DNA from: a virus
Direction: 5' to 3' (one strand)
IMG/VR virus record: IMGVR_UViG_3300046096_000285
Coordinates: 9,795 to 73,794 of that record
DNA: 64,000 nucleotides
Shown: one piece after another, positions 1 through 64,000 of the stretch
How the letters are laid out: the number at the start of each line of letters is the position of its first letter
Position numbering within the stretch: the stretch's first letter is position 1
The notes under the pieces: generated by a model
Seen by the model: only the letters and a program-made list of their open reading frames with translations
Databases searched by the model: none
Told to the model about the DNA's origin: nothing
Position numbers and translations under genes: made by a program

Positions 1-257
1 GATTTATTGTTGATGTGGTTTACATCCCCTTCGCACTGCGTTTCGCCACTGTCATAAACAGTAACTGCAGGGAAGAAGTCTAGGTTGTGTACAACTGTCC
101 AGGTCTGAAGTGCAGATATTTGGCGGTGAACGTAGGCAACCAGAGTAGGAATACTTTCGGCACCAAGACCCGCGGGGCCTTGAGGGCCAGGAGCTGAGAC
201 TGTTACAGTCTGCGCATACTTTCCAGTTACAACTTTGTTAGGTGCATCACTAGCCAT
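1..257 (-). CDS. Partial virion-type protein with short collagen-like motif (runs off window start)
   Basis: ATG overlaps the stop of 257..616 (TAATG); reads MASDAPNKVVTGKYAQTVTVSAPGPQGPAG...WTVVHNLDFFPAVTVYDS, open to the window edge. Confidence 0.65.
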   Translation of the reverse strand, partial: MASDAPNKVVTGKYAQTVTVSAPGPQGPAGLGAESIPTLVAYVHRQISALQTWTVVHNLDFFPAVTVYDSGETQCEGDVNHINNK

Positions 258-616
258 TATCTAGTCACCTGTGCTTTCACGGCAAAGTTTCCCTGTACCA
301 ATCGGTATACATACTCACTGGAGCTAATAAGTTCTAGGTCATATACATATTTATCTGCTGGAATGACGGCAGTCTCTTGGCTAGTAGCCTTGATAGTTAT
401 GCTGCCATCTGTTGCGCCAAGCTCAATATGCCCATTATCAGTGGTGAACTCAGCAACTACAGTCTCGCTAGATACTGAAGTTCGGATCTGGAGACGAGCC
501 GAGTAGCCACCCAATTTAATTGGTTTGTTAGCCGGATCTTTCCAAAGAATGATTCGCTCTAAAGCTGAACCCTGAGTAGCTACGATATTATATAGACCTG
601 CTATATAATGGGTCAT
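257..616 (-). CDS. Phage structural beta-sandwich protein (tail/baseplate-associated type)
   Basis: 119 aa; QG..L...W, ARLQIR and YVYDLEL....VYRLVQG pattern typical of small phage virion proteins. Confidence 0.6.
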   Translation of the reverse strand: MTHYIAGLYNIVATQGSALERIILWKDPANKPIKLGGYSARLQIRTSVSSETVVAEFTTDNGHIELGATDGSITIKATSQETAVIPADKYVYDLELISSSEYVYRLVQGNFAVKAQVTR

Positions 617-670
617 AAGCGCCTCGTTCTAGGGAAGATGTAGTCCCTTTTATTTTACAACATTTAGAGT

Positions 671-1627
671 TTGGTAAGATTGACTGTGGTAAACTACCCC
701 CTTTTCTCTGAGCTCGGCGGAAGTACGCGTCAAATAAGACGCTTGCCGGACCCTGATGACAAGAACTGGTCTGCCTTTAATCCGTCTATTGCGTGGTCTC
801 CTAAGGGGTACGCAATGGCCATACGCTCCAGTAACTACGTAATCATGCCACCTACGGACGAGATTTACGTTGTAACTACTGGCCCTATCCGCAACCGAGT
901 CTGGTTCTGTGAACTAGATAGTGACTTCTCTATAAATAAAAGTACTTTGCGTCAAATTGACTTTAACTCTGGAGAGTACAACATAGTTTTTAAGCGTGGG
1001 GTGGAGGATGCAAAACTGTTCTGGCGCGGTGCTTGGTGGTTTACTGGAGTCATTCTTGAGCGTGAAGTCCCTACTGCTCGCATTGGACTCTTTGAGATTG
1101 TAGAGAACACTGCAATTCTCAGGGAATTTTTAGACTACAGCTGGATGAATCCAAAACGGGTTGAGAAAAACTGGATGGCTTCTTATGAAAAGAATCCGCA
1201 TTTTGACTATGTATATAGTCCGACATCTGTAGTACATCGCGGTGAGCTAAAAGAAGTACGTGAAATGACAGACGCTCTTATTGGTATTAGAGGTACTAGC
1301 CACTTGTGGGGGTTAGGAAATGGCAGCTATCTAGCAATTGTGCATAAGATGTACCCTAAGCCAATCGAGGTATGGGATCCACGGACCTTCTCGTACCGCA
1401 AGAGCGACATAAAAAACTACACGCACCTATTTGCTAGGTATAGCGCTGAAGGCGTCCTCACGGGGCTTAGCCAGGAGTTTCAGTTTGACTCTAGCGGGAT
1501 TGAGTTTGCTGCTGGGGTTGTGGTAGATGGCGGAGATGTCCATATCTCGTACGGTAGTAAAGATGTATCAAGTCATATCGCGACCATTAAACTTAAAGCA
1601 GTGATGAAACTGATCGAGGAGGTGTGA
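671..1627 (+). CDS. Glycoside hydrolase-like beta-propeller protein
   Basis: FNPSI, GVEDAKLF, EKNW, RGTS and IEFAAG...ISYG motifs of five-bladed propeller GH-like proteins; true start may be GTG 686. Confidence 0.6.
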   Translation: MVRLTVVNYPLFSELGGSTRQIRRLPDPDDKNWSAFNPSIAWSPKGYAMAIRSSNYVIMPPTDEIYVVTTGPIRNRVWFCELDSDFSINKSTLRQIDFNSGEYNIVFKRGVEDAKLFWRGAWWFTGVILEREVPTARIGLFEIVENTAILREFLDYSWMNPKRVEKNWMASYEKNPHFDYVYSPTSVVHRGELKEVREMTDALIGIRGTSHLWGLGNGSYLAIVHKMYPKPIEVWDPRTFSYRKSDIKNYTHLFARYSAEGVLTGLSQEFQFDSSGIEFAAGVVVDGGDVHISYGSKDVSSHIATIKLKAVMKLIEEV

Positions 1628-1845
1628 TGAGTACCGACCTACTTGAAAAAGTCAAAAGAGACGAGACTACTGGTGAAGAGAAGTTTGCTCACTATGCCGA
1701 AGCAGCTTCAGTTACTGAGGGCTACGTCATGGGTACCCCTGTTTTGGCAATATGTGGTAAGGTTTTTGTCCCATCTAGGGATCCAGAGAAGCTTAGAATC
1801 TGCCCGATTTGCAAAGAAATTGCGGATGCACTATTCTTAAATTGA
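1624..1845 (+). CDS. DUF3039 family protein
   Basis: FAHYA...GTPVLAICGKVFVPSRDP...CPICKEI, actinobacterial family signature. Confidence 0.85.
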   Translation: MMSTDLLEKVKRDETTGEEKFAHYAEAASVTEGYVMGTPVLAICGKVFVPSRDPEKLRICPICKEIADALFLN

Positions 1846-1943
1846 GCTTCTAAATTTGCCTTATACTAGAACTCCGCCTCCCAGGTTTATCTGAAAAATC
1901 TGGGAGATTTTTAACCTCTAAATCACCCTGAAAGGGTCTCCCA

Positions 1944-2171
1944 ATGCCGATTACTGTTTATACTCTGCCTTCCTGTGTCCAGTGCGACAGCACCAAGCGA
2001 GTATTGACTAAGAACGGTATCGAGTTCAATACTGTAGATCTTTCTACTGATGAGACTGCCATGGAAATGATTAAGACCCTGGGCTACCAGGCAGCTCCAG
2101 TTGTAATTGCTGGCGACGACCACTGGTCAGGCTTCCGCCCTGACAAGCTAAGCGCCCTAACTGCAGCTTAG
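1944..2171 (+). CDS. nrdH: Glutaredoxin-like NrdH
   Basis: CVQC active site, GYQAAPVV, WSGFRPD. Confidence 0.96.
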   Translation: MPITVYTLPSCVQCDSTKRVLTKNGIEFNTVDLSTDETAMEMIKTLGYQAAPVVIAGDDHWSGFRPDKLSALTAA

Positions 2172-2186
2172 TTAACGGCGATTGTC

Positions 2187-2612
2187 ATGTATGACATCGT
2201 CTATTTCTCGAGCGTCTCGGAAAATACAAAGCGATTTGTAGAAAAGCTACCCCCTGAGATAAGCTTGGCACGAATCCCGCTCAAGTGGGCTGAGGAAGCT
2301 CCACTACTCGTCAATCGAGAATATGTTTTAGTACTCCCTACCTATGGTGGCGGAGAGTATGAAAAAGCCGTTCCTAGGCAAGTAGTTAAGTTTTTAAATA
2401 TACAAAGTAACAGAGACCTTATCCGTGGCGTTATTGGCACAGGGAACACCAACTTTGGTGAACACTACTGTCTAGCCGCGGATGTCGTTGTAGCGAAAAC
2501 GGGAGTTCCGTTGCTACATCGAGTAGAAATTCTTGGAACACCCGACGACGTAATAAAAGTAAGCGAGAGGCTGGAGCAGCTATGGAAAACAAATACAGTT
2601 ACCACGAACTAA
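2187..2612 (+). CDS. nrdI: Flavodoxin NrdI
   Basis: [28 protein letters not shown]. Confidence 0.96.
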
Positions 2613-4699
2613 ATGCAATGTTGAATCTTTACGATGATGAAGGAAAGATTCAGTTTGGTAAAGATAAAGAGGCAGCACGCGCTTACTTTCTGGACCACGT
2701 AAACCAGAATATGGTATGGTTCCATAACATCGAAGAGAAGTTGACCTACCTAGTAGACAATGACTACTACGAAAAGGAGGTCCTAGACCAGTACTCACCT
2801 GAGTTCATCAAGTCTGCTTTCCAGGCTGCGTATGCCCACAAGTTCCGCTTTGAGGCATTCCTTGGTGCATACAAGTTCTACACCTCATATGCTCTTAAGA
2901 CTTTCGAAGGTGACCGCTACCTAGAGCGGTTTGAGGACCGCGTTGTTATGAATGCCCTTGCTCTTGCACGTGGTGACGAGGAGCAGGTTCTAAACCTGAT
3001 TGACGAGATCATCTCTGGTCGTTTCCAGCCAGCAACTCCAACCTTCTTGAACTCAGGTAAGAAGCAGCGCGGTGAGTTCGTCTCGTGCTTCCTTCTTCGT
3101 ATTGAAGACAACATGGAATCTATCTCTCGTGGCATCAACTCAGCTCTGCAGCTCTCGAAGCGTGGTGGCGGTGTTGCTCTGAACCTGAGCAACCTACGTG
3201 AGTTTGGTGCTCCAATCAAGAAGATTGAGAACCAGAGCTCGGGCATCATCCCAGTGATGAAGCTTCTTGAAGACTCATTCTCGTACGCGAACCAGCTTGG
3301 TGCACGTCAGGGTGCTGGTGCTGTCTACTTGAATGCTCACCACCCGGACATCCTCCGTTTTCTAGACACCAAGCGTGAGAACGCCGATGAGAAGACTCGT
3401 ATCAAGACTTTGTCTATTGGTGTGGTTATCCCAGATGTGACTCTTGAGTTAGCTAAGACTAACGAAGACATGTACCTTTTCTCTCCTTATGACGTAGAGC
3501 GCGTGTACGGCGTACCTTTTGGGGACATCTCAGTCACTGAGAAGTACCAGGAGATGGTTGATGATGCTCGCATCAAGAAGACCAAGATCAAGGCTCGTGT
3601 TTTGTTTGAGCGTATTGCTGAACTTCAGTTTGAGTCTGGCTACCCATACATCATGTACGAAGACACCGTAAACGCTGCTAACCCTGTAGAGGGTCGCATC
3701 AACATGTCGAACCTCTGTTCAGAGATTCTTCAGGTAAACACCCCGTCTACCTTTAAGGCAAACCTTGACTATGACGAGATTGGTAGCGACATCAGCTGTA
3801 ACCTTGCATCTCTAAACATTGCTAAGGCTATGGAGTCCAAGGACTTTGGTATGACTATAACTACTGCTATCCGTGCTCTAACTGCTGTCTCGGACCTCAG
3901 CTACATCGACTCGGTGCCTTCTATTGCTGAAGGTAACAAGCGTGCTCACGCAATTGGTCTTGGCCAGATGAACCTCCATGGCTACTTGGGCAAGGAGCGT
4001 ATTCACTATGGTTCAGAAGAAGGCATCGACTTCACCAACATCTACTTCTACACTGTTCTGTTCCACGCGCTAGTTGCCTCTAACGAGCTGGCTATCGAGC
4101 GTAAGGAGACTTTCGTAAACTTCGAGAAGTCTAAGTACGCTGACGGTTCATTCTTTGATAAGTATGTAAACCAGGAGTGGAAGCCAGCAACTGCACGTGT
4201 TGCTGAGTTGTTCGCAAATGCCGGTATTGCAATTCCTAACCAGCAGGACTGGGAAGTTCTTCGTGAGTCAGTAATGGAGCACGGGATCTACAACCAGAAC
4301 CTTCAGGCAGTTCCGCCTACCGGTTCGATCTCATACATCAATAATTCGACTTCAAGCATCCACCCAATTGCTTCGAAGATTGAGATCCGTAAGGAAGGCA
4401 AGCTAGGTCGCGTTTACTACCCAGCCCCTTACTTGACCAATGACAACATGGAGTTCTTTGAGGACGCCTATGAGATCGGCCCAGACAAGATCATTGATAC
4501 CTATGCTGCTGCAACTCAGCACGTTGACCAGGGTTTGTCGTTGACACTATTCTTCAAGGACACCGCAACCACTCGCGATGTCAACCGTGCGCAGATTTAC
4601 GCATGGAAGAAGGGTATCAAGACCATTTACTACATCCGTATCCGTCAGATGGCACTCGATGGTACCGACATCGAGGGCTGCGTCAGCTGCATGCTCTGA
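2582..4699 (+). CDS. nrdE: Class Ib ribonucleotide reductase alpha subunit
   Basis: [28 protein letters not shown]-terminal CVSC. Confidence 0.98.
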
Positions 4700-4719
4700 G
4701 TGTGTGGTACCATAAATTC

Positions 4720-6196
<1,477 letters not shown>

Positions 6197-6205
6197 GTCA
6201 GACGG

Positions 6206-6236
6206 AAAGGCCATCCTTCGGGATGGCTTTTCTTTT
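6206..6236 (+). terminator. Rho-independent terminator of nrd operon
   Basis: GGCCATCC-TTCG-GGATGGCT followed by T tract. Confidence 0.85.
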
Positions 6237-6255
6237 ACCCTGGTAAGATGAGACC

Positions 6256-6441
6256 ATGCCTACTTATGAATTTTATTGCTCTGAGAATAAAGAGCACACC
6301 TATAGCGAGATCCGAAGTATTACTGAAGATCAGAAGAAGTTCACTTGCGCTGAGGAGGGGTGTGACGGTAAGCTATTACGTAAGTTCACTGCTCCACCAA
6401 TTACCTTTAAAGGTACTGGATTCCAGGGTGTGAACCGCTAA
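6256..6441 (+). CDS. FmdB-family zinc-ribbon protein
   Basis: MPTYEFYC...C....C...ITFKGTGF. Confidence 0.85.
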   Translation: MPTYEFYCSENKEHTYSEIRSITEDQKKFTCAEEGCDGKLLRKFTAPPITFKGTGFQGVNR

Positions 6442-6461
6442 CCGATAAAGAAAGAACTATC

Positions 6462-6779
6462 TTGGCCCTCAAAGACCTGAACCTATTTTCTAACTTCCCT
6501 GTCTTTGAAGATTATGGTGCACCTATATGTTCTGAAACTGATCCAGAACTTTTCTTTCCTCGAGAGCCGCTAGAAGGTATACGCTCTGTCAACGAGGTAT
6601 ACGAGAATGAAGCAGCAGCTAAGTCGATGTGCTCTCAATGCCCTTACCGTATGCAGTGTCTAGAGGCCGCTATTGTTGACCCGGAGACTCAGGGTATCTG
6701 GGGAGGGACTACTCAGCTAGAGCGCCGCAAGATGCTACGAGCTGCTAAGACTCGCCTCAAGCTATCAATGATAAAATAA
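6462..6779 (+). CDS. whiB: WhiB-family Fe-S transcription factor
   Basis: CSETDPELFFP, CSQCP...C, GIWGGTT..ER. Confidence 0.92.
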   Translation: MALKDLNLFSNFPVFEDYGAPICSETDPELFFPREPLEGIRSVNEVYENEAAAKSMCSQCPYRMQCLEAAIVDPETQGIWGGTTQLERRKMLRAAKTRLKLSMIK

Positions 6780-6829
6780 AACTACGCCTGGGAGAGGTGT
6801 AAATAACCATACCTATCCCGGGAGAAAAC

Positions 6830-7135
6830 ATGATTCTAGATATCATCTACCGCATCATCGCGGTATTTGTAGCAACAGCCTTGGCAACAATTGGAACCGG
6901 CTCGCTTGTCGGCGTGAGCATTGCTCAGTCTGCACTTATGGCAGGAGCTGGAGCTGTAGCTGCAGTTGTAGAGCGTCTTGCTCGCGCATTCATCGACGAT
7001 GGAAAGCTAACCATTGATGAGATCAATGCTGCATTCAACGTCAAGGACCCTAAGAAGACTGCCGACGGCACTAGCGGAAATGCTGGAACTGCTGTTGATG
7101 GCGTTGACGACGAAGAACACGAGCCTTACCAGTAA
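6830..7135 (+). CDS. Small membrane protein
   Basis: Two hydrophobic N-terminal segments then DDGKLTIDEINAAF; GGAG RBS. Confidence 0.6.
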   Translation: MILDIIYRIIAVFVATALATIGTGSLVGVSIAQSALMAGAGAVAAVVERLARAFIDDGKLTIDEINAAFNVKDPKKTADGTSGNAGTAVDGVDDEEHEPYQ

Positions 7136-7201
7136 ATCTCTTTACAAATTGGACCCTCCCCTATACAATAGGCGGAGGGTTTAATTTTAGGAGAGACAGT
7201 T

Positions 7202-7435
7202 ATGGATTTTGATGAGTGGATGGAACTCGGTATTAAGTTTGGCTACTGCGGTCCAGCAGTTTGCTACACGCACGATGGGCTACCAACCTCGGAGTTAGAG
7301 GACTCAGAGTTTGAAGAATCGGATCCTTGTATCCACATTATTCGACTTTATGAAGACCGAGCCACTAAGATGGGTGTAGAAGCAAATCACTCGCCTAGCG
7401 TTTGGCGTGCAACCAATCTCGGTATCGATGTATAA
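7202..7435 (+). CDS. Conserved actinophage hypothetical protein
   Basis: ORF with RBS; C..HDG.P and DPCIHIIRLY motifs. Confidence 0.6.
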   Translation: MDFDEWMELGIKFGYCGPAVCYTHDGLPTSELEDSEFEESDPCIHIIRLYEDRATKMGVEANHSPSVWRATNLGIDV

Positions 7436-7449
7436 TAGAGGAACTAGAA

Positions 7450-7578
7450 ATGGCTAAAGGTAAGGGTGGAGCACCAGCTCCAGCAAGCAAGACTAATGAC
7501 CGCCAGAATGGCAAGGCATCTAAGAAGCGCCCACTGAAGTTCGACGCTGCAAAGCGTCGTCTAGTAACTGATAACTAA
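7450..7578 (+). CDS. Small basic protein (42 aa)
   Basis: MAKGKGGAPAPASK...AKRRLVTDN; GAGGA RBS; below ORF-track cutoff. Confidence 0.55.
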   Translation: MAKGKGGAPAPASKTNDRQNGKASKKRPLKFDAAKRRLVTDN

Positions 7579-7590
7579 ATAGAGATTCAC

Positions 7591-7911
7591 GGGGATGACA
7601 GGTTTCGACGGTCATTCAACAAACTAGTGAAGCAAGCAGAGACGGCCACGCACTCTTAAGTGTGGCAAAAAACTAAATGCAAACTCACGTTCAGCATTCG
7701 CACTAGCAGCCTAAAAACTGCTAGACGCCCCTGACAAAGCAGTAGTTCTAGCTGGGCAGTCAGGTCTTAAATAAATAGAACAACACCAAGGGTTGCAGTA
7801 GGAGACCTTAAGATCCCACATCTGTAGTACCGTGGCTGGTAAAGCCTAAGCTTGTAGAAGAATAGTTAGTCCTTGATCGGACGGGGCTCTCGGATGCCCC
7901 CATCTCCACCA
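7591..7911 (+). ncRNA. ssrA: tmRNA, tag ANSRSAFALAA (7679-7714)
   Basis: 5' GGGGATGACAGGTTTCGAC, 3' CATCTCCACCA, G3-U70 acceptor pair, internal tag ORF ending ALAA-stop. Confidence 0.93.
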
Positions 7912-7984
7912 TGGCCTATAACTCAGTCGGTAGAGTGCCTCTCTGTTAAAGAGGATGTCGCAGGATCGAAGCCTGCTGGGCCAG
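7912..7984 (+). tRNA. tRNA-Asn(GTT)
   Basis: TGGCCTA/TGGGCCA acceptor; CCTCT-CTGTTAA-AGAGG anticodon arm; T loop ATCGAAG. Confidence 0.88.
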
Positions 7985-8070
7985 CGAAGGGCATGTACAC
8001 CTGATGGTAATACGCTGTGTGGGTGTCGACTCCTTTAGCACCTGAGCATGTGCTATCAAAAACTGCCCAT

Positions 8071-8141
8071 GCGGATGTAGCTTAGTGGTAAAGCCTCAGT
8101 CTTCCAAACTGATGATGCGGGTCCGATTCCCGTCATCCGCT
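8071..8141 (+). tRNA. tRNA-Gly(TCC)
   Basis: GCGGATG/CATCCGC acceptor; TCAGT-CTTCCAA-ACTGA. Confidence 0.92.
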
Positions 8142-8287
8142 CTAAATCCTTACGGGATGGCTCCATGTAAGGTCAGCCACCATGCTGGATATTGGTCGGG
8201 ATTTACGCCGTCATACTGTAGAGGTGTTTTGGGTTGACCGTTAAGAACCCACAGTGGTAGGCTTTTGCCAAGGGTGCTACCACACTT

Positions 8288-8360
8288 GCCTCAATAGCTC
8301 AGTTGGTAGAGCGCCATACTTGTAATATGGATGTCGCGGGTTCAATTCCTGCTTGAGGCT
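8288..8360 (+). tRNA. tRNA-Thr(TGT)
   Basis: GCCTCAA/TTGAGGC acceptor; CCATA-CTTGTAA-TATGG; GGTTCAATTCC. Confidence 0.93.
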
Positions 8361-8461
8361 CGGTACTTAGATGGCGTGTCAGCGGGTGTCTAAGCGTGTG
8401 CCCATTCTACGTAAACAATGGGTAGGGACTTGAGTTCTGACAAGCAAGATAGTCCCACCAA

Positions 8462-8535
8462 GTTGGTAAAGTGTTACGGTAGCACGGAGACCTCCAAAGT
8501 CTCAGGCCCAGGTTCGACTCCTGGTACCTTCGCCA
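8462..8535 (+). tRNA. tRNA-Trp(CCA) with two T-T mismatches in acceptor stem
   Basis: GAGAC-CTCCAAA-GTCTC; CCAGG-TTCGACT-CCTGG; encoded CCA; acceptor GTTGGTA/TACCTTC. Confidence 0.72.
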
Positions 8536-8581
8536 ACAGGCAGAGAAACGGTCACGGAGGCATCTGTGGCAAGTCAAACCT

Positions 8582-8664
8582 GGAGCTATAGTGTTAGAGG
8601 CAGCACGCGGAGGTCTGAATGCAGGACATAATCCGAAGCCCTGGTTCGAATCCAGGTAGCTCAT
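8582..8664 (+). tRNA. tRNA-like gene with expanded anticodon loop (Met-like remnant CATAA)
   Basis: GAGCTA/TAGCTC acceptor, normal D and T arms, CGGA..TCCG stem enclosing about 20 nt. Confidence 0.6.
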
Positions 8665-8699
8665 TTTAACTTTTTACACTTATCTGCTAGCATGTCATC

Positions 8700-9134
8700 A
8701 TGACTATAAGAGGAGAATCCGCTAGAAGCGGTCGTGGAGAATATCTACGTAACTATCAAAAGCCTTGGATTAGAGCTCGACGCGATGCGTTCATTGAATC
8801 ACGTGGCGGCGTATGTGTAAAATGCGGTTCAGCTGATCGACTAGAGGTTGACCACATCGACCGTAATAAGAAGACTATGCGAGCCAGCTCTATCTGGTCC
8901 CGTAATCAAACTAGTCAAGTAGTCCTTGATGAACTTGCCAATTGCCAGGTTCTGTGTCACGACTGCCACCAGCAGAAGACTAATGCAGAGCGACGTGCAC
9001 ATATCACTGAGCATGGAACTTATGCAATGTATAAAACAGTTGGGTGCCGTTGTGAGCCATGCACTAAAGAAAATGCCTTACGTGTTCGAGAGCAGCGAGC
9101 TGCTCGTAAGAGTAAGCTAGCTGAAGGTAGTTAA
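8700..9134 (+). CDS. HNH endonuclease
   Basis: CVKCG..LEVDHID...NCQVLCHDCH; C-terminal HGT..Y...GCRCEPC. Confidence 0.9.
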   Translation: MTIRGESARSGRGEYLRNYQKPWIRARRDAFIESRGGVCVKCGSADRLEVDHIDRNKKTMRASSIWSRNQTSQVVLDELANCQVLCHDCHQQKTNAERRAHITEHGTYAMYKTVGCRCEPCTKENALRVREQRAARKSKLAEGS

Positions 9135-9207
9135 TCTACTTTGAACTTTTAGATGTAAATTAATTGCTACTGAACTCACTAGTTCAAGTAACGTTTATCA
9201 TTAATGT

Positions 9208-9747
9208 ATGATAAATAAAATATGTGAAAAATGTTCTGTAGAGTTTAATAGTAAAGACAGTAGAACTAGATTCTGCGGCCATTCGTGTGCTGCAAGCGTT
9301 CGTAATATTGGGATATCTAGAAATAGAAAAAGACCTCTAAAATTATCTCCATGTTTATTTTGCAACTCGCCTTTGGTCAAATATCACAATAAAAAATACT
9401 GCAGCGTTAAATGCAGTAATGCTGCCAGAACAAAAAATAAGATAGATGCCTGGCTAGAAAATCCCGCTGGTGTTGCTAATACTAACGGTGCCCCAGCGTA
9501 TCTCAGGAGGTATCTGTTAGAGCAGGCAGAATATCGCTGCTCCACGCCTTCATGCGGTTGGTCTGGTATAAATCCAATTACGGGTAGATCTACTCTGCAT
9601 GTTGACCATATAGATGGAAATGCTATGAACAATACCCCTGAAAATTTAAGAGTTATATGTCCTAATTGTCACTCTCTCAGCGCTAATTATGGGTACTTAA
9701 ACAAGGGTAAATCGACTAGAAAAAGCTACTATAGGAAGCTAGGCTAG
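9208..9747 (+). CDS. HNH endonuclease with zinc-binding repeats
   Basis: FCGHSC, YCSVKC, LHVDHIDGNAMNN..ENLRVICPNCHS; AT-rich relative to flanks. Confidence 0.9.
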   Translation: MINKICEKCSVEFNSKDSRTRFCGHSCAASVRNIGISRNRKRPLKLSPCLFCNSPLVKYHNKKYCSVKCSNAARTKNKIDAWLENPAGVANTNGAPAYLRRYLLEQAEYRCSTPSCGWSGINPITGRSTLHVDHIDGNAMNNTPENLRVICPNCHSLSANYGYLNKGKSTRKSYYRKLG

Positions 9748-9754
9748 TTTAAAA

Positions 9755-9831
9755 CCTCCAGTATCGGCTCACTCTTATAAGGTGTAGGAACCGTAGTTGG
9801 TGGCACGCGGGTTCAAGTCCCGCCTGGAGGA
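9755..9831 (+). tRNA. Atypical tRNA-like element, anticodon TAT (Ile), no recognisable D arm
   Basis: Perfect CCTCCAG/CTGGAGG acceptor, GCGGG-TTCAAGT-CCCGC T arm, CACT-CTTATAA-GGTG. Confidence 0.55.
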
Positions 9832-9968
9832 CTAATGGTAAGGTTCAAGTATGAAGAAGAGAAACTCTGTAACTGGCTCCGGGATCGGCTGCGCTTTTAT
9901 TGTTCTTATCTTTGCCGGGTTATTAGTTTTAGTAGCCGTTATTCTCTGATAAGTGGTAAGCTATTCAC

Positions 9969-10415
9969 ATGCCTAAATCTACATACATTTCGATCGTAGT
10001 TAACGATCCCGCTCTACTTCCTACCTATGCTCGCGAAGGCGATGCTGGCGCTGATCTTCGCGCAGCTGAAGATCTTATCATCCCTGCTGGAGAACGTGCT
10101 CTCGTTAAGACTGGCGTAAAGCTTGCTCTGCCAGACGGTGTTGTTGCCCTTGTGCATCCACGCTCTGGCCTTGCTCTCAAGCACGGAGTAACTGTTCTCA
10201 ACACTCCTGGAACCATCGACTCTGGCTACCGTGGCGAGATTGGTGTGATCCTCTACAACACCTCTGAGCAAGACTTCGCTGTAGTAACTGGCGACCGTAT
10301 TGCTCAGTTGGTCTTTCAGGAGTACCTAACCGCTGACTTCTCTCGCGAGTCTTCTCTTGATGAGACAGACCGTGGCGAGGGTGGCTTCGGCTCTACCGGT
10401 ATTGGGGAAATCTAA
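9969..10415 (+). CDS. dut: dUTPase
   Basis: GDAGADL, PRSGLA, GTIDSGYRGEI, RGEGGFGSTG. Confidence 0.97.
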   Translation: MPKSTYISIVVNDPALLPTYAREGDAGADLRAAEDLIIPAGERALVKTGVKLALPDGVVALVHPRSGLALKHGVTVLNTPGTIDSGYRGEIGVILYNTSEQDFAVVTGDRIAQLVFQEYLTADFSRESSLDETDRGEGGFGSTGIGEI

Positions 10416-11122
10416 TGTCTGAAATTCAATTTCGTTCTGATGTAACCGTTGAGCTTATTGACTCAATGGGAGGAGATGATGCAGTTGTTCGCAGCGCTCG
10501 TGTGTCTACTAGCAGTGATAGTCGCAATGTTGATATGGGAACCCGGGAAGAGGGACTAATCAACTACTTGATGCGTGACCGCCATGGTTCACCATTTGAG
10601 CACAATGCCTTCACCTTCTTTATTGAGGCACCTATCTTCGTATTCCGAGAGTTCATGCGTCACCGCATCGCTTCGTACAATGAAGAGTCTGCCCGGTACA
10701 AGGAGCTTTCACCGGTCTTTTATGTTCCTGGAGATGACCGTAAGTTAATTCAAGTCGGTAAGCCTGGTGCCTACACTTTTGAAGATGCTAACTATTCTCA
10801 GATTAAAAGTGCTCAGTCGTTAACTCGTCTAGCTAGTGAGCGTTCATATGAGCTCTACAAGAAGATGCTTGATGACGGTATTGCTCGCGAGGTTGCTCGT
10901 GGAGTACTGCCTGTAAATATCTACTCGAGCATGTATGTAACTATGAATGCCCGTTCAATGATGAACTTCCTAAGCCTACGCACTATGCGCGAAGGTACCC
11001 ACTTTCCTTCATTCCCGCAGCGGGAGATCGAGATGGTTGCTGAGAAGATGGAAGAGTTCTTCGCGGAGAAGATGCCTATTACCTACGCGTCATTCAACAA
11101 GAACGGCCGCGTAGCTCCGTAA
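10415..11122 (+). CDS. thyX: FAD-dependent thymidylate synthase
   Basis: HGSPFEH, RHRIASYNEESARY, REVAR. Confidence 0.97.
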   Translation: MSEIQFRSDVTVELIDSMGGDDAVVRSARVSTSSDSRNVDMGTREEGLINYLMRDRHGSPFEHNAFTFFIEAPIFVFREFMRHRIASYNEESARYKELSPVFYVPGDDRKLIQVGKPGAYTFEDANYSQIKSAQSLTRLASERSYELYKKMLDDGIAREVARGVLPVNIYSSMYVTMNARSMMNFLSLRTMREGTHFPSFPQREIEMVAEKMEEFFAEKMPITYASFNKNGRVAP

Positions 11123-11221
11123 TGGCTAGACGCGGCTATCCTTGCAGGAAGCACCGGATTTGGTTTCTAGGTAGCTACTGCGTACAATGTTATAAAGAAC
11201 GCCGAGCAAAGGAACGTAACA

Positions 11222-11458
11222 ATGGATAAAGATGATGTAATCGTTTCAAAGGTCGGTAGTGCAGTTCGCGCAGCAATGGCTGCCAAAGAAGCGCTAACCA
11301 ATGCAACTGCCGAAGCAATCGATTCCGCATCTACATTTGGTTACGAGCTTGGCGCAGAGGACATGAAGCTCGGTCTTATCGAGATGTTCGAGAGTTCTGA
11401 CTCTGCTTGTGCTGCCTGGGCTATCTCTCAGATTGAATCTCATGTCAGCGCCGAATAG
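11222..11458 (+). CDS. Hypothetical protein
   Basis: ORF in operon context with RBS. Confidence 0.5.
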   Translation: MDKDDVIVSKVGSAVRAAMAAKEALTNATAEAIDSASTFGYELGAEDMKLGLIEMFESSDSACAAWAISQIESHVSAE

Positions 11459-11705
11459 CGATCGCGTTCTATTTAGGTGCGAGTACTGGGTTGAAGACTC
11501 TGGCCTAAAGGTTGACTACGAGTGGGCGCTAAACAGTGCTGAACTTGAAGACCTATATAAAGGTGAAGACGGTATCAACTTATATAAGTATCAGGTAGCA
11601 TCTCCTTACGAGGTAGAAGCTTGGCTTAGTGGTTTTGATGAGGGCTCCCTATATGGGATTGCTAAAGCTCGACTGAAGAACATCGCGGATTCCGACAATA
11701 ATTAG
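11442..11705 (+). CDS. Hypothetical protein
   Basis: ORF overlapping previous stop. Confidence 0.5.
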   Translation: MSAPNSDRVLFRCEYWVEDSGLKVDYEWALNSAELEDLYKGEDGINLYKYQVASPYEVEAWLSGFDEGSLYGIAKARLKNIADSDNN

Positions 11706-11733
11706 TTAATCCGTTTTACGGTAAAATTAGATC

Positions 11734-12477
11734 ATGAACGATTTAATCCCTGAAGAACAAGAGCTTGCCGACGCTCTACAGCTGATTGCTGATAAGTACG
11801 GGAAGTTTAACGACGACAACACCGGCATTTGGGCTGGCTACACTCCTGCGTCTGAGAATGAGGAAAACTCCAGAATCGGCGTTAAGTGTGGTAACTGCGT
11901 CTTCTATCTTGAGCCTAACGGATGTTCAATCATTGTTGCTGAAGTTGAAGAAGGCGGACTATGCCGTTTTGCTGTGCTTCCAGATGGTGCTGTAACTGCA
12001 ACCGCTGGATCTAAGCCTGCCCCTAAGAAGGACCGAATTAGAGGCTCTGACAAGAACAAATCTGGATCTGCTGGTAGTGGTAAGGGCGTTAACTTCACTG
12101 CAGAAATTACTAAGTCTCTAGAAAAGAAAGTTGCTACTCACAACGAGAAGGCACCTAACGGACGTAAGGTAACTCTTGCGAAGTTGAAGGCTGTCTATCG
12201 TCGAGGTGCTGGAGCCTTCTCTACTTCTCACCGGCCAGACCAGAACCGGAACTCGTGGGCGATGGCACGTGTAAACGCTTTCTTGCACTTGGTAAAGAGT
12301 GGTAAACCTAAGAACTCTAAGTACACTACCGACAACGACTTGCTACCAAAGATGCACCCGCGTGCAAGCGAGGCATCTGATATGTCTCCTATTCTTGCAA
12401 GCCTGATGGCTAACCTAAACTTTGACTATGATCTAGATGAAGCTCATGACGAACCTTTGGAGCCTTGGCTAAATTAA
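11734..12477 (+). CDS. Two-domain phage protein (CxNC-C-C module plus basic LKAVYRRG.GA domain)
   Basis: CGNCVFY..C...C; LKAVYRRGAGAF..WAMARVNAFL, a domain often seen in phage head-region proteins. Confidence 0.6.
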   Translation: MNDLIPEEQELADALQLIADKYGKFNDDNTGIWAGYTPASENEENSRIGVKCGNCVFYLEPNGCSIIVAEVEEGGLCRFAVLPDGAVTATAGSKPAPKKDRIRGSDKNKSGSAGSGKGVNFTAEITKSLEKKVATHNEKAPNGRKVTLAKLKAVYRRGAGAFSTSHRPDQNRNSWAMARVNAFLHLVKSGKPKNSKYTTDNDLLPKMHPRASEASDMSPILASLMANLNFDYDLDEAHDEPLEPWLN

Positions 12478-12542
12478 ATAGCTAATTTCTAATCTGCTTC
12501 GTGATAACATTTAGGTAATCAAGTGCAGACAGGAAAGAACCT

Positions 12543-13427
12543 TTGAAAGTTTACATCGCTGGTCCAATGACTGGAATTAAAGACTGGAACTTTCCCGCTT
12601 TCTTTCAGGCCGAGGATGAGCTTGTAGCTCTTGGGTTTGATGTAATCAATCCTGCGCACAATGACGGTGCAACTGTTCAAGAAGCACTTCAGTCTGCTGG
12701 CTCTCCTGAGTCACCAAATAAGCTTTGGTCAGACTACATGAAGCGTGACCTTCCACATGTGATGGAAGTTGACATGCTTTGCTTGCTTCCTGGTTGGCAA
12801 AGCTCTCGAGGTGCTCAGTTGGAAGTGCACGTGGCGAAAGCACTAGGTCTTCCGCTTATGGTTTTGAAGGACGGAAACCTAGTTCCTCGTCTAGAGGTTC
12901 TTGGTTTGAGTGGCTATGCCAGATCTGGTAAAGATACCGTTGCCGAGCACCTAATTGAAACTCAGGGGTATACCCGTATTTCTTTTGCTGACCCCATGCG
13001 TGAGGCATTAGTTGCTCTCGACCCAGTAATTCATCTTGGCGGCTATCCAATGGGACTAGCGTCAGCTGTACGAATGGTTGGCTGGGAGAAGCTAAAGGGT
13101 ATGAGTAATGATATCCGCCCTCTTATGCAACGCTTTGGTACAGAGGTTGGTCGAGAGATGTTCGGTCAGAACTTTTGGGTAGACCTAGCCCTATCGCGAA
13201 TCCCCGATGGTGGCAAGGTTGTTTTTGCTGATGTCCGATTCCCTAATGAGGCTAATGCTATCCGTGACCTAGGTGGAGAAATCTGGCGCGTAGAGCGCGA
13301 GGGTGTAGTTGCGGCTAATGCGCACATCTCGGAGCGAGCCTTGGATGACTATATGTTTGATTCAATCATTGCAAATACTGGAACCCTAGAAGATCTTTAC
13401 GCTGCCGTAGACGCGCTTATTAAATAG
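12543..13427 (+). CDS. DUF4406 (NDT-like) domain fused to deoxynucleoside monophosphate kinase
   Basis: VYIAGPMTG..N.PAF, LPGWQSSRGA.LE; then GLSGYARSGKDT, SFADP, DVRFPNE. Confidence 0.88.
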   Translation: MKVYIAGPMTGIKDWNFPAFFQAEDELVALGFDVINPAHNDGATVQEALQSAGSPESPNKLWSDYMKRDLPHVMEVDMLCLLPGWQSSRGAQLEVHVAKALGLPLMVLKDGNLVPRLEVLGLSGYARSGKDTVAEHLIETQGYTRISFADPMREALVALDPVIHLGGYPMGLASAVRMVGWEKLKGMSNDIRPLMQRFGTEVGREMFGQNFWVDLALSRIPDGGKVVFADVRFPNEANAIRDLGGEIWRVEREGVVAANAHISERALDDYMFDSIIANTGTLEDLYAAVDALIK

Positions 13428-13464
13428 ATTTGCATTTATGAAGAAGCAGTGCTACGCTGCTTCT

Positions 13465-13923
13465 ATGATAAAAAGTAAGACTACGCATCGCGGCTCAGAC
13501 TATGGTTCTGTTGATTTAGGTTCGCATCTACATTGGCCTACTGCAACAAAAACTATTGGCCCTAACTCTGTAGCTAGTGACGGATATGACCGTGCCGTTA
13601 ATGAAGCCCTCTCTCACTTTGAGGGGGAGGGAGCTTTATTCACCGTTGTGCGTCGTGGAGATGGGCTGTATATTCTCAAGCCGCATGGTGAGGAAAGCAG
13701 GGTGTACGTTCGCCTATTCAAGAGCGATGTCGGATCTTCTGAGCTAGAGGCAGATGTCTTAGATCTAGAACCTAAAAACTATCCAGCAGTTGGCTGGTTC
13801 CAGGATGCTGCAGGAGAATTGTATTGTCACGAAGGTGAAGGCCACTGGCAGGGTATTGCACTTGCGAGATGCAAGGAACTTAATAAGTTGGCAGCAAAAG
13901 GTGAATTGGAGTTTATTAGCTAA
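13465..13923 (+). CDS. Hypothetical protein (paralog of next gene)
   Basis: Shares GW.QD..G.LY...G.G.W...LEF with 13923..14345. Confidence 0.55.
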   Translation: MIKSKTTHRGSDYGSVDLGSHLHWPTATKTIGPNSVASDGYDRAVNEALSHFEGEGALFTVVRRGDGLYILKPHGEESRVYVRLFKSDVGSSELEADVLDLEPKNYPAVGWFQDAAGELYCHEGEGHWQGIALARCKELNKLAAKGELEFIS

Positions 13924-14345
13924 TGACAACTAAAGTATCTACTCGCCCTAAGAAGGCATCTGCTGCTGTAAAGCTTTGGGCTAATGCCCTTGCAACTAAA
14001 GATAATGACATCATCCAGCTTCGTAAGAAGAACGGTATCCTTTACGTTATGAAAGTTATTCCGCACAGGAGTGGTACATGGGAGAAGCTTGACCCTACTG
14101 ATGTAGCTGTTGTTACTGATCAATACGGTGCAAAATTGGAAGATGTAAGTCTTGCTGACCTACGTGAAGAGCTAGTTGCTCCTAAGGAGCCAAAGCCAAT
14201 TCCAAGCATTCCGCTCGGCTGGTATCAGGATAACGGGGCAAACCTTTATAAGTATCTCGGTAAGGGTATCTGGGATGCTCCAATAGATATCTGGGAAAAG
14301 TTGCTTAATCTTGCAGAGTCTGATACATTAGAGTTCTTAGGTTAG
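13923..14345 (+). CDS. Hypothetical protein
   Basis: TAATG coupling; paralogous C-terminus. Confidence 0.6.
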   Translation: MTTKVSTRPKKASAAVKLWANALATKDNDIIQLRKKNGILYVMKVIPHRSGTWEKLDPTDVAVVTDQYGAKLEDVSLADLREELVAPKEPKPIPSIPLGWYQDNGANLYKYLGKGIWDAPIDIWEKLLNLAESDTLEFLG

Positions 14346-14355
14346 GAGATAGCAA

Positions 14356-14541
14356 ATGGCTAAAGAACTAGTACAGATCGATATCGAGCGCGATGATGTT
14401 CATCGTCTATTATCTTACATGAAGACGGCTGAGATTGCCTATGGCAATGACCAGCAGTGGCTAGCAAGTAAGCATGCTGGTAGGCTACATACAGAACTAC
14501 AAAAGCAAATCTTCTACTATGAAGGTAGTGATGAGGACTAA
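14356..14541 (+). CDS. Hypothetical protein
   Basis: AGGAG RBS. Confidence 0.55.
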   Translation: MAKELVQIDIERDDVHRLLSYMKTAEIAYGNDQQWLASKHAGRLHTELQKQIFYYEGSDED

Positions 14542-14810
14542 TGAGTTACGCAAGGTTTAGCGCAGAGAGCGACGTATATGTCTACCACCACTACATGGGG
14601 TGGATTGAATGTTGCGCCTGCAACATAACCCCTGTAGAGCAGGGGGAGAACGTGGGATTCTTTAGGGCATACACTGCTCGAGAAATCCTGGATCACTTGG
14701 GGATGCACTCCATGATTGGAGAGTCAATTCCGGAGCGTTGCTTCGCCCGCATTCGTGAAGAGTACCCTGACTTGGATGCCCCTATTGAAGAATATAAGCA
14801 GGAGAAGTAA
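14541..14810 (+). CDS. Hypothetical protein
   Basis: MSYARF..SDVYVY...CC.C; TAATG coupling. Confidence 0.6.
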   Translation: MSYARFSAESDVYVYHHYMGWIECCACNITPVEQGENVGFFRAYTAREILDHLGMHSMIGESIPERCFARIREEYPDLDAPIEEYKQEK

Positions 14811-15295
14811 TGGGTAACGTATTTATTACCAGTGATACTCACTTTGGGCATGCAAACATTATTAAGTATGCAAACCGCCCTTTTGATTCTGTAGAAGAGA
14901 TGAACGAGGCTCTAGTAGAGAACTGGAACTCGGTTGTGAAGCAGGGAGATAAGGTCTACCACCTTGGTGATGTAACTATGAACTCTAAAGCACTAGACAT
15001 CATGACTCGTCTTAACGGGCGTAAGTGCCTTATCAAAGGCAACCACGATACCCAAAGGTTGAAGTTCTACACTCCGCACTTTTATGATATTCGTGGCTCT
15101 CATGAATTGGGCAACTTTATCCTGACCCATATTCCCGTAGCCATTGAGCAGAAGTTGCGTTATCCAAGCGGAAACATTCATGGACACCTACACGAACAGA
15201 ACATGAATGACCCTTGGTATCTAAATGTAAGTGTGGAGCAAACTAACTATACCCCGATAGCGTTTGACGCAATAACAAAGGAGAGAAGTAAATGA
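14810..15295 (+). CDS. Calcineurin-like metallophosphoesterase
   Basis: SDTHFGH, HLGD, GNHD, HGHLH. Confidence 0.92.
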   Translation: MGNVFITSDTHFGHANIIKYANRPFDSVEEMNEALVENWNSVVKQGDKVYHLGDVTMNSKALDIMTRLNGRKCLIKGNHDTQRLKFYTPHFYDIRGSHELGNFILTHIPVAIEQKLRYPSGNIHGHLHEQNMNDPWYLNVSVEQTNYTPIAFDAITKERSK

Positions 15296-15558
15296 GTAAA
15301 GAATCTGTCAATATGACCTATCGCTTATCGGATGGCACAGAAACTACCTATTCTGTAGAACTTCAACCTGAAAGCGATTACAACTTGATGGATAAGAAGT
15401 TTTATCAGGCAGGTGTGCAAGCCGAGCAAGAACGTATTCTTAAGTTGCTAGAGAAGATTCTTGTAGGGCAGCGCAACGGTCTCGCTTATTGCTACGAATG
15501 TGATGGCTGGGATGAACTATATCCAGATGTTGTCGCTCTTATCAAAGGAGAGAAGTAA
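15292..15558 (+). CDS. Small protein, E.ERI.KLL...ALIKGEK family
   Basis: Paralogous C-terminal module. Confidence 0.65.
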   Translation: MSKESVNMTYRLSDGTETTYSVELQPESDYNLMDKKFYQAGVQAEQERILKLLEKILVGQRNGLAYCYECDGWDELYPDVVALIKGEK

Positions 15559-15744
15559 ATGAGAATGTTTTGGTTTTTTACCAATAAAGCATGGCTTGAG
15601 GGCTTCCTGAAGGGGGAGGCTTTTGGGGCTTATGATGAGCGACAGCGCATTATCAAGTTGCTCTCGGAGAATCAATGCGTATGTGGTTGTGAGCAGTCCA
15701 ATCGAGCAGGAGACATCGCTCTTATCAAAGGAGAGAATAAGTGA
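15559..15744 (+). CDS. Small protein, same family
   Basis: ERQRIIKLL...DIALIKGENK. Confidence 0.65.
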   Translation: MRMFWFFTNKAWLEGFLKGEAFGAYDERQRIIKLLSENQCVCGCEQSNRAGDIALIKGENK

Positions 15745-16031
15745 GCAAGGAAGAGAATACTGAACACCTGATTAACTCATTAACTTGGTTAGGTAAAAGC
15801 ATTAGCGAACCGTTACCACCTTTTCCTAAGCCAAAGTGGTATGACAGCGTTGCAAAATGGGAGTTACACTTACTTGCCTGGAAGAAGGGAGTTATCAGTG
15901 AGCGTGAGCGCATTATAAAACTGCTAGAGCCACTTGGTTGCGAGGCTAATGGTGTTGAGCATGATTGCCAAAATGGGCTGGGTTACACAACCGCAGCCGA
16001 CCTTATCGCTCTTATCAAAGGAGAGAAGTAA
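15741..16031 (+). CDS. Small protein, same family
   Basis: ERERIIKLLE...DLIALIKGEK. Confidence 0.65.
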   Translation: MSKEENTEHLINSLTWLGKSISEPLPPFPKPKWYDSVAKWELHLLAWKKGVISERERIIKLLEPLGCEANGVEHDCQNGLGYTTAADLIALIKGEK

Positions 16032-16145
16032 ATTAGTAAACCAATCGTATGCACTAGACCAGGGTGTAGCAGTACTGAGTTTGAAAACAAGATGTTTTTC
16101 TGGGTTTGTAAGAAGTGTCGTATTGCTATTAGTAAAGGATAAGTA

Positions 16146-16343
16146 ATGGCTAAGAAGCTGACAACAATCGTGCTAGATGAGCTGACTGAGGCTCAGCAGG
16201 TTGCTATTGATATTGTTATGGGCGAGGGCGCTTTGCGTGAGCAAGAGCGTATTCTTGCACTGCTAGAGGATGAACGTAGCAACTGTAAGTGTGAGGAACC
16301 TTTGCAGCACTTGGGGCTCCGAATTAGAAAAGACTCGGAGTAG
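16146..16343 (+). CDS. Small protein, same family (divergent)
   Basis: EQERILALLE...CKC. Confidence 0.55.
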   Translation: MAKKLTTIVLDELTEAQQVAIDIVMGEGALREQERILALLEDERSNCKCEEPLQHLGLRIRKDSE

Positions 16344-16604
16344 CTTGTGAATTGTCCAAATTGTAGTACAGTTGTTTTAGTGAAGCAGCCCACCGGGCTG
16401 TGGACTTGTAGTTCATGTCTATCAAGTTGGATTGGGATTAAGGAAGAATCAAATGCTAGATAACCGAGGAATGCTAGAAGCACTAGAAGGTAGCAGGGAT
16501 GTGTTTGCGCTACTTGCTGGTATGAAGAAGCAGGCAATGGACGCTGGATTCAGTGAAGAGATTGCTGAGCAAATTGTTCTTGAGATGTTGAAGAAGCAAA
16601 GCGC

Positions 16605-17018
16605 ATGAGCTCGCTAGTTAGTCAAGGGGATCTTGACAAGATTAATAAAATTACTCGTCTTCATGACGAAGCCTTCTGGCATCTACATGAGTTCGATAGT
16701 CATGCTAAAAGCAGTGATGGGCGTGTATCTATAAGTCTAAATATGGGTACGGTATGGGACCGAGAAAATGGTAACACCTATCCTCGTATTGAAGTGTCTA
16801 TATATTCTTACGTTGTAGCAACTGAGGGTGGGCGTACTCATGAGTTTGAATCTATTGATGAGGCCTTAGCTGCTGTAACTGAATGGCACTCAAAGGCGCT
16901 GGCGTACAACCCTACCCCTGAAGAGATTGCAGAAGTAGATGCTTTTGCGATTGAGATGTGGGATGCTATTAAAGATAGAGTTATTGTTATAGATGCTAGT
17001 AAGAAAGACGGAGAATAA
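16605..17018 (+). CDS. Hypothetical protein
   Basis: 137-aa ORF in co-directional run. Confidence 0.55.
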   Translation: MSSLVSQGDLDKINKITRLHDEAFWHLHEFDSHAKSSDGRVSISLNMGTVWDRENGNTYPRIEVSIYSYVVATEGGRTHEFESIDEALAAVTEWHSKALAYNPTPEEIAEVDAFAIEMWDAIKDRVIVIDASKKDGE

Positions 17019-17019
17019 A

Positions 17020-17304
17020 ATGGATGAGATCGAAAGCGCAGATGTGACTTTGTTTGAAGACAAGGCAGCTATCTTGGCTGACCTTTGGCTCAACTATCGG
17101 GAAGACGAGAACTTCACAGAGTTCATTGCGTACAATGACTTAGGCCTACCTTTGGCATACGCAATCGCAAATGGGATTGTAGAGAGCACCGAAATGGCAG
17201 CTCGATTTGTTGAAGAGACTTTTGAGTTACTAGTAGATGGTCTAGATATCGAGGACACTGGGTTCGAGACTTTGGACGACATGCTTGAGGCTGTAGACAT
17301 TTAA
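17020..17304 (+). CDS. Acidic hypothetical protein
   Basis: GGAG RBS; F..YNDLGLPLAY motif. Confidence 0.6.
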   Translation: MDEIESADVTLFEDKAAILADLWLNYREDENFTEFIAYNDLGLPLAYAIANGIVESTEMAARFVEETFELLVDGLDIEDTGFETLDDMLEAVDI

Positions 17305-17663
17305 TGGCTGGTGTTAGTAAGTTCGGCTGGTGTATAACTGGCCATCATGACATATGCATTGTCGAATTTACTGGGCATAGATGTGGCTGCACCTGCCATG
17401 GTGGCGTTGAAGAGCCTGTCGTAGAAGAAAATACGTAGTGTAGCATAGTTTGCTAAAGTAAAATCAAGAAAAATAGAGGGGGCTATTGTGCTGTATTTGG
17501 AATGTAGCATAGTTTAGGTCTAATTACATTACCGTCCAGTGCCTCCCGTTGTAGTCTATTGTGCTCTATTGCTGTCCGTTGATGTCTATTGATGTTTATT
17601 TGTGTATTGAAATGCTTGTTTGGTAGTACACTAGTAGAAATAGTTCAAACGGAAGAGATCCTA

Positions 17664-17933
17664 ATGCGCGAGAGCCAGATTCGTAAGATCCAAAAGCAGC
17701 GACACATGAGCGACATTATGGTCATGATTCTAAGTAATGGAATTTTTAAGAATCTGAATGAGCGTGACCGTAAGAAGCTGGCAGAATTAATCTACAAGGC
17801 CGAGATTGTCGAGATGCATATGCGCGACAAGAGCCTAACCCGCGTAAACGAATCGTTCCAAGACATTGTTCAGGCGCTCATGGCAATGGATTTGGATGAT
17901 GACGAAGACGACGAGTTTGACGATAAGCTTTAA
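17664..17933 (+). CDS. Hypothetical protein with acidic tail
   Basis: ATG 17664 downstream of promoter-like TTGAAA..TACACT. Confidence 0.5.
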   Translation: MRESQIRKIQKQRHMSDIMVMILSNGIFKNLNERDRKKLAELIYKAEIVEMHMRDKSLTRVNESFQDIVQALMAMDLDDDEDDEFDDKL

Positions 17934-18003
17934 AAATCCCCGCAACATGTACTAGAATGAAAGCGCATTGAAAAATGTTTTCCTTTCGTAGGGTTGTTGG
18001 GTA

Positions 18004-18041
18004 AAAGAAAGCCCCCGGTGTTTAGCCGGGGGTTTTCCTTT
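18004..18041. terminator. Bidirectional terminator between convergent blocks
   Basis: AAAGCCCCCGG...CCGGGGGTTTT flanked by A and T tracts. Confidence 0.8.
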
Positions 18042-18060
18042 TGACATGGAAGGGTTAGGG

Positions 18061-18894
18061 TTACGGAAGCTCGATGATCTTGGTCCAGGTGAGCTTACCG
18101 AAGACGCCATCAGCCACAAACTTGTTCTTCTTCTGAAGAGCAACTACAGCCTTAACTGTCTTAGGGTCGTAGACGCCAGTAACGGTTAGCTTCAACTTAC
18201 GCTGTACATATGAAACGTAGCGGTTCTTAGCTCCAGGAGCTAGCTTCGGGTACTTAGCTAGGTCTAGGTTCATCTCGCGAGATAGCTCATCTAGGTAGTC
18301 AATAACTGGTGCAGCAGCAACTGGTGTTTCGGCAACTGGTGCAGCAGCCTTTGCGGCAGCTGGTGCGGCAGCGGTAGCAACAGCCGGGGTAGCCGGGGCA
18401 GCAGCTGGAGCTGGCTTTGAGTGTGCATCGATCCACTTGAATGGGTCCATAAGCTGGCTACGGTCTGCAAGGTGGCAGTTCTTTACGCGGCCCATGGCAA
18501 CATGAAGATGGGCACCGGTGCTCGCAGAACCGCTCGGGGTCTTCTTACCGCCACCAACTTTACCTACAACCTGACCCATCTTGACTACTTCTCCGACATC
18601 AACGGCGGCAGTCTTTGGTGCGACGTGCGAGTACTGTGTATAGACGCCATCTGCTGCTAGTACTTCTACAACCCAGCCTAGAACGTTAGACCAGAAAACC
18701 TGGGTGACTTTACCGTCGCAGAATGCTTTGATAGGGCTGAGTTCCTTTGGAGCCCAGTCGCCTCCGCGGTGTGGACGGCCATTACGATATGGTGCTAGAT
18801 TGCCAAATTCATCGCCACGCAGTTTCTTACCGAAGAAGTCGGTGTACTGTACGTAAGGCTTTGGCTTTGCTGGTGCTTTAGGTGCTGCAGCCAT
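18061..18894 (-). CDS. Endolysin: M23 peptidase plus peptidoglycan-binding domain
   Basis: HRGGD, YSH, STGAHLH; Ala/Pro linker; T..AV..LQ....ADGVFGKLTW. Confidence 0.9.
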   Translation of the reverse strand: MAAAPKAPAKPKPYVQYTDFFGKKLRGDEFGNLAPYRNGRPHRGGDWAPKELSPIKAFCDGKVTQVFWSNVLGWVVEVLAADGVYTQYSHVAPKTAAVDVGEVVKMGQVVGKVGGGKKTPSGSASTGAHLHVAMGRVKNCHLADRSQLMDPFKWIDAHSKPAPAAAPATPAVATAAAPAAAKAAAPVAETPVAAAPVIDYLDELSREMNLDLAKYPKLAPGAKNRYVSYVQRKLKLTVTGVYDPKTVKAVVALQKKNKFVADGVFGKLTWTKIIELP

Positions 18895-18935
18895 GGTCTC
18901 TCCTTGTTATTTGTTTGTTGGAAGTTATATTAATT

Positions 18936-19184
18936 TTACCGCTGAGCCCATTCGCTGAGTTTAGCGAGGGCGTAGTCCTTACGGCGACGTTCCATATATG
19001 CTTGCTGGAACCGCTGAGTCTCTGTGAGACGTCGCGCGTAGTCGACTGGTCTTGGGTATGGGTTTGCTACTGTGCGTAGCGGTCTTGCTCGGTAATACAC
19101 TCCGGCAGCTTCATAAGCTTCCTTGCGTAGTTCCTTACTGTTTAGCTCCATATAGAACCTGAGATACATGAAGAATCTTTTCAT
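18936..19184 (-). CDS. Hypothetical protein
   Basis: Coupled ORF in minus-strand block. Confidence 0.45.
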   Translation of the reverse strand: MKRFFMYLRFYMELNSKELRKEAYEAAGVYYRARPLRTVANPYPRPVDYARRLTETQRFQQAYMERRRKDYALAKLSEWAQR

Positions 19185-19384
19185 GAGCCAATTTTACCAG
19201 GGTGCTTATGTAGGTAGTCGTGAACTGCTTTGTGAAAGATGTCGCGCTCTACTGACCACTCAAGTTTGTCACCGTTCTCTATCTGAGCACGGTAAATCAT
19301 CATGTAAGCGTATTGCCTCACGTCAGGAGTGATGTCGTGTGTTAGGCGACATTCTTCGGTTGGTTCGTTATTACTCGTTGTCAT
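19181..19384 (-). CDS. Hypothetical protein
   Basis: Coupled ORF in minus-strand block. Confidence 0.45.
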   Translation of the reverse strand: MTTSNNEPTEECRLTHDITPDVRQYAYMMIYRAQIENGDKLEWSVERDIFHKAVHDYLHKHPGKIGS

Positions 19385-19565
19385 CTTCTGGCTTCTCGTA
19401 ACGAAGTGGGAAAGTGATTACCCAGATCGCAAGTACTACGAGAATAAGGTTTCCGGTCAGTTCTTTAGCTGAGCCTTCGAGTACGAGCCATGCAACGACC
19501 ATTCCTAAGAGGGTCCAAGCCTGGTCGATGATGTCTTTGAAAAGTGATACTAGGAAGTTCTTCAT
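19371..19565 (-). CDS. Two-TM membrane protein (possible holin)
   Basis: Two hydrophobic helices, charged tail, upstream of endolysin. Confidence 0.55.
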   Translation of the reverse strand: MKNFLVSLFKDIIDQAWTLLGMVVAWLVLEGSAKELTGNLILVVLAIWVITFPLRYEKPEDDNE

Positions 19566-19567
19566 TG

Positions 19568-21430
19568 CTATTTATTCTTTCTACTTGAGTTGGTTGATTC
19601 TTTACGTGATCCGCCAGAAGCTCCTCCGCCTCCACCGGAACTTGCGGCTGCTGATGATGCTGCACCTGCGGCACCTGCAGCGGCAGCAATAGCTGCGTTA
19701 CCAGCAACAACGGCTGCAACAACTGTCTCTTCTGCTGTTTTACGAGTCTCTGGAGACATGTCAGCGCCTGCGTTACCAAGGAAGTTAATCGCGTCAACAA
19801 GGGCTTCAGCGCCTGGGATGGCTGCAAGTTCTGGGCTTAGAACAATGTCATCCGCTGCTGCTGCAACGTAGAGTGCGTCAAGGGCTTGCTCGTATTCTGC
19901 TGAACCCTTCTCTGCTGTCTCGAATGTTTGAAGTGCAGCTTCCTTCAAGGCCTCTGCTTGCTGTGGAGTTAGGTCAGTGGCAACAATCTCGGTAAGGTCG
20001 ATCTTCGTTAGAAGTTCGGCGCTGATGATTTCTGGAAGCTGTTCGGCAGAAGTAATCTCTTCTTCTTTTACAACTGGCGGTTCAGGCTCTACTGGTGTAG
20101 GCTCTGGAGCAGGTTCAGGTATAACAACAGGAGGTTCAGGTGTCGGTTCAACAACAGGTGGTTCAGGTACTACTACTGGCGGTTCTGGTTCCGCTGGTAC
20201 CGTTGGTTCTGGTGTTGGCTCTACTGGTGGCTGTGGAGTGGGAGTCGGTTCTGGTGTTGGCTCTGGTTGCGGTTCTGGCGACGGACTTGGTGCTAAAGGC
20301 AAAGTTGGCTCTGGCTGTGGAGTCGGAGTAGGGGTAGGGTCAACTACTGGGTCTAGTGTTGGAGTAGGGGTTGGCTCCGGGATTACGATTGGCGGGATCA
20401 CGGGTGTTGGCTCTGGAGTTGGGATTGGTTCATAGTTGACTACAAAGATGAGAACCTTAACTGTGCCACCTGCTGGGTCTCCATATCGATTGTCTGAGTC
20501 AATCGTGACGGAGGTCTGTCCGCTGGCTAGCTGAGTTAGTTGTGATGAAACTTCGATGCCACGTGAACCGTCAGCCGGGTCACCGTACCAAGCAGTGACG
20601 CTTACAATCCTCTGTCCTGCTGGAGCAATGACTTCAATAGATGAACCCTCTCCTAGTAAGGTAGCTCCCTCTGGAATGAATGGCGTTGGAGTAGTAGGCT
20701 GAGGGGTCGGCTCTGGAGTTACAACTGGTTCTGGGGTAGGTTCAACGGTTGGTTGAGGAGTCGGCTCTGGCGTTGGGGTTTGTATAGGGGTTGGTTCTGG
20801 GGTAGGTGTGACTGGCTCTGGAGTTAGTACTGGCGGAGTCTCGACCTGAACAACGCCATACTCTTCAAGCGTGGCAATCTGGCCGTTAGTTAGTCGAACT
20901 CCAGTACGAGTCTGACCTTCGTAGGTTGGACCTGTTAGGGAGTATGAGATGGCTACTGTTCCGTCAATGTTGATGGCGGCAACAATATTAATGTTCGTTG
21001 GTTCTGTAGCATTCTGTAGCCAAATCGGACGAGCCGAGATGTCTACCTGAAAACCTCCGTCAGATGCGCGAATGATTAGGTGCTCGTCTGAGCGCTGGTT
21101 AGGGTAGACAACCCAGTCCATGGAGTATAGGGAGATAGATGGTGTCTGTGGATAGGTCCAGTAGGTTCCATCTGGCTTTCCGAATGTGATGACTGAGTTC
21201 GTTGTAGCGTAGACGTTGCTGTACTGCACTCCGTCAAAGGTAACAGTGGTTGTCAGTGGTATCTGGTAGGACGAGTCATCGCCACCGGGGGTAGTAACTA
21301 CAACAACTACCGGCTCTGCAGGTGCTGGCTCTTCAGCCATCGCTGAGGTTGCAACCGCTATAGGTGCGAATGCTAGAAATGCTGCTAGGTATAGTCTTAT
21401 AGACTTACGCGCTAGTTTGGTGTTGAACAA
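19568..21430 (-). CDS. Secreted/surface protein with PT/PE-rich linkers and C-terminal membrane anchor
   Basis: Signal peptide ending AMA-EE; two globular domains; long PTPEP repeats; hydrophobic then basic C-terminus. Confidence 0.75.
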   Translation of the reverse strand: MFNTKLARKSIRLYLAAFLAFAPIAVATSAMAEEPAPAEPVVVVVTTPGGDDSSYQIPLTTTVTFDGVQYSNVYATTNSVITFGKPDGTYWTYPQTPSISLYSMDWVVYPNQRSDEHLIIRASDGGFQVDISARPIWLQNATEPTNINIVAAINIDGTVAISYSLTGPTYEGQTRTGVRLTNGQIATLEEYGVVQVETPPVLTPEPVTPTPEPTPIQTPTPEPTPQPTVEPTPEPVVTPEPTPQPTTPTPFIPEGATLLGEGSSIEVIAPAGQRIVSVTAWYGDPADGSRGIEVSSQLTQLASGQTSVTIDSDNRYGDPAGGTVKVLIFVVNYEPIPTPEPTPVIPPIVIPEPTPTPTLDPVVDPTPTPTPQPEPTLPLAPSPSPEPQPEPTPEPTPTPQPPVEPTPEPTVPAEPEPPVVVPEPPVVEPTPEPPVVIPEPAPEPTPVEPEPPVVKEEEITSAEQLPEIISAELLTKIDLTEIVATDLTPQQAEALKEAALQTFETAEKGSAEYEQALDALYVAAAADDIVLSPELAAIPGAEALVDAINFLGNAGADMSPETRKTAEETVVAAVVAGNAAIAAAAGAAGAASSAAASSGGGGGASGGSRKESTNSSRKNK

Positions 21431-21543
21431 ATGAGGCTCCCGTAGGTAGACCTCTCCCTCTACTATTTTACCATTTGCCTGTTGAGTTGTTAGGGTGCTA
21501 GGGTGTAGAGTGTAGGGTATAAACCCTTAAAAGGAGATGCGAA

Positions 21544-21687
21544 ATGGTAGTTTCATTTGTAATTGACTGGACGTCAGTCTGGATTGGCGCTGCTGTAACA
21601 GTGGCCCTAGAGTTCGTAGCGTTGGTTATTGTGGCTTCGGTTACTTACCGTAAGCAGAAGCGTTCTAGTAAGCGCCGTGTGCTGTAG
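21544..21687 (+). CDS. Small single-TM protein (47 aa)
   Basis: AAGGAG RBS, hydrophobic core, basic tail, terminator at 21705-21738. Confidence 0.55.
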   Translation: MVVSFVIDWTSVWIGAAVTVALEFVALVIVASVTYRKQKRSSKRRVL

Positions 21688-21738
21688 TTTGACTTAGCTA
21701 GCCCTTAAACCCTCTTGCCTTCGGCAAGGGGGTTTTTG

Positions 21739-22002
21739 CTACTCGTCTTCGTACTCTTCTTCTTCTTCTTCATGATCTTTCCCCCACGCCATTCGTCTTA
21801 CGGTGTGGAGAAGGTCTACTACTTCAATGGTGAGAGCCTCTGTAGCTAGAAGAAGGTCTGCTTTGTGCTCTGGGTCTTCTGGGGAGTCTAGTTCGTAGTG
21901 CGTCTCTTGGACTGCGTACTGGCATAGGGTGAGCCTGTGGAGAGCGCGTTCTAGTGGACTGCGTGGGTCTGGTGTCGAAACCTCGTACGGCTCTAGCGTC
22001 AT
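21739..22002 (-). CDS. Acidic hypothetical protein
   Basis: ORF ending at bidirectional hairpin. Confidence 0.5.
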   Translation of the reverse strand: MTLEPYEVSTPDPRSPLERALHRLTLCQYAVQETHYELDSPEDPEHKADLLLATEALTIEVVDLLHTVRRMAWGKDHEEEEEEYEDE

Positions 22003-22020
22003 GAAACTATTGTAAAACAA

Positions 22021-22570
22021 AACTAAACAATCGTAAGGAGCTGGGATATGTAAAGCAACTTCGAATGAAGGTTCGTTGGAAGTTAAGTGGAAAAGTGGAT
22101 AGTTTTTAAAAACTTTTTAAAATGAAAAAAAAGTAGAGGGCCCTATTTTAAAGGGATTCCGGGGAGGGAAGTATAGCATAGGGAAAGGGGGAACTTAGCA
22201 GGGTTTGAAGTGGAGATGCAAAAAGGTATTAGCAAGAAAATCTTGGCGGTTATTGTTTTTATTTGCTAATAGATGGGAAAGTATTAGCAAGAAAAAAGAA
22301 AAGTTAAGTGGAAAAATCTGCTAATACCGACGTCTTAAACGTATTAAATTAATTAACTAGCTGTTTTAGTAGTACGCGCGTAGTAATTCTTTCCGGGGGT
22401 AGTAGTAAAAACAGCCAGTTCATTGAAATAATTTGTTTAAGTAGTGATTTAAGTTCTAATTAACTTGAAAATAAGATAGAATAAGAGTTGAAACAGAGAT
22501 AAACTGTGCAGAACAGCAGGATAAGAAAACTGTGTATTTGACATTTGATTTGTCAAGTTTGCATTTAGGA
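22021..22570. other. AT-rich non-coding region with direct and inverted repeats
   Basis: AAGTTAAGTGGAAAA x2, GTATTAGCAAGAAAA x2 plus two inverted TGCTAATA; strand switch. Confidence 0.6.
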
Positions 22571-22571
22571 G

Positions 22572-23054
22572 TTGGAAATGGAAGTTGGAATGGGACTGGT
22601 TGGAAAGAATGGGTCGGAAGATCCTTTTGCTTTCTTTGACTTCACGGAGACGGAAGTTGAAGAAGAGATGGAACGAGTGACGGCTGCAGCAAAAGCACGC
22701 GGAACTGTTTGTATGTGTGGACATCCTTCAGGGCGTCATACAGAAGAGGTTGGCGTATACAGTTGCTCGGCTGGTAAGTACACTTGCCCGTGTAAGAAGT
22801 TGAAGCCGGTTATAGAAGTTGATAACGCAAGAATCTTCCTACGTAAGACTACGGGACCTGGAACTCAGCATGCCTTGGCTCAAGGAATGTTGAGTGCAAT
22901 AAAGGCTGGTCAGGAAATCTCGTGGCTTATCGAACAGAAGTGCGACAAGTGTGATGTCCCTGGGGCAGTAGCACCATGTCCTGTAAATCAACGTGGAGTA
23001 GTTATGGATGAGGCAACTGGGTATGACGTGTTGCTTTGCCGTGATTGCCGTTAG
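22572..23054 (+). CDS. Cys-rich zinc-binding protein
   Basis: C.CGH...H, C..C pairs. Confidence 0.6.
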   Translation: MEMEVGMGLVGKNGSEDPFAFFDFTETEVEEEMERVTAAAKARGTVCMCGHPSGRHTEEVGVYSCSAGKYTCPCKKLKPVIEVDNARIFLRKTTGPGTQHALAQGMLSAIKAGQEISWLIEQKCDKCDVPGAVAPCPVNQRGVVMDEATGYDVLLCRDCR

Positions 23055-23075
23055 TTAGTTAGTTAGGAGTTAGAA

Positions 23076-23327
23076 ATGTTTAAGAATGAAGCAGCACGAA
23101 AGATCGAAGAGCATATTGCATTGCTTGTTGACTACGATGTTCTGGACGCAAGGGTGGCGGATACGCTCACTGAGTATGTCTGGAAGATTATTGGCGAAGT
23201 AGATGAAGTCGTCAATGTTGACAAGGATGAGGAACAGGCTATAAGCTTGGCTGGTTGGGAATGGATTTTAAAGAACTACAACAACCAAAATGAAAACGAA
23301 GATGGAGAGAACAATGGGAATCTTTAA
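23076..23327 (+). CDS. Hypothetical protein
   Basis: AGGAG RBS. Confidence 0.55.
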   Translation: MFKNEAARKIEEHIALLVDYDVLDARVADTLTEYVWKIIGEVDEVVNVDKDEEQAISLAGWEWILKNYNNQNENEDGENNGNL

Positions 23328-23748
23328 CAAGATTATTAAGAAGCTTCGCGGTGGAGCAGCAGCACCGAATGAGCATGGCCCAGCAGTACAGGCTGCAAAG
23401 CTACGCGCTAAGGAAGTAGCAGCAACGGATGCTTTGATTGACAGTGCAAAGCCAAAGGTAAAGGTTCAGGTTGTTAAGGCAACTGTTGGAACTAACCCAG
23501 GTTGTGCATGTGGCGGTCAGTGTGGTTGCAAGCCAAAAACTGCGCCAAAGACTAAGGCGGCAGATACTTACACCGCTGAAGTTAAGAAGGCTGCCGTCAA
23601 GAAGGCAGCAACTCCTGCACCTAGTGCAAAGAAGCCAGTAGCTAAGACTACTGAGAAGAAGATTGCGATTGCTAAGGACTTGGCAGATGAGCCAGTCGTT
23701 GCTAAGAAGCCAGTTGCTAAGAAGCCTGCACCAAAGAAGGCGAAGTAG
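23314..23748 (+). CDS. Lys/Ala/Pro-rich histone-like protein
   Basis: AKKP repeats; CACGGQCGC. Confidence 0.6.
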   Translation: MGIFNKIIKKLRGGAAAPNEHGPAVQAAKLRAKEVAATDALIDSAKPKVKVQVVKATVGTNPGCACGGQCGCKPKTAPKTKAADTYTAEVKKAAVKKAATPAPSAKKPVAKTTEKKIAIAKDLADEPVVAKKPVAKKPAPKKAK

Positions 23749-23750
23749 TC

Positions 23751-23936
23751 ATGGCAAAAAGGGAAGTAGCTGACTATATTTTGGTTTCAGCAGGATCTGC
23801 AGAAGAGTTGACTGTTCATACTCATAACCACATTATTGACGATTACGAACCATTTGGTGCACCATTCTCGGCAACATTTCATGACGGCAGCATTGGATTC
23901 TATCAAGCTGTGGTTAAGTATGCAGATCGATACTAA
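23751..23936 (+). CDS. Small protein (DUF1737-like)
   Basis: Y.....L...V.....YEPFGAPF...FYQAVVK pattern. Confidence 0.5.
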   Translation: MAKREVADYILVSAGSAEELTVHTHNHIIDDYEPFGAPFSATFHDGSIGFYQAVVKYADRY

Positions 23937-24060
23937 TAAGCCAGCCCCGAAAAAGAAGTAAGGGCACAACTCCGTAACCTAACTAAGGTTGCCTTAAACG
24001 GAGTTGCAGAAACGGGTCCACCAACTTGCGGTGTGGGCCCGTTTTTGTTATGCTGGGGGA

Positions 24061-24555
24061 ATGAGTGAGATTATGCCAGAGGATTTGGTTACGCGGGAGG
24101 AAGCAGCGAAGGCTGTGTATGTGACCGAAGCGATGGTGTCGTACTGGACTCGCAAGGGTCGGGCGAATAAGTACTTTGTTCTAGGGAACAAGAAAGAGTT
24201 TCTCGTAAGCATGGCTGAGATTGTTTACGCAAGTCATTGGCGTGAGAATGAGATTGCCAGGATTACATCAGGGGAGTATGACTCAGTAGGGCGAATGATT
24301 ACTCGGGCTGAAGCAGCAGAGTTGCTGTATGTGTCCGAGCCTCAGATTAGCAACTACTGTCGACGTGGATATTTAACTAGGCACTACCTGCTAGACAATA
24401 AGAAAACTTACTTCCTAGAACTTGATGAAGTTCTGCAAGTTACAATGAAGCGAAAGAAAGTCGAAGAGAAGCGCGTCCATGATTTGAAGATGCGCTACTG
24501 GGAGAATCCATTTCCACGAGATGAGCGAGGGCAGCGATTTGTCAAGCACGGATGA
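24061..24555 (+). CDS. Tandem HTH DNA-binding protein
   Basis: Two repeats (L/M)(V/I)TR.EAA..(V/L)YV(T/S)E..(V/I)S. Confidence 0.7.
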   Translation: MSEIMPEDLVTREEAAKAVYVTEAMVSYWTRKGRANKYFVLGNKKEFLVSMAEIVYASHWRENEIARITSGEYDSVGRMITRAEAAELLYVSEPQISNYCRRGYLTRHYLLDNKKTYFLELDEVLQVTMKRKKVEEKRVHDLKMRYWENPFPRDERGQRFVKHG

Positions 24556-24559
24556 GCCA

Positions 24560-24802
24560 ATGGTTAAGATTACGGTTGCAGCAGATGAGGTCGGAGTCTC
24601 GTACAAAACTTTGTACAACTGGATTGAAGACGGCTCGCTTCCATTAGCCCACCCCGGCTATGTGAGGATGTCGGATGTCCACCGAGCCATGATGATTAAG
24701 CAGAACACTAAGTCCAACTGGTCTCGTAAGAATGCCAGTTATGTAGCCCGAGATGTAAACGGTAGGTTCAAGTTGCTCAATGGAAAGCTCAACGGCAAGT
24801 AG
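24560..24802 (+). CDS. Excisionase-like HTH protein
   Basis: AADEVGVSYKTLYNWIEDGSL. Confidence 0.7.
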   Translation: MVKITVAADEVGVSYKTLYNWIEDGSLPLAHPGYVRMSDVHRAMMIKQNTKSNWSRKNASYVARDVNGRFKLLNGKLNGK

Positions 24803-25041
24803 TAATGTAGCAGGCTTGACGGATTAGTCAAAGAGGGTAACTTGTTACTGCAAGGAGCAAAACCCTTCCGTCTCCCTATCCACGCGCTAAAAAAACTTTT
24901 CAAGCTTCGTTCTCTCCGAACTCAACTTCGAACGAGTATCGTAAAATTAATAGGACGGTGGATCGTTTGCAAGTCCTCTCCCCGGTTGAATGGTCCACCG
25001 TCGCTTAACAACTAACTTCCAACGGAGAGAACCGACGAACG

Positions 25042-25926
25042 ATGTTTGACAAAGAAGACGAAGACGAACTTCCCGAAATCCAGGATGACGAACCGATCGA
25101 TCTTAGGGTTGACCTAAGCGGCCTGGGTATAGACGAAGTTGATAAAGGCGTCTGCGAGGACAACTACACTAACCGTGGTATACTTCGTAAAGCTCGCATG
25201 TCCTGGGATCCGGTCTACTCAACTAACGGAGTACCTACCGGACTGATTAGGGCCCGCTCTCAAGAATCAATGGCCGAGCGTCGCTTGATGACACTTGCCG
25301 AGAAGCGGCCAGTGCTTTCAGTTCCAACGGATAATAACTCCGACTACCTAACCGGCCTGGATCTACTAGTTGAAGAAGCATCGGATTATCTAGTTCCGCC
25401 TTGGGTTATCCACAGTACCCGCCTCTATCTCAAAGAGCAGGAGAATGGTGGTCCGGCGAGCGCTAAACGTCAACCACTTGCCCAACCTCATCGATGCCGA
25501 CAGATCAAGAGCGACGGTATCCGCTGCCTACTTTGGAGTTCGGGACGTCCAAAGGATGACGGCCTGTGTAGAGTACATTTGCGATCAGCGAAACATAAGA
25601 CATCCGATGACATCGAACGAGCTCGTACGAAGTTGATGCAAGCTGCACCTTACGCAGTTGACAAGCTTGAAGATCTAATGATGAACGCAGAGAGTGAACC
25701 GGTTCAGCTCAAAGCTGCAACGGAGATCCTTGACCGAGCTGGTGTACGTGGTGGTGTTGAGATCGACACGACGGTGAACATTGATGTGCGGCCAGCAGCT
25801 TCAGTAATAGCCGAGCGACTTGACCGTCTTGCTCAAGGAGCGATCGCAAATGCTGCTAGACTAACCGCAGCTACTGAAGAAGTAGTTGACGCTGAAGTTG
25901 TAACGGAGCCTGCCAAGAATGAATGA
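25042..25926 (+). CDS. Possible terminase small subunit
   Basis: C...K.DG.RC...C..H then AVDKL.DLM..AESE.V.LKAA.EILDRAG, typical of actinophage TerS-like proteins. Confidence 0.5.
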   Translation: MFDKEDEDELPEIQDDEPIDLRVDLSGLGIDEVDKGVCEDNYTNRGILRKARMSWDPVYSTNGVPTGLIRARSQESMAERRLMTLAEKRPVLSVPTDNNSDYLTGLDLLVEEASDYLVPPWVIHSTRLYLKEQENGGPASAKRQPLAQPHRCRQIKSDGIRCLLWSSGRPKDDGLCRVHLRSAKHKTSDDIERARTKLMQAAPYAVDKLEDLMMNAESEPVQLKAATEILDRAGVRGGVEIDTTVNIDVRPAASVIAERLDRLAQGAIANAARLTAATEEVVDAEVVTEPAKNE

Positions 25927-26110
25927 AGAACTTAACCAAATAACGGAAGCGGCCCGCGCACTTTACACGAACCTAAAAGCGGATATCCAGAATGCCGGTA
26001 CCCGCGTCGAGCACATCAGATTAACCGCACTGACTCAGGAAGCTGCGAATCTTCTAACGGAGCTCGAGAACATGGGATCAGCTTCCAACGAAGAGTCTTC
26101 TGCAGCATAA
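25919..26110 (+). CDS. Hypothetical protein
   Basis: Coupled ORF. Confidence 0.5.
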   Translation: MNEELNQITEAARALYTNLKADIQNAGTRVEHIRLTALTQEAANLLTELENMGSASNEESSAA

Positions 26111-26137
26111 CGGCCAACACTGTGATAGACTTCACAC

Positions 26138-26986
26138 GTGAACAGCTCAGCTGAAGTTTTTGTCCAGACGGCCCGGAAGTATGTTGGTTATACTTCCGAG
26201 CTACTTGGGCGCAACAGTTTCGGCGAGCGCGTAGGTTATAACACGACGGTCTGGTCTGGGGCATTCATTGATGTGATCGCCCGGGAGAGCGGCCTGGACA
26301 TACCGTCATTCGTTTATAGTCCTGCAGCGCTCGCCGAATTCTTACGTAACGGCCAGGTTGTAAAGACACCGCGGCCAGGGGACATCGCGATCTTTAACTT
26401 CGCATCAACATCAACACATGCGGCGAGCGCCTTCAATAGCCCGCACTGCGGGATTGTTACTGACGTCCGCCATCTTTCAACCAACGGTCAGTTCGTTACA
26501 GTGGAAGCTAATACGACGGGTACCCAATACCAGCAGCAAGACGGAATCTACGTAAAGCTTCGCCATCTAACGGATGTTGTTACCTTCTGCCGGCCTGCCA
26601 CTTTCAACGGACCTGTTCGTAAGTTGTTAGCAGCTGCCCGCCGATCCGGCCTGCAACTTCTAACGAAGGTTAAACGGATCTTCAACCAGGAGCTCAAGCT
26701 CGAGCTAGATCAGATCCAGGAAGCGGCCAGCTTACAACCAACGGTTGATATAAAGATGATCCGGCCTGCAACTAAGAACAAGCAGATAGCTGCAGTGCAG
26801 CTCGCACTTTCAACGGTTGTTGATTTGATCGGAGCTGAGCAAGGAAAGTGGGACCAGGTCACGGCGAGCGCCTTCGCTAGGTTCCAACGAAACATTGGAC
26901 GTGTCGGATCGGATGCATCGGGGATGCCAGATCTACAGACTTTGCAACGGCTGGCTAAAGACACCGGCATGTTCCAGGTAAGCTAG
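26138..26986 (+). CDS. CHAP-fold cell-wall hydrolase-like protein with PG-binding domain
   Basis: ARKYVGY, PRPGDIAIF, HCGIV, TVEANT; C-terminal T..A..RFQ; expected catalytic Cys is Ser. Confidence 0.72.
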   Translation: MNSSAEVFVQTARKYVGYTSELLGRNSFGERVGYNTTVWSGAFIDVIARESGLDIPSFVYSPAALAEFLRNGQVVKTPRPGDIAIFNFASTSTHAASAFNSPHCGIVTDVRHLSTNGQFVTVEANTTGTQYQQQDGIYVKLRHLTDVVTFCRPATFNGPVRKLLAAARRSGLQLLTKVKRIFNQELKLELDQIQEAASLQPTVDIKMIRPATKNKQIAAVQLALSTVVDLIGAEQGKWDQVTASAFARFQRNIGRVGSDASGMPDLQTLQRLAKDTGMFQVS

Positions 26987-27072
26987 CTCCAACTTCTAAC
27001 GAAGAGATGGAAGCTGCGGCCCGCCCCTAAGGCCGGCTTGCATTCTGAACCAGGTCCTGCTAACATCGACGT

Positions 27073-27240
27073 ATGAAACAATTCACATACCACGTAAACT
27101 GCAGCGGACTCTGTACTGTAGACCGGATCACGATCCAAGCTTTCAACGAAGAAGACGCTGTTCAGAAGTTGCTAGCTGCGACACTGAACGGCGAGCACTT
27201 CAGTAACCCGCGGCTTGAACGCGTCGAAGGAAGGGACTAA
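27073..27240 (+). CDS. Small hypothetical protein (55 aa)
   Basis: Directly after TTGCAT..TAACAT promoter-like sequence, likely leaderless. Confidence 0.45.
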   Translation: MKQFTYHVNCSGLCTVDRITIQAFNEEDAVQKLLAATLNGEHFSNPRLERVEGRD

Positions 27241-27242
27241 CC

Positions 27243-27719
27243 ATGGCTAAAGGCAAGGAAGCAATCGCTGCAGAGAAGCGACGGAATGCTGAGCTACTAG
27301 AGAAGCAATCAGAGTTGATGATTCGGATCGCAGAACTTAAGACGGAGAACGTCACCCTTCATGAGAAGGTGCGGGCCCTGGAAGTGCAGCATGATCGAGC
27401 AATTAGAACCGGCACGCTTCTCACTGAACGCGACGAAGCCATCGCGCAGGCAAACGGCATGCAAGATGAACTTGCGATGTGGAAGGCCCGCGCTATCATG
27501 TTTGCTGAAGCTGCAGTGTCCGAAGAAAATGTCAACACGATCAAACTTCCAGTCGAAGCTTTCGGAGTACTTGCGGACCTCGGACTAGCGCCTGAGGCAC
27601 TGAAGAGGAATCGACAGCAGCGACGTTCAGTCAAGTCCGAGGCCAGGTTCCAAAAGCAGGAGCGGCTAGCCCGCGAATATCACAAGCTGGAGAAGACTGT
27701 TCCAATGATTGACATTTAA
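27243..27719 (+). CDS. Coiled-coil protein
   Basis: Heptad pattern. Confidence 0.55.
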   Translation: MAKGKEAIAAEKRRNAELLEKQSELMIRIAELKTENVTLHEKVRALEVQHDRAIRTGTLLTERDEAIAQANGMQDELAMWKARAIMFAEAAVSEENVNTIKLPVEAFGVLADLGLAPEALKRNRQQRRSVKSEARFQKQERLAREYHKLEKTVPMIDI

Positions 27720-27921
27720 TCATCGGCATGCTAAGCTGAACAAACAACCAACGAAAGGGGATCCCCATGGATCGCGAAGAAGTAGCAGTAATACTAGACA
27801 CTCTGATCAAACAAGCGGAGCGTGCACTGCAGGTTTTGGAAGACGAGACCGACGATCGAATTCAGGCACGCGTACGTGTGATGACCACTACGGTCACCGA
27901 CCTACAGAACGAGGTGCACTA

Positions 27922-28152
27922 ATGCAGTCAAAGCATGTTAAAGCGGTACCCGACGAGCTGCGCTTCTGTGCGGCATGCGGATACGAGGGCTCGCCAAACG
28001 CTGGCCCGTCCGATGACCTTCGCTTCTACGGGACTGAACTACTTCACCCGATATGCCGCGAAGAGATGGGGTTCCTGCTAACGGAGTTCACCAAGGCGGG
28101 CTCGGTTACTGAGGACGACGCAGCGGACCTATTGCGACGGATCCAGCTCTAA
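27922..28152 (+). CDS. Small zinc-finger protein
   Basis: GAGGTG RBS; CAAC..HPIC. Confidence 0.5.
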   Translation: MQSKHVKAVPDELRFCAACGYEGSPNAGPSDDLRFYGTELLHPICREEMGFLLTEFTKAGSVTEDDAADLLRRIQL

Positions 28153-28221
28153 CTTCCAACGAACGGCATGCGGCGAGCGCCTCTCCAAATCAACATCTCA
28201 GTAACGGGGTAACATAACCTC

Positions 28222-28527
28222 ATGAGAAGTTTAGAGATCCACGTATTCGAGACCGATGCCGATTTGGATAGCGGCGTGCTTGGCGGCCTGCTGACCGTCG
28301 AGGACCTAGATGCCGTAGCATGCACTGCGTGCTTGGACGAAGTCGGACACACTAACGGATCCTTCGTAAGCTACACGACTGTGCTTGATGACGTCGATCA
28401 GTGGTACCTTTGCATTCCATGTACTGGAGCAGTACTCGAGCCATCAGCTGCAGCGATCGATGAACCGATCTATCTTCTTGACGTCGACGACGAGGAATTC
28501 GAAACTTTCGACCTAACGGATGACTAG
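28222..28527 (+). CDS. Acidic zinc-finger protein
   Basis: CTAC..CIPC. Confidence 0.55.
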   Translation: MRSLEIHVFETDADLDSGVLGGLLTVEDLDAVACTACLDEVGHTNGSFVSYTTVLDDVDQWYLCIPCTGAVLEPSAAAIDEPIYLLDVDDEEFETFDLTDD

Positions 28528-28653
28528 CTAGTAGCTCAGCTCCTTCCCAACTTCCAACGAAGCCTGGGACCTGAATGCTGAATTTAGTCCCGTATTCATT
28601 TTTTCAATACACGTATTCATTTTTTCACAAGAGCAAAACACCCGCTGCGTGAT

Positions 28654-28682
28654 TTGACTCGCCGAACCTTTTCTGCTAAGTT
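28654..28682 (+). promoter_or_regulatory. Sigma70-type promoter of first cassette (representative of ~20)
   Basis: TTGACT-17-TAAGTT; equivalent TTGnnn-16/18-TAnnnT follows nearly every 13-mer. Confidence 0.8.
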
Positions 28683-28709
28683 TGACCTAAGCAATGAAAG
28701 GACGGAAAA

Positions 28710-29240
28710 ATGCACGTTGCGCACATACTGCTTGTTCAAGCAGACTCAGCAGAGGACGCCTTTGAGAGGGTCGAAAGCGAACTATCACCAACTGACTATG
28801 GAGTTCGACCAGAGTGGTCAGACTGGCACAATGCCAACAACTCAGCAGAGATGAACTTTGCTGGTCGTTGGACTGGTTCATTCTTCAAGAGCGATAAAGA
28901 GGACGAGCCAAACCCAAACCACCTTTGCTACGCAGATGACAAGGCGCTCGCAGAAAGTGTTATCTCTGACCAGTTAGCCATGCGTGACGCGGAGATTGCC
29001 AACATTAGAAAGAACATGGTTTCAGACCTTTCTACTGTCACAATCAACCACTACGCAGAAAAGTGGAACATGGATTACTGGTATACCCAGAAGTTCCTCA
29101 AGTTGGCAGATAACGAGTGGACTCCAGACTCATACATTTATGACCTAGAAACCAGCACAGCGTCACTTCACTGGTTCATGGAGCGTGTCATGCTCGTGCC
29201 AAAGAAGCAGTTTCTGGTTCCTGTGGACTTCCATTATTAG
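28710..29240 (+). CDS. Hypothetical phage protein
   Basis: GRWTG and LVPVDFHY motifs; AAGGACGG RBS. Confidence 0.7.
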   Translation: MHVAHILLVQADSAEDAFERVESELSPTDYGVRPEWSDWHNANNSAEMNFAGRWTGSFFKSDKEDEPNPNHLCYADDKALAESVISDQLAMRDAEIANIRKNMVSDLSTVTINHYAEKWNMDYWYTQKFLKLADNEWTPDSYIYDLETSTASLHWFMERVMLVPKKQFLVPVDFHY

Positions 29241-29269
29241 AAGTGGAGAAGTGGTGATACACTTTTCTT

Positions 29270-29725
29270 ATGAAATCAATAGACAGATTTACAACTAAAT
29301 ACAAAATCAATCTAGAAACAGGCTGCTGGGACTGGATAGCAGGGACATCGGCTGGGTATGGAGCGTTCGCGTACGAGCGCGGCAAAAAAGCCCATAGATT
29401 CTCGTACGAATACCACAACAACACCATTCTCGGCGAACTGACTATCGACCACTTATGTAGGAATACACTGTGCGTAAATCCAGAACACTTAGAGGCAGTA
29501 CCTAAGGGGGAGAACTCTAGGCGCAGAAATCTCAACCACACCTATAAGAAAAAAGAAGTCTGTAAGAATGGACACTTCATAGGAAAAAATGAATACGTCA
29601 GACCAGATGGCTACTCTGAGTGCCTACTATGTAGGAGTGATAGAGGTAAGGCTTATAGGGAGAAGCATGGAGACGAGCATAGAGCCAAACTTCGTAAGTA
29701 TTACCACGACAAAAAAAATAAATAA
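29270..29725 (+). CDS. HNH endonuclease
   Basis: GCWDW, AHRFSY, DHLCRNTLCVNPEHLEAV..EN, CKNGH. Confidence 0.92.
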   Translation: MKSIDRFTTKYKINLETGCWDWIAGTSAGYGAFAYERGKKAHRFSYEYHNNTILGELTIDHLCRNTLCVNPEHLEAVPKGENSRRRNLNHTYKKKEVCKNGHFIGKNEYVRPDGYSECLLCRSDRGKAYREKHGDEHRAKLRKYYHDKKNK

Positions 29726-29814
29726 AAAACTTTCAAAATAGACTTGACACTTCGAACGAATGGTGTAAAGTTATCAGTAGGTGGAAATCACCACCCAAAA
29801 AGTAAGGACGGAAA

Positions 29815-30285
29815 ATGACAACAATCGTTGAGCCAGTAGTCGAGACAGGTAAGCCAGCAATCGCTGGTGTTGGTATCTATCTCGAACTCGTGCCAAAGGG
29901 CGACAACCCACACAACAAGACCACCCAGATTTTGTTTACCCCACAAGGTATGACAGAAAAGGGTCAGCCAGTAGGACTCGCCATGATTTCTCGTGAGGTC
30001 TCAACTTGGTCGCCACGCAAGCAATGGAGGCACAACTTCTCTCGCTTGACAGCAGAGCAAGAAGCACTCGCACCAGCAGACCAAGCACTCGCACTAATCG
30101 CTCGTTTCGAGACTTCTCTCAAGCGTGAGATTTACTATGGCTACGAACTACGCAACAAGCCAATCGTTTTCGAAGTTACCAACCTAGACCTCGCCGAGGT
30201 TCTGGACTGGAAAGCACCTGCTTCGGCACTACGCCGAATCCAAAAGGCACGAGTATCTCTCGGCTTTCCAGAGAAGTTAGTTTAG
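29815..30285 (+). CDS. Hypothetical protein
   Basis: TTGACA-17-TAAAGT promoter at 29744; GGACGG RBS. Confidence 0.65.
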   Translation: MTTIVEPVVETGKPAIAGVGIYLELVPKGDNPHNKTTQILFTPQGMTEKGQPVGLAMISREVSTWSPRKQWRHNFSRLTAEQEALAPADQALALIARFETSLKREIYYGYELRNKPIVFEVTNLDLAEVLDWKAPASALRRIQKARVSLGFPEKLV

Positions 30286-30308
30286 TCAAGGAATAGGACG
30301 GAAAAATC

Positions 30309-31349
30309 ATGACTACAACCACAGCAACCCCAGCACCAGCAACACGCTCAATGGACACCATTGAGGTAGACGAACTGTTCGCCAATCTGACAGGTATGCT
30401 TTTCAGCGTGGCTGTTCAGGACAAGGACGCAAGTCTCAAGTCTCCAAATCTCGACTCCCTAATGCCACCTGCCGCTCGTGCTAATCTTAGAGCAAAGGCT
30501 GGCACAGGACAGGTAAAGGTAGCGAAGAAGTCAATGGTCAATGTTGAAGCACTAGAGGGTGTCGAGAAGTATCCTCGCCCAAATGGTCAGGATTACTACG
30601 CTCGCCCTTGGGGTGAACACACAGACATCGAGGTTCTCCGCAAGGCTCGAACTGCTGACCAGTTTGTTCTCCTCTATGGTGCGCCCGGAACTGGTAAGAC
30701 TGCCGCTGTTGAAGCAGCGTTCCCAGACGAACTTTACACAGTCTTGGGTTCAGGCGACACCGAAGTTTCTGACCTCGTTGGAGGGTATGTTCAGACTCCA
30801 AGTGGCGGCTTCGAGTGGGTGGACGGTTCTCTCGTTCGCGCCGCCGAAGAGGGTAAGGTTCTTCTCATTGACGAGATTGGTCTCATTGACCCAAAGGTCT
30901 TGTCAATCGTTTATGGTCTCATGGACGGACGCAGGGAATACACCGTCACAGCGAACCCAGAGCGCGGAACTGTCAAGGCGAAAGAGGGCTTCTATGTAAT
31001 CGCCGCGACTAACCCAAATGCCCCAGGAGTTCGCCTATCAGAGGCGTTGCTATCTCGCTTCTCACTCCAAGTTGAAATGACAACTGACTGGGGTCTTGCC
31101 AAGAAGTTGGGCGTTCCAGTAATCGCTGTAACTGCCGCGCAGAACCTTGCGAAGAAGCAGAGCAATGGAGAAGTTTCTTGGTCTCCACAAATGCGTGAGT
31201 TGCTCAACTTCAAGACAGTCTCGACCTTGTTTGGTTCGAAGTTCGCTGTCGAGAACCTCGCAGGTTCAGCACCAGAACTTGACCGTTCTGTTGTGGTAGA
31301 TGTTCTGACCCGAGTGTTCGGCGAAGAAGTCAAGCCAGCCAAGATTTAG
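30309..31349 (+). CDS. MoxR/CbbQ/NorQ-type AAA+ ATPase
   Basis: GAPGTGKT, LLIDEI, IAATNP, LSEALLSRF. Confidence 0.92.
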   Translation: MTTTTATPAPATRSMDTIEVDELFANLTGMLFSVAVQDKDASLKSPNLDSLMPPAARANLRAKAGTGQVKVAKKSMVNVEALEGVEKYPRPNGQDYYARPWGEHTDIEVLRKARTADQFVLLYGAPGTGKTAAVEAAFPDELYTVLGSGDTEVSDLVGGYVQTPSGGFEWVDGSLVRAAEEGKVLLIDEIGLIDPKVLSIVYGLMDGRREYTVTANPERGTVKAKEGFYVIAATNPNAPGVRLSEALLSRFSLQVEMTTDWGLAKKLGVPVIAVTAAQNLAKKQSNGEVSWSPQMRELLNFKTVSTLFGSKFAVENLAGSAPELDRSVVVDVLTRVFGEEVKPAKI

Positions 31350-31470
31350 CAACACCGTCCGTTGCTAATCGGGGAGTGTCAAAAAAGTTTTCGAATGGAC
31401 TTGACACTCCCCACCCACTTATGCTACTTTGTTGGTAGGACGAAACACCAACACGAATAAAGGACGAAAC

Positions 31471-33243
31471 ATGGCACACTTATCTAGACTCTCAACTCGC
31501 ACGAGTTCAACTCCTGTCGAGTGGCTCAAGACCTGTTCACACATTGGCGAAGTTGCTAATGCTTGGGCTGGTCGTGGAGACCTTGCTGTCTACGCTGGCG
31601 AGGACGCTGGCATGGGCGAGGCACTTGCTTGCTTCATTATCGAGACAGCAGAAATCGAAATCAACCTACCAAAGGCTTTTGGCAAGGCGACCACTCCAGA
31701 AATGGTTGGCGACCTACGCTTGCGCGAAGTTCAGTATGACTGGGCAGAGCCAGTTGGCGTTATCTATCACGAGGCACTTCACGCTCGTTACACCACTTGG
31801 AACATGGAGGCACTCAAGGAGAGTCCAAAGGTCGAGATTGACGCTTTCATGTTGCTAGAGGAGTCACGCATTGAAGCACGAGGCGCACGACTAATCCCAA
31901 GTAACAAGTTGTTCTTGCGCTCGTCTGCCCTTGGTCTCTCGATTGGTGACATGGCAGAGGCTGTCAAGGACATGAGCGAGGTCTGGGCGACTGCCAACCT
32001 CGCAGGTCTGGCACTTGCTCGTGTAGACGCTGGCGTTCTCGAAGCGAGTGATGTCACGATTATCGAGGGCAAGGTTCTCGAGATTCTGGGCGAGGACTTG
32101 CTTGGCAAGTTGCGTTCAGTCTGGGTTCGCTTTCAGGCACTAGAGACTTCACAAATGGAACAGGGCAAGGCACTCGCTCAAGAGTGGGTCGAGTTGCTAC
32201 GCGAGGCAGACCCAGAGGGCGAACCTCAAGAGGGTGGCGCAGGTGGCGCAATGTCACAGGCACTCCAAGACTTGATTGACGCGCTTGGCGAGGCTGCTGG
32301 CGATACTGCTGTTCAGGTCTCGATTGACATGGGCGACCAGCAGGATTCAGAGGAACGCAAGGCAGAGGCAGAGGAACGCGCCAAGGAAAGCAAGCGACAG
32401 AACGACAACAAGCAGGAGTCGCGCGAAGTGTTCACTCGCTCGAATGGCTCGACTGGTTCTGGGTCAGATTCACGACTCCAAGAACAGCGCAACCCAACTG
32501 GACACGAACGCGCCGCCGCTGTTCAGATTGCCAAGATGTTGGAAAAGGCAAAGTATCGTGAACGCTCGCTCACCGAAATCAAGAGCCACGCGCCACAGGG
32601 TCGCCTCAAGGCTCGCGTTGCTATTCAGAACGCCGCCGCGAAGTCGCGTGGAGTTCGTGAGACACAGCCAGCGTGGGTCGCCAAGAAGCGCAAGCACACA
32701 GACGACCCGAACCTAAGCATTGGTGTCATGGTGGACATTAGCGGCTCAATGAGTTCGGCAATGGAGGCAATGGCAACTACGGCGTGGGTCATGGGAGAAG
32801 CAGGTCGCCGCGTTCAAGCCAAGACCGCAATGGTCTACTTCGGCTCGGGAGTGTTCTCGACTCTCAAGGTCGGTCAGAAGTTGGACAAGGTTTCGGTCTA
32901 CTCCGCGCCAGACGGAACGGAGAAGTTTGACAAGGCGTTCAAGGCACTAGACGGCGAGTTGAACCTGACCTACGGCGAGGGTGTTCGTATGTTGGTCGTT
33001 GTATCAGACGGACAGTTCACCAGCGTAGAAATGGAAAAGGCTCAAGCCGCGGCTCGCCTTTGTGACCGCAACGGAGTCGCGCTTCTTTGGATTACGCCAG
33101 AGGCTTGCTGGAGTGGCAAGGGTCAAGCCTTGCTCAACGGCACGAGCGGCGTGGTTCTGGACAAGATGAAAACAGACGAGATTGCGCTCGCTATCGGTAA
33201 AGCCGCCGCCGAAGCACTCGGTAAGGTGGGTTCAAAGTTCTAG
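31471..33243 (+). CDS. VWA-domain partner protein with N-terminal HEXXH
   Basis: YHEALH...LEESRIE; MIDAS DISGS, VVSDG. Confidence 0.88.
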   Translation: MAHLSRLSTRTSSTPVEWLKTCSHIGEVANAWAGRGDLAVYAGEDAGMGEALACFIIETAEIEINLPKAFGKATTPEMVGDLRLREVQYDWAEPVGVIYHEALHARYTTWNMEALKESPKVEIDAFMLLEESRIEARGARLIPSNKLFLRSSALGLSIGDMAEAVKDMSEVWATANLAGLALARVDAGVLEASDVTIIEGKVLEILGEDLLGKLRSVWVRFQALETSQMEQGKALAQEWVELLREADPEGEPQEGGAGGAMSQALQDLIDALGEAAGDTAVQVSIDMGDQQDSEERKAEAEERAKESKRQNDNKQESREVFTRSNGSTGSGSDSRLQEQRNPTGHERAAAVQIAKMLEKAKYRERSLTEIKSHAPQGRLKARVAIQNAAAKSRGVRETQPAWVAKKRKHTDDPNLSIGVMVDISGSMSSAMEAMATTAWVMGEAGRRVQAKTAMVYFGSGVFSTLKVGQKLDKVSVYSAPDGTEKFDKAFKALDGELNLTYGEGVRMLVVVSDGQFTSVEMEKAQAAARLCDRNGVALLWITPEACWSGKGQALLNGTSGVVLDKMKTDEIALAIGKAAAEALGKVGSKF

Positions 33244-33476
33244 GATTCCACTAGCGCAACGGTAGGCTTTCGGGTTCGTTCATGCCCGCCTCCTTTCCCT
33301 ATCGGCTACTGGATAGAGACCCTCGACAGATTCGTCCCTGTCGGGGGTTTCGCACTTTCGGCGAGCGCAGGTCGTATTCATTTTTTCATTCTGTCTTTCG
33401 ACTTCTGACGAAAGATGTTTGACACTCGTTTGAAGTATGCTAAGTTTGAACTATTCCTAGAAAGGGGAAAACAGAA

Positions 33477-34403
33477 ATGCCAAATCACGTTTGGAACAGC
33501 ATTGGGGTTTCAGGGGCTATCGCTGACATTGAAGCGTTCGTTGCTAAGGCTGGCAAGCCACACATTACAGAGTTCAAGGGCAAGCGTTATCAGGACGAAA
33601 CTGGCGCTTGGAAGTATGACCCAGAGATTATTGACACCCACGAGGACACAGACCCATTCTCATTCTGGAACTTCATAAAGCCAGACGACGAGATTCTTCC
33701 TGTCTACTTTGGACACGAGAAGTCAGAGAAGCCAGAGGGCTACGAGGGCTGGGACTTCGCGGAGAAGATGGCGCACGACCTCAAGTTCACAGGCAACAAC
33801 GCATACGACTGGAACGTTCGCAACTGGGGAACCAAGTGGGACGCATACGACCAGACCTTCGACGGCGTGACAACTGACGAAGCGATTGGAAAGGCGAGTG
33901 CGACTTACAGTTTCAATACGGCGTGGAGTATCCCAGTTCCAGTATTTGAAGCACTCTGCGAACAGCACCCAGAGTTGAGTTTCTCGTTTGAGTCGGAGGA
34001 GGAACAGGGCTGGGGCGCGACTTACGAGTCAAGCGCGGTAGACGACCCAGAGGACGGCGAGCCTACATCCGCACTACTTCTCATCAGCGAGTGGGACATC
34101 CCTGAGAGCCACGCAGAGTTGGTAGCCCGAGGGCGAGAATGCCACTGCGAGTATGACGACGACGAGGACTCGTGGTATGACGACTGCCCTCGTGAAGAAC
34201 GAGTGTTCACCGTTGTCGTTGAGCAGACTTTCGTGGTCAAGGCGACGGACGCAGAGAAGGCTTGGGAACTTGCCGAGGAACACCTCAACAAGCCGATTGA
34301 GAACTTGCCAGAGGGAGTCGAGCAGTCGGATGAGTATTCGCTGTTCGTCAAGAACCCAGAGACTGGCGAGCGTTTGTATCCGACACTCGGAGGGGGTGAG
34401 TAG
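33477..34403 (+). CDS. DUF1281/YubB-like ferredoxin-fold protein
   Basis: MPNHVWN, YDWNVRNWGTKWD, FNTAWS.P. Confidence 0.8.
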   Translation: MPNHVWNSIGVSGAIADIEAFVAKAGKPHITEFKGKRYQDETGAWKYDPEIIDTHEDTDPFSFWNFIKPDDEILPVYFGHEKSEKPEGYEGWDFAEKMAHDLKFTGNNAYDWNVRNWGTKWDAYDQTFDGVTTDEAIGKASATYSFNTAWSIPVPVFEALCEQHPELSFSFESEEEQGWGATYESSAVDDPEDGEPTSALLLISEWDIPESHAELVARGRECHCEYDDDEDSWYDDCPREERVFTVVVEQTFVVKATDAEKAWELAEEHLNKPIENLPEGVEQSDEYSLFVKNPETGERLYPTLGGGE

Positions 34404-34649
34404 CGTGGCAACACCAAAGACACCGAAGCCGAAGATGGGCAACGGCGCAACGACTCGTCTGACAGACGGACGACGCAAGTAGCAGAGGGAGAGGGCGAAA
34501 GCCCTCTCTTTTCTTTTGCCCCTCGTATTCATTTTTTCGTCATTGCCACGCCGATACACGCCGCGATTTGACACGAGTTTGGAATAGGGTATAGACTACG
34601 AGAGTAGTCAACGAGGAAATGCCTCGACTACACAAAGGAGGGGATTGAA

Positions 34650-35042
34650 ATGGCAACTGCCGAACTTCAATCAGCACAGGTTGCTAAGGCGACCACCAGC
34701 ATTACCAGCACCACAGAGGACAACCTAGTTGTTCTAACCCCTGCGATTCAGAAGCAGGTCAAGGCACTACGCGAGGCTCGCAATGTAGCGAAGCAGGCAA
34801 AGGCTCTAGGGGATACAGCACGAGACGTTATCTTGGAGTTCGTGGGGGAGACCACCACCAACCTCGTGGGCGTGGACGCAAAGGGCAAGCGTTTGATTAG
34901 CCTCAAGTTGATTCCAAGTTCAGAGAGTTTCGACTGGGCACGACTTCAACTTCAGCAGCCTGAGTTGTTCGAGATGCTCAAAAAGGAATACACCATTCCT
35001 CGTGGGGCAGGCGCACCAACTCCACGAGTGGACACGATTTAG
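34650..35042 (+). CDS. Hypothetical protein (similar to 38657..38983)
   Basis: Cassette gene; helix then FD...L....PELF. Confidence 0.6.
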   Translation: MATAELQSAQVAKATTSITSTTEDNLVVLTPAIQKQVKALREARNVAKQAKALGDTARDVILEFVGETTTNLVGVDAKGKRLISLKLIPSSESFDWARLQLQQPELFEMLKKEYTIPRGAGAPTPRVDTI

Positions 35043-35205
35043 TCCACTCACGAAAGTCGCTGGCGAGAGTTCCCCTCTCTCGCTGGCGATTTTTTGTATG
35101 GAGGCTGTATTCATTTTTTCATTAGATCCATAACTTCCAACGAATGGTTTGACTTGGAGATAACAAACTGGTAAAGTGGAAGTAACTCAACCAAAGGGGA
35201 TTCAA

Positions 35206-35658
35206 ATGAGAACCAGAGAATACGACCTCAACGTTTACGTCACAGATGGCGTGGCACGTTTGTCAGCATACGAATACACATATAGCGACAGCGACGACCC
35301 TCAGCCAAATGGCACAGAGATGAGCAAGTTCGTCACGTTGGAAGTTCCAATGGACAAAGCACACCACGACGAAGTGGCGTTTCTACTGAGCGACGAGGAC
35401 TGGCAAGACTCACCAGTGGCAGACTGGCAGGACTACGACAGCCCATGGGAAAACTTGGCGTGGCTAGAGACAGCACCGGCAAGCATAAGAGCGTGGGGAG
35501 ACGCGCTCGCGGAATACGAGCCGACCACTCAACACGAGTGGGAACTCTACACAATGGACTTGAAATACGGCGAACGGCGAGACGTGAAGTGCCTCAACTG
35601 CGACGCGACATACCCTATCTACCGTTTGACATGGGAACAGATGACGGCTAAGGTGTAG
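35206..35658 (+). CDS. Hypothetical protein
   Basis: AAGGGG RBS after cassette promoter. Confidence 0.6.
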   Translation: MRTREYDLNVYVTDGVARLSAYEYTYSDSDDPQPNGTEMSKFVTLEVPMDKAHHDEVAFLLSDEDWQDSPVADWQDYDSPWENLAWLETAPASIRAWGDALAEYEPTTQHEWELYTMDLKYGERRDVKCLNCDATYPIYRLTWEQMTAKV

Positions 35659-35660
35659 GT

Positions 35661-35885
35661 ATGAGAAAAGACATCAAGCAACTACGGATACTCGCAGAGC
35701 AACAAGGCTGGAGAGTAGAGCGCACTAACGGCGACCACTTACGGTGGCTCGCGCCAGAGGGTGGCATGGCTATCTACTCGGCAAGCACACCGTCTAATGC
35801 TCGCGGAATACTCAACCTCAGAGCGCAACTGCGTAAAGCGGGTCTACATTTAGAGAAGCACGGCAAGCAAAAGGTGAACGCATGA
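35661..35885 (+). CDS. HicA-like protein
   Basis: L..QGWRVERT.GDH.RW..P...STPS....N....L...G. Confidence 0.65.
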   Translation: MRKDIKQLRILAEQQGWRVERTNGDHLRWLAPEGGMAIYSASTPSNARGILNLRAQLRKAGLHLEKHGKQKVNA

Positions 35886-36178
35886 AACTGTATCGGCAAG
35901 CACTAGGCGAGGTTCTGCGCGAAGCAAGAACGGTGAGGGGTCAGACCCTGCGACAAGTCTCAACGGCTGCCTCGTGCGCCCTCGGATACCTGTCGGAGTT
36001 GGAGAACGGACACAAGGAAGCGTCCTCGGAGATTTTGGAGGGGCTTGCCCGTGCGCTCAAGGTGACGGTGAGTGAACTCGCTATCCGTGCTGGCTTGCGT
36101 ATAGCGGAGGAGAGTATCCCTGATACCCCTGCCGAACTCTACGAGGAAGCACCGGCCCTCATTCCTCACCGAGGATAG
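35882..36178 (+). CDS. XRE HTH regulator, ClgR-like
   Basis: LGEVLR..R...G.TLR.VS..A...LGYLSELE.G.KEASSE.L. Confidence 0.82.
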   Translation: MKLYRQALGEVLREARTVRGQTLRQVSTAASCALGYLSELENGHKEASSEILEGLARALKVTVSELAIRAGLRIAEESIPDTPAELYEEAPALIPHRG

Positions 36179-36292
36179 CCTCGGGTGGTAACCCCGTATT
36201 CATTTTTTCAACAACCGACACGGCGAGCGCAATACTTGCTTGACGGCTTGCCGTAGGGTATAGTTGGACTATCCAATGAAAGGGGTTGCCAA

Positions 36293-36688
36293 ATGGCAGA
36301 GAACATCACAACGGCGGGGCTAGTAGCCACCACACCAAGATACCTAGTCACGGCAGACGGCTTGCCGATTACTTCATTCCGGCTTGCCACAACTTCAAGA
36401 AAGTTTGACGCGCGAACTGGCGAGTGGGTTGACGGCGAGGCTAACTGGTATACCGTTACCGCCTTCCACGACTTGGCTATCAATGCGGCAAGCAGTATCG
36501 AGAAGGGTCACCGTATTGTCGTTCAAGGCGCGGTTAGAGTGCGCGACTGGGATAACGGCGAGCGAAGCGGAACATCCGTAGAGATTGAAGCCGAGGTCAT
36601 AGGTCACGACTTGAGTTGGGGAACCGCTGTGTTCACCCGAACCGTCTTGACTCGTAGGGTAGAGAAGCCAGAGACCGTGGGGGTATAG
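36293..36688 (+). CDS. ssb: Single-stranded DNA-binding protein (no acidic tail)
   Basis: FRLA...R......EW.DG..NWY.V..F..LA.N...S..KG.R..V.G, IGHDL.WG. Confidence 0.9.
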   Translation: MAENITTAGLVATTPRYLVTADGLPITSFRLATTSRKFDARTGEWVDGEANWYTVTAFHDLAINAASSIEKGHRIVVQGAVRVRDWDNGERSGTSVEIEAEVIGHDLSWGTAVFTRTVLTRRVEKPETVGV

Positions 36689-36864
36689 AGACCTTACCGA
36701 ACAGATAGAGAAAACGCGGGAACTTGCTATCCCGCGTTTTTTCATAGTCGGGGTCGTATTCATTTTTTCAACCGGCACGACACTTCACACTAAGATTTGG
36801 AAGTTGGCACGGAAAGTGGTAAGGTTGAACTATCACCGAAGACAAGGGTGAGAAAAGGGAAGAG

Positions 36865-37038
36865 ATGAACGAGATAAAGATTTGCCCAAAGTGTCAGGGC
36901 TACATCCCAAACAACAAGACACCGGGGGCATACTCAGGCGCGATTTCACGCCGAGACAACAAGACAGAGATTTGTTCGGCTTGCGGAACTCATGAAGCGT
37001 TCGAGGACCTTTTCGCGAAAGAGCGAGTCAATGGCTAA
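36865..37038 (+). CDS. Small zinc-finger protein
   Basis: CPKC...AISRRDNKTEICSAC. Confidence 0.65.
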   Translation: MNEIKICPKCQGYIPNNKTPGAYSGAISRRDNKTEICSACGTHEAFEDLFAKERVNG

Positions 37039-37165
37039 GGCAGAGTGTTACGACTGTGACGCGGAAATTGAAGTCGAAGACTCAACCTATGTCCACCCCT
37101 TGTGCGCTGAGTGTCAGAACGAAGCAGACGACTGGCTACAAACACAGATGTTGCTAATGAACTAA
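37031..37165 (+). CDS. Small zinc-finger protein
   Basis: CYDC...CAEC. Confidence 0.55.
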   Translation: MAKAECYDCDAEIEVEDSTYVHPLCAECQNEADDWLQTQMLLMN

Positions 37166-37339
37166 AAGTCACGCTCACCGAAAGGTGGGCGTTTCTTTTA
37201 CGCCGCATCGCGTATTCATTTTTTCACCAACACAGTGGCGATTACTCACAACAACTCACGAATGATTTGATTTTGTCCTAGCAGGGTGATAAGTTTGATT
37301 TGTTGCCGAAGTTCAGTAAGCAACGAAAGGGGCAACAAA

Positions 37340-37669
37340 ATGGGTAACAGGGCTTGGATTCAGATTTCAGCAGAGCAGTTTGAAACACCTATCAGCCTTT
37401 ATGGTCACTGGTCGGGCGAGGACAACCTCACCGCCGTAGTCAAGACCCTAGAGAGTTCAACACGCATTGGGGATGTGTCATACCTCACAGCACAGATTTT
37501 CTTCCACTTCACGCAACTAGGTGGCTACACAGGCGACACAGGGTTTGGCATTTCGACAGGCGAAGCCCCTAGCGTAGACGATGTGGACACCGTTTATGTG
37601 AACGCTGATAATGGTGAGTATACTTATCAGGGCGTAACTCACCACGAGTTTGCGCTAATGAAGGCTTGA
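37340..37669 (+). CDS. Hypothetical phage protein
   Basis: MGNRA, LY.HW.G, R.GD.SY motifs. Confidence 0.7.
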   Translation: MGNRAWIQISAEQFETPISLYGHWSGEDNLTAVVKTLESSTRIGDVSYLTAQIFFHFTQLGGYTGDTGFGISTGEAPSVDDVDTVYVNADNGEYTYQGVTHHEFALMKA

Positions 37670-37912
37670 GTCGAGGTCGAGTCCACCACTCCCTTGATTC
37701 ATTGGGTTAGGGTTAGCCCCCTTTCCCTAACCCCGAACGCCAGTAGATAATCCCCTTATCTACTGGCGTTCACCATTTCTCAGGGATACGAGGCGTATTC
37801 ATTTTTTCCTCGAGCTCAGACACGACGCAACAACTCACGAATGATTTGACTTGATACGAGTTATGTGTTACTTTTGTATTGCCTTTGAAAAGGCAGAAAG
37901 ATAAGGGGCAAC

Positions 37913-38320
37913 ATGGAAAAGGTATTAGAGATTCGCAAGTTTGAGATTAGCTCAGACTGTTCATGCGAGGTATACGACGAGGACACAGACACGTCTTCAC
38001 CAAGCGACGAGTGTTTCAACTGTTTCGCCGACGACAAGGATAATTTCAAATACGTGATTCTTCAGCCATGGCTTGAGGCTAATGGTTGGGATGAGGACAC
38101 AGTTGTTTATGTGTTCAGCGCGAACATGAACTGGAATCACGTCGCGGGATGGACAAACGTCTACGCGAGAGAGGCTATCGACTGCCTAACTTTGAATGGC
38201 GAGTTTACCCTTAGTTACAAGTTGGATGGCAAGAACTTGACTTGCGTTCGTTCAAGCCACGACGAACATGGCGCGTTGTTCACGTTCAGTGAGGCACAGA
38301 AGGATTATCGCGATGAGTAA
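37913..38320 (+). CDS. Hypothetical protein
   Basis: Cassette gene; SSHDE.G motif. Confidence 0.65.
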   Translation: MEKVLEIRKFEISSDCSCEVYDEDTDTSSPSDECFNCFADDKDNFKYVILQPWLEANGWDEDTVVYVFSANMNWNHVAGWTNVYAREAIDCLTLNGEFTLSYKLDGKNLTCVRSSHDEHGALFTFSEAQKDYRDE

Positions 38321-38477
38321 CCTAGTGTTCACCGGCCCTCGCGCCGTTCTCTCTCAGTTGTCTGCCGATTCGACAGTCATGTTCTCTCAGTTGATAGAGG
38401 ATGACGAGTTGGTCGCGATGGTGTTAGCCAAGAAGCCATACGACACGTTGCTTGAATACGTGAACGAAAACTACTGA
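38313..38477 (+). CDS. Small hypothetical protein
   Basis: Overlaps previous stop, ends before terminator. Confidence 0.55.
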   Translation: MSNLVFTGPRAVLSQLSADSTVMFSQLIEDDELVAMVLAKKPYDTLLEYVNENY

Positions 38478-38656
38478 GTCACGACAGGGAAGCCCCGCGG
38501 AAACGCGGGGTTTCTTTTTGCCCGCGGGAAGTCGCCGTATTCATTTTTTCAGCGAGCCTAGAGCCGACACGCTTAGGATTTGGTGTTTTTTGAAATAGGG
38601 GGTATCATTGACTTATGAAGTCAATAAGGCTTCACTAAATAGAAGGGGGTCGCCAA

Positions 38657-38983
38657 ATGGCTACCAAGATTCAGAAGGCAACCGCGGTTGTCACCGAGGC
38701 TCGCAAGGTCTCAAAGGTTGTTGTTGCTAACGCCGAGCGTCTAGCGTTCGTTCGTGCCGAGGTTATTCGTCTAGAGGCAGAAGCCAAGCTCTTGCGCGAT
38801 GGGCTTATCGCGGTTGCCGATGGCGCAACTACTCTTGTCCACAACAACATCGCCATCGTTGAGATTTCACCACGCTCAACCTCACGCGTAGACTCGAAGG
38901 CGTTGAAGGTTATGTTTCCTGAAGCATACGAGGCAACACTCAAAGTCACCGTATCACCTGTCGTGGATGTTCTGAAGCGATAA
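38657..38983 (+). CDS. Hypothetical protein
   Basis: Cassette gene; RVDSKALK..FPEAY. Confidence 0.65.
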   Translation: MATKIQKATAVVTEARKVSKVVVANAERLAFVRAEVIRLEAEAKLLRDGLIAVADGATTLVHNNIAIVEISPRSTSRVDSKALKVMFPEAYEATLKVTVSPVVDVLKR

Positions 38984-39207
38984 ACGCCACGAGGAAGCCC
39001 CCTAGGATTCTCTAGGGGGTTTTTCCTTACCCTAAACACGCCAAGCCCGCCACGAGGCACACAGCCCCGCCACGAGGGCGTATTCATTTTTTCGTCAAAA
39101 CACGCCAGCTGAGGATTTGATTTGACAAGTGTCCGGCTTATGGATAAGATTTAGTTATAACTAAATAGATGCACCACTCAATGCACCACCAACCTAAGGG
39201 GATTCAA

Positions 39208-39537
39208 ATGGCAACTATGGCACCTGCTACCAACACCACTACCAAGTTCGACCTAGGCGCGACTCTAGACGAGCCGACCACCGCATCAGTCGTCACCGAG
39301 GTCGAGAAGTTCGACAACACTATGGTCTATGCCAAGACTTCACTAGAGATGTTCGTTAGCGCGGATAACGTGGATGACACAGTCTACCTTGACCTTCGCC
39401 AACTCAACTTTGTACGACTGGGCCCAACCGACGAAGAACAGATGCACGTATTCACCACCTTGCTCAACCACCGCTTCACTCGCGAGCAGGCCGAGGCACT
39501 GGTCGCCACGTTCACTCACGAACTCGCGAAACTCTAG
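39208..39537 (+). CDS. Hypothetical protein
   Basis: AAGGGGATTCAAATG start. Confidence 0.6.
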   Translation: MATMAPATNTTTKFDLGATLDEPTTASVVTEVEKFDNTMVYAKTSLEMFVSADNVDDTVYLDLRQLNFVRLGPTDEEQMHVFTTLLNHRFTREQAEALVATFTHELAKL

Positions 39538-39690
39538 CGAGCGCGACAAGCCCCTGTCGAAAGGCAGGGGTTTTGTCATTCCCCGGCTGTATTCATTTTT
39601 TCACAAGAAGACACAGGAGTGGGCTGAGATACTATGTTTTGTCCGAGGGGTTTGATAAAATGGGAGTATCCAAATGAAAGGGGATAAAGA

Positions 39691-40047
39691 ATGACAAACT
39701 ACAGCGACGTGGAAGTTGCTCTTGAGAACGCTAAGGCGATTGCTTGGGACACCTGCCACAAGATTTACGTTCTAATGGATGACGAGCAAGTTGAGAAGAT
39801 GCGCGAGTACGAGTACGACCCTCTAATCACGAGCGACGAGATGGACCCTAGCGAAATGCTGTCCACGATTCAAACTTGGTATGAGGACTCTTGCGGATTG
39901 CGTTTCGTAGAAAGCGTCACCACAAATCACGAAGACCCTAACCTTGGGTTTGAAAGTCTGATTCCACAGGGCGCGGATGACGAAGATGACGACACCGACG
40001 AATCTGAAGACGACTACTTCGATGACGAGGATGACGAAGATGAGTAA
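39691..40047 (+). CDS. Acidic hypothetical protein
   Basis: IAWDTCHKIY...W..SC.LRF motif; D/E tail. Confidence 0.7.
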   Translation: MTNYSDVEVALENAKAIAWDTCHKIYVLMDDEQVEKMREYEYDPLITSDEMDPSEMLSTIQTWYEDSCGLRFVESVTTNHEDPNLGFESLIPQGADDEDDDTDESEDDYFDDEDDEDE

Positions 40048-40240
40048 GTTCGCGTTCAACCTAGTTCTCAAGACTGATTACATCGAAGCAGAGAACATCG
40101 AAGAAGCAGAGAAGTTGCTGAACAAGTACATCGATGGGCTGGCTATGGTTGGTGAGCCTGAGATTACTTGGGACGAAGTTGACTGGCAGACCTTTGAAGG
40201 CGACCTAGTAATCAAAGACTTTAGTTCGCCCCTCAACTGA
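40040..40240 (+). CDS. Small hypothetical protein
   Basis: Coupled; ends before terminator. Confidence 0.55.
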   Translation: MSKFAFNLVLKTDYIEAENIEEAEKLLNKYIDGLAMVGEPEITWDEVDWQTFEGDLVIKDFSSPLN

Positions 40241-40405
40241 GCACGAAGAAGAACGCTCTCGAAAGAGGGCGTTTTTTCTCAGGCCCGTTGTATTCATTTT
40301 TTCAACTGGCGACACGGGGGGTTGGTCGAAAGTTGCGAAGGTTTGTCGAAAGTAGTAAAGTAGTTCTGTTGGCAAAAGCCAGCGTAAAGGGATAAGGGGT
40401 TTGAA

Positions 40406-40630
40406 ATGAAGTTTGTAGTTCGTAGAGCAGTCATTGGAGTTCTAGCAGTTCCAGCAGTAGCCGGTGCGTATGTGTTTGGGTATCTAGGTCTGTTGCTTCT
40501 AGGCGCGGAGGGTGCGCTCAAGATTGAAGAAATCTGGAACAATGGAATGTTGATTGGTGGCGTGTGTGCCGTAATGCTCGTGTTCGCGCCACAGGTAAAC
40601 AAGTTCCTCGACAGGGTTACTGGAGAGTAA
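40406..40630 (+). CDS. Two-TM membrane protein
   Basis: Two hydrophobic helices; cassette gene. Confidence 0.65.
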   Translation: MKFVVRRAVIGVLAVPAVAGAYVFGYLGLLLLGAEGALKIEEIWNNGMLIGGVCAVMLVFAPQVNKFLDRVTGE

Positions 40631-40856
40631 AAGACTTGGCAGGGTTTATCCCCCTATCCCCTGCCCAAGAAAAGAGCGTGACCATTCCGCTCACGGCTAG
40701 GCACTTCCCCCAAGTGTCTAGCCTTTTTCTTTGCTCGGAAGTGTATTCATTTTTTCACCCTGCGACACGCGGATACAGATTGGATTTGCGCTCGCCGAGG
40801 ATTTCCTGTAATGTAGTTCTTGTAGCCAGCAAGGGGTTGGCAGACAAGGGGTTCAA

Positions 40857-41015
40857 ATGCTAAAGACTTCAACAGCCGAGTGCGTAGATTGCGCGGTTGC
40901 TATCACCAGCGACAACACGCAAGACGAGGGTGGAAAGTTTGCTTCACCACAGGGGGAATACGCTATCTGCGACAACTGCGCCAATGCTCGCATTGACGCT
41001 TACCTAGAGAACTAA
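40857..41015 (+). CDS. Small zinc-finger protein
   Basis: CVDC...CDNC; AAGGGG RBS. Confidence 0.6.
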   Translation: MLKTSTAECVDCAVAITSDNTQDEGGKFASPQGEYAICDNCANARIDAYLEN

Positions 41016-41027
41016 GGGGCAGGGAAA

Positions 41028-41252
41028 ATGGCCGACTCAATGAAAGGTTCTGGGATTGACTCCGAGGACTACACCGCTTGGTTCTTTTGCTCACATTGTG
41101 ACGAGGAACTGGAACTTGATGGAAAGTCAGACGACTATGGGATTATTGCGACAGCCGAGTGTCCTAAGTGCCGTTCAACCCTAGAGGTTGAAATGCCTAG
41201 CAAGGAACAGTTGCGCGAGGACTACCTAGCCGACTACGACCCAAACAACTAA
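41028..41252 (+). CDS. Small zinc-ribbon protein
   Basis: CSHC...CPKC. Confidence 0.65.
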   Translation: MADSMKGSGIDSEDYTAWFFCSHCDEELELDGKSDDYGIIATAECPKCRSTLEVEMPSKEQLREDYLADYDPNN

Positions 41253-41497
41253 ATAGACTTACCTAGCGCGGGCAACTTCGCTAGGTGGGAGAGAACCGAG
41301 TAACCCCCTTGCTCGTGCGACTCCGAAAGAGCCAGACACTAATCCCCTTGTGTCTGGTTCTTTTGTTTCTACGGTGCTATTCATTTTTTCAGCAAGACTC
41401 CCCCGGGCGTGTCGATTTGCGCCACCCTGGTTGGGGTGCTACAGTTGATACTGTAGTCAGGAAGCAGATAGCGGAGGGCTACACGCAAGGGGAAGAA

Positions 41498-41833
41498 ATG
41501 TCTTCAATCATTACTGTTCCAGTTCAGTTCCAGGCCGAGGACTTCTGGAGTGAAATCATGGGTTCAGCCTGGGAGACCTGGGACTGGTGGGTGACCCTGG
41601 ACTACAGCCAGGGCGCGTCCTGGGACAAGGTTGGCGAAATCACCGTTACATCCTGGGACGGCGAGACCGAGGGCGAGACCCTAGTCACCAAGACCCTCAC
41701 CATCCAGGACCTGGCTGAGTCTTACGGCAAGTGCCTGGCCGAAGGGTTCCGAATCAACATCCACGACCTGGACGCCGGCCAGGGCGACGTCATCCTTCAG
41801 ATGGCAATGTTCGGAGAAGTCGTCTACGGATAG
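41498..41833 (+). CDS. Hypothetical phage protein
   Basis: DLDA..GD.ILQ.A.FGEVVYG C-terminus; AAGGGG RBS. Confidence 0.7.
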   Translation: MSSIITVPVQFQAEDFWSEIMGSAWETWDWWVTLDYSQGASWDKVGEITVTSWDGETEGETLVTKTLTIQDLAESYGKCLAEGFRINIHDLDAGQGDVILQMAMFGEVVYG

Positions 41834-41870
41834 TTTCACCAGGACGCCCCTCGGCAGAAATGCCGGGGGG

Positions 41871-41921
41871 TTTTCCACAGCCTGTGGAAAGTTATCCACA
41901 GACTTATCCACATGTGGATAA
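41871..41921. promoter_or_regulatory. Cluster of five DnaA boxes
   Basis: TTTTCCACA 41871, TGTGGAAAG 41883, TTATCCACA 41892, TTATCCACA 41904, TGTGGATAA 41913. Confidence 0.85.
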
Positions 41922-42066
41922 CTTTTTTTGGAGAGGTCTATTCATTTTTTCGTCAAACGACACGCACTTACGGAGACGATTTGACAGCTGCCAAAAACCC
42001 GAGTAGGCTTACTAATGTAATCAGGAAGCCAAGGGGGCGGAGGGTTACTGAAGGGGTGGGGTTCCA

Positions 42067-42405
42067 ATGGGACTTCTTATCAGCGTGTATCGGTCGGACT
42101 ACGACAGCAAGGCAAATGTTTTCCACGGAAAGCGTCAGCTAGTTCTCGTGAATGTCGAAGGGCCATTCCAGCCATCAGACAACGCACCAGCTGCCAAGTT
42201 GGTTCAGGGTCACGGTAAGACCGCAATCATCGTGCCAGCGGACGAAGGCTTTGACGGCGTTCAGATGAACGGCGGAACTTACGGCTCAACCAGCGACAGT
42301 CGCTTTCAGCGAGCCGTAGAGGGACTAGTCGGAGTCTCACACTTTGCGGTGGCAATCCACGACCGTCGTGAGTCGTGGGCGGAATACGAGCAGTTCAGCC
42401 AGTAG
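42067..42405 (+). CDS. Hypothetical phage protein
   Basis: M.GG.Y..TSDSRF...IHDR.E motif. Confidence 0.7.
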   Translation: MGLLISVYRSDYDSKANVFHGKRQLVLVNVEGPFQPSDNAPAAKLVQGHGKTAIIVPADEGFDGVQMNGGTYGSTSDSRFQRAVEGLVGVSHFAVAIHDRRESWAEYEQFSQ

Positions 42406-42560
42406 GCAACCAAGCGAAAGGCTCACCCGAAGGGGTGGGCTTTTTTCTTGCTCGTTAGTCTATTCATTTTTTCATCCGGATGCGGGGAAGCTTGCGCGGT
42501 TCGTTGGAAGTTGGTAAAGTTGGAGTATCAACCAGATTGGTTGAAGATAAGGGGCTTCAA

Positions 42561-42908
42561 ATGGAAAAGATTGGTTTGGTAGTGGACTCGGAGTTCACCG
42601 CGTCTGTGACCAGGTTGTCACTCAAGGAACTACAAGCTGCGGTCGATGGTCTGATTCAGCCGATTGACATTCGCGAGGGCTTGACTATGTGGGTAAACGA
42701 GGAGTTCTTGTTTCGCTCAGAACCAGACGCAAACGTTTTGGCTAGTGCGTTCTTCGCTGAGGCTGGTGGAAAGTATGACATCCACGGAACTGTCGTCTTC
42801 ACTGGTGGCACGGATGAGGATGGCAACACTCTCGGGCTGTCAGACGAGCACCGCGAGTTAGTGGAGTCGCTCTGTAAGTTCGGGATTGGCGTTCGCGAAA
42901 TGGCTTAG
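42561..42908 (+). CDS. DUF3846-like protein
   Basis: L.ELQ.AV.G.I....MWVNEE......N..A.....I.G.VVF.G. Confidence 0.75.
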   Translation: MEKIGLVVDSEFTASVTRLSLKELQAAVDGLIQPIDIREGLTMWVNEEFLFRSEPDANVLASAFFAEAGGKYDIHGTVVFTGGTDEDGNTLGLSDEHRELVESLCKFGIGVREMA

Positions 42909-43080
42909 ATTTCAAAAAAGGAAAGTCCGGCTTCGGTCGGGCTTTTTCTTTTTCTCGGGGCTATTCATTTTTTCCTTCAGCTCGCAGACAACACACGGAA
43001 GTTCGTGGGAAGTTGCGTAGGCAGGGCGTTTCGATTAGGCTTAGGTCATAAGCCAAATGGTTTGGCGAAAGGGGATTCAA

Positions 43081-43314
43081 ATGGCAACCAAGAACGCGAA
43101 CGCAGATTTCGTTTTCGAACTCGTTATGAAGATGGCGGGCGGGGCGGACAAGTATTCAATCCACACTCAGGGCGCAATCTGGGCTGAGTGTCAGCGCAAC
43201 TCATCACTACAAACGCTAGCGGGAATGTATCTCGTTGGTTCATCAGCACGCGCAGAGAACAACCTAAAGAAGTTGCGCTCTGCCGTTTACTCAACATTCC
43301 TAGAGAGGAACTAA
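43081..43314 (+). CDS. Hypothetical protein
   Basis: AAGGGGATTCAAATG start. Confidence 0.6.
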   Translation: MATKNANADFVFELVMKMAGGADKYSIHTQGAIWAECQRNSSLQTLAGMYLVGSSARAENNLKKLRSAVYSTFLERN

Positions 43315-43316
43315 TA

Positions 43317-43544
43317 ATGGCAATGTCATACGGAGAGCGTAAAGCGCAAGCAATCGCTAGGCGTAATGCGGAACTACTCACGCGAGATTCTATGTTGGAG
43401 ATTCGCAGTATTCTAAGTCCAATGCCCTACGCGCCTAAGTCGGTGCTAGAGGGCGTGCCGTTCGTAATAGAGAACTTGACCCCAATGGAATTAGATGTGG
43501 AGTTCGTGGGCGACACAATCACAATCAAAGAAGCGGTGCGCTAA
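43317..43544 (+). CDS. Hypothetical protein
   Basis: GAGG RBS, coupled. Confidence 0.55.
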   Translation: MAMSYGERKAQAIARRNAELLTRDSMLEIRSILSPMPYAPKSVLEGVPFVIENLTPMELDVEFVGDTITIKEAVR

Positions 43545-44325
43545 TGCGGGCGTGGCACTTGCTCAAGTATCGAACTTGGCGCGTGGTCGGTTCGCTGGCG
43601 TTCGGTCTGTATCACCGCTCTGCTCAATGGTCTCACGAAGCGTTCGTGCGGGCTGGCAAGTCTGGTGCGGACAATGACTAGGGGCGAGAGTCTGGCTGTT
43701 CTTTTACGCTCGGTGGCTGGCGGTCTGGGATTTGTCTGGCTGTTTGGTTTTGCCGTTGGCTGGCAAGACCCTGTATCGCCGTTCGTTGTTTCCACACTTG
43801 CCGTTGGATTCTTGTGGGGTGCGTGGCGCGTGGGTCGTTAGTGACCCCGCGTTCGCGCTTGCGTGCGGACTATTCATTTTTTCCCTAATCCCCCTGCGGG
43901 CACACGGATGATTTGACTTTCATTTGCGGAGTAGGGTAGGCTAGTCGTAGACCAGCCAAGGGGGCTGGGGAGAGGGGCATCATGATTCACATCTTCTGTG
44001 CGGACTGCGACGGCTGGGACTCGTTCCCATCTGGCGGGTCACACAACTGCGAGACCGTCGAGTTCGTTACCAACCCATCCGCTGGGTTCATCGGTGGCGA
44101 CTGCTGGTTCGGGGACGACTCGGACTACTAGGCGAAAGCCTAGCCAACCCCTCACCTTCGGGTGGGGGGTTTCTTTCTGTTCGTGAGAAGTTGTCTGTGC
44201 GGGAGTGCTATTCATTTTTTCCCTAGGCGACACGCTTGCGGGGGGTATGATTTGACTTTGCCGGAGGATGTGTTAGGCTAGTCCTAGGACAAGCCAAAGG
44301 GGCTTGCCAGAAAAGGGGATTCAAA

Positions 44326-44496
44326 ATGTTCGGTCAGACTTTCTCAGGAATCGAAATCACTGTTCGCGAAGCAAACGGCTCAATCGTATGTGCGCCAACC
44401 TACGAAGCACACACCACGGCGAAGCAGTTGGAACTTATCAACGCAACCAAAGCAATGCTTACCGCTGGTCGCTCAATCACTTGGCGTTTGTTCTAA
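44326..44496 (+). CDS. Small hypothetical protein (56 aa)
   Basis: AAGGGGATTCAAAATG start; fills cassette. Confidence 0.6.
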   Translation: MFGQTFSGIEITVREANGSIVCAPTYEAHTTAKQLELINATKAMLTAGRSITWRLF

Positions 44497-44802
44497 GCCA
44501 ACTTCCAACGAAGCCCGTCACCTCGGTGGCGGGTTTTGTTTTGCCCTGTGGGTCTATTCATTTTTTCGTCAAGTCGGGCATGCGGGTGACACGATTTGAT
44601 TCGCGCACCGTAAAGTGCTAAGCTCATGGGTAGAGCTTCAAAGGGGGGCTCAATAGTTCAAAGGGGTATTTATGTTTGGGTTCAACGAGTGCGCACACTC
44701 TGAGTCGGAATCGTATGGCACTAGCCAGATTCATTGGGATGACCGCTCTGCGGGTATCGGCTGGGTTCAAGCTCCGTGCGCTGAGTGCGGGGAATCGCTA
44801 AC

Positions 44803-45564
44803 ATGGGTTATCAACGCATGAGCGCCCTGCTAGCAACCCGCGAGACTACTGCGGGCATTATCGCGGGGATGCTTACCGAAAACACTGGTCGGAGCTTCCT
44901 AGACTCTGGGGGTGAATCGGGACGTGCGTGGCAGAGAAACGCGGGCATGACCGTGGCAGACTTTGAAGCCCGCCCTGCGGGTACCTATGACGCTGAGTAT
45001 GAGACGCTTACGGTAGACACATTCCATTACTTGAATGAGCTACTAACCTTTGACGCTGAGCGCACTGCGGAATGGGTGACCTTTGACGCTGAGCGGTCGC
45101 ACCTATCGTGGGGCGAAACTTTGGATGAATGGCTTGACACTCTAGGCGTCCCTGCCGAAGGGGGTGGGGATTTTTACTCTAACGCGCGATGGGGATTCAA
45201 CAGCTACAACTTTGATGGGTGTTTGCTGAGCTCCACGATTCAGGGCGTCAAGTTTGTCTCTGCGGGCACTGAGTACCTAGCCCTTCAGATTCATGGCGGG
45301 GCTGACGTGCGGGGCGGTTACACGGCATTCAAGATTTTCACTGGAGACATTGAATCAGTGATTCTCGGGACTACTCGCGCAACCCTGCGATGCCCTGAGT
45401 GCGACTTTTATGCGGGCTACTCCGATGGCATGTTGGAAGATTACTACCTAGGTGACGCGCTAGCTGACCCGAACATGTTGATTGAGATGGATGTGCCTAC
45501 GGAGCTCCCTGCGGGATGGGCAATCTCTGACGGTTGCCCTTTGCATAAGGTCGCTCTGGTTTAG
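44803..45564 (+). CDS. Hypothetical phage protein
   Basis: MLTENTG..FLDSGG..GR.WQRN, FNSYN, LQIHGGADVRGGYT. Confidence 0.75.
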   Translation: MGYQRMSALLATRETTAGIIAGMLTENTGRSFLDSGGESGRAWQRNAGMTVADFEARPAGTYDAEYETLTVDTFHYLNELLTFDAERTAEWVTFDAERSHLSWGETLDEWLDTLGVPAEGGGDFYSNARWGFNSYNFDGCLLSSTIQGVKFVSAGTEYLALQIHGGADVRGGYTAFKIFTGDIESVILGTTRATLRCPECDFYAGYSDGMLEDYYLGDALADPNMLIEMDVPTELPAGWAISDGCPLHKVALV

Positions 45565-45733
45565 CTCTACTCGGGAACCCCTGCTTCGGCGGGGGTTTTC
45601 GCATGTGCGGGGGAGCTATTCATTTTTTCCTGCTCTGCAACGAGTGCGGGCGTGATTTGACAAGTTTCGAATAGCTGATAGGATTTAGTCATAACTAAAT
45701 AGCTCCAATTAACCGACAACCAAAGGGGACAAC

Positions 45734-45976
45734 ATGTCAACAGCAACAACTACCGCTAGCTTCTTCGTGCTAGCCGTCTCAACCAAGGGTGAGCTGCGCT
45801 TCACCCGTGGCAACAGCTTCGTTACTCGCGGTGCTGCAACCTTCGAAGCTTCTCAGAGCAACAAGCTCACTGAGCACCTTCGTGCTCAGGGATGGGACAC
45901 TAGCTACAAAGTGTTCTCTGCCGATGAGCTCAACGCCCTGGGTGCGCTAGGTATTCGCATCGGTGAAGCCTACTAG
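45734..45976 (+). CDS. Hypothetical protein
   Basis: Last motif-bearing cassette. Confidence 0.6.
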   Translation: MSTATTTASFFVLAVSTKGELRFTRGNSFVTRGAATFEASQSNKLTEHLRAQGWDTSYKVFSADELNALGALGIRIGEAY

Positions 45977-46102
45977 GCACACGCTCAAAGATGACCCCGC
46001 CATCGTGCGGGGTTTTCTTTTTGCTCAGGGGTTGCATTTATCTTGCGGGGCATGTATGATTGACTTATCAAGTCAAGGTGACTTGGAGATAAGGGGTTCA
46101 AA

Positions 46103-46315
46103 ATGAAAACACGTAACGCACGCGCATGGAGCGCAATCTTTATTCTTGGCATGGCAGTAGTCGGCGCGGTCGACTTGAACAACATCCAATCAGCTGACGA
46201 TGCCAGTGAATTCTTTGGGTACGTTGTCGCTGTAGACGTGGCCATGTTTGCGGTAGGCCTAGCCCTGTTCGCCTACAACATCGCAACCTTCAAGCGTTCA
46301 AAGGTAGGTGCATAA
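46103..46315 (+). CDS. Two-TM membrane protein
   Basis: TTGCAT-17-TATGAT promoter; GATAAGGGG RBS. Confidence 0.6.
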   Translation: MKTRNARAWSAIFILGMAVVGAVDLNNIQSADDASEFFGYVVAVDVAMFAVGLALFAYNIATFKRSKVGA

Positions 46316-46548
46316 TGACGCACGCGGTGTTGATTGAAGATGCACTTACGGGTGACCTTCTTGACCTTCGTTACTACTGCTCTGATTCATGCGCTCAGGA
46401 TGACGTGGCCTACTCAGGATGGAATGGCTGCATTGAGCTCATGTTTGGGCAAGTGTGTGAGCGTGAAGGGTGTGAGAGCATCCTGCATGGCGTGAGCGAG
46501 TGTGTCTGCTCTGACGCTTCGTGTGTCGGGTCTCTGATAGACGTCTAG
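46315..46548 (+). CDS. Cys-rich small protein
   Basis: YCSDSC and further Cys; TAATG coupling. Confidence 0.55.
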   Translation: MTHAVLIEDALTGDLLDLRYYCSDSCAQDDVAYSGWNGCIELMFGQVCEREGCESILHGVSECVCSDASCVGSLIDV

Positions 46549-47513
46549 CCCCTAAGCATCCACGTTAGCCCCTAGCTCAGTGCTAGGGGTTTTCGTATGT
46601 CTGCGGGCACCTTATCCCTGCGGTGACCTTATAGGGGCGTCTCAGGGCGTATAGCCCCCTGCGGTGACAACTATCCTGCGCTCAGGGTTGCACGCTCTGC
46701 CACGGGTCTCTCTAGCCACGTGTGCCCCTATGCACTAGCGGGCGGGGTGTAGCTAGCTCATGCTCATGAGTAGGTTGGTACCTAGGCATGGGCATGCTTA
46801 TCACTGGAGATTCTGAGCATGACCTTTGTCTAGCCATGACCGGGCGCGTGAGCTATCGATTGATGAGAGCATGAACAACAAGCAACCCTTCATGGGTAGC
46901 CGCTAGCGAGACGGGCATTAGGCGTGTGCATGAACACCTAGGCATGATAGGCAGCCATAGAATCCATGAGCGTGCTCACCTTGTCGCTCACGTGGCTAGG
47001 GGTTGTTGGCGTAGGGTGTAGGATAGGCATGCTTCTCAAACGGGCATGTATCAATTTGGAAAACATGCTTGACTTTGGTCGCGGGTTATGGTAGACTACT
47101 CCATCTTTTGGCGTGACGGACGGTGCTCCACGGCCGATTCAGGAAACGTTTCGAGAGGGGTCGATTTATAGCTGCTGCCCTCTCGCACCCCAAAAGCATT
47201 TCAACGTCAACCTTACCCTAGTGCCGTCGGTTGTCAAATTCCTCCTTGAATTCTCCTACCTTAGACGCCCCTATTTCTAAAATCCCCCTCCACAAATTTT
47301 CAAAAAATACGTCCCAAGTTGCATCACGACCAAAAATCCGACATAATAGACGCAGTTATTGTGCTACCATATTTAAACGGGAGCGCATTCAGCCACTAAA
47401 AGGTTGGATGTGCTTTTTTGCATCTCTGACAAGTACCACCCACAATTAAATAAGAAACACCAAGACAAGAAACAGCTGAGTACTAACTCTCACCAGGAAA
47501 GGTAGGCTGCCTA

Positions 47514-48131
47514 ATGAAATGGATTTCATTTCTACTCACCGCATCAACCGCAGTAGGAGCCCCAATGGCCCCAGATCTGTCTGATGCAGCTCTAGTAGAG
47601 CAAATTTCTACAAATACAATGACAATAAGCACCTCCGCTACACCAAAGCAGCTATCTAGTGCAAACTTTTTAGCTAATCTGCCAGCCCTAAAGGCTAAGC
47701 AGACACTCCTTGAGCAGCAGGCAGCCCATGCGCAGCTAGTTGAGCTCAATAACCAGAAGATGGCTACCGCCCTAGAACGTCTCAAAAAGACTGTTGGGCA
47801 CACATGGTACGCCTTCTCCGGTGCCTCTCCCTCAGGTTGGGACTGTTCAGGCCTCGTTGTCTGGACTTATGAGCAGGTTGGAACCTCTCTGGAGCACCGA
47901 GCCACTCTCCAAGCCAATACCGGCGTTCAGACCACCTCACCACTGCCAGGCGATATTGTTGCCTTCACGTATAAGGGATCTAACTCCGCATATCACGTTG
48001 GCATTTATATTGGAGACGGTAAAATGATCCACGCCCCTAAAAAGGGCCATGTTACTGCCATTGAAGATATTGGAACCTTCGGCGGAAACTACTCCATCAT
48101 TGAATTCAGGCGTATCCTTACGCGTGAATAA
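47514..48131 (+). CDS. Secreted NlpC/P60 peptidase
   Basis: Signal peptide; GWDCSGLV, PGDIV.F, HVGIYIGDGKMIHA. Confidence 0.92.
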   Translation: MKWISFLLTASTAVGAPMAPDLSDAALVEQISTNTMTISTSATPKQLSSANFLANLPALKAKQTLLEQQAAHAQLVELNNQKMATALERLKKTVGHTWYAFSGASPSGWDCSGLVVWTYEQVGTSLEHRATLQANTGVQTTSPLPGDIVAFTYKGSNSAYHVGIYIGDGKMIHAPKKGHVTAIEDIGTFGGNYSIIEFRRILTRE

Positions 48132-48241
48132 CCACCTCTAAGGTAAGCCAACCAAGCATTGCCTACCAGAAGTAAAGTCCTAGGGCCGACTATAAAGGGC
48201 CCTATTTCCATTCCCCGGGCAACATATGCTATGATAACCTC

Positions 48242-48460
48242 ATGATGACTACACAAGACAAGTATTACTACGTTCTACTAGGCGTATTGCTCACGCTTTC
48301 CCTAGTATCTATCGCCATTTCCGCCTATTATCTGGCCCATCACTATGCCCGAAAGAGGCTAGCTGCCCTCCAAAAGAAGCACATTTCCGCCCTTTTAGGC
48401 GTAGCTTCCCCAGAAACTATCAAATACCTAGCCAAAAAGGATAAAAATGCCCGTTTTTAA
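48242..48460 (+). CDS. Small membrane protein
   Basis: One TM helix. Confidence 0.5.
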   Translation: MMTTQDKYYYVLLGVLLTLSLVSIAISAYYLAHHYARKRLAALQKKHISALLGVASPETIKYLAKKDKNARF

Positions 48461-48644
48461 CCCTCTAGTAGTACTTTTGACCGTATTTTCAGCGATTGCG
48501 CTTATTCTCGTTTTGCTTTTTCTAGCAGCAGCGTTTATAGTGTCTATAACGCCATTTGGCGACTACGACAACGACCCTCACGGAGGATTGCTTCTAGATG
48601 GAGAAGACTTTGACAATAAAGCTACAGCTTCACAGCGCCGATGA
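48447..48644 (+). CDS. Small membrane protein
   Basis: One long TM helix. Confidence 0.5.
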   Translation: MPVFNPLVVLLTVFSAIALILVLLFLAAAFIVSITPFGDYDNDPHGGLLLDGEDFDNKATASQRR

Positions 48645-48879
48645 GCTAAGGGAGTCGCTCCCAACCAGCGGTGTATTCGACATGTTCGACTGCACAATCC
48701 GCATCAGCTATCCAATTGAGGCTACAACCGAAGAATTAGAGCGAATGGTTACGATTCTTGAGTCTGTAATCAACGTTCAGCGTCTAGAGACCCAGATTAA
48801 TCTCGAAGACAATGAGTTCCGCTTCGAAATCACCGAGGTTCCAGCAGATTTCACCCGCAACCGCCGCAAGTTTACTTAA
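48598..48879 (+). CDS. Hypothetical protein
   Basis: GGAGG RBS. Confidence 0.5.
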   Translation: MEKTLTIKLQLHSADELRESLPTSGVFDMFDCTIRISYPIEATTEELERMVTILESVINVQRLETQINLEDNEFRFEITEVPADFTRNRRKFT

Positions 48880-48941
48880 TTTGACATCCACCAACCCACC
48901 AGATACACTTCAAGTACCAAATAACGACAAAGGACCACGAA

Positions 48942-49535
48942 ATGACTACCGAAATCAACTACGTTAAGAAGAATCAAGAGCTTCCAGCTGAAATCAAGGA
49001 AGTTTTTGACACTCTTGTTTCAAACGAAGGTCGCGATCGCCTCATTCGAGAGCTCCGCCACAAGCAGTGGACCCTTGAGGCTATTGCAGTAGCCTCTGGA
49101 CTCACCCGAGAGCGTGTTCGACAGATCTCTAAGCTAACTCCGGAGGCCCCAGAGCCGGATATCTCAGAGATTATCGACATTCCTACTCCGCCAATCAAGG
49201 CAGAGCGTCCAAAGCCGGTTTACATTGAGCCATCAGAGAAGGTTCTTGCTCGGCTTCTAGAGCTTCAGCCTTACGCACAGCTAGTTCGCTCCAATGGAAT
49301 CAAGTACCGCGCAGAAGCAGAGGAATATACCTCGCTACTGAACTACGCACACACTGTTGAGGGTGTAACCCTCTACCGTTTGGCAAAGCGTCTCGGCGTA
49401 ACTCACGGTGCACTACGTTTCCGCCTTGTCCGCTACGGCTACAAGACTCCAGTTACTGCTACCTCTAAGGTTTACACTCCAATTGTTGCCGAGAACCGCG
49501 CCAAGGAGTATGACTGGGAAGCACTAGTTAAGTGA
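48942..49535 (+). CDS. Double-HTH DNA-binding protein (sigma region 4-like first HTH)
   Basis: TLEAIA...GLTRERVRQI; TLYRLAKRLGVT. Confidence 0.75.
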   Translation: MTTEINYVKKNQELPAEIKEVFDTLVSNEGRDRLIRELRHKQWTLEAIAVASGLTRERVRQISKLTPEAPEPDISEIIDIPTPPIKAERPKPVYIEPSEKVLARLLELQPYAQLVRSNGIKYRAEAEEYTSLLNYAHTVEGVTLYRLAKRLGVTHGALRFRLVRYGYKTPVTATSKVYTPIVAENRAKEYDWEALVK

Positions 49536-49721
49536 TGCCACTACGTCTACCAGGATTCCGACACTATAACTTGCGTAAGCAGGGAAATAGGACCGTTTAC
49601 TACGGAATCCTATTAGACGCTTTCAAAACTACCAAGCAGACCAAGCGCTACTACACGCTAGACATCTATCTCGGACATCACCTTTACGTTGTGTTCTGGG
49701 GAAACAGGGTAAACTAGGCAC

Positions 49722-52163
49722 ATGGGTAAATCAATTATGGAGATCCTTGCCGCTCTCCCGCCAGAAGAGCGCGAAGAAGCACTGCAAGGCATGGATCCAG
49801 AACAGCTTCTCTGGGACTGGTCTGTTTGGGGTCGTCCCGAGCAGCAAGCTCCTGAAGGCGACTGGAACATCTGGCTCGTCTTAGCCGGACGTGGGTTTGG
49901 AAAAGCTTTAGACGTAAACACGCCAGTGCCGACCCCTATCGGTTGGTCAACGATGGGCGAATTGCGCCCAGGTGATCGTGTCCTAGGTGCGGATGGTAAA
50001 CCGACAATGGTAACATTCCATACTGGTGAACAATTCAACCGCACCTGCTACCGCATAACCTTTAGCGATGGGGCTCAAGTAGTTGCTGATGCGGACCACC
50101 AGTGGACTGCCCGCGCCCGCAAAGATCGACGAGCTGCGCGAGAGTATCGTACTGTAACCACTCAGCAAATGCTCGACGAGGGCTTAACCATTGGTCAGGC
50201 TAATCCTGAAGCCAACTGGCAAATGCCGATCAATAAAGCATTGCACCTACCGGAAGTTGATTTACCAATCCACCCTTGGGTACTTGGCATATGGTTAGGC
50301 GATGGCTCGTCGTCAGCCGCTGAGGTGACTATGGGGCCAGAAGATATCGATGAGTTAAAAGCCTTAATGGCTGAAGTAGGCGAGCCTTTCAACGGTAAAC
50401 CGCGCTCTAAAGATGGCAAAACTTGGACTATTGGATTTGGTCAACGCTCCATGCGTGAACGTGCTCAGTCAGCCCAAGCGAGGCTACGAACGCTTGACGT
50501 GCTGAATAACAAACATATTCCAATGAGTTATTTGCGTGCTTCAGAGCAGCAACGCCGTGATCTGCTTGCCGGACTTATTGACTCAGATGGCCACTGCGAC
50601 CGCTCAACCGGAACTTTTGAAATAACAACCAACCGTGAAACACTGGCCTTAGATGTAGCTGAGCTAGTTCGCTCACTCGGATACCGCGCCAATATAGTTA
50701 CTGGTAGAGCTACCATATACGGCAAAGATTGTGGCGCAAAGTATCGCATTACGTGGACAACCCGATCGGGCGGTGGCTGGCTAAAGCGTAAGCAGCTATC
50801 AGATCGCAACCACCTAGGACAGCCTAACCGAAGTACTACCCGCTATGTTCATAACATAGAGTTGGTAGAGTCACGCCCTGTCTGTTGCATCACCGTAGAT
50901 AATGATGATGAGCTCTATCTTGTCGGCGAAGAGATGCTAGTCACCCACAATACCCGTCTGGCTTCAGAGTGGGTTCGCGAACAAGCGAAGTACACTAATA
51001 CTGGCCAACGCCGTTTCGCACTTGTTGCTCGTACTGCTGCTGACGTACGTGACGTTATCGTTGAAGGTGAGTCGGGCATTATGAATGTCACTCCGCCATC
51101 CGAGAAGCCCCTCTATGAGCCTTCGAAGCGTCGTCTAACTTGGCCTAACGGAAATACCGCCACACTGTTCACCGCTGATGAGCCTGACTCGCTTCGTGGC
51201 CCTCAGTTCACTCACGCATGGGGCGATGAGATCGCGGCTTGGCGTCAAACCCCGGATGCTGCGGGCATGACCGCGTTTGACAACCTCCGCGTTGGTACTC
51301 GTCTTGGTGCAAAGCCGAAGATTCTAGTTACCACCACCCCGAAGCGTACCCCCCTTCTCTACAAGCTCATTGAAGAAGCAGCCACCGGCCGAGTCTCCAT
51401 CACCCGCGGTTCAACTATGGACAACGCCGGAAACCTTTCAGGTGCATACATGGACACCATGCTTGGCGTTTACGAGGGAACCTCTCTTGCTCGTCAGGAG
51501 CTCTACGGTGAAATGCTTGAAGCCATGGAGGGTGCTCTCTGGACTGAAGAGTCTATTGAAGCTGGACGAGAGATCCAGTATCCTTTCTCTACACCTCTAC
51601 GAGTAATCGGCGTTGACCCGAGCGTTGCCGAGAACCCGCGAGATGAATGTGGAATCGTTGTTGTTGCCTCTACCGCAGATAATGATCTTTACAAGCGCAA
51701 TGCTTGGGTACTAGAAGATGCTTCTGTACTCGGAAGCCCGGATGTCTGGGCAAATCAAGTTGTCAAGATGGCGAGGAAGTGGGGTTGCCCAGTTGTTGCA
51801 GAAGTTAACCAGGGCGGTGCGTTGGTTCGCAATGCCATCAATACCATTGACCCAACAATTAAAGTCCTTGAAGTCCACTCAAAGCAGGGTAAAGCGCTTC
51901 GGGCTGAGCCTATTACTCTTGCGTACGAGCAAGGGCGAGTCCACCATGTTGGTCATCTGGCTGATCTTGAGTCTCAGATGATCTCCTGGGTTCCAGGCGA
52001 AGGAAAGTCTCCTGACCGCGTCGATGCACTTGTTCACGCGCTCACTGCCCTACTAATCAAGCCACCTCCTGGGTTCACCGGTGGAAAGATCCGAGCTAAG
52101 TCTCTTTCTGACCGCCGCCTACCTGACACTCGCCTAGGCCGAGGAACATTCCGAGTACGATGA
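49722..52163 (+). CDS. terL: Terminase large subunit containing an intein
   Basis: AGRGFGK|T Walker A, LRGPQF..AWGDE, TTTP, GVDP, EVNQGG, SPDRVDA. Confidence 0.95.
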   Translation: MGKSIMEILAALPPEEREEALQGMDPEQLLWDWSVWGRPEQQAPEGDWNIWLVLAGRGFGKALDVNTPVPTPIGWSTMGELRPGDRVLGADGKPTMVTFHTGEQFNRTCYRITFSDGAQVVADADHQWTARARKDRRAAREYRTVTTQQMLDEGLTIGQANPEANWQMPINKALHLPEVDLPIHPWVLGIWLGDGSSSAAEVTMGPEDIDELKALMAEVGEPFNGKPRSKDGKTWTIGFGQRSMRERAQSAQARLRTLDVLNNKHIPMSYLRASEQQRRDLLAGLIDSDGHCDRSTGTFEITTNRETLALDVAELVRSLGYRANIVTGRATIYGKDCGAKYRITWTTRSGGGWLKRKQLSDRNHLGQPNRSTTRYVHNIELVESRPVCCITVDNDDELYLVGEEMLVTHNTRLASEWVREQAKYTNTGQRRFALVARTAADVRDVIVEGESGIMNVTPPSEKPLYEPSKRRLTWPNGNTATLFTADEPDSLRGPQFTHAWGDEIAAWRQTPDAAGMTAFDNLRVGTRLGAKPKILVTTTPKRTPLLYKLIEEAATGRVSITRGSTMDNAGNLSGAYMDTMLGVYEGTSLARQELYGEMLEAMEGALWTEESIEAGREIQYPFSTPLRVIGVDPSVAENPRDECGIVVVASTADNDLYKRNAWVLEDASVLGSPDVWANQVVKMARKWGCPVVAEVNQGGALVRNAINTIDPTIKVLEVHSKQGKALRAEPITLAYEQGRVHHVGHLADLESQMISWVPGEGKSPDRVDALVHALTALLIKPPPGFTGGKIRAKSLSDRRLPDTRLGRGTFRVR
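49905..50951 (+). mobile_element. Class 3 intein with LAGLIDADG endonuclease (349 aa)
   Basis: Starts ALDVNTP, DHQW, LGIWLGDG, LAGLIDSDG, VCCITV, VTHN/T. Confidence 0.9.
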
Positions 52164-52522
52164 AACTTATTAAAGATGTTTTCCCAGCTCACGTTGCTGT
52201 TGTTCCTGCCGGATTCACAGAGGATGTCACCGAGGTTCGCTCTATGCCGACTTCAGAGGGTGCCCATTATGTCGGGACGACTCGCGTTGTACTTACCTCT
52301 GACCTAATTGTGATTGCAGCTGATGGCCCACAGGGTCCAGTAATCATATTCCGCGAACCCTACACCGAGCTCATTCCAGAAACCTCCAAGGGAGCTGACA
52401 TGCGCATTATCACAACCTCTGGAAAGATTGTTGCCTTCAAAAAAGACACCAACTGCGGATGCGGTTCTCGCTTGCGTAGCTGGAATCCAATTAAGACTCT
52501 CAGCTCTACCAAGGACGAGTAA
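52160..52522 (+). CDS. Hypothetical protein
   Basis: CGCGSRLRSW; between terL and portal. Confidence 0.65.
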   Translation: MKLIKDVFPAHVAVVPAGFTEDVTEVRSMPTSEGAHYVGTTRVVLTSDLIVIAADGPQGPVIIFREPYTELIPETSKGADMRIITTSGKIVAFKKDTNCGCGSRLRSWNPIKTLSSTKDE

Positions 52523-52809
52523 TGCCAGTAGACCCGTTTACGTTTGTTCTGCTCACGCTAGCCACCTACCGCCTAACTAGGCTCTTTCTTCTTGACGAAA
52601 TCTTCTCTCCACTGCGCGAGTTTATCTGGAAGAAGTTCCCACCCCACACAAAGCTAGGCTACCTATTCACCTGCTTCTGGTGCTTCGGTTTATGGGCGTC
52701 TATACTAGTAGTAGTGCTCTATTTACTGGTCCCGACATTTGCGTATGTGGTATCATTAGTACTATCTATCTCCGCACTTGTTGGGATAGTATCCTCTCGT
52801 ATGGATTGA
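52522..52809 (+). CDS. DUF1360-like membrane protein
   Basis: ATYRLTRL...D.IF..LR...L.TC.WC.G.W. Confidence 0.8.
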   Translation: MPVDPFTFVLLTLATYRLTRLFLLDEIFSPLREFIWKKFPPHTKLGYLFTCFWCFGLWASILVVVLYLLVPTFAYVVSLVLSISALVGIVSSRMD

Positions 52810-52822
52810 CAGGGAGACCCTC

Positions 52823-54589
52823 TTGGGAATTTTTAAGCGTAGCTCCGCCCAGCAGCCAAAAGCTGCTAATCGCCAGCAAGGTCTTCGTGCCTCTGCTGCC
52901 CGTAACGCTACTCAGGTAGGCCCTGGCATCTCAGTAGACTCGTTCGGTGTAATTCGTGCAGAACCTGCAGTCTTCTCTAGCCCACGCCCTCTAACTGCAG
53001 CTGCTGCTCAGATTAAGATTGGCGACAAGGGCGAGGCCGAGTCATTTAAATCTCGCCGCCAGTCTGCCTCTACCGCGTGGCAGTCAGAAGCGTGGGAGTA
53101 CTACGATGCAATTGGTGAAATTAAATATGCTTTTAACCTTGTGGCGTCTGTCGTATCGCGTATCCGACTTTACGCAGCTGTTCTAGACGATCCAGCCGAG
53201 GCTCCAGTCCCAGTTAACAAGTCAAAGAAGATCGAGGGCGACCTTGCAGCTGCTGCAGAGCGTGCCCTAGGCCGTCTTGACTCTGCCTATGGAGGCCAGG
53301 CTGGTCTTCTTAAGGACGCTGCCCTAAACCTCCAGGTTACTGGCGAGTGCTACCTTGTTCAGGTTCCAGAGCGTATCGGCTCTCAGCTCCCTGAATCATG
53401 GGACATCCGCTCAGTTGATGAGCTTCAGGTTGACCAGAAGGGCAACTACATTATCAATGCCCGCCGTGGTGTTGGTGGCTCTTCTTCGATGAATGTCTCT
53501 AAGGACACCATCAAGCTTCCAAAGGATGCGTTCATTGGACGCGTATGGAAGGCTCACCCACGCTATAGCCAGGAGTCTGACAGCTCACTACGCGGCCTTC
53601 TAGACCTTTGTGCGGAACTACTACTCTTGAACCGTACTTTCCGTGCTACGGCCCGTTCTCGCCTCAATGCAGGTGCCCTCTACTTGCCAGACGGTCTATC
53701 AGTTGCTGCGTCTCCAGACCCAGATTATCCGTATGATGAAGATGGCGAATACAATGAGCAGTACAACATTGAAGAAGCTGCTGACGACTTTGAAGACCAG
53801 CTTATCGATGCGATGACCACTCCAATCAAGGATGAGGACTCAGCTTCTGCTGTTGTTCCTCTAATCATCCGCGGTCCTGCAGACCTTGGCGACAAGATCA
53901 AGCAGTTCAAGTTCGAGCGTTCATTTGACGACTCTCTTGTTGTTCGTGCTGACCGTGTTCTTGAGCGCATCATGCAGGGTCTAGACGTTCCTAAGGACGT
54001 TGTCTCTGGTATGGCTAACGTTAAGTACTCAAACGCTCTACAGATCGACGAGTCACTTTACAAGGCACACATTGAACCTCTAATGCTGCTCATTGTTGAC
54101 GCGCTTACTGTTGTCTACCTACGCCCTTACCTAATCGCTAATGGCTACGACAAGGCAGATGTTAACCGCCTCCACATTTGGTATGACCCATCGGCTGTTG
54201 CTACTCGTAACGACCGTGCAGCAGATGCAGATGCAGGCTTCGACAAGATGGCTGTATCATTTGACACATGGCGTCGCACCCATGGCTTCTCAGACCAGGA
54301 TGCACCAGACCCTACAGAGCTTGCACTTCGCATCGTTCTAAACAAGGGTGCTGTTACCCCTGAGCTAACTCAAGCCTTGCTTACTGCAGTTGCTCCGGAT
54401 GTTATGAACATGACCCGCGACATTCAGCAGCAGCAGTCAGCAGCACCAATCCCACCTGCTCTAGACCAGCTACTAACTCAGGCAACCGGAACTCCAGGTG
54501 CCCCTGCGGCTCCAGGCGCAGCTCCAGAAGTTGCCCCCGCCGATGCCGGACTAGCAGAACCCACCGCACCAACAACACCAGGAGCCTAA
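52823..54589 (+). CDS. Portal protein
   Basis: WQ.EAW.YYD.IGE, size and position after terL. Confidence 0.8.
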   Translation: MGIFKRSSAQQPKAANRQQGLRASAARNATQVGPGISVDSFGVIRAEPAVFSSPRPLTAAAAQIKIGDKGEAESFKSRRQSASTAWQSEAWEYYDAIGEIKYAFNLVASVVSRIRLYAAVLDDPAEAPVPVNKSKKIEGDLAAAAERALGRLDSAYGGQAGLLKDAALNLQVTGECYLVQVPERIGSQLPESWDIRSVDELQVDQKGNYIINARRGVGGSSSMNVSKDTIKLPKDAFIGRVWKAHPRYSQESDSSLRGLLDLCAELLLLNRTFRATARSRLNAGALYLPDGLSVAASPDPDYPYDEDGEYNEQYNIEEAADDFEDQLIDAMTTPIKDEDSASAVVPLIIRGPADLGDKIKQFKFERSFDDSLVVRADRVLERIMQGLDVPKDVVSGMANVKYSNALQIDESLYKAHIEPLMLLIVDALTVVYLRPYLIANGYDKADVNRLHIWYDPSAVATRNDRAADADAGFDKMAVSFDTWRRTHGFSDQDAPDPTELALRIVLNKGAVTPELTQALLTAVAPDVMNMTRDIQQQQSAAPIPPALDQLLTQATGTPGAPAAPGAAPEVAPADAGLAEPTAPTTPGA

Positions 54590-54595
54590 TCCAAT

Positions 54596-55120
54596 ATGAA
54601 TGAATACATCGACGTCCCACTAGACGAGACCGTTATGCCAATTGAAGAAATGCACGAAATTAAGCCAGAGCAGTCAGGTATGGATCTAGCTATCCTTCTT
54701 GCTCGCGCTGTTGCAGACTCTACAGTAGCGGCCAACATTGCTCACGGATATCACTGGAATGTTATGGGCCCAGACTTCAATGAGTATCACGAGTTCTTCG
54801 GCGAGATCTATGAAGATATCGATGCTTCAATTGATGACACTGCAGAGAGCATCCTTAAGCTAGGTCACGAAGCGCCATACCTTCTAACCGACTTCCTAGA
54901 GCTGACCTCTATTCACGAAGAACGTATTGATGGCGGAAACACTATTGCAATGCTTGAATCTCTACACCGAGTAAATGGAATCCTTATTGGGAAGTTCAAC
55001 GAGATCTTTGCTGTTGCAAATGATATCAACCGTCAGGACATTGCTAACTACGCAGCTGACCGTTTGACAGCGCTACAGAAGCACGCATGGCAGATCAAGG
55101 CTTCTCTAGGCATTCGCTAA
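54596..55120 (+). CDS. dps: Dps/ferritin-like protein
   Basis: HGYHWNV.G.DF...H.FF.E.Y...D..AE, K.AW. Confidence 0.88.
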   Translation: MNEYIDVPLDETVMPIEEMHEIKPEQSGMDLAILLARAVADSTVAANIAHGYHWNVMGPDFNEYHEFFGEIYEDIDASIDDTAESILKLGHEAPYLLTDFLELTSIHEERIDGGNTIAMLESLHRVNGILIGKFNEIFAVANDINRQDIANYAADRLTALQKHAWQIKASLGIR

Positions 55121-55126
55121 ACTTAA

Positions 55127-55164
55127 AAAAGTAACCCCCGGCCTACCCGCCGGGGTTATTTTTT
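55127..55164 (+). terminator. Rho-independent terminator
   Basis: TAACCCC(C)GGC...GCCGGGGTTA then T tract. Confidence 0.75.
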
Positions 55165-55268
55165 ACCTTAATCCAAATAACATACCCCAGTCTTCTGTAA
55201 ACTTTTAGTAGGCTATTTGTAGCACGAAAACTTTACCGCAGTGTCAGCGTTCAAAAAGAAGGATACGC

Positions 55269-58190
55269 ATGTCTTATCTAGACAAATTTAACCCAGAAAC
55301 CATTCTTGCAGGAATCGGATTTAACGATGGAGCAAACAACGGCTTCTGGCGTGTACAACCGCGTCTAAAGTTTGGTAAGGGTGCTGGCCAGTGGATTGAG
55401 ATGGGTGCCGAGCTTCGTGCTGCATTCAAGATCAATGGCAAGGTCTCTAGTGTTCCTGGTCGCTCAGCTGGTTCTGGCGGAACCCCTGACACCGTACGTC
55501 TTCTAGTTCAGAACATGAGCGACAAGGGTATTCCTGATGGCATCTACGAAGTCAAGACCAAGCACGTTGAGCTAATTGGTGCTACTCTTCCAGAGAGCTA
55601 CCTAAAGTCAAAGGGCATCAAGACTGAAGGCAACGCTGACAACCTTGGCGGACTGACTGACGCTGCTGATATCCCAGAGCTAAAGGATATGAACACCGCT
55701 CCAATTACTCCAGATGACATCCGTCTTGTTAACGACGGTATCAACTCTCCAGAGGGCCGTGAGCAGTCTGCTTTCAAGGAGTCACCAGAAGGTAAGGCTA
55801 TTGCCCAGCTTCCAGAAGATGCCGCCGAGCCGATGTCTGGCAATGAAGCCATTGACCAGGCTACTGAGCCAGGTGCATTTATGGACCAGGAACGTCAGCT
55901 ATGGAATAAGACATCAGATCTTATGGACCAGATGATTAAGCTTGACTCATCTGACCCTAAGAACCTTCCAGAGCTAGAGCGCCTCTCCGCTGAGTATGAA
56001 AAGGCTCAGGCTGAGTACGATGCTATTGCTGGCGACATGCACAATGCGCAGGACATCGAGCACCTGGTTGACTACGCTCTAAACAAGGCTGGCAACGACG
56101 AGCCAGTTAATGTAGATGAGATCATCTCGATGGCTAAGGCTTCAGTATCCGACAAGAAGACTCCTGTTTCTCAGCTGAAGGGTATGAAGACAACCGCCAA
56201 GCCTGCATCTATGGAGCCTGGCGACATTTTCAACGACCGTGGCACCGACTATGTATTCGAAGCACCTGGCGAGCGCGACCGCGTATCTAAGACCCAGACT
56301 GTGTTTGCTAAGGACTACAACACCGGCGAGTCTAAGGAAATTCTTCTTGACACTGACGTTGCTACTCCTGTTTTCCGCCCTGACGCAGTTCAGCCAGAGC
56401 CTAAGGCTCCAGAAGCCCCTAAGGCCGCTAAGGTAGCAGAGCTTCCTAAGGCTCCAGAGGCTGCTCCAGCTCCAGAAGCTCCTAAGGCACCGGAAGCTAC
56501 TCCAACTCCAACTCCGGAGGTGCCTGCAGCTCCAAAGCCAAAGAAGGCTGCTAAGACTGACAAGACTGGAACTAAGGGAAACAAGGCTACGCCTGCCCCT
56601 ACTCCAGAGCTAGACCAGACCACTCCTGAAGCTAAGGCAATTGATGCTGGACGCGAGGATAAGGGTCAGGACATTGACTTCTCCCCTATCTCAGATGAGG
56701 AACTATTCGGTCGCAAGCTAGATACCAAGGGGTCTAAGTCTGGTGCCGACGCTATCGTTGAGCAGCTACTTAAGGACTACCCTGACGCCGCTGTAACCCC
56801 AGACGGCACTATTGTTCTGGAGCGTCGTAAGTTCACTGATTCTAACGGCAAGACCTACACCATGGAAAGCCGTGTCAACCGTACCGAAGGCAACCAGTTC
56901 ATGGTTAGCCAGAAGGTAACTGATGAAAATGGCGAGTCTACCGAGTACTTCCAGTACGACTACAAGGATTCGTACTCAGCTATTCACGGTAAGACTAATG
57001 GTATTCGCCGCATGAGCCGTATCCTTGCTGGTGAAGAGTCTCCTCTACAGGAGAAGCTACTTTCTGGTAAGAAGGCTGGACAGCCAAACCCTAACTACCT
57101 AAAGCACTTTGGACCTGGCACCAACCTAGCTGACCGTCTCGGCTACTTCCGTGACAAGTTTAACGACAAGGCTGGAAACAAGAACCTGCAGGAATACCGC
57201 CTACTAACTCTTCCAGAGATGACCAACCGTATTCTTGATGGTCGCGACCGTACCTTCAACCCAAGCCTCTCTAACAACCAGATTGGTAACGTTCAGCGTA
57301 GTTTCATCCAGAGCTTCTGGGAAGCAGCTAAGAACAAGGACAGCATCGGCATGGCCGAAGTTATGTCTGGCCTCATGGGACGCCTGCCTGACAATGAGTC
57401 ATCTCGTCAGCTAGCTCTTGCAGCAGTTCGTGCTGGAGTCAAGAAGAACCTTCCTGACGCAAACAAGAAGGAACTATCTGGATTTGTAACTGCTGCGTAC
57501 GCTGCAATGGTCAAGAAGTATGACTTCCGTAACCAGGTTCGCCCGCCGCACGTTTCAGGCGATGGAATCACTCCGGTTGAGGCTGGACAGTTCGTAGCAT
57601 GGTACAACAATGAAGGTGACCGCTCAGTTGGTTTCGTTGCTAACCTAGTAGAACGTGTTGGCTCTGGTGCTGGTCCTAATGAGTATACCGACGCAGCATA
57701 CGTCATCTTCGGTGACGGAACTCGCCGTAAGCTTGTGACCAAGAACATGGATATTATTGAAGCTGGTCACGCTTCTGACCTGACCTCATACAAGGGCTGG
57801 ATCACCAAGGAAGAGAAGCTAGTTCGCCGTGGATTTGACCCGAACATCTATGCAGTTGCAGACAATAAGCGCCAAGCTGCTGACCTTGCAGACCAGGGCT
57901 TCAACCCAGCAACTAACGCTGCTAACCCTAACCTTGGAACTCAGGGTAACGAGGATGCAAAGGTTACTAAGGCAGACAAGACTGTAAAGCCTGCAGCTGA
58001 CCTAATTACTGGTGACGGCATCTTCGACAATGACTTCACTAAGGTTGGTACCGTTATGGACACCGACCTAACTGAAATCGATGGTCAGCCAGTTGTTGTA
58101 GTCACCTACCGTGACCTTAAGACTAACGAAGTCAAAACTGTTGGATATCTTCCAGAGCAGATGGTTGGTGGCCAGGGCCCAAAAGCCTAA
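55269..58190 (+). CDS. Large head-region protein (973 aa), probable frameshift donor
   Basis: N-terminal QPR...GQW motif; APEAPK linker; ends at slippery site. Confidence 0.75.
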   Translation: MSYLDKFNPETILAGIGFNDGANNGFWRVQPRLKFGKGAGQWIEMGAELRAAFKINGKVSSVPGRSAGSGGTPDTVRLLVQNMSDKGIPDGIYEVKTKHVELIGATLPESYLKSKGIKTEGNADNLGGLTDAADIPELKDMNTAPITPDDIRLVNDGINSPEGREQSAFKESPEGKAIAQLPEDAAEPMSGNEAIDQATEPGAFMDQERQLWNKTSDLMDQMIKLDSSDPKNLPELERLSAEYEKAQAEYDAIAGDMHNAQDIEHLVDYALNKAGNDEPVNVDEIISMAKASVSDKKTPVSQLKGMKTTAKPASMEPGDIFNDRGTDYVFEAPGERDRVSKTQTVFAKDYNTGESKEILLDTDVATPVFRPDAVQPEPKAPEAPKAAKVAELPKAPEAAPAPEAPKAPEATPTPTPEVPAAPKPKKAAKTDKTGTKGNKATPAPTPELDQTTPEAKAIDAGREDKGQDIDFSPISDEELFGRKLDTKGSKSGADAIVEQLLKDYPDAAVTPDGTIVLERRKFTDSNGKTYTMESRVNRTEGNQFMVSQKVTDENGESTEYFQYDYKDSYSAIHGKTNGIRRMSRILAGEESPLQEKLLSGKKAGQPNPNYLKHFGPGTNLADRLGYFRDKFNDKAGNKNLQEYRLLTLPEMTNRILDGRDRTFNPSLSNNQIGNVQRSFIQSFWEAAKNKDSIGMAEVMSGLMGRLPDNESSRQLALAAVRAGVKKNLPDANKKELSGFVTAAYAAMVKKYDFRNQVRPPHVSGDGITPVEAGQFVAWYNNEGDRSVGFVANLVERVGSGAGPNEYTDAAYVIFGDGTRRKLVTKNMDIIEAGHASDLTSYKGWITKEEKLVRRGFDPNIYAVADNKRQAADLADQGFNPATNAANPNLGTQGNEDAKVTKADKTVKPAADLITGDGIFDNDFTKVGTVMDTDLTEIDGQPVVVVTYRDLKTNEVKTVGYLPEQMVGGQGPKA

Positions 58191-59794
58191 AGCCTTCATC
58201 GGATAAGTCCGAAGGAGGCGACAAGCCGATAGTAGAACCAGTCGTAATTAAGCAATCGATCTCGACTGGCAAGGTAGACAATACCCCTATCAAAATCTCG
58301 TCGCCTCTATCGGATGCTCCAGCAGATAACACCCCGCTAAACATTGACCTGAGCTCTTTCAAGAAGCCAGCAGCGACAAACAACACACCAATCCCAATTG
58401 ACCTATCTAAGCTAACCCCTAAAACGGAGAAGACTTCCTCATATCTAGACAACGAGACCATTCTTTCGCTATATAACGGGCTAGATGATCACCTGCTAGG
58501 CGACTACTCTCCCGATGAGGTTCTACACTCTGACAACCTAAATACTGCAGCAGCTGCTATGCAGGATAAGCTGCAGAAGCTGATTGCCTCCGGCACTGCT
58601 GGCGAAGCTACTGTTAGCACCTTTAAGAATCTGTACAAAAAGCGTCTTCAGGATATTTTGAACTACAACAAGACACTTCAGGCTCGCTACTCAGGCGTTC
58701 GAGGTGAAGTTAAGAGCTACAAGCCAGAGATTTCTTCTGACCCTATTCTCACCCCTGCCGAGCTTGCCGAAATTAATGCTAATGTCCAGTTTGCCGACGA
58801 GGCCGGAGCTATTCATGAGTCGGTCGGTACCTACACCCGCAGGGCTAGTCAACAATACACACTGAACCAGCTACGCGCACTTCAAGCATCTGCTGACGAG
58901 TCTAATGCCGAAACCGAGCTAGCTGGGAACATCCCAGAAGGTTTCCAGCTCTACACACATGCTCAACACTGGGACGATAGAGTATCCGATCAGGCTAGTA
59001 ATAACGTGTCCAAGCGCGTTGCTACGGTCACATTGCTGTTTAAAACTCCGGGCCGATCCCCTAAGAATCTGTATAGCGACTTGGTCATTGTCCCTAGCGA
59101 TCCAAAATTGAAAGGCACTAGGTTCAATATTCAGCGATCCGGTAGCGGGCATGTTTTGTCCCCTAGTCAGCTAAAAGACGCTACTGAAGCTTTTACTGCA
59201 GCTGCTAAAAATATGGACCTATATAGCCCGGATGTAAATAATTGGAGCACCCCTGGCGTGCGCTATCAATTCGGGATCTTTAATGATGATCCAGAGTTTA
59301 GACCTAGTGGCGTCCTGGCTTATGCCAGCAACATCGGGTCAGTAGTTAGATTCCACACCAATAGAATCCAGCTTCACAGCTGGGATTTCGAGAACCAGCA
59401 CACTAACGGCGATAAAGAGCTAGAGCACCACTTCGCTGCAGAAGAAGCAATAAAAAATGGTGACCTAACCATGCTTCAGTACACACTCTTCCACGAGACT
59501 GGGCACATCTTGGAATACAAGCGCGTCCCTATTAACTCATGGTATCGCTACATGAAGAACCGTAAGCCAGCCCGCCGTTGGGCGCAGTACAAATCTGACT
59601 TTGGTGGTAACACCCCTATCAGCGGGTACTCTAAGGATTCCGAGGCAGAGCACATTGCCGAAGCTATTGCTAAGTATCTAGCTACCGGAGAAGCTTCTCC
59701 GCAATTTAGAGACTTCATGATTAAGTATGCAATTGCAAATGGCGGTCAGGATTTCGTTCAATTGCCTAAACCAGCTAGTGCTAACCAGAAATAG
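58184..59794 (+). CDS. -1 frame extension with zincin (HEXXH) metalloprotease-like domain
   Basis: Frame open from 58178 to 59794; FHETGH...ISGYS....EHIAEA. Confidence 0.72.
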   Translation, partial: SLKPSSDKSEGGDKPIVEPVVIKQSISTGKVDNTPIKISSPLSDAPADNTPLNIDLSSFKKPAATNNTPIPIDLSKLTPKTEKTSSYLDNETILSLYNGLDDHLLGDYSPDEVLHSDNLNTAAAAMQDKLQKLIASGTAGEATVSTFKNLYKKRLQDILNYNKTLQARYSGVRGEVKSYKPEISSDPILTPAELAEINANVQFADEAGAIHESVGTYTRRASQQYTLNQLRALQASADESNAETELAGNIPEGFQLYTHAQHWDDRVSDQASNNVSKRVATVTLLFKTPGRSPKNLYSDLVIVPSDPKLKGTRFNIQRSGSGHVLSPSQLKDATEAFTAAAKNMDLYSPDVNNWSTPGVRYQFGIFNDDPEFRPSGVLAYASNIGSVVRFHTNRIQLHSWDFENQHTNGDKELEHHFAAEEAIKNGDLTMLQYTLFHETGHILEYKRVPINSWYRYMKNRKPARRWAQYKSDFGGNTPISGYSKDSEAEHIAEAIAKYLATGEASPQFRDFMIKYAIANGGQDFVQLPKPASANQK

Positions 59795-59810
59795 GGTATA
59801 GACTTTTATC

Positions 59811-59996
59811 ATGGCTGAAGAAAACTATACTGATAACCCAGAACTCTGGATCCGCACCATTACGGAGACCACTGGCACCCGTGAGATTATCGAAGACCTT
59901 AGTCTTCTCAGCGACGAGGAGCTCATGGAAAAGGCTAATGACTACCCAGAACTGGAACAGCTAGTCATAAATCGCAGACTGAAGCGCTTTCTTTAG
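59811..59996 (+). CDS. Small hypothetical protein
   Basis: ORF directly after zincin domain. Confidence 0.5.
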   Translation: MAEENYTDNPELWIRTITETTGTREIIEDLSLLSDEELMEKANDYPELEQLVINRRLKRFL

Positions 59997-60081
59997 TCGC
60001 TATCTCTGTTTTAAGGTAAAATTGTCTTAGGCGTGTCTCTATTATGCGCCTAGACCTACATGAGGAAAGAACAACATACAC

Positions 60082-60459
60082 ATGGCTAACTCAACACTAG
60101 GTTTTAACGTATACATTTACGTAGACCCTGAGACTCAGGTTGTAGACTCTATCCACGCCTACCACACCTTTGGTGCTTCAGTCCGCCTTAATGCTGACTG
60201 GGTATCAATGAGCCAGGACGAGCTAGACGAGAACCTAGCTGACCTTGCCGGAGACCTCGTGTATTCTCTAGATTGGTCTACTGACTACACTGCTGCAGGG
60301 GATGCAGCTGACGACGATGACTCAGAGCACGTCGCTATCGAACTTTATGACCAGGATGAACTTACTTTTGATGAAGTTCAGAAGTACGCAAAACTAGCAA
60401 CTGAGGCCGAAGAGGCTGACGGTATTCCAGACGTAACTACAGACGAAGAATCAGCTTAA
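60082..60459 (+). CDS. Acidic hypothetical protein
   Basis: GAGGAAAG RBS. Confidence 0.6.
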   Translation: MANSTLGFNVYIYVDPETQVVDSIHAYHTFGASVRLNADWVSMSQDELDENLADLAGDLVYSLDWSTDYTAAGDAADDDDSEHVAIELYDQDELTFDEVQKYAKLATEAEEADGIPDVTTDEESA

Positions 60460-60482
60460 TCAACTCTTAAGAACGGTACAAA

Positions 60483-63158
60483 ATGCCTCAATACCTCGGC
60501 TCTTCAGACAACCTGGCCCTGTTTTCACAGGGTAACCAGGGTATTGTTGTTGACACTGCTCTAAACCTAGTTCTAGATGCAGGACCGCTTGACCTAGTTC
60601 TAGCTAGCCGCAACGTCATGTGGCGTGATAATGGTCTAGAAATTTCGGAAGAGCTAGATACTCTAGTTTCTTCTGCCGTAACTGTTGAAGAAGATGCTCT
60701 AACTGCAGCAGCTAGCCGTATGTATACTATTCCAGGCGGCGCTCAGGCAGAAGCCAAGAAGGCATTGGCTTGGCATAAGAAGCACCACCGCGGCGGCACT
60801 CCAGTTGGTTTAAATACTGCACGCACTCTTGCAAAGGGTGGCCAGATCGGCATCGAAAAGATCCGCCACATCGCTAAGTACTTCCCTCGTCACGAAGTTG
60901 ACAAAAAGGGCAAGGGCTGGGCTCCAGGCGAGGACAACTTCCCGTCTAATGGTCGTATCGCATGGGCCCTTTGGGGCGGAGATGCCGGACAGCGTTGGGC
61001 CTCTACTATCGTTAAGCGTGAAAACGCTATTACTGCTGACGCATATGCCGTCAACGAGTACGATGCATACGCTGATGAGCCAGCACTAAACGCATTTAAG
61101 ATGGCGCATGAACTAGACGAGAACTTTGGTCCAGAATTTTTGGCTCGTGTTCGCATGGATGGTTCTGGATTCGACCGCCTATACAAGGTTGGCATTGATG
61201 GTACCGTTTCAGTCTGGGATGACTGCAGCTGGGATGATCTGGGAAACGTAGATTCAGATATCTGGACTTACGACCGTGCTCTAGATGACCCATACGACTC
61301 TGTAGGCAAGGACCACGTCATTATTGATGCTGAGTCTGCTTTTGTTATTGCCTCTCTTCTTGAGAAGAGCCCACATGCTCCGGTCTACATTGATGACATC
61401 GATACTGAAGAGGCTCGTCTAGTTGCACTAGGTCTTCTAGAAGATGACCTAGCTTTTGTAGACTCAGCAATCACTGCTGCAGCTACCGTAGCTGCTAAAC
61501 CAGTAGCAGCTACTAAGGGTAACGACCAAGATGGCGTCGACACCCCGGAGGAGCGTGCTGCTCGTTCAGAGAACCAGCCACGCAATGCGCTAGGACGATT
61601 TGCTACTGCTGGCCAGAAGGTTGCTGTTGGCGGAGACGTTTCTCGTGGAGCCGGAACGATTACCAAGGTTGATGCAAAAACCGGTCTAGTAGACGTCAAG
61701 CTAAACTCCGGCTCAACGATTAGTGTTGACGCTAAATACACTCAGCCTTTAGAGGGAATGCCTCAGCCAGCAGCTGCTCCAGCTGGCGGGCTTATCAATA
61801 CAAAGCCACTAGATACTTCAGGTATCTTCGCTAAGCCACGTGCTCAGGTAAATATGACTAAGGCTACGCTGCCTTCTGGCACGTCTGCCGCATCTAGCGA
61901 CCAGCTAAAGAGCGGCCTATCTGGATTCGCTTCTTACGTAGCTGCCCAGCGTACTGCTACTGCAGACAACAAGGGAAAGATTGGCGTTCTAAAGGACGGC
62001 AAGATTACTCTGGCTCAGGGCATTAGCAAGGCTGTAGCCGAGGATAATAAGAACAGCAAGATTGTTCAGCCTATTCTTAAGGGCGGTAAAGACCTTATTG
62101 AAGGTAAGACCCATGTTTCTCAGGACATTGGCAAGGCAATTGGTAAGGCTGTAACTGACGCAGGTGCTGGTGTTGGCGGTCGTTCTGCCAACATTCCAGA
62201 CAAGCGTTCTGGCTTCCGCGGTATTGGTGGAACCAAGCCTACAACTACTACAAAGCCTGGTCCAGATGCAGTAGAGCGCAAGGGTGCACCTAAGCCAGCA
62301 GTCAAGCCAGCAGTCAAGCCAGCAGTCAACCCTGCTGCCAAGGGCGGAGACTACACAATTCAGAAGGGCGACAACCTATGGTCTATCGCCGAGAAGAATA
62401 AGCCAGCTGGCGTAAGTACCGCTGACTACTGGAAGCAGATTCTTGATGCAAACCCTAAGGGCAACTTCAAGAGTGGCGACCACAACCTGATCTATTCTGG
62501 TGAGAAGGTAATTCTTCCAGGTAAGGCTAAGTCGACCCCTACAGATTCTCGCAACGCGCCGGGCTCAAACAAGAGCACCCCGAGCAAGACCGACTCACGC
62601 AATGCGCCGGGTTCAAACCGCGAGACTAAGTCAACTCCAGTTGATTCACGCAATGCTCCTGGCTCTAACAAGAACGGCCCAACTGATTCTCGTAATGCTC
62701 CTGGATCTAACAAATCTAGTGCAAAACCAGGCCCAGATGCAGTAGAGCGCAAGGGTGCACCTAAGAAGTACTCAGGCCCAATGATTGACCCTAACACCGG
62801 TAAGTCTACAATTACTGACTCGAACAAGGGTACTCCGGTTAAGCTACAAGGCACCCCTAAGGATGCTCCTTTTGTGAAGAAGACTGGAACTGACACTACT
62901 GACGTAGTCGGAGTTCCAGCTAAGAAAACAAAAACCTATTCAGGTCCGATGGTAGATCCTAAGACTGGTAAGTCTACAATTCCTACGGCTACTACACCAA
63001 AGCCAGGTATCCCAGTTCAGGGAAATAAACTCCCTAACGTTGGTGCAAAGTATACTGGTATTACTACTAAATCTGCCAACCTAGGCGGTAAGGGCAAGGC
63101 TGGCGCTAAGCGTCAGAAGCCTGGTGACGGTAGTATGCTCTTCAAAACAGGGAAGTAA
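60483..63158 (+). CDS. Multidomain virion-type protein with LysM and low-complexity repeats
   Basis: GGT.VG..TAR.LA..IAWALWGGD domain; QPRN..GRF; YTIQKGDNLWSIA..LIYSGEKV.LP; DSRNAPGSN x4. Confidence 0.75.
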   Translation: MPQYLGSSDNLALFSQGNQGIVVDTALNLVLDAGPLDLVLASRNVMWRDNGLEISEELDTLVSSAVTVEEDALTAAASRMYTIPGGAQAEAKKALAWHKKHHRGGTPVGLNTARTLAKGGQIGIEKIRHIAKYFPRHEVDKKGKGWAPGEDNFPSNGRIAWALWGGDAGQRWASTIVKRENAITADAYAVNEYDAYADEPALNAFKMAHELDENFGPEFLARVRMDGSGFDRLYKVGIDGTVSVWDDCSWDDLGNVDSDIWTYDRALDDPYDSVGKDHVIIDAESAFVIASLLEKSPHAPVYIDDIDTEEARLVALGLLEDDLAFVDSAITAAATVAAKPVAATKGNDQDGVDTPEERAARSENQPRNALGRFATAGQKVAVGGDVSRGAGTITKVDAKTGLVDVKLNSGSTISVDAKYTQPLEGMPQPAAAPAGGLINTKPLDTSGIFAKPRAQVNMTKATLPSGTSAASSDQLKSGLSGFASYVAAQRTATADNKGKIGVLKDGKITLAQGISKAVAEDNKNSKIVQPILKGGKDLIEGKTHVSQDIGKAIGKAVTDAGAGVGGRSANIPDKRSGFRGIGGTKPTTTTKPGPDAVERKGAPKPAVKPAVKPAVNPAAKGGDYTIQKGDNLWSIAEKNKPAGVSTADYWKQILDANPKGNFKSGDHNLIYSGEKVILPGKAKSTPTDSRNAPGSNKSTPSKTDSRNAPGSNRETKSTPVDSRNAPGSNKNGPTDSRNAPGSNKSSAKPGPDAVERKGAPKKYSGPMIDPNTGKSTITDSNKGTPVKLQGTPKDAPFVKKTGTDTTDVVGVPAKKTKTYSGPMVDPKTGKSTIPTATTPKPGIPVQGNKLPNVGAKYTGITTKSANLGGKGKAGAKRQKPGDGSMLFKTGK

Positions 63159-63163
63159 GGACT

Positions 63164-63748
63164 ATGGCTGAAACAGCTGCACCATTGACTCCGGAGACCA
63201 CCGATGTCCCGCCTCTATATTTTGCTATTGTCTCGCCTGATGACCCTCGCGCTGTTATGGATATGGTTGCCCTAATCCCAGCAAGTGGCACCAGTACCGA
63301 ACTAGCTGCGTACAAGCGCGTGGATAAGCAGTGGGTTAAAGATGACCAGGTTGTTTTTGATCTAAAGTCTGCCACCCCCCCGCCAGTTGTACCTATCGAT
63401 GCTTCAATTCTTGACGACGTCCTTCAGCAGGTTGACGGCTTCAAGCCAGTTACTGCTTCTGGGCTGGCTCAGCTATTCTCAGCATTCTGGTCTATTGGCT
63501 CTAGTCCACTAATTGCTGCTGGTGGGTTTGACCGCAATCGCGGTAATGCTGAACAGCTTCGTGAGTATTGGACGCATGGAGAAGGAGCCGCCAAGATTCG
63601 CTGGGGAACTCCTGGTGACTGGAAGCGCTGTGTCCGCCACCTATCTAAGTACATGGGAGTTCGCTCAAAGGGCTACTGCCAGCTACGTCACAAGGAAGCT
63701 ACCGGAATGTACACCGGAGATAGCCGAAACCCAGGGAACGAGAACTAA
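63164..63748 (+). CDS. Head-region protein with LR.YW..G.GAAKIRWGTPGD..RC domain
   Basis: Conserved phage domain at C-terminus. Confidence 0.7.
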   Translation: MAETAAPLTPETTDVPPLYFAIVSPDDPRAVMDMVALIPASGTSTELAAYKRVDKQWVKDDQVVFDLKSATPPPVVPIDASILDDVLQQVDGFKPVTASGLAQLFSAFWSIGSSPLIAAGGFDRNRGNAEQLREYWTHGEGAAKIRWGTPGDWKRCVRHLSKYMGVRSKGYCQLRHKEATGMYTGDSRNPGNEN

Positions 63749-64000
63749 TGATGGAAGAAGTTTGGGGCGAAAACATCGGTAAGCCGACTGAAGTAACCCA
63801 GGAAGATCTACTAACCCCTATTGACGATATCCTCACTGAAGATGACGAGATCTATGATGACTCATGGGAGCCATCCGATGAGGTCTGCAAGCAGCTTCAG
63901 GATCTAGCTAATTGCGAAGATGCTGAATACGCTGCCCTGATTGCTGCTGGCGGTTTCGACCGTAACCGTGGCAATGCAGAAGAGCTTCGCCAGTACTGGA
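63748..64000 (+). CDS. Partial CDS repeating the LIAAGGFDRNRGNAE.LR.YW domain
   Basis: TAATG coupling; open to window end. Confidence 0.65.
   Translation, partial: MMEEVWGENIGKPTEVTQEDLLTPIDDILTEDDEIYDDSWEPSDEVCKQLQDLANCEDAEYAALIAAGGFDRNRGNAEELRQYW

Follow-up and report, generated by a model that had tools for sequence, protein, structure and literature searches.

We describe an array of 21 terminator-insulated expression cassettes in a freshwater phage, headed by copies of an invariant sequence box, and propose, with a probability of roughly 0.55, that host sigma-A promoters of a particular class have this box as an operator-like upstream element and that it is also a crossover point for cassette shuffling. 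The cassettes have a common anatomy, the box does not vary, it stands at a set distance from the promoter, and the ends of homology blocks between related phages are concentrated on it. An invariant box at such a distance, together with relatives in which units cut at the box were transposed, acquired or lost, suggests that it probably serves both common control and gene shuffling; we infer from the sequence a binding protein, the sign and timing of the regulation and the recombination mechanism. What is new is the conservation of the box over four lineages, its spacing to the −35 element and the shuffling of cassettes cut at the box.

Source phage and relatives

The window analyzed here, a stretch of 64,000 nucleotides to which all positions refer, is part of a 73.8-kb IMG/VR record that represents approximately 44% of a genome of ~170 kb. 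Its source is an uncultured freshwater (lake) actinophage related to DSL-LC01 and Microbacterium phage Pumpernickel, and the relatives of its portal are actinophages (DSL-LC01, 71%; Pumpernickel, 67%). The box is carried by four lineages (B, C, D and the window phage), whose common proteins are only 35–70% identical; the window phage shares ~70% nucleotide identity with the other lineages, in conserved genes only. Most cassette genes have no Pfam or PHROG match and many cassettes are confined to a single lineage. The array region is hyperplastic and putatively early; an early or host-takeover role is suggested only by its host-type promoters and small ORFan cargo.

Mobile nucleases are abundant in this phage, with HNH ORFs at 4603–5256, 9208–9747 and 29270–29725, an HNH match below the cutoff at 8700–9134, and a LAGLIDADG intein in TerL. 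The 73.8-kb record contains no tyrosine or serine recombinase (PF00589, the integrase family of IntI-type tyrosine recombinases, is absent), no recognizable immunity cassette, and neither a T7-like RNA polymerase nor a sigma region 2, the RNA_pol model having matched no control genome either; because only 44% of the genome is in hand, the absence of a recombinase or polymerase proves little.

Organization of the array

Each unit consists, in order, of the box, a spacer of ~28 nt, a −35 element (gaTTTGac), 17 nt, a −10 element (TGnTAnnnT), an RBS, 1–5 small genes and a hairpin terminator. In all 21 junctions a −35-like hexamer is followed 16–18 nt later by TAnnnT; the hexamer reads TTGnnn in 20 of them, and TGn precedes the −10 element in 12. 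A purine-rich RBS and a start codon lie downstream of the −10 element, and a stable hairpin (−11 to −27 kcal/mol) is found upstream of every junction. Under a strict rule (stem plus T-run), a terminator was recognized at 11 of the 22 window copies and at 44 of 105 copies overall (42%), versus 5.6% of random positions. The approximately 21 repeated units described in an earlier note on this DNA were thereby recovered, with upstream hairpin, box, sigma-A-type promoter, RBS and small genes at 21 junctions. The features of the array are as follows (gap, nt between box end and −35).

28593..46548 (+): 21 expression cassettes in a row, insulated by terminators, each behind the invariant box; the end, 46548, is where the final gene in cassette 21 stops
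28593..28605 (+): 13-mer copy 1, the distal one of two tandem copies (copy 2 lies 21 nt downstream); −35 28654 (gap 48)
28614..28626 (+): copy 2; −35 TTGACT 28654, TG-extended −10 TAAGTT 28677; genes 28710–29240 and 29270–29725 (HNH)
29583..29595 (−): inverted 13-mer in the HNH_3 ORF
29744..29771 (+): box-less sigma-A-like promoter, TTGACA-16-TAAAGT; behind it a conserved operon of a 156-aa gene, an AAA_5 ATPase gene (30309–31349) and a 604-aa gene (31429–33243)
33375..33387 (+): copy 3; −35 TTGACA 33419, −10 TAAGTT 33441; gene 33477–34403 (DUF1281_C-like, conserved family Aa)
34526..34538 (+): copy 4; −35 TTGACA 34568, −10 TAGACT 34592; gene 34650–35042
35108..35120 (+): copy 5; −35 TTGACT 35149, −10 TAAAGT 35172; genes 35206–35658, 35661–35885 (faint HicA-like) and 35882–36178 (HTH_31/HTH_3)
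35882..36178 (+): 98-aa XRE-type HTH protein, in all four box-bearing lineages
36197..36209 (+): copy 6; −35 TTGCTT 36236, −10 TATAGT 36259; gene 36293–36688 (SSB)
36757..36769 (+): copy 7; −35 TTGGAA 36797, −10 TAAGGT 36820
37213..37225 (+): copy 8; −35 TTGATT 37267 (gap 41), −10 TAAGTT 37290
37796..37808 (+): copy 9; −35 TTGACT 37846 (gap 37), −10 TACTTT 37869
38538..38550 (+): copy 10; −35 TTGGTG 38580, −10 TATCAT 38603
39081..39093 (+): copy 11; −35 TTGACA 39122, −10 TAAGAT 39145
39590..39602 (+): copy 12; weak −35 39634, TG-extended −10 TAAAAT 39656
40291..40303 (+): copy 13; −35 TTGCGA 40333, −10 TAAAGT 40356
40744..40756 (+): copy 14; −35 TTGCGC 40786, −10 TAATGT 40809
41378..41390 (+): copy 15; −35 TTGCGC 41417, −10 TACAGT 41440
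41939..41951 (+): copy 16; −35 TTGACA 41981, −10 TAGGCT 42004; gene 42067–42405 (conserved family At)
42461..42473 (+): copy 17; −35 TTGCGC 42492 (gap 18), −10 TAAAGT 42515; DUF3846 gene ending at 42908
42962..42974 (+): copy 18; −35 TTGCGT 43013 (gap 38), −10 TAGGCT 43036; four small genes to 43841
43871..43883 (+): copy 19; −35 TTGACT 43913, −10 TAGGCT 43937
44209..44221 (+): copy 20; −35 TTGACT 44252, −10 TAGGCT 44274
44555..44567 (+): copy 21; −35 TTGATT 44596, −10 TAAGCT 44619; genes to 45564
45617..45629 (+): copy 22; −35 TTGACA 45657, −10 TAGGAT 45679; four small genes to 46548

Sequence and invariance of the box

The exact 13-mer TATTCATTTTTTC occurs 23 times in the window, 22 times on the plus strand (28593–45629) and once on the minus strand (29583–29595), the count expected from shuffles being 0.00. 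Variants with one mismatch are absent from the window, and the only two matches with two mismatches are at chance level. The earlier note had reported 22 perfect intergenic copies on the same strand, which stand, and had seen no further copies in the window, which does not hold: the inverted 23rd copy lies inside the HNH_3 endonuclease ORF 29270–29725, where it codes for GKNEY. This ORF is missing in other strains (joint 29212→29714 in runs X8 and X10). Copies 1 and 2 form a tandem pair, 21 nt apart, before a single promoter, and therefore 22 copies head 21 cassettes. An exact search beyond the window gave 0 copies in the remaining 9.8 kb of the same record and, among relatives, located the box in lineages B, C and D.

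The 13-mer is the core of a full box of 16 bp, G-TATTCATTTTTTC-AC. Information content reaches its maximum across the 13-mer together with the flanking positions G(−1), A(+1) and C(+2); conservation is far lower in the −35 and −10 elements. The box has a T6 run within otherwise G+C-rich spacers, and its non-A-tract half (TATTCA, G, AC) is equally invariant. The four lineages together have 98 direct and 6 inverted exact copies (104) and not a single one-mismatch variant, a lack of variation stricter than is usual for transcription factor sites; an enzyme recognition site would fit at least equally well. In lineages B and C, the region opens with a promoter whose box is inverted and stands 19–21 nt from the −35 element; a further inverted copy was located at a junction, with 57 nt between it and a −35. 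That the box occurs in either orientation is consistent with a protein site and speaks against its being part of the core promoter.

Position relative to the promoter

Among 105 non-redundant copies, 74 have a gap of 27–29 nt between the box end and the −35 element (31/39 in B, 20/23 in C, 10/14 in D and 13/22 in the window), placing the box centre at about −70, whereas random positions gave a flat distribution. Spacing is looser in the window phage, with 9 of its 22 copies outside 27–29 nt and a gap of 23 nt in the conserved family Aa. Between terminator stem and box the gap is broad (13–27 nt and more); the promoter, rather than the terminator, sets the phase of the box. The same phage also has box-less sigma-A-like promoters at 23218, 29744, 31401, 47069 and 48881, and that at 29744..29771 shows that only one class of promoters is marked by the box. 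The coordinately switched regulon postulated earlier thus gains indirect support, in that the −35 spacing is fixed, the box is invariant while the −35 and −10 elements drift, and other promoters are box-less; the switching itself is still a prediction, and none of the RNA runs contains the sequence. The PafBC (RecA-NDp) promoter pattern, TGTCR-N11-TAnnnT, was also considered and rejected for the window array, which has 0 matches; at the box promoters of relatives it is found in 15 of 39 (B) and 8 of 23 (C).

Shuffling between lineages

Cassette order differs among lineages B, C, D and the window phage by transpositions (families Ab/Ac, Ar/As and Ag/Ah in the order strings, with Ak and Au moved) and many indels. 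Homology-block ends fall on the box in 48 of 119 cases (~40%, versus ~4% expected), block starts at −2 or −1 of the box in 18 of 58 and block ends at +13 to +20 in 30 of 61; this concentration is partly to be expected for any spacer rearrangement, since these spacers offer no conserved anchor other than the box. Where a junction has a new upstream neighbour, identity upstream of the box is 0.20–0.27, the random level. The suggestion that the shared junctions let cassettes be swapped is supported by these comparisons between lineages.

Proposed function and alternatives

According to our preferred reading, a sequence-specific DNA-binding protein, most likely phage-encoded, would occupy the box at about −76 to −64 relative to the presumed transcription start, on one helix face and beside RNA polymerase. 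It could thereby act as a single switch over more than 20 promoters, by either activation or later shut-off. Short-homology recombination would cross over at the box, because the box is the sole sequence common to otherwise unrelated junctions, and whole units, with their own promoter and terminator aboard, could be moved, gained or lost. A candidate regulator is the array-encoded HTH_31/HTH_3 protein (35882–36178), which is present in all four lineages. XRE-type HTH proteins usually bind palindromes, and the asymmetry of the box counts against this candidate as the binder; as its gene adjoins the faint HicA-like ORF, the two may instead form a toxin-antitoxin-like pair.

Alternatively, the box might serve as core site for a dedicated system of site-specific recombination or of exchange stimulated by an endonuclease (integron-like or homing-like); its link to promoters would then be secondary, each cassette merely having its promoter placed behind the site. 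We consider this unlikely, even if 16 bp absolutely invariant in 104 copies are typical of enzyme recognition sites, the box lies at both starts and ends of homology blocks, one orientation dominates with occasional inverted copies at junctions, and the phage is rich in mobile nucleases (the HNH ORFs and the TerL intein). Recombination alone does not explain 27–29 nt to the −35 element across unrelated cassettes, rare homology-driven events need no more than 16 bp of identity, no tyrosine or serine recombinase is found in the 73.8-kb record, and nothing like the imperfect inverted repeat of attC is present, the hairpins resembling common G+C stems with T runs whose distance from the box varies. 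An even less probable view dispenses with a dedicated factor and regards the box as a far-upstream UP-like or bent A-tract element that boosts host RNA polymerase through alpha-CTD contact or DNA wrapping. UP elements, which are contacted by alpha-CTD, are degenerate A/T-rich sequences at −40 to −60, and early promoters of Bacillus phages SP82 and SPO1 have upstream A-tracts. The T6 run amid G+C-rich spacers, the fixed position relative to the −35 element and the SP82/SPO1 precedent, together with the AT-rich region contained in the PeSL cassettes of T4-type phages (PMC2839356), speak for such an element. However, the box lies farther upstream than UP elements, and its non-A/T positions are as invariant as the rest, for which reasons an UP element proper was rejected; moreover, inverted copies occur at other distances and strong-looking promoters of the same phage lack the box.

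Very improbably, the box would be read by a transcription enzyme of the phage itself, as a promoter or as a sequence-specific pause/termination signal like those of T7 class II (a specific heptamer followed by a U run), backing the hairpin terminators. Its invariance resembles that of single-subunit polymerase promoters, its specific half is followed by T6 and it lies just after terminators, but its position is fixed to the downstream host-type promoter rather than to the terminator, inverted copies would fire or stop transcription in the wrong direction, and the record has neither a T7-like RNA polymerase (by a model that is weak, given its failure to match any control) nor a sigma region 2. 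The least probable explanation is a strand-specific nick site, comparable to T5 or phiKMV-type nicks, or another DNA-processing mark (modification or injection signal). The strand bias of 98:6, the exact sequence and the HNH nucleases agree with it, whereas the restriction of the box to one array instead of a genome-wide spread and its phasing to promoters do not; contigs also assemble across all sites, though contigs cannot reveal nicks.

Comparison with known systems

Integron arrays (attC/attI, IntI) also have a same-orientation row of unrelated small, hairpin-ended cassettes with exchanges at a short conserved core. In contrast to them, the present array lacks both the attC architecture and a GTTRRRY core, its cassettes carry their own promoter and terminator (integron cassettes are promoterless), and it sits in a lytic-type phage; the 73.8-kb record, ~44% of the genome, yielded no IntI-type recombinase. 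The SPO1 host-takeover module and the T5 pre-early region resemble the box array in gene content and promoters, in that numerous small genes of early type, served by several strong host-type promoters and by terminators, are clustered upstream of or apart from the structural genes. They are not known to have a common invariant upstream box, and for the box array a terminal-repeat location and early timing are putative.

Stoperators of cluster A mycobacteriophages (L5, Bxb1) are likewise 13-bp asymmetric multi-copy sites of actinophages, located in small intergenic spaces and mostly oriented one way with respect to transcription (for the box, 98 direct versus 6 inverted copies), and a single phage-encoded HTH protein is the presumed binder. 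The sequences are unlike, however, and stoperators occur genome-wide inside operons, tolerate mismatches, are not promoter-tied and block elongation for a prophage repressor, whereas the box is in one array only, never varies and lies at a fixed distance upstream of promoters; the ~44% of the genome in hand yielded neither an integrase nor an immunity cassette. The caution raised earlier that stoperators do not correspond one-to-one with promoters is fair, the present box being, by contrast, promoter-tied. DSL-LC01 (OQ999401.1) has a syntenic array between a 'cobalamin biosynthesis protein' gene (homologue of 31429–33243) and the terminase, in which each of ~40 small genes follows a hairpin, a copy of a repeated motif and a strong RBS. 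Its junction motif, TTCTAAAGATGTTATART, is the extended −10 promoter itself, directly after the hairpin; a separate upstream box and the 13-mer are absent, and in Pumpernickel, a more remote relative, long repeats are lacking altogether.

The earlier note named stoperators and SPO1 as precedents, but the closest one was not among them: the promoter-early stem-loop (PeSL) mobile regulatory cassettes of the T4-type phages RB49, phi1, PST and nt-1 (Arbiol et al. 2010, PMC2839356; Comeau et al. 2014, PMC4122927). Both systems have a composite intergenic motif of a sigma-70-like early-type promoter and an adjoining stem-loop terminator (here at all 21 junctions), are dense in hyperplastic regions rich in small ORFans, and differ between relatives by cassette indels, replacements and reshuffling with exchange points in the common junction sequence, so that a gene travels together with its own promoter and terminator. 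For PeSLs, mini-circles and promoter and terminator activity (reporters) were demonstrated, while the present array is known from metagenome contigs. The host and phage group are unrelated (an actinophage near DSL-LC01 and Pumpernickel versus T4-type myoviruses), and the sequences are not homologous. What PeSLs have in common is the promoter itself with the AT-rich region, and crossovers are spread across it, whereas here the promoter hexamers drift and a separate invariant 16-bp box at about −70 collects the block ends. The array is best read as an actinophage analogue of the T4-type PeSL cassettes rather than as a member of that family.

Distribution of the box in the window and in related phages

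The box that heads each cassette contains a 13-mer, TATTCATTTTTTC, of which an exact search of the window retrieved 23 copies, against none in 100 shuffled sequences. The earlier note had counted 22 perfect copies, the number recovered here on the + strand (spanning 28593-45629), and had described them all as same-strand and intergenic; this holds for those 22, but not for the 23rd, which is inverted (29583-29595, - strand) and falls in the ORF of an HNH_3 endonuclease, where it encodes GKNEY. No one-mismatch variants were present in the window, the two matches with two mismatches correspond to the chance level, and the 13-mer was absent from the other 9.8 kb of the same virus record. The first two boxes form a tandem pair, 21 nt apart, with a single promoter downstream, and therefore the array comprises 21 cassettes, the last gene of which stops at 46548. 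When the array was searched by megablast, none of 50,697 phage records matched, and the 13-mer is unmentioned in the phage literature searched.

The virus record is 73.8 kb long (the window representing bases 9795-73794), with an IMG/VR completeness rating of 44%. Judged from the genes around the array, it is a large tailed phage:

5′ of the array: NrdI, ribonucleotide reductase, dUTPase, ThyX, dNMP kinase and M23 peptidase
3′ of the array: NlpC/P60 protein, large terminase with a probable LAGLIDADG intein, and portal

The portal protein shares 71% identity with its counterpart in DSL-LC01 (OQ999401.1), a lake metagenome phage, and 60-67% with the portals of Microbacterium phages, Pumpernickel among them, and because of these relatives the host is most likely a freshwater actinobacterium. 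The large terminase (49722-52163) has 813 aa, compared with ~470 aa in DSL-LC01, and probably holds an intein, since Hom_end/LAGLIDADG_3 matches at residues 274-346 precede the Terminase_6N match. Two further free-standing HNH endonuclease ORFs (4603-5256 and 9208-9747) and a below-cutoff HNH match (8700-9134) are located amid the nucleotide-metabolism genes, one of the three sitting between two ribonucleotide reductase subunits. A ferritin-like (Dps-type) gene (54596-55120) lies between the portal and large head-region ORFs.

In IMG/VR pattern scans, contigs with multiple boxes were confined to a small set of freshwater records, which collapsed by nucleotide identity to three lineages besides the window phage:

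Lineage B: a 129-kb contig and three overlapping contigs
Lineage C: contig G001 and two others
Lineage D: a single 11.6-kb contig

These three are 80-88% identical to one another in nucleotide sequence, whereas the window phage matches them at ~70% in conserved genes only, and the proteins that it has in common with them are 35-70% identical. The four lineages contain 98 direct and six inverted exact copies of the box and not one single-mismatch variant. The invariant core extends over 16 bp (G-TATTCATTTTTTC-AC), and conservation is far lower in the -35 and -10 elements of the promoters that carry it. An ACACG sub-motif was rejected as part of the element, as roughly half of the copies lack it and its offset varies in the others. 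DSL-LC01 has a syntenic array with a different repeat, an extended -10 promoter, TTCTAAAGATGTTATART, directly 3′ of the hairpins, and Pumpernickel lacks a long repeat. Spacers at the far end of the B array (~35.9 kb, region of the related loci L137/L075) contain extended simple repeats, (TTTTTG)n and GGGTGTTT-like units, which flank direct and inverted boxes.

Junction architecture and association of the box with promoters

Each junction has the same order: a stable hairpin, usually with a T run, a spacer of 13-27 nt that is mostly G+C-rich, the box, ~28 nt, and a promoter with the -35 element gaTTTGac, 16-18 nt and TAnnnT, often with TGn in front. A purine-rich RBS, a start codon and 1-5 mostly small genes follow. 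Apart from the four products listed here and a HicA-like ORF, the cassette genes are ORFans:

DUF1281_C-like protein, array cargo
35882-36178, XRE-type HTH protein, adjoining the faint HicA-like ORF
36293-36688, SSB
DUF3846 protein, array cargo

The HicA-like ORF (74 aa, within 35661-36178) has a faint match to HicA toxins (E 0.0015, below the cut-off) and overlaps the start of the XRE-type HTH gene (98 aa), with which it may form a toxin-antitoxin-like pair carried as cassette cargo. Two neighboring junctions (37213-37300 and 37796-37880) have caacaactcacgaatgatttga in common ahead of the -35 element and long gaps between box and -35 (41 and 37 nt), both of which suggest local duplication of a junction. 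The hairpin 5′ of box 16 (41871-41921) contains perfect DnaA-box words, TTATCCACA twice and its complement, and may act as an origin of the phage or as a DnaA sink; it is here that contigs from other strains diverge, with loose ends at 41888 and 41929.

The distance from the end of the box to the start of the -35 element is 27-29 nt in 74/105 non-redundant copies (B 31/39, C 20/23, D 10/14 and window 13/22; 26-31 nt in 17/22 window copies), whereas the same scoring at random array positions gave a flat distribution and the gap between terminator stem and box is broad. The box thus belongs to the promoter and not to the terminator, and the fixed gap places it at approximately -76 to -64, centered near -70, which is beyond the zone of UP elements and within the range where class I activators act. 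As good sigma-A-like promoters in the same phage lack the box (23218, 29744, 31401, 47069 and 48881), it marks one promoter class. The region's first promoter has an inverted box in both B and C, 19-21 nt from the -35, and a further inverted box occurs at a junction 57 nt from a -35. That the box is found either way round is consistent with binding by a protein and speaks against a promoter, whether a core promoter or one of a phage polymerase.

Several other roles were considered and rejected. An RNA-level function as a processing or antitermination site disagrees with the phasing of the box to the promoter instead of the hairpin, and direct reading of both strands gave no TAnnnT/TTGnnn in usable register within the box, as a core promoter element would have. 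Strict helical phasing of the outlying gaps (18, 37-41 and 48 nt) was suggestive, but a conserved family with a 23-nt gap is at odds with it. The PafBC/RecA-NDp element is absent from the window array; its form TGTCR-N10-12-TAnnnT is found at 15/39 B and 8/23 C box promoters (related loci L211 and L210; L234), and these relatives therefore add a second control layer to the box.

Rearrangement of cassettes

For comparison of cassette order, the arrays were cut at the boxes and the pieces were clustered by tblastx. The conserved families form a colinear backbone broken by lineage-specific cassettes, and their order has changed at several points: Ab-Ac in B is Ac-Ab in C and D, Ar-As alternates with As-Ar, Ak and Au are at different places in C, and Ag-Ah in B, C and D is Ah-Ag in the window. 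When D was aligned with C by blastn, consecutive blocks started 1-2 nt 5′ of one box, stopped 1-5 nt past the next and mapped in permuted order. Among all B/C/D pairs, 18/58 blocks started at -2/-1 of a box and 30/61 ended at +13 to +20, against the ~4% expected from the share of the array inside that interval. The swapping of cassettes at common junctions, which the earlier note had proposed, is supported by both the altered order and these block ends. At 15 junctions where a homologous downstream cassette has a changed upstream neighbor, ungapped identity upstream of the box is random (0.20-0.27), compared with 0.52-0.64 at 20 junctions in the same context. Because blocks end on boxes and upstream identity is random at changed junctions, the mobile unit, as read from these alignments, is the segment from box to box, with exchange points inside or beside the 16-bp core.

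Strain variation was compared with contigs of four freshwater DNA runs; no RNA run was listed with the stretch. As a segment of 26 other letters links 29212 to 29714 in contigs of two other runs, the HNH_3 homing-endonuclease gene (29270-29725) is, on this evidence, missing from related strains and subject to presence/absence polymorphism. Several cassette-scale jumps were also seen (such as 41257 to 43726 and 42054 to 44340 in run X8); the breakpoints were placed without them because their flanks are short and a low similarity threshold had been applied.

Mechanism and candidate factors

Taken together, the box is most likely both an operator-like site and a crossover point for short-homology recombination. 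A highly specific DNA-binding protein would recognize it and bring the promoter class under one control, a proposal based on the spacing, the invariance, the restriction to one promoter class and the tolerance of inversion. The recombination half draws on the comparative data: short-homology recombination would cross over at the box, the only identical sequence among otherwise unrelated junctions, and so exchange cassettes. An alternative that we keep in consideration is that a site-specific enzyme acts on the box, which would agree with its strict invariance; however, the fixed spacing would go unexplained, and no tyrosine or serine recombinases were found in the record, which covers ~44% of the genome. 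The same record yielded no sigma region 2 and no T7-like RNA polymerase, the RNA_pol model being without a match in the controls either. Neither a host factor with a host-genome regulon nor a prophage is supported: when 185,579 species genomes were scanned for the box with its spacing and TTGAC, there were only 38 scattered single hits at chance level, all of them in AT-rich taxa that are unrelated, and Actinobacteria had none.

With regard to the operator-like site, the XRE-type HTH protein (cassette 5, 35882-36178) is conserved in all four lineages and may be the box binder, although it may belong to a toxin-antitoxin-like pair; it was not found in the searched 41.6-kb stretch of DSL-LC01, array included. 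A further candidate is the HTH_17 protein encoded at 24004-24555. A bolder proposal, to which we give little credence, is that one phage protein addresses the box, switching the promoter class and also catalyzing or targeting precise cassette exchange. If true, a lytic actinophage would possess a promoter-coupled system of integron-like gene capture, and the box would owe its absolute invariance to the activity of the dual-role protein.

Significance and comparison with known systems

It has long been debated whether phage mosaicism arises via conserved "linker" sequences or through illegitimate recombination at random. In these phages, one 16-bp word with no relation to the promoter hexamers is found at the unit boundaries of four diverged lineages and at the ends of shuffled blocks, which opens the linker model to a direct test in actinophages. 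In addition, from an invariant asymmetric site that stands at ~-70 in over 20 promoters (up to 39), a highly specific regulator of the early programme can be predicted for phages of freshwater Actinobacteria, a host group whose phage biology is, to our knowledge, almost unknown. Hyperplastic gene arrays in metagenomes may be found easily with the box as a bioinformatic tag, and box, promoter, RBS and terminator together may serve as a ready-made insulated expression part for Actinobacteria.

Among known systems, integrons fit the array poorly: attC architecture and a GTTRRRY core are lacking, the cassettes have promoters of their own, and no IntI-type recombinase was found in the record, which covers ~44% of the genome. 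The box is like stoperators in form, being 13 bp, asymmetric and oriented, but departs from their defining distribution and from their independence of promoters. In T4-type phages, recombination between the composite promoter/stem-loop motifs of PeSLs inserts, deletes and replaces ORFans (PMC2839356, PMC4122927). The array is not a member of the PeSL family, as its phage group is unrelated and its common sequence is a separate box and not the promoter, but its box-to-box exchange works as PeSLs do.

Follow-up and report, generated by a model that had tools for sequence, protein, structure and literature searches.

The window, the whole 64,000-nt stretch of DNA analyzed, contains 22 exact + strand copies of the 13-mer TATTCATTTTTTC (hereafter the box), starting between positions 28593 and 45617, and a single exact − strand copy (29583–29595). 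Allowing up to two mismatches gave 25 matches, against 1.5 expected from shuffled sequences. Orientation follows transcription in 22 of the 23 copies, and these 22 are all intergenic; the inverted orphan lies within an HNH endonuclease ORF (29270–29725) and has no promoter of the same class after it. Most boxes are preceded by a hairpin with a T-run and followed by a promoter and a Shine-Dalgarno sequence. Terminators were positioned from base-frequency profiles (a strict perfect-stem finder gave a noisy distance distribution), in which the T-run peaks 15–21 bp before the start of the box, where 53–77% of copies have a T; this spacing is a mode only, found in about half of the copies. Because this separate terminator T-run sits ~18 bp upstream, the box does not look like a mere terminator tail, in agreement with the sequence-only reading.

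Promoters were called with a generic sigma-70 scorer and a clade-trained weight matrix, and both gave the same distances, taken from the motif start to the start of the -35 hexamer. The array opens with an extra copy (28593–28605), 61 bp from its -35 and 21 bp, or two turns, before the next box, confirming an earlier observation. Seventeen of the remaining 21 distances fall at 39–44 bp: 28614–28682 (-35 TTGACT at 28654, -10 TAAGTT at 28677; 40 bp), 33375–33446 (TTGACA at 33419, TAAGTT; 44 bp), 34526–34597 (TTGACA at 34568, TAGACT; 42 bp), 35108–35177 (TTGACT at 35149, TAAAGT; 41 bp), 36197–36264 (TTGCTT at 36236, TATAGT; 39 bp), 36757–36825 (TTGGAA at 36797, TAAGGT; 40 bp), 38538–38608 (TTGGTG at 38580, TATCAT; 42 bp), 39081–39150 (TTGACA at 39122, TAAGAT; 41 bp), 39590–39661 (weak -35 ATGTTT at 39634, TAAAAT; 44 bp; the least certain call, matrix score 8.8), 40291–40361 (TTGCGA at 40333, TAAAGT; 42 bp), 40744–40814 (TTGCGC at 40786, TAATGT; 42 bp), 41378–41445 (TTGCGC at 41417, TACAGT; 39 bp), 41939–42009 (TTGACA at 41981, TAGGCT; 42 bp), 43871–43942 (TTGACT at 43913, TAGGCT; 42 bp), 44209–44279 (TTGACT at 44252, TAGGCT; 43 bp), 44555–44624 (TTGATT at 44596, TAAGCT; 41 bp), and 45617–45684 (TTGACA at 45657, TAGGAT; 40 bp). 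Three units are one turn longer, 37213–37295 (TTGATT at 37267, TAAGTT; 54 bp), 37796–37874 (TTGACT at 37846, TACTTT; 50 bp), and 42962–43041 (TTGCGT at 43013, TAGGCT; 51 bp), and one is a turn shorter, 42461–42520 (TTGCGC at 42492, TAAAGT; 31 bp). The earlier distance list was reproduced by these independent calls, the sole mismatch being the weak -35 downstream of 39590 (44 bp against ~43).

Many box promoters combine TTGACT, a TGn extended -10, and TAnnnT, and others retain just the TTG of the -35. Promoters of the same class also occur without a box (e.g. at 46032 and 48881), so the box marks a regulatory subclass. About half of the main-class promoters have a CACG/ACACG box 18–21 bp ahead of the -35. 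In the longer classes this second box is irregular in position; it is absent from the 42461 unit and keeps its position relative to the -35 in the 42962 unit. Lacking a regular position in the longer distance classes, it was rejected as a second phased site and is treated as a secondary feature.

The distances between box and promoter are periodic. In the window alone, the periodicity is carried by the four outliers (31, 50, 51, and 54 bp), two of which (37213 and 37796) have a common promoter-proximal spacer sequence (family D16), and a V-test against 10.5 bp gave p of about 0.025. Pooling 129 non-redundant promoters from related IMG/VR phages yielded modes at 31.8, 41.5, 52.6, and 62.6 bp, with no distances at 34–35, 37–38, 47–49, or 57–59 bp. 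The best-fit period was 10.6 bp (p below 5e-5 at a fixed 10.5 bp; p = 2e-4 for any period of 5–20 bp). Usage drops with distance across the three longer classes (102, 10, and 10 promoters), the first comprising the 102 of 129 promoters at 41.5 ± 1.2 bp, and each of four lineages contained more than one mode. The clustering at whole turns claimed from the sequence alone was thus borne out, weakly by the window and strongly by the clade (10.6 bp, n = 129). Against a strict phasing requirement stands a conserved site at 36 bp, half a turn out of phase, in three relatives; a second conserved but low-scoring site lies at 65 bp. The distance from motif to -10 (64.3–64.9 bp for spacers of 16–18) is slightly more constant than that to the -35, which makes the core promoter and start site the reference for the register. 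The intervening stretch between box and -35 (18–50 bp) is mixed or GC-rich and variable in sequence. We also considered whether the 10-bp steps arose by duplication of a 10–11 bp unit, but long spacers had no excess identity at lags of 10–11, so the steps represent selected lengths rather than unit duplications.

A repressor of asymmetric sites could use the box as a stoperator-like roadblock that stops read-through polymerases and insulates each cassette; from the general geometry of stalling, the T-run 15–21 bp upstream would lie near the active site of a polymerase halted against the bound protein. The box has the features that define L5-type stoperators, being a 13-bp asymmetric, oriented word with more than 20 copies in short intergenic regions (PMC9283540). 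However, a roadblock would work without helical register to the next promoter, and the terminator spacing holds in only about half of the copies. Nor does any box overlap a -35 as cluster A operator sites do, the window sites lying 31–61 bp upstream of it. Neither a gp71-like nor a cognate immunity repressor was found among the 30 array proteins scanned (record ~44% complete). We regard this reading as improbable.

Every letter of the box is preserved in IMG/VR phages with only ~70% nucleotide identity over a few genes, and the whole 13-mer, C5 and C13 included, is identical in the 22 window copies and in 84 non-redundant copies from same-box relatives. Versions differ by one letter between lineages and are uniform inside each genome (TATTCATTTTTTC here, TATTTATTTTTTC in L105 and L117, TATTCGTTTTTTC in L108). 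The variation falls at positions 5–6, invariant per genome and lineage-dependent, which form a pyrimidine-purine step (CA, TA, or CG) in every version found, next to a constant T6 tract. The portal protein is 60–71% identical to actinophage portals, the closest being those of Actinomycetia phage DSL-LC01 and of Microbacterium and Arthrobacter phages. Among cultured relatives, DSL-LC01 had no copy of the box even with two mismatches; in its syntenic region another conserved promoter, AGATTCTAAAGATGTTATAAT, occurs 33 times. No comparable invariant box was present in Microbacterium phage Pumpernickel, near- and distant-mode DNA searches of the "phages" collection found nothing that matched the array, and a literature search for the 13-mer string returned unrelated eukaryotic papers only. 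The public runs, 24 in all, were metagenomic and nearly all freshwater, and none was recorded as RNA. TG...CA flanks that seemed complementary by eye raised the idea that the 13-mer forms the loop of an RNA or single-stranded DNA hairpin, which was rejected after no lineage showed excess pairing over shuffled partner flanks (p = 0.16–0.61).

If the -35 hexamer is taken to start at -35, the box centres lie at -60.8, -70.5, -81.6, and -91.6; placing the start 7 nt past the -10 hexamer gives about -61, -70.5, -82, and -92, and inferred starts of this kind allow a shift of a few bp. The class I optima of CRP are -61.5, -71.5, -82.5, and -92.5 (PMC4132738). On these predicted starts, the box would sit whole turns upstream on the polymerase face, so that the class I role proposed by the sequence-only reading gains from both the whole-turn coupling and the match to CRP, and its UP-like component fits poorly: the box, at about -76 to -64, lies beyond the UP region of -60 to -40. 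As for the proposed T-tract bend, the phasing fits a bend facing the polymerase, but positions 5–6, fixed per genome and variable between lineages, are predicted neither by a plain bend nor by contact with the host alpha-CTD.

These data also bear on whether any protein reads the box. As a protein-independent element, the T6 tract and flexible step could bend the DNA to RNA polymerase, or a far-upstream UP-like contact with alpha-CTD could form, making the promoters strong at once on infection. A bend or an alpha-CTD contact would predict helical phasing just as well; UP elements must be on the polymerase face (PMC4132738), and the 10.6-bp quantisation shows the same dependence on face here. 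The constancy of T6 and of the pyrimidine-purine step in all versions points in the same direction, as does a more distant relative (L111, L112) in which, rather than the box, a conserved A-tract-rich block of 45 bp keeps a fixed distance to the -35, and immediate-early promoters cannot await a phage-made factor. Set against this, the box lies beyond the UP region, with a GC-containing spacer between and without an A/T-rich block at about -40 to -60. Nor would bending by itself hold the non-T letters constant, as they are in the 22 copies here and the 84 in same-box relatives, and a neutral position would vary inside a genome rather than switch between lineages. We consider a protein-independent element unlikely, and a lineage-specific factor is a better fit than a bare T-tract or UP element.

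The sequence-only reading had also disfavoured a recombination site, a preference not upheld by the relatives, in which cassette junctions lie at box edges. Of their homology breakpoints, 35–50% fell 7–14 bp from the box centre, compared with 6% expected (p = 0 in 2000 trials). Whole cassettes have been transposed between boxes (for example, G001 11458–11928 matches c1404 7357–7827, out of order), and the cassette gene order of the window is permuted in L105. The box might then be primarily a recombination signal, a microhomology or phage-recombinase target for cassette shuffling like that of PeSL (promoter-early stem-loop) cassettes, its uniformity arising from recombination and not from a transcription factor; the PeSL cassettes of T4-type phages behave likewise (PMC4122927). 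Recombination predicts neither the whole-turn promoter spacing nor the one-way orientation relative to transcription, however, and a crossover within the 13-mer reshuffles its neighbours but cannot spread a new letter to all copies. A role in recombination can moreover be a by-product of any repeated word, and as the primary function we think it rather doubtful.

The copies, their quantised spacing, the lineage-specific versions, and the junctions at the box are direct observations. At roughly even odds, we favour the box as the recognition site of a sequence-specific, lineage-private factor that acts on the polymerase face, the box doubling as a cassette crossover point. Such a factor would most probably be a protein that the phage encodes and either synthesizes early or brings in with its DNA, and that binds the box and contacts RNA polymerase; it could activate or recruit, or it could silence the promoters through a hold like that of phi29 p4. 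Since the same word heads every cassette, it may also serve as the crossover point at which related phages gain, lose, and reorder cassettes. Boxes that are uniform within lineages and one letter different between them are what a cognate reader co-evolving with its sites would predict, in parallel with cluster A stoperators and their cognate repressors (PMC9283540). Some observations speak against such a factor: the core promoters look strong alone (TTGnnT, TGn, TAnnnT), leaving no obvious need for an activator, and the pyrimidine-purine step beside an unchanged T6 would also suit a purely structural kink-plus-bend element. More tentatively, we hypothesize that each lake-actinophage lineage maintains a private pair of box and reader, co-evolving by single-letter steps, in which a phage-made or virion-delivered protein at class I positions would switch the whole early array on or off, and the array would form a recombination-ready library of accessory genes.

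The search for the putative reader covered 30 array proteins of a record that is ~44% complete, and no binder candidate was supported among them. The XRE-type helix-turn-helix (HTH_31) protein at 35882–36178 was not supported as the reader, as it keeps one recognition helix across lineages with different boxes or none; it occurs in all relatives, including box-less ones. Only one gene, the ORF at 38657–38983, is present in a pattern that follows the box-bearing lineages. It matched no Pfam family, its Atlas neighbours were without names, and its AlphaFold model (pLDDT 76) had no PDB match at an E of 0.001 or better. The Lsr2 family was not represented in the available part of the genome.

That an upstream site is helically phased is normally demonstrated with constructed spacing mutants. 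Here, more than 100 natural promoters amount to a spacing experiment performed by evolution, with survivors at whole turns only. The pattern strongly and testably predicts that RNA polymerase is contacted in a face-specific way in actinobacteria, a group whose upstream activation has, to our knowledge, been little studied. It also suggests an as yet undiscovered phage regulator whose specificity is private to each lineage, and the use of the box as a cassette-exchange junction links gene regulation to the trade in accessory genes among large phages. Box, spacer rule, promoter, and terminator are potential compact expression modules for actinobacteria.

Each of several known systems shares part of this arrangement. 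The phi29 regulator p4 acts ~70–80 bp upstream of sigma-A promoters, where it contacts the polymerase and activates or holds it, from sites centred near -82 (late A3 promoter) and -71 (early A2c promoter); those sites are few and are inverted repeats, unlike the one asymmetric word that heads ~21 promoters here. Class I CRP promoters of E. coli likewise tolerate their upstream site at whole-turn steps only (PMC4132738), but the CRP site is a 22-bp dyad, whereas the box is an asymmetric, T-rich 13-mer on a phage, in an actinobacterial setting, before core promoters that already look strong. Cluster A stoperators (L5 gp71 sites) resemble the box as 13-bp asymmetric words with more than 20 oriented intergenic copies and versions differing between related phages (PMC9283540, PMC6550527); they have no fixed promoter register and act on elongation in a temperate phage, in contrast to boxes placed upstream of promoters in a quantised register. 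PeSL cassettes of T4-type phages also place small genes of unknown function between a terminator stem-loop and a conserved early-type promoter, with the conserved intergenic motif as the exchange site between relatives (PMC2839356, PMC4122927). The window has the same stem-loop and early-type promoter between small ORFs, and its same-box relatives have indel and exchange junctions in the motif. Its phage group is unrelated to T4-type myoviruses and their hyperplastic regions, and the conserved word is not the promoter itself but a separate box 30–63 bp upstream of the -35, helically phased and present in lineage-private versions.

The window encodes a portal protein that shares 71% identity with the one from Actinomycetia phage DSL-LC01 (assembled from a lake metagenome) and 60–67% with those of large Microbacterium phages (e.g. 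Pumpernickel, Cece, and A3Wally). Around an AAA ATPase and a 604-aa protein, its genes follow the same order as in DSL-LC01. These identities and the shared gene order mark the source as a large uncultured freshwater actinophage; public runs containing this virus are nearly all freshwater metagenomes. The IMG/VR record spans 73.8 kb (estimated 44% complete), of which the window covers 64 kb. From about 28.6 to 46.5 kb, the window carries small + strand ORFs in an array. Every ORF has a Shine-Dalgarno sequence of its own (AAGGGG), and upstream of most of them lie a hairpin and T-run, then TTGnnT, a 16–18 nt spacer, and TAnnnT. GATC occurs once in this ~18-kb array (28593–46548), where ~58 would be predicted from how often it appears elsewhere in the window (151 in all). 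Downstream, the large terminase ORF (49722–52163) has Hom_end and LAGLIDADG matches at residues 274–346, whose position between the terminase domains suggests an intein.

The 13-mer TATTCATTTTTTC (the box) occurs in 22 exact copies on the + strand (28593 to 45617) and one on the − strand (29583–29595), and with up to two mismatches it gives 25 matches versus 1.5 expected. A generic sigma-70 scorer and a clade-trained weight matrix returned identical −35 and −10 calls. From motif start to −35 start, the first copies lie at 61, 40, 44, 42, 41, 39, 40, 54, 50, 42, and 41 bp, and the remaining ones at 44, 42, 42, 39, 42, 31, 51, 42, 43, 41, and 40 bp. This reproduces the distances of the sequence-only reading, which had proposed that the box is helically phased with the −35 element; the sole exception is the weak promoter at 39590 (44 instead of ~43 bp). 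Seventeen of the 21 window distances are 39–44 bp, and the tandem first copy (61 bp) belongs to a fourth distance class. Evidence within the window for three, four, and five turns comes solely from the values 31, 50, 51, and 54, and the sites at 50 and 54 are not independent because they have a common promoter-proximal spacer sequence (family D16). With the window distances alone, a V-test at 10.5 bp gave p ~0.025, and phasing is at most suggestive. The inverted copy falls within an HNH endonuclease gene (ORF 29270–29725), with no promoter after it; ~0.002 copies would be expected by chance, and relatives have one to three inverted copies each, some in conserved contexts without promoters. Boxless promoters of the same class are also present (e.g. 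at 46032, 48881, and, on the − strand, 47237).

The relatives decide the question of phasing. Weight-matrix promoters called position-blind (score ≥13), with homologous sites collapsed, yielded 129 promoters whose distances fall into groups at 31.8 bp (n = 6), 41.5 bp (n = 102, sd 1.2; the main class), 52.6 bp (n = 10), and 62.6 bp (n = 10), with one site at 36 bp outside them. None of the 129 promoters had a distance of 34–35, 37–38, 47–49, or 57–59 bp. For the 27 distances that fall outside the main class, a period of 10.6 bp fitted best, and the V statistic at 10.5 bp was 0.57 (p < 5e-5; p = 2e-4 when the period could take any value between 5 and 20 bp). Several lineages contain more than one class: in the related phage sequences, distances are mostly 53 and 63 bp in L117, 41–42, 51–52, and 60–63 bp in L108, and 32–33 and 42–44 bp in L105. 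The long spacers showed no self-similarity at lags of 10–11, which rules out that the steps are copies of a repeated unit.

Motif-to-(−10) distances were 64.3, 64.5, and 64.9 bp for spacers of 16, 17, and 18, slightly steadier than those to the −35. With the −10 hexamer assumed at −12 to −7, the main-class box would start at ~−76.5, and the box centres of the four classes would lie at −60.8, −70.5, −81.6, and −91.6. On these inferred start sites, the centres are close to the positions from which CRP acts at class I promoters (−61.5, −71.5, −82.5, and −92.5, activation weakening with distance; PMC4132738). About half of the main-class promoters have a (G)ACACG element 18–21 bp upstream of the −35. 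Examples lie in the box to −35 spacers at 40304–40332 and 40757–40785, and the element is sometimes joined by CGTG 9–11 bp upstream of the −35, forming an ACACG-N6-CGTGT dyad. On the other side of the box, the terminator before it has its T-run most pronounced 15–21 bp upstream (T in 53–77% of copies there); this spacing is the most common one but is not universal. Directly upstream of the box at 41939, a terminator-like palindrome contains a DnaA-box-like cluster (41871–41921), with TTATCCACA at 41892 and 41904, its complement at 41913, and two near-boxes.

An IMG/VR pattern scan found the exact 13-mer in at least seven other contigs, at 14–30 copies per contig; these align with the window at only ~70% identity, across a few genes. 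Their 84 non-redundant copies lie mainly at 41 (34), 42 (23), and 40 bp (9), with the extended consensus tGTATTCATTTTTTCACa. Additional relatives, retrieved with the SSB-like array protein (36293–36688), carry other versions: TATTTATTTTTTC in L105 (33 copies) and L117 (15), and TATTCGTTTTTTC in L108 (23 + strand copies). No such box occurs in L106, L107, or L109, which contain CGCGCTCGCGG repeats instead. In the more distant L111/L112 (10500–20200), 16 cassettes are headed by a nearly invariant, A-rich block of 45 bp, AAAAAATTAATAAAAACAAAATAAAACAACAAGAAGATTACC, followed by ~10 variable nt and TTGACT; its reverse complement includes TATTAATTTTTT, a one-letter variant of the box. The syntenic array of DSL-LC01 (22600–43300) lacks an upstream box and has at least 33 copies of another invariant promoter word, AGATTCTAAAGATGTTATAAT, which is of the extended −10 type. 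The 13-mer was found neither in DSL-LC01 or Pumpernickel, the cultured or published relatives searched, nor as a string in the literature searched.

The boxes also coincide with sites of genome rearrangement. Among relatives carrying the same box, five pairs gave usable homology ends, and 35–50% of the ends inside arrays fell at box edges, 7–14 bp away from the centre of a box; only 6% was expected, and none of 2000 random trials reached the observed fraction. Neighbouring homology blocks map out of order between relatives: 11458–11928 of G001 corresponds to 7357–7827 of c1404, and its neighbours match 9097–9746 and 9682–11641. The window cassette genes likewise occur in permuted order in L105. 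To favour transcription over recombination as the role of the box, as the sequence-only reading did, is therefore a false choice; the box has both roles, and recombination alone explains neither phasing nor orientation.

Each of the 13 box letters is invariant across copies, in contrast to the −35, −10, and spacer sequences, which vary freely. The UP region does not include the box, whose letters 5–6 are CA, TA, or CG by lineage, uniformly within each genome. The fixed letters, the location, and the lineage switching point to a sequence-specific reader and not a plain T-tract. A structural reading of the box draws on the only two features that every version shares, T6 and a pyrimidine-purine step, but we regard this reading as unlikely. 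Our preferred reading, held at about even odds, is that the box is the site of a lineage-private, probably phage-encoded factor that would act from class I positions. Since the promoters look strong, activation and a shut-off of the phi29 p4 type would be equally plausible.

An XRE-type HTH protein is encoded in the array (35882–36178), but a role for it as the reader is not supported: lineages have it whichever box they carry, or when they carry none, and changes in box version are not mirrored in its recognition helix. Among the array genes, only ORF 38657–38983 is shared by every box-bearing lineage and missing from all loci that lack a box; it matches no family and no PDB fold, and its Atlas neighbours are unnamed. 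A search of the record (estimated 44% complete) for Lsr2 domains found none.

Fixed letters combined with lineage-specific versions liken the box to the stoperators of cluster A phages, asymmetric 13-mers that number >20 per genome, are oriented with transcription, and are read by a monomeric repressor (PMC9283540). In contrast to stoperators, the box has a whole-turn register that ties it to the promoter instead of to elongation. The system brings together three known ideas: class I phasing, the promoter-early stem-loop (PeSL) cassettes of T4-type phages, and stoperator-like private words.

Follow-up and report, generated by a model that had tools for sequence, protein, structure and literature searches.

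A promoter-marked gene array nearly free of four-letter restriction palindromes in an uncultured freshwater actinobacterial phage

RESULTS

An uncultured freshwater actinobacterial phage carries an array of putative early genes, ~19 kb long, that is nearly free of 4-letter restriction palindromes. The same block is a palindrome desert in dozens of related phages, and it therefore probably marks DNA that is met by the host before the phage disarms restriction. The source record (IMG/VR record IMGVR_UViG_3300046096_000285) is a 73.8-kb fragment (44% complete according to CheckV); coordinates refer to the 64,000-nucleotide window that was analyzed (positions 9,795 to 73,794 of the record), and the block was compared with the remainder of the record.

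A block depleted of short palindromes

An initial annotation had noticed, by eye, a near absence of GATC from this cassette array, and this was borne out: GATC is found at 28467, 35125, and 47574 and nowhere between those positions, i.e., there is one site in 19,103 bp. The number expected is 49 from the trinucleotide Markov content of the block (Poisson probability of ≤1 site, ~3e-20) or ~58 from the density of 3.04 per kb in the remainder of the 73.8-kb record; the earlier estimate of ~70 was somewhat too high. The reported scarcity of AGCT and TGCA also held, with no AGCT between 28539 and 37812 and few copies from there to 44.6 kb and TGCA present at 28711, three times at 39.17 to 39.44 kb, and next only at 45542. 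The palindrome desert is, however, a wider phenomenon than the GATC scarcity first noticed, and its parts are as follows.

28468 to 47573, no strand: GATC-free interval, interrupted solely at 35125; ATAT and TTAA are also nearly absent over the same span
28560 to 44620, no strand: core multi-palindrome desert, from the density of eleven 4-bp palindromes
44621 to 47450, no strand: array tail, with AGCT, TGCA, GGCC, and GTAC at normal density again

When the eleven 4-bp palindromes were pooled, their density was 0 to 17 per kb in the core compared to 35 to 67 per kb in the flanks. On its left side the desert begins sharply (28.47 to 28.59 kb): all palindromes cease between 28467 and 28581, and the edge coincides, as had been noted, with a doubled 13-mer (copies at 28593 and 28614). 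The right edge is graded over 44.6 to 47.6 kb. Within the array tail, GATC, ATAT, and TTAA are still missing, and the cassettes located there have no homolog in G001, a complete relative of 153.7 kb.

Palindrome avoidance through synonymous change

The 12 4-mers with the lowest observed/expected (O/E) ratios in the block, ranks 1 to 12 of 136 after merging of reverse complements, are all palindromes (Mann-Whitney p = 9e-9). Depletion is strongest for GATC (0.02), ATAT (0.07), TTAA (0.11), AATT (0.18), GGCC (0.20), and TGCA (0.25), followed by GTAC (0.26), AGCT (0.49), CCGG (0.52), ACGT (0.52), TATA (0.56), and TCGA (0.69). Outside the block, in the rest of the record, the same 12 palindromes have O/E ratios of 0.75 to 1.18 (for example, GATC, 0.83; TGCA, 1.03; TTAA, 0.91). 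CGCG, GCGC, CTAG, and CATG are not depleted in the block, and non-palindromic words, AT-rich 4-mers included, occur there at normal frequency. Six-base palindromes with nondepleted cores are mildly low (61 observed, 104 expected), and the interrupted 5-mers GGNCC, GCNGC, CCNGG, TANTA, and ATNAT are low as well.

Avoidance is achieved via synonymous codon choice. Before a codon that starts with C, Asp is encoded in the array by GAC 33 times and by GAT never, compared to a ratio of 81:33 in the rest of the genome. After a codon that ends with G, Ile is encoded by ATT 55 times and by ATC never (49:46 in the rest), whereas ATC is used 55 times at other Ile positions in the array. Palindromes in the desert number 5.7 per kb in coding DNA and 5.4 per kb in spacers; since the spacers are depleted like the coding DNA, it is the molecule itself, and not the reading frames alone, that is protected.

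A promoter array coextensive with the desert

The desert coincides with an array of 22 forward copies of the 13-mer TATTCATTTTTTC. One reverse copy lies at 29583 to 29595, and the 13-mer was found nowhere outside the array in the 73.8-kb record.

28593 to 45629, + strand: 13-mer TATTCATTTTTTC, 22 exact forward copies
28654 to 28682, + strand: first sigma-70/SigA-type promoter (TTGACT-17-TAAGTT)
41871 to 41921, no strand: DnaA boxes, three perfect (41892 to 41921) and one near, between a terminator and a 13-mer

A hairpin and a T run lie upstream of every TATTCATTTTTTC copy, and a sequence of the form TTGNNN-N16-18-TANNNT lies 15 to 60 nt downstream of 21 of the 22 forward 13-mers, compared to 1.5 of 22 for random array positions. 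Promoters were scored by this motif-anchored test (distance from the 13-mer); generic promoter and terminator scans showed no excess over shuffled controls. The array is made up of ~22 self-contained cassettes, each with a terminator, the lineage-specific 13-mer, a host-type −35/−10 promoter, a Shine-Dalgarno site, and a small gene. The DnaA-box cluster sits within the array and not at its end. It is a doubtful analog of the T5-type injection-stop region, which has conserved repeats as well as DnaA boxes: the cluster is real here but absent from G001 and not conserved in most relatives.

Several of the cassettes carry recognizable or distinctive genes.

29270 to 29725, + strand: HNH homing endonuclease gene, containing GTAC three times inside the desert
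30309 to 33243, + strand: AAA_5 (MoxR-like) ATPase (30309 to 31349) and its 604-aa partner (31429 to 33243)
36293 to 36688, + strand: single-strand DNA-binding protein cassette
39691 to 40047, + strand: very acidic 118-aa protein (net charge, −35)

The three GTAC sites inside the desert, together with the absence of the HNH gene from a contig of run X1 (a 501-bp skip, 29212 to 29714), make this gene look like a recent mobile insert. The AAA_5 ATPase and the 604-aa partner are conserved anchors of the array. Both are free of the 11 palindromes here except for one CCGG (in the ATPase gene) and in G001 except for two TATA, and their orthologs in phages DSL-LC01 and A3Wally have normal palindrome counts. 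No recognizable anti-restriction protein and no restriction-like nuclease family were found among the array genes, and a 308-aa acidic protein had no sequence match in the PDB.

Recurrence in related phages

Megablast gave no match to the block in a set of 50,697 phage records. The desert is present at 45 of 70 related loci, and most of the desert-bearing relatives with enough upstream sequence for testing have normal flanks. Across the 70 loci, O/E was below 0.2 in 359 of 1,091 palindrome tests versus 13 of 8,391 tests of non-palindromic 4-mers. The set of avoided palindromes varies by lineage, even between close lineages; some relatives avoid up to 15 of 16 palindromes, and 10 to 12 are avoided here. 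G001 has exactly one desert, which occupies 14 of its 153.7 kb and has the same extent as the 15 copies (8613 to 22274) of TATTTATTTTTTC, the variant of the 13-mer found in that genome. Both edges of that desert are sharp and lie at the first and last motif copies. Cassettes of our phage that lack a G001 homolog hold more residual sites, whereas the conserved core cassettes are the cleanest.

Avoidance in other relatives takes a different form. Avoidance is genome-wide in DSL-LC01, whose 129 kb contain not a single ATAT or TTAA, and GATC and AGCT are absent throughout loci L050 to L056. Neither A3Wally's own repeat nor the syntenic place in DSL-LC01 shows a regional desert.

Relationship of the desert to a predicted terminal repeat

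The genes flanking the desert encode lysis, tail-lysin, and terminase functions.

25042 to 26986, + strand: left flank, conserved 294-aa gene and endolysin, very palindrome rich
47514 to 49535, + strand: right flank, NlpC/P60 tail-lysin-like gene, small open reading frames (ORFs), and 197-aa HTH protein, at normal palindrome density
49722 to 52163, + strand: large terminase with LAGLIDADG intein, 46 to 49% identical to terminases of actinophages with long direct terminal repeats (DTRs)

That identity is at the amino acid level and holds for A3Wally, Pumpernickel, and GodonK (E values, 1e-105 to 1e-147), which have exact DTRs of 15,503, 19,963, and 7,581 bp, respectively. In A3Wally and Pumpernickel, the repeat runs from the homolog of ORF 25042-25926 to past the homolog of ORF 48942-49535; the 294-aa left-flank gene is the homolog of gene 1 in both repeats, and the 197-aa HTH protein, which is small-terminase-like, is the homolog of the last gene in the A3Wally repeat. 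Synteny with these two phages predicts repeat ends near 25.0 and 49.6 kb, wider than the desert. The initial annotation had suggested that the block might be a collapsed long terminal repeat with ends near 28.56 and 47.2 kb. The long DTRs of the relatives support the first half of that suggestion indirectly, but synteny moves the predicted limits outward. The desert may thus lie inside a long terminal repeat, as judged from the repeats of relatives, and such a repeat would be collapsed in the assembly.

Alternatively, the desert could be exactly the collapsed repeat, with fixed ends at ~28.5 and 47.4 to 47.6 kb and all of it first transferred. No palindrome-rich DNA would then be left at the tip, and the very sharp left edge (28467 to 28581, with the first 13-mer at 28593) and the two sharp edges in G001 speak for this arrangement; moreover, the terminase relatives all package long DTRs whose boundaries vary (7.6, 15.5, and 20.0 kb). 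We consider this arrangement unlikely because the synteny described above sets limits beyond the desert. There is also no step in contig depth at 28.56 kb in run X6, where the depth was 17.8 for the contig spanning the left edge (27752 to 30280) and 17.9 for a conserved in-array contig, although this is a weak point, with one figure per contig and mixed strains. Among the Logan contigs of four runs, some bridged the left edge (28001 to 30280 in X6 and 28001 to 28844 in X7) and the right edge (47032 to 48000 in X5), and these yielded no usable step in depth. Clustered contig ends were also considered as termini, since five contigs from relatives end ~780 to 840 bp upstream of the gp1-like gene, and were rejected: the starts do not share a single homologous position, and sister contigs continue past these points. 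A3Wally and Pumpernickel share a common sequence around the right repeat boundary; no counterpart was seen by eye in four candidate boundary stretches of the window.

DISCUSSION

We think it fairly probable that the block is early DNA under selection for restriction avoidance because it is exposed first. The block would be the early gene array of the phage, read by host RNA polymerase, and selection on the DNA itself would have purged Type II restriction sites, spacers included. The purge would be confined to the block because this would be the sole DNA that host restriction enzymes meet unprotected, entering or being exposed first; its products would then neutralize restriction or license entry of the remaining genome. 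The precedents for this model are the first-step-transfer DNA of T5/BF23 and the leading region of T7-like phages. Differences in the avoided sets among related phages would reflect, we propose, the different restriction systems of their hosts, and recently acquired cassettes would still retain sites. As far as sequence comparisons go, the exposed-first part of the earlier interpretation appears compatible with all the tests run, namely, palindrome specificity, synonymous avoidance, host-type promoters, lineage-specific recurrence, and a weaker signal in T5.

Several observations stand against this explanation. If the ends are at ~25.0 and 49.6 kb, 3.5 kb of palindrome-rich DNA (50 to 67 sites per kb) precedes the desert, which is a poor fit to a simple model in which the tip enters first. 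The A3Wally repeat and the syntenic place in DSL-LC01 have no regional desert, and the array showed neither a recognizable anti-restriction protein nor homologs of the pre-early genes of T5 or the terminal genes of SPO1. It is possible, if short of probable, that this is a large and abundant freshwater actinobacterial phage family with T5-like staged entry in which a 14- to 35-kb motif-marked promoter array goes in first, the desert being the footprint of the first-transferred DNA and, indirectly, of the host restriction repertoire. Staged entry predicts that the leading physical end is at the sharp desert edge (~28.5 kb) and not at the synteny-derived position.

In T5-like phages, restriction acts only via sites within the first-step-transfer DNA (PMC10644984). 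The depletion of restriction sites from that DNA, which the initial annotation took as established, held in direction in the T5 terminal repeat but was only faint: palindromes took ranks 1, 2, 3, 8, 11, and 12 (p = 2e-4), with ratios of ~1.0 in the rest of T5, and the EcoRI site is absent from the repeat. T5/BF23 (Demerecviridae; ~10-kb repeat) would resemble our phage in having a terminal block of ~8 to 12% of the genome with small genes that host RNA polymerase transcribes, regional palindrome depletion, and long DTRs, found here in the terminase relatives. The likeness is drawn from sequence, two-step entry being a feature of T5. In contrast to T5, depletion here is roughly ten times stronger and extends over 10 to 12 palindromes, the cassettes are individually equipped with a promoter, a terminator, and an exact 13-mer, and the host is an actinobacterium. 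In a tblastn search of the record, none of the T5 repeat ORFs of ≥50 aa (dmp, A1, and A2 included) had a match at E ≤ 1e-3.

Only the restriction motifs in the first-injected, host-transcribed region decide sensitivity in Autographiviridae (PMC12455610). T7-like members of that family also have strong host promoters all directed inward, but their block is 1 to 6 kb, compared to 19 kb in this ~150-kb phage, whose terminase relatives are of the long-DTR type. No Ocr homolog or Ocr-like fold was found in a Pfam search or in a PDB fold search with the model of the acidic 118-aa protein. SPO1 carries its early-gene cassettes, a host-takeover module, in a 13-kb terminal redundancy, and there, as here, a cluster of small genes has individual strong host-type promoters and terminators. 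However, the sole signal in the 13-kb ends of the SPO1 record is the genome-wide GGCC/CGCG avoidance of that phage, with no regional desert, and no homology to SPO1 terminal genes was found. Genome-wide avoiders (DSL-LC01; survey in PMC6286503) likewise purge short palindromes by synonymous change, but the purge here is limited to a single block with sharp bounds, with the rest near expectation.

Davison proposed for T5 gene A1, as discussed for T5 in 10.1101/866236, that a phage nuclease is at work. Applied here, the phage's own nucleases would cut short palindromes in host DNA while the block alone is in the cell, which would equally yield a desert limited to early-resident DNA, and the array does hold an HNH nuclease and unknown genes. 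We regard this as improbable, because 10 to 12 palindromes here and up to 15 of 16 in relatives are too many specificities for one phage, the HNH gene is a dispensable insert, and no restriction-like nuclease family was found. Still more improbable is that the block was acquired by mosaic import, its donor being a lineage with genome-wide avoidance of these words, and that the pattern is historical and not maintained in place. Such avoiders exist among the relatives (DSL-LC01 and L050 to L056), but 45 of 70 relatives have a desert in the syntenic block, with mostly normal flanks where testable, the edges of the desert match the promoter-motif array in two genomes, and residual sites are fewest in conserved core cassettes and most frequent in novel ones, the opposite of what import predicts. 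A cause unrelated to restriction (methyltransferase targets, nucleoid-protein binding, or the structure of heavily transcribed DNA) is hardly credible: the avoided words do include palindromes made of A and T alone, and Lsr2 of actinobacteria binds preferentially to AT-rich DNA, but GGCC, GATC, GTAC, and TGCA are avoided as strongly, AT-rich non-palindromes are spared, and the avoided sets shift between close lineages.

That only the first-entering DNA needs to be site free is known from experiments on T5-like (PMC10644984) and T7-like (PMC12455610) coliphages. A footprint so extreme and sharply bounded was not found in the literature searched, and a large survey of viral site avoidance (PMC6286503) does not mention early genes or injection. 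If the exposed-first explanation is true, sequence alone could serve to recognize pre-early DNA and probable staged injection in uncultured phages, and the avoided-word sets would report restriction specificities circulating among lake host populations. It would also single out a defined group of widely conserved early proteins that may have new anti-restriction functions, among them the MoxR-like ATPase pair and the acidic 118-aa protein. On its charge alone, the latter is a candidate DNA mimic. It was set aside as an Ocr/ArdA-like mimic, having no recognizable family or fold and resembling a mimic only in charge: it had no Pfam family and no Atlas neighbor, and its AlphaFold model (pLDDT, 81) had no PDB fold match at E ≤ 0.001. 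In metagenomes, its homologs form more than 800 clusters.

Tetranucleotide palindromes are depleted in the cassette array

GATC is frequent in the window up to position 28467, occurs once more at 35125, and then returns at 47574. The 19,103-bp gap therefore holds a single site, where 49 are predicted by a Markov model from the trinucleotide content of the block (the cassette array at ~28.5 to 47.5 kb) and ~58 from the site density elsewhere in the record; the initial annotation had the single site right but put the expectation too high, at roughly 70. The scarcity of AGCT and TGCA that it described was borne out by the site positions. Pairing each of the 256 tetranucleotides with its reverse complement leaves 136 words, which we ranked by observed/expected ratio (O/E) in positions 28560 to 47500. 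The lowest 12 were all palindromes (in rank order, GATC, ATAT, TTAA, AATT, GGCC, TGCA, GTAC, AGCT, CCGG, ACGT, TATA, and TCGA), and palindromes differed strongly from the other words (Mann-Whitney p = 9e-9). In the remainder of the record, these 12 were near expectation. The interrupted palindromes GGNCC, GCNGC, CCNGG, TANTA, and ATNAT were likewise low in the block, and CGCG, GCGC, CTAG, and CATG were not avoided there. The depletion is thus real, highly nonrandom, and specific to palindromes.

Summed per kilobase, eleven depleted words numbered 50 to 67 at 25 to 28 kb, 0 to 2 at 30 to 35 kb, 1 to 17 at 35 to 45 kb, and 32 to 40 from 47 kb onward, while five nondepleted palindromes numbered 11 to 42 across all bins. 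The left edge is sharp, with last sites at 28538 (AGCT), 28467 (GATC), 28449 (TGCA), and 28432 (GTAC). As had been proposed, it coincides with the doubled first copy of the 13-mer repeat TATTCATTTTTTC, which starts at 28593, just past the last AGCT. The right edge is graded: AGCT is sparse again from 37.8 kb and dense from 44.6 kb, TGCA is back from 45.5 kb, and GATC, ATAT, and TTAA reappear only at 47.37 to 47.57 kb. Separately, the 3.5 kb directly left of the desert (25000 to 28500) is the richest palindrome stretch of the window, with 50 to 67 eleven-word sites per kb (~1.5 to 2 times the density of the right flank) and 20 GATC sites in the 26- to 28-kb bin.

The array consists of cassettes with host-type promoters

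TATTCATTTTTTC is present in 22 exact forward copies and one reverse copy in the block and is absent from the rest of the record. Every copy is preceded by a hairpin and a T-run, and in 21 of 22 cases TTGNNN-N16-18-TANNNT lies 15 to 60 nt downstream (1.5 at random array positions), followed by a Shine-Dalgarno site and a small gene. Because the promoters are of host type, the cassette genes are most likely expressed early, a timing read from sequence. Features of the array and its flanks are as follows.

Left flank: conserved 294-aa gene; endolysin
Array: HNH endonuclease
Array: MoxR-like AAA_5 ATPase with a 604-aa partner
Array: SSB
Array: DUF3846 protein
29583-29595, reverse strand: sole reverse copy of the 13-mer, inside the polymorphic HNH insert
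35661-36178: HicA-toxin-like 74-aa ORF (weak match), then an XRE-type HTH protein, overlapping by 4 bp; both kept in G001, a complete relative
39691-40047: 118-aa acidic protein, net charge -35, 34% Asp+Glu, invariant Cys and His positions
41871-41921: cluster of DnaA boxes, three perfect and one near match, in a 51-bp stretch flanked by a terminator and a 13-mer
Right flank: NlpC/P60 tail-lysin-like protein; 197-aa HTH protein, small-terminase-like; large terminase with intein; portal
49722-52163: large terminase, 813 aa, with an intein-like insert (Hom_end/LAGLIDADG_3 at residues 274 to 346)

Genes on both flanks are of late type. The terminase owes its length to the insert; the orthologue in Actinomycetia phage DSL-LC01 has 469 aa and no such insert. 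Within the array, the HicA-like ORF and its HTH neighbor may form a toxin-antitoxin-like pair or an array regulator. Several array products are very acidic. Public metagenomes contain more than 800 clusters (90% identity) homologous to the 118-aa protein, at 60 to 94% identity to it; the protein belongs to no known family, and its predicted model (pLDDT 81) had no match among solved folds. A pair of DnaA boxes also lies in the terminal repeat of the cultured actinophage A3Wally (13751 and 13763), and none were found in the G001 desert.

Selection acts on the DNA segment

In array ORFs, Asp before a C-starting codon was encoded by GAC 33 times and by GAT 0 times, compared with 81:33 in the rest of the genome, and Ile after a G-ending codon was encoded by ATT 55 times and by ATC 0 times, compared with 49:46; ATC was used 55 times at other array positions. 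In both the window phage and G001, the ATPase and partner genes are free of 11 palindromes, except for one CCGG in the former and two TATA in the latter, whereas palindrome counts are normal in the DSL-LC01 and A3Wally orthologues. The gp1-like and portal genes, outside the block, have normal counts in all four phages. Site density was 5.4 per kb in spacers and 5.7 per kb in coding DNA; the protected unit is the whole DNA segment. Palindrome-specific depletion, synonymous codon choice, and equally clean spacers all uphold the earlier restriction-avoidance reading, and restriction avoidance is well supported as the cause of the desert.

Related phages carry similar deserts with their own motif variants

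The 73,794-bp IMG/VR record, of which the window covers bases 9795 to 73794, is of the linear class and 44% complete (CheckV), and every run containing window sequence came from freshwater metagenomes. A megablast search of the block against 50,697 phage records gave no match. By large terminase, the closest named phage is the lake metagenome-assembled DSL-LC01 (73% amino-acid identity), collinear with the window, followed by large Microbacterium, Gordonia, and Arthrobacter phages. DSL-LC01 (OQ999401.1, 129 kb) has zero ATAT and zero TTAA but abundant GATC (880 sites); its avoidance is genome-wide, in contrast with the regional desert of the window phage.

G001 (153,711 bp) is also collinear with the window, and its portal is 78% identical. 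Its entire genome contains one desert, from ~8.2/8.7 to 22.3/22.7 kb (reverse-complement coordinates), where palindromes take all of the 15 lowest 4-mer ranks. The G001 motif variant, TATTTATTTTTTC, occurs in 15 copies, all forward, between 8613 and 22274 and nowhere else in that genome, so that its span is coextensive with the desert. Edges as sharp as these, which in G001 match the outermost motif copies, would be expected of limits that are physically or functionally fixed.

Through the ATPase we gathered 80 IMG/VR loci, 70 of which had enough sequence to test. We called a desert where at least 3 palindromes had O/E <0.2 over the 10 kb from the start of the ATPase onward; 45 of the 70 loci had one. 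Taking all 70 together, depletion was seen in 359 of 1091 tests of palindromes, versus 13 of 8391 tests of nonpalindromic words. Upstream flanks long enough to test were mostly normal, with certain lineages lacking one to six words there (often GATC or CCGG); in several lineages GATC is missing from the entire 20-kb locus together with either AGCT or CCGG. The avoided sets depend on lineage, and some include CATG, TCGA, CGCG, or GCGC, which are spared in the window phage. The 13-mer also has exact lineage-specific variants (GTATTTATTTTTTCT, GTATTCGTTTTTTC, GTATCCACTTTTT, GTTTTCATTTTTTC, and TAGTTATTTTTTC), which suggests a co-evolving DNA-binding protein. One 160,704-bp contig in this set (G003) carries two distinct portal genes, at 17366-19027 and at 153716-155338, and may be chimeric or join two related phages end to end.

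Window cassettes that have a homologue in G001 contain fewer sites than the unshared ones. The HNH gene carries three GTAC inside the desert and is polymorphic: a contig from one run (X1) skips 501 bp (window 29212-29714) and has 26 other letters instead. The dirtier unshared cassettes and this dispensable, GTAC-bearing gene fit gradual purging following acquisition.

The desert resembles first-step-transfer DNA of T5

Restriction systems act on T5-like phages solely via sites in first-step-transfer DNA (PMC10644984), and in one Autographiviridae genus motifs count only in the first-injected region (PMC12455610); a broad survey of viral site avoidance mentions neither early genes nor injection (PMC6286503). 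In our analysis, the T5 terminal repeat, which is its first-step-transfer DNA, showed mild palindrome depletion (ranks 1, 2, 3, 8, 11, and 12; lowest O/E 0.46, p = 2e-4), with the remainder of T5 near 1.0, and contained none of the six EcoRI sites of T5. In the SPO1 record, the terminal 13 kb showed nothing beyond the genome-wide GGCC/CGCG avoidance of that phage. Since no homologue of T5 or SPO1 terminal ORFs was found in the record, the likeness is functional rather than familial: the window block would act like T5 first-step-transfer DNA but is not a member of that family. The best explanation for why the desert is restricted to the early array is first exposure, in which the array would be the DNA that meets the host first, in the mode of T5.

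The array may lie within a longer terminal repeat

The block had also been proposed to be a collapsed long terminal repeat ending at 28.56 and 47.2 kb. Every cultured phage with a related terminase has a long exact terminal repeat (A3Wally, 15,503 bp; Pumpernickel, 19,963 bp; GodonK, 7,581 bp). In A3Wally and Pumpernickel the repeat starts 62 to 63 bp ahead of the homologue of ORF 25042-25926 and ends 0.6 to 1.8 kb past that of ORF 48942-49535. This synteny supports placement of the array within a long terminal repeat, which in the window phage would run from ~25.0 to ~49.6 kb, with the array inside and palindrome-rich late genes at both tips. A collapsed repeat is plausible, but the proposed limits are unsupported. 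The predicted palindrome-rich tips are awkward for a simple tip-first entry model, and the synteny is limited in that repeat boundaries vary in the clade and that A3Wally has no desert and carries its ATPase genes elsewhere in the genome. Contig depths showed no step at 28.56 kb and were too coarse to decide.

Another repeated word, AACTTCYAACGRAG, matches 12 times versus 0.1 expected (window 20003-28562, 35132, 42499, and 44500). Most matches are on the coding strand of the late/lysis region directly left of the array, often just before start codons or past stops, and the word may be a late-gene control element.

Follow-up and report, generated by a model that had tools for sequence, protein, structure and literature searches.

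Predicted 3' hairpin loops of an ATPase operon and a vWA gene in a phage are complementary to their own ribosome-binding sites and have changed jointly with them

The DNA analyzed here, a 64,000-nucleotide stretch of a phage genome (the window), contains early gene cassettes that end in hairpins with loops antisense to a ribosome-binding site (RBS). The question that this locus raises is whether each such loop pairs with the RBS of its own message, as an earlier note had proposed for six cassettes. The loops and RBSs on which that proposal was built are all present in the window sequence. Duplexes between loop and own RBS were predicted at -9 to -18 kcal/mol for 11 pairs, 8 of which were better than at least 98% of shuffled loops. 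Comparison of 35 TIRs of the window showed that the RBS of the own cassette was the top match for the loops after the AAA gene and the vWA gene only: the AAA loop best matched GGACGG, carried by three RBSs of the AAA block, and the vWA loop best matched GGACGAA. We consider it rather probable that there are two classes, with gene-specific loop/RBS pairing in the X-AAA operon and the vWA gene (class I) and generic anti-SD CCCC loops elsewhere (class II).

The X-AAA operon (all coordinates refer to the + strand) carries a private RBS tag, GGACGGAAA, of which the 64 kb contain four exact copies vs 0.29 expected, three of them being RBSs of the AAA block. By exact-copy count, the first (28700-28708) belongs to the gene at 28710-29240; tag match and copy count assign further copies to gene X (tag at 29806-29814; gene at 29815-30285, 156 aa) and to the AAA gene (tag at 30296-30304). 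The latter gene (30309-31349) encodes a 346-aa AAA_5 (MoxR/CobS-like) ATPase (PF07728, 1.4e-23). A promoter-like site, TTGACA-16-TAAAGT, lies upstream of gene X at 29744-29771 as a consensus match only. The AAA stop codon lies in the 5' arm of a predicted 8-bp hairpin (31346-31368; dG -8.7, z -3.6; without U-tract), and its loop, ACCGTCC (31354-31360), is antisense to GGACGG according to fold, duplex (-12.0 kcal/mol) and covariation.

Downstream, an inverted repeat, GGGGAGTGTCAA...TTGACACTCCCC (31371-31412), holds the -35 box of the predicted vWA promoter in its 3' arm, and relatives have a counterpart, GGGTGTC...GACACCC. The vWA gene (31471-33243; RBS AGGACGAAAC at 31461-31470) encodes a 590-aa HExxH/vWA (CobT-like) protein, assigned by its motifs (HEALH at residue 100, DISGS at residue 422); a Pfam search gave no match to this protein, and its homologue in phage DSL-LC01 is annotated as a cobalamin biosynthesis protein. 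Its message would end in a 14-bp terminal hairpin (33316-33351; dG -25.3, z -5.1; without U-tract) with loop ATTCGTCC (33330-33337), antisense to GGACGAA by fold, duplex (-10.8 kcal/mol) and covariation. An earlier hairpin (33260-33305) leaves CCTCCTTTCC (33289-33298), a 16S-tail-like anti-SD, unpaired in a large loop, a fold that is weak evidence alone; we rejected this loop as partner of the vWA RBS, their duplex being no better than shuffles. Two further exact copies of AGGACGAAAC were found, one in the leader (31437-31446), where it would be displayed by a weak hairpin (31431-31452), in the loop, or else lie at the predicted 5' end of the mRNA, and a third (33592-33601) in the loop of a hairpin within the next gene (33581-33610). 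When the full vWA message is folded (MFE), neither the RBS nor either 3' loop is paired, which shows only that both partners are free: the loop-RBS contact would be a pseudoknot, and the folding tools used cannot score it. The putative transcript units of class I are outlined by promoter- and terminator-like sequence.

The other four cassettes gave a different result. Their loops, assigned by loop-RBS matching, are TTCCCCT (35070-35076) in the terminator at 35052-35094, following 34650; TTAGCCCCCTTT (37713-37724) and TCCCC (37751-37755) in two hairpins at 37704-37771, following 37340, of which 37735-37771 is without U-tract; TTTATCCCCCTATC (40645-40658) and CCCCC (40707-40711) in two hairpins at 40635-40723, following 40406; and CCCCC (41304-41308) and TAATCCCCTT (41340-41349) in two hairpins at 41298-41365, following 40857 and 41028. 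Each of these seven C-rich loops is matched equally or better by 5 to 31 other TIRs among the 35; for example, TAATCCCCTT matches AAGGGGATT of cassettes 35206, 39208, 43081 and 44326 over 9-10 nt, vs 6-8 nt for its own RBS. They appear to be generic anti-SD loops, untuned to their own cassette, that fit the phage consensus RBS AAGGGG(ATT). If functional, they would resemble C-rich-loop sRNAs in their mode of action and target many RBSs, either in trans or following read-through.

It is doubtful, though a serious contender, that these C-rich loops are instead a terminator-loop style of this phage group with no role at RBSs. The absence of cassette specificity fits this explanation, as do the relatives that retain C-runs beside RBSs without a G-run (L084, L090) and the ordinary terminator of one homologue. 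Against it, all seven loops lie in four adjoining cassettes while 14 other terminators have stable tetraloops; CCCC loops are absent from all other strong hairpins of the 64 kb; the bases on either side of the C-runs agree more closely with the RBS repertoire than shuffled ones do (summed best match 60 vs 51.2±2.7, P=0.002); and the C7 and C3 homologues keep C-run loops despite diverged stems. C-rich loops were kept in two of the three gene families checked: the L090 homologue of the 35052-35094 terminator has the loop ACCCCCC and the L078, L080, L082 and L084 homologues of the 37340 locus have two C5-C8 loops each, but the one homologue found for 40406 (L095) did not keep them; the relatives search returned no homologue of 41028. 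The statement that other terminators have ordinary tetraloops was borne out for GAAA, TTCG, GAAG, CTCG, ATTC and ATAG, and fails for ACTTGCTA (36722-36729) and a DnaA-box loop (41901-41912). A scan for hairpin plus U-tract listed only 40695-40723 among the anti-RBS and C-rich-loop hairpins, and a promoter/terminator consensus scan showed no enrichment over shuffles (20 terminator sites vs 17.2±4.8).

The phage is a lake actinophage, and the same loop/RBS arrangement is seen in dozens of its relatives. Among metagenome DNA runs, 23 (freshwater, aquatic and groundwater) contained parts of the stretch, as did one metatranscriptome, whose short matching contigs say nothing for or against transcription; no variant of the RBS tags or loops was found in these 23 DNA and one RNA runs, which were represented by contigs without ends or strand. 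With 8 kb as query, megablast found no match among GenBank phages.

Cross-phage comparison upheld covariation of loop and cassette RBS for two of the six cassettes, AAA and vWA, and not for the four with C-rich loops. In 76 IMG/VR relatives, the positions after AAA and after vWA complement each phage's own, differing RBS. RNAduplex proved noisy on long 5'/3' segments (own -23.8 vs -21.2±0.7, p=1.5e-4), and a statistic of the longest exact complement was adopted in its place. For vWA this compared each TIR (-25..-1) with the 130 nt that follow the stop codon of the same gene, over 27 sequence clusters; the 71 usable loci behind them were 69 of the 76 IMG/VR loci, DSL-LC01 and the window. Own pairings averaged 8.26 vs 6.33±0.26 in shuffled pairings for vWA (p<5e-5, 27 clusters) and 6.67 vs 4.98±0.22 for AAA (p<5e-5). 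Own exceeded swapped pairing by 12:3 for AAA (p=0.018) and 13:3 for vWA (p=0.011) in non-overlapping pairs of nearest relatives. The complementary segment after vWA was 90% unpaired in the MFE fold, vs 44% for the whole 3' region, and after AAA the anti-RBS started 1-8 nt past the stop codon in most loci. More than 20 pair types were found for AAA, and those for vWA, by lineage, include GGACGAA, AAAGGACAA, CTTTTAGAAAGGG, TGACGGAAGGAC, CAAAGGACAAACA, GGAGAAGA, TGGAAGGA, AACGAAAGGA and CAAAGGGG. Two loci, L002 (AGGACGAA/TTCGTCCT) and L010 (AGGACTAA/TTAGTCCT), differ by a single compensatory double change in otherwise identical flanks. At the level of sequence and predicted fold, this comparison demonstrates complementarity, loop display and co-evolution.

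The position of the element appears to follow the transcript, shifting to the 3' end of the joint unit in phages with fused AAA and vWA. In L004-6 the two genes are separated by an 8-nt gap, there is no post-AAA element, and the post-vWA loop matches the AAA RBS over 14 nt; L065 has an 11-nt match of the same kind. The same odd tag is found on gene X and AAA in the window, L008, L042 and L065, and in L023, L044, L046 and L069 the matching RBS is that of gene X. In the L021/22/32/38/44/45/52 lineage, the loop of a leader hairpin would instead pair with the 3' loop, a kissing-loop variant with a compensatory indel (TTCGGAAG/CTTCCGAA vs TTGGAAG/CTTCCAA).

The match is imperfect in places. The window's own class I complements are short (6-7 bp), and the own TIR was strictly top within its locus in 13 of 27 loci for vWA and in 9 of 26, with 8 ties, for AAA or X. 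In phages such as DSL-LC01 the RBS is common to most early genes; no match was found after AAA in L001, L025 and L028 or after vWA in L069; several lineages have a conserved GTCCTTCCA loop to which the SD itself is not matched; and Gordonia phage Mareelih has another gene layout and no clear element. Among 289 other genes of 26 relatives and the window genome, complementarity between own RBS and 3' flank was not in excess (4.75 vs 4.83), which rules out a model in which every early gene masks its own RBS. Cross-phage covariation gives strong support to the proposed pairing of 3' loop and RBS within a message in the X-AAA operon and the vWA gene alone; the early cassettes in general do not share it.

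Because the 3' loops after the ATPase operon and the vWA gene are complementary to their own unusual RBSs and have changed jointly with them, the ends of the X-AAA and vWA messages probably pair, controlling translation. Pairing of the icaR type, inside one mRNA and acting as a translation brake, is the most likely form. Each unit would have a private RBS and display its complement in the open loop of a message-end hairpin; loop and RBS would pair as RNA, most simply intramolecularly once the 3' end is transcribed. The duplex would span the SD plus spacer (in some lineages, instead, the loop of a leader hairpin that lies just 5' of the SD), and the finished message would likely be initiated less often and probably be less stable. 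The open state would be nascent RNA, or RNA whose stop-codon hairpin is being melted by a ribosome. From this we infer a shared transcript for the two sites, a repressive effect, and its timing; it is reasonable to suppose that only nascent mRNA is translated, which would give the "self-timed pulse" of early proteins of which the earlier note spoke. The chances seem slim that the stop-codon anti-RBS also serves as a ribosome-operated gate, in which the 3' end closes the finished message on its RBS and a ribosome at the stop codon melts the hairpin or duplex, freeing the RBS for one new initiation. If so, termination would license initiation in a bacterial "closed-loop", which would set the ribosome load as well as the ratio in which X, AAA and vWA are made, and the private tags would be addresses that keep the loops gene-specific.

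The earlier note knew of no description of such pairing, but the same kind of interaction is on record in bacteria, in icaR (PMC3868564), hbs (PMC5737220) and a screen of aSD sequences at a distance (PMC12697547). In Staphylococcus aureus icaR mRNA, a 3'-UTR UCCCCUG pairs with the message's own SD, blocking the initiation complex and making an RNase III substrate (Ruiz de los Mozos et al. 2013, PMC3868564). Like icaR, the window and the set of 71 usable loci have a C-rich or anti-SD 3' motif complementary to the same gene's SD region, the pairing being predicted in the phages. Unlike icaR, these are dsDNA phage genes with private, non-consensus RBS tags that are sometimes common to two cistrons, and the AAA anti-RBS lies 1-8 nt past the stop codon in a hairpin containing it; the icaR case is experimental, whereas the phage case rests on phylogenetic covariation. 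In B. subtilis reporters, pyrimidine-rich aSD-like 8-mers base-pair with the RBS over a distance of hundreds of nt; they inhibit initiation and speed up decay, and genes are normally poor in such sequences (Gill et al. 2025 preprint, PMC12697547). Whereas those are selected against, the phage versions are positively conserved and co-evolve with the RBS.

The type I toxin mRNAs hok (fbi/tac fold-back) and aapA1 are kept inert at full length by 5'-3' fold-back. That type has a small toxic peptide gene with an antisense RNA encoded in cis. The products of the phage units are instead an AAA_5 ATPase of 346 aa and a HExxH/vWA protein of 590 aa, apparently with no antisense RNA partner, and 3' processing as activation is not invoked for the phage case. 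The c4 antisense repressor RNA of phages P1/P7, which masks an RBS from within the same transcript, is a processed 5' RNA acting on downstream RBSs, unlike the phage element at the 3' end of the message. In lambda sib retroregulation a 3' element controls the upstream gene via RNase III and 3' decay, and in the RNA genome of MS2 long-range pairing gates translation. T4-type phages have PeSL early-gene arrays, in which small ORFs are each flanked by a stem-loop and early promoter; the window has a similar layout, with hairpin, 13-mer, promoter-like site, RBS and ORF repeated in ~21 units.

It is improbable that the same 5'-3' pairing protects the message, as happens with B. subtilis hbs mRNA, by closing its ends to RNases that depend on the 5' end (RNase J/E/Y type), raising expression or coupling stability to translation with no brake. 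The 14-bp 5'/3'-UTR interaction of hbs modulates RNase Y cleavage in the leader and leaves the SD unmasked (Braun, Durand, Condon 2017, PMC5737220). The phages share with hbs a predicted long-range leader/3'-UTR pairing within one mRNA, but the hbs duplex resembles only the kissing variant of some relatives. Protection would suit that large lineage, in which a leader hairpin loop (-33..-26) takes the place of the SD as 5' partner, and the extra AGGACGAAAC copy at or near the predicted mRNA 5' end in the window. In most lineages the complement reaches over the SD and spacer to -1, so 30S binding would be blocked, and distal aSD-like sequences were repressive in the systematic screen (PMC12697547); both points favor the translation brake.

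We likewise give little credence to released or stable 3'-end fragments acting in trans as sRNAs that silence every message with a matching tag, the parent included, the whole AAGGGG RBS set being the targets of the C-rich loops. Such action would explain why one loop matches two or three RBSs with the same tag, why the tag is common to many early genes in DSL-LC01 and L028, and why the C-rich loops match RBSs of other cassettes better than their own and have flanks tuned to the RBS repertoire. The 6C sRNA of Actinobacteria and UCCC-loop sRNAs of Firmicutes pair with G-rich sites through C-rich loops and need no chaperone (Mai et al. 2019, PMC6486639). The paired C-rich-loop hairpins at 37704-37771, 40635-40723 and 41298-41365 resemble 6C, a resemblance only, but are 3' UTRs or terminators of protein genes; 6C (Rfam RF01066) was not matched when cmscan was run on 28000-46500 at E<=5, which gave 8 weak matches, none relevant. 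The anti-RBS is always at the end of the tag-bearing transcript and shifts with that end upon operon fusion, and intramolecular pairing is favored kinetically, all of which speaks against such action in trans.

A DNA-level or coding origin of the complementarity has next to no chance, whether as inverted repeats that a protein binds or that serve recombination, or with the reverse complement as RBS of an antisense gene. Any RBS and its complement do form an inverted repeat by definition, and in the window an antisense ORF of 116 aa begins 12 nt away from the antisense GGACGG. Against this, the repeats are 6-14 nt with one arm always a functional RBS and the other always in a sense-strand RNA hairpin loop, and the antisense gene is ruled out by antisense ORFs that range from 0 to 309 aa, are absent or <12 aa in many relatives, and include no conserved one at the AAA 3' end.

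Natural long-range RBS interactions are documented for only a handful of bacterial mRNAs (icaR, hbs), and distal anti-SD sequences are potent and usually selected against, yet a phage gene module has long retained such sequences. With more than 20 naturally compensated versions, an operon fusion and a kissing-loop variant, it is a ready resource for working out, by comparison, the rules of RBS masking at long range, testable via the cultured relatives DSL-LC01 and Microbacterium phages Pumpernickel and Cece, and its layout could give a compact design for self-limiting expression units. Altogether, phage 3' UTRs and "terminators" can hold gene-specific regulatory information, and the arrangement suggests that the dose of the MoxR-type ATPase and vWA protein is critical to these phages.

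The window is part of a 73.8-kb contig derived from an uncultured freshwater phage. Among its named relatives, Actinomycetia phage DSL-LC01 is the closest (73% amino-acid identity for the AAA protein), followed by large Microbacterium and Gordonia phages. Between 28.6 and 45.7 kb it carries ~21 plus-strand units, which run from a hairpin through an invariant TATTCATTTTTTC, a promoter-like GATTTGAC...TAnnnT, a short leader and an RBS to the ORF; the RBS is AAAGGGG as a rule and frequently AAGGGGATTCAA. There are 22 exact plus-strand copies of TATTCATTTTTTC (28593-45629), one upstream of every cassette promoter. A further exact copy on the minus strand (29583-29595), within the 29270-29725 ORF, adjoins a 117-aa minus-strand ORF (29188-29541), which suggests one inverted unit. 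DnaA-box consensus words (TTATCCACA at 41892 and 41904, TGTGGATAA at 41913) form a hairpin at 41886-41927, which is preceded by a terminator and followed by the next 13-mer. We also observed that a very basic peptide is encoded by a 25-codon ORF (34405-34482); this ORF begins 2 nt past the stop of gene 33477-34403, and its SD, GGAGGGGGTGAG, is the strongest in the region. A four-tRNA gene cluster (Asn, Gly, Thr, Trp) lies at 7912-8535.

The earlier note claimed that the 3' hairpin loops of six cassettes are antisense to the cassette's own RBS and co-vary with it. All of its loops and RBSs were found in place. ACCGTCC is the loop of an 8-bp hairpin (31346-31368) with the stop codon of the AAA gene (30309-31349) within its 5' arm, a 14-bp hairpin (33316-33351) after the vWA gene (31471-33243) has the loop ATTCGTCC, and seven C-rich loops lie downstream of genes 34650, 37340, 40406 and 40857/41028. 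Tetraloops (GAAA, TTCG or similar) cap fourteen other terminators, and two larger loops, at 36722-36729 and in the DnaA-box hairpin, bear no relation to an RBS. Hybridisation of loops with their own RBS gave -9 to -18 kcal/mol and beat loop shuffles in most cases. To define specificity in the window, we scored the loops against 35 translation initiation regions (TIRs). The only matches of the AAA loop were the GGACGG RBSs at 28700, 29806 and 30296, all three in its own block, and the best match of the vWA loop was the vWA RBS; the window contains 4 copies of GGACGGAAA vs 0.29 expected, and three exact copies of AGGACGAAAC. The C-rich loops were unspecific, their own RBS ranking 5th to 31st and their best matches (8-10 nt) being RBSs of other cassettes. 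Therefore, co-variation within the window rests on just two cassettes: the claim holds for AAA and vWA, strongly so across phages, and fails for the other four cassettes, whose loops are generic.

The third exact AGGACGAAAC (33592-33601) sits in the loop of a hairpin (33581-33610) inside the coding region of the next gene, 255 nt downstream of the ATTCGTCC loop. Because this 10-mer exceeds the 7 nt needed for pairing with that loop, another partner, protein or RNA, may recognise it. Four other cassette leaders (40825-40841, 43952-43968, 44290-44306 and 44633-44651) have a hairpin showing a second copy of their own RBS motif (e.g. CAAGGGGTT twice, TTCAAAGGGG twice), arranged like the two AGGACGAAAC copies in the vWA leader; these hairpins may act as decoys, standby sites or kissing sites.

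A search with the vWA protein identified 76 IMG/VR loci (40-61% identity) with the AAA gene immediately upstream. In most of them the post-vWA hairpin shows the complement of the same phage's vWA RBS, and the sequences vary between lineages. The longest exact complement was 8.26 for own pairs vs 6.33±0.26 for shuffled pairs (27 clusters, p<5e-5), and the complementary segment was 90% unpaired in the MFE fold vs 44% for background. Against ~15 in-locus TIRs, the own TIR was strictly best in 13 of the 27 clusters, and the remaining loci are informative exceptions. AAA and vWA form a fused unit with an 8-nt gap in L004-6; the post-AAA element is absent there, and 14 nt of the post-vWA loop match the AAA RBS. 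A similar match, of 11 nt, is present in L065. For the L021/22/32/38/44/45/52 lineage, the 3' loop has a leader hairpin loop at -33..-26 as its partner, with a compensatory indel (TTCGGAAG/CTTCCGAA vs TTGGAAG/CTTCCAA), and in L013-like and L025-like loci two neighbouring segments pair in the correct antiparallel order.

Two further features were observed around the vWA gene. In the L013-L070 group a loop core, GTCCTTCCA, lies 25-50 nt past the vWA stop, closed by a 3-bp inner stem that covaries too (GCG/CGC vs GTG/CAC in L032 and L052); the core is retained even where the lineage's SD no longer matches. The AAA-vWA spacer contains an inverted repeat (31371-31412; GGGGAGTGTCAA...TTGACACTCCCC in the window, GGGTGTC...GACACCC in L013, L015, L021, L022, L041, L042 and L044) whose 3' arm is the site of the vWA promoter -35 box, and which is either a promoter-overlapping terminator or an operator.

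For the AAA gene, the RBS complement lies directly 3' of the stop (offset 1-8 nt in most loci). Own pairs averaged 6.67 vs 4.98±0.22 for shuffled pairs (p<5e-5), with more than 20 RBS/anti-RBS pair types, and just one compensatory double substitution separates L002 from L010 (AGGACGAA/TTCGTCCT vs AGGACTAA/TTAGTCCT). The same idiosyncratic tag is often present at gene X (~150 aa, upstream of AAA; 29815-30285 in the window): the X RBS, AAA RBS and post-AAA loop agree in the window, L008, L042 and L065, and in L023, L044, L046 and L069 the matching RBS is that of gene X. A conserved word, TTAGGTTTTCG or near variants, follows the anti-RBS element 10-25 nt past the AAA stop (e.g. L022, L041, L044, L066, L076).

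To control for relatedness, own and swapped pairings were compared in non-overlapping nearest-relative pairs; the ratio in favour of own pairing was 12:3 at AAA (p=0.018) and 13:3 at vWA (p=0.011). No excess of complementarity was found in 289 other genes of 26 relatives and the present genome (4.75 vs 4.83), and thus the feature is particular to the X-AAA and vWA messages. The proposal that early transcripts fold back on their own RBS is consequently supported in part, covariation of RBS and 3' loop standing for X-AAA and vWA and not for early genes in general. No such element is known to Rfam.

Homologues of the 37340 gene (L078, L080, L082, L084) retain its two loops with C5-C8 runs, and that of the 34650 gene (L090) has the loop ACCCCCC; these C-runs persist even with the RBS GAAAGGAAA, which is without a G-run. 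An ordinary terminator follows the single homologue of the 40406 gene. CCCC loops are absent from all other strong hairpins of the window, and shuffled flanks fit the RBS repertoire less well than the actual C-run flanks do (P=0.002). The homologues' C-runs, this rarity and the flank fit therefore indicate a real, partly conserved style. Judged by their sequences, the C-rich loops are complementary to the consensus RBS and not aimed at that of their own cassette; a trans or network role like that of 6C (PMC6486639) is possible, if weakly supported.

In the X-AAA and vWA messages, the covariation shows a constraint to keep the 3' loop complementary to the RBS (or leader loop), for which RNA-RNA pairing would be the simplest cause. 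Pairing is most likely intramolecular, the 3' loop joining the RBS (or leader loop) of the same message, because the anti-RBS always ends the tag-bearing unit and follows its end upon unit fusion; a trans role of the 3' loops remains as an alternative. The analogy with icaR (PMC3868564) makes a brake on finished messages the likely outcome, as does the analogy with distal aSD-like sequences, which on pairing with the RBS block initiation and accelerate decay (PMC12697547). Stabilisation of the message, as in hbs (PMC5737220), is a second alternative. An antisense gene was ruled out, as no conserved antisense ORF was found. Since the AAA element lies within a hairpin that includes the stop codon, terminating ribosomes may open it.

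Among cultured phages, DSL-LC01 has TTGTCCTTT within its post-vWA loop opposite the RBS AAAGGACAA, which is common to most of its early genes. In Pumpernickel, 11 nt of the post-AAA hairpin match the leader of the gene that precedes AAA; the match spans 8 nt in Cece and 7 nt in A3Wally, with a common CAACGAC leader motif. These phages could serve as test systems. The proteins concerned are an AAA_5 (MoxR/CobS-like) ATPase and a second protein that contains HEALH as well as a MIDAS motif, DISGS, and it is plausible that the pairing serves tight control of their dose or ratio.
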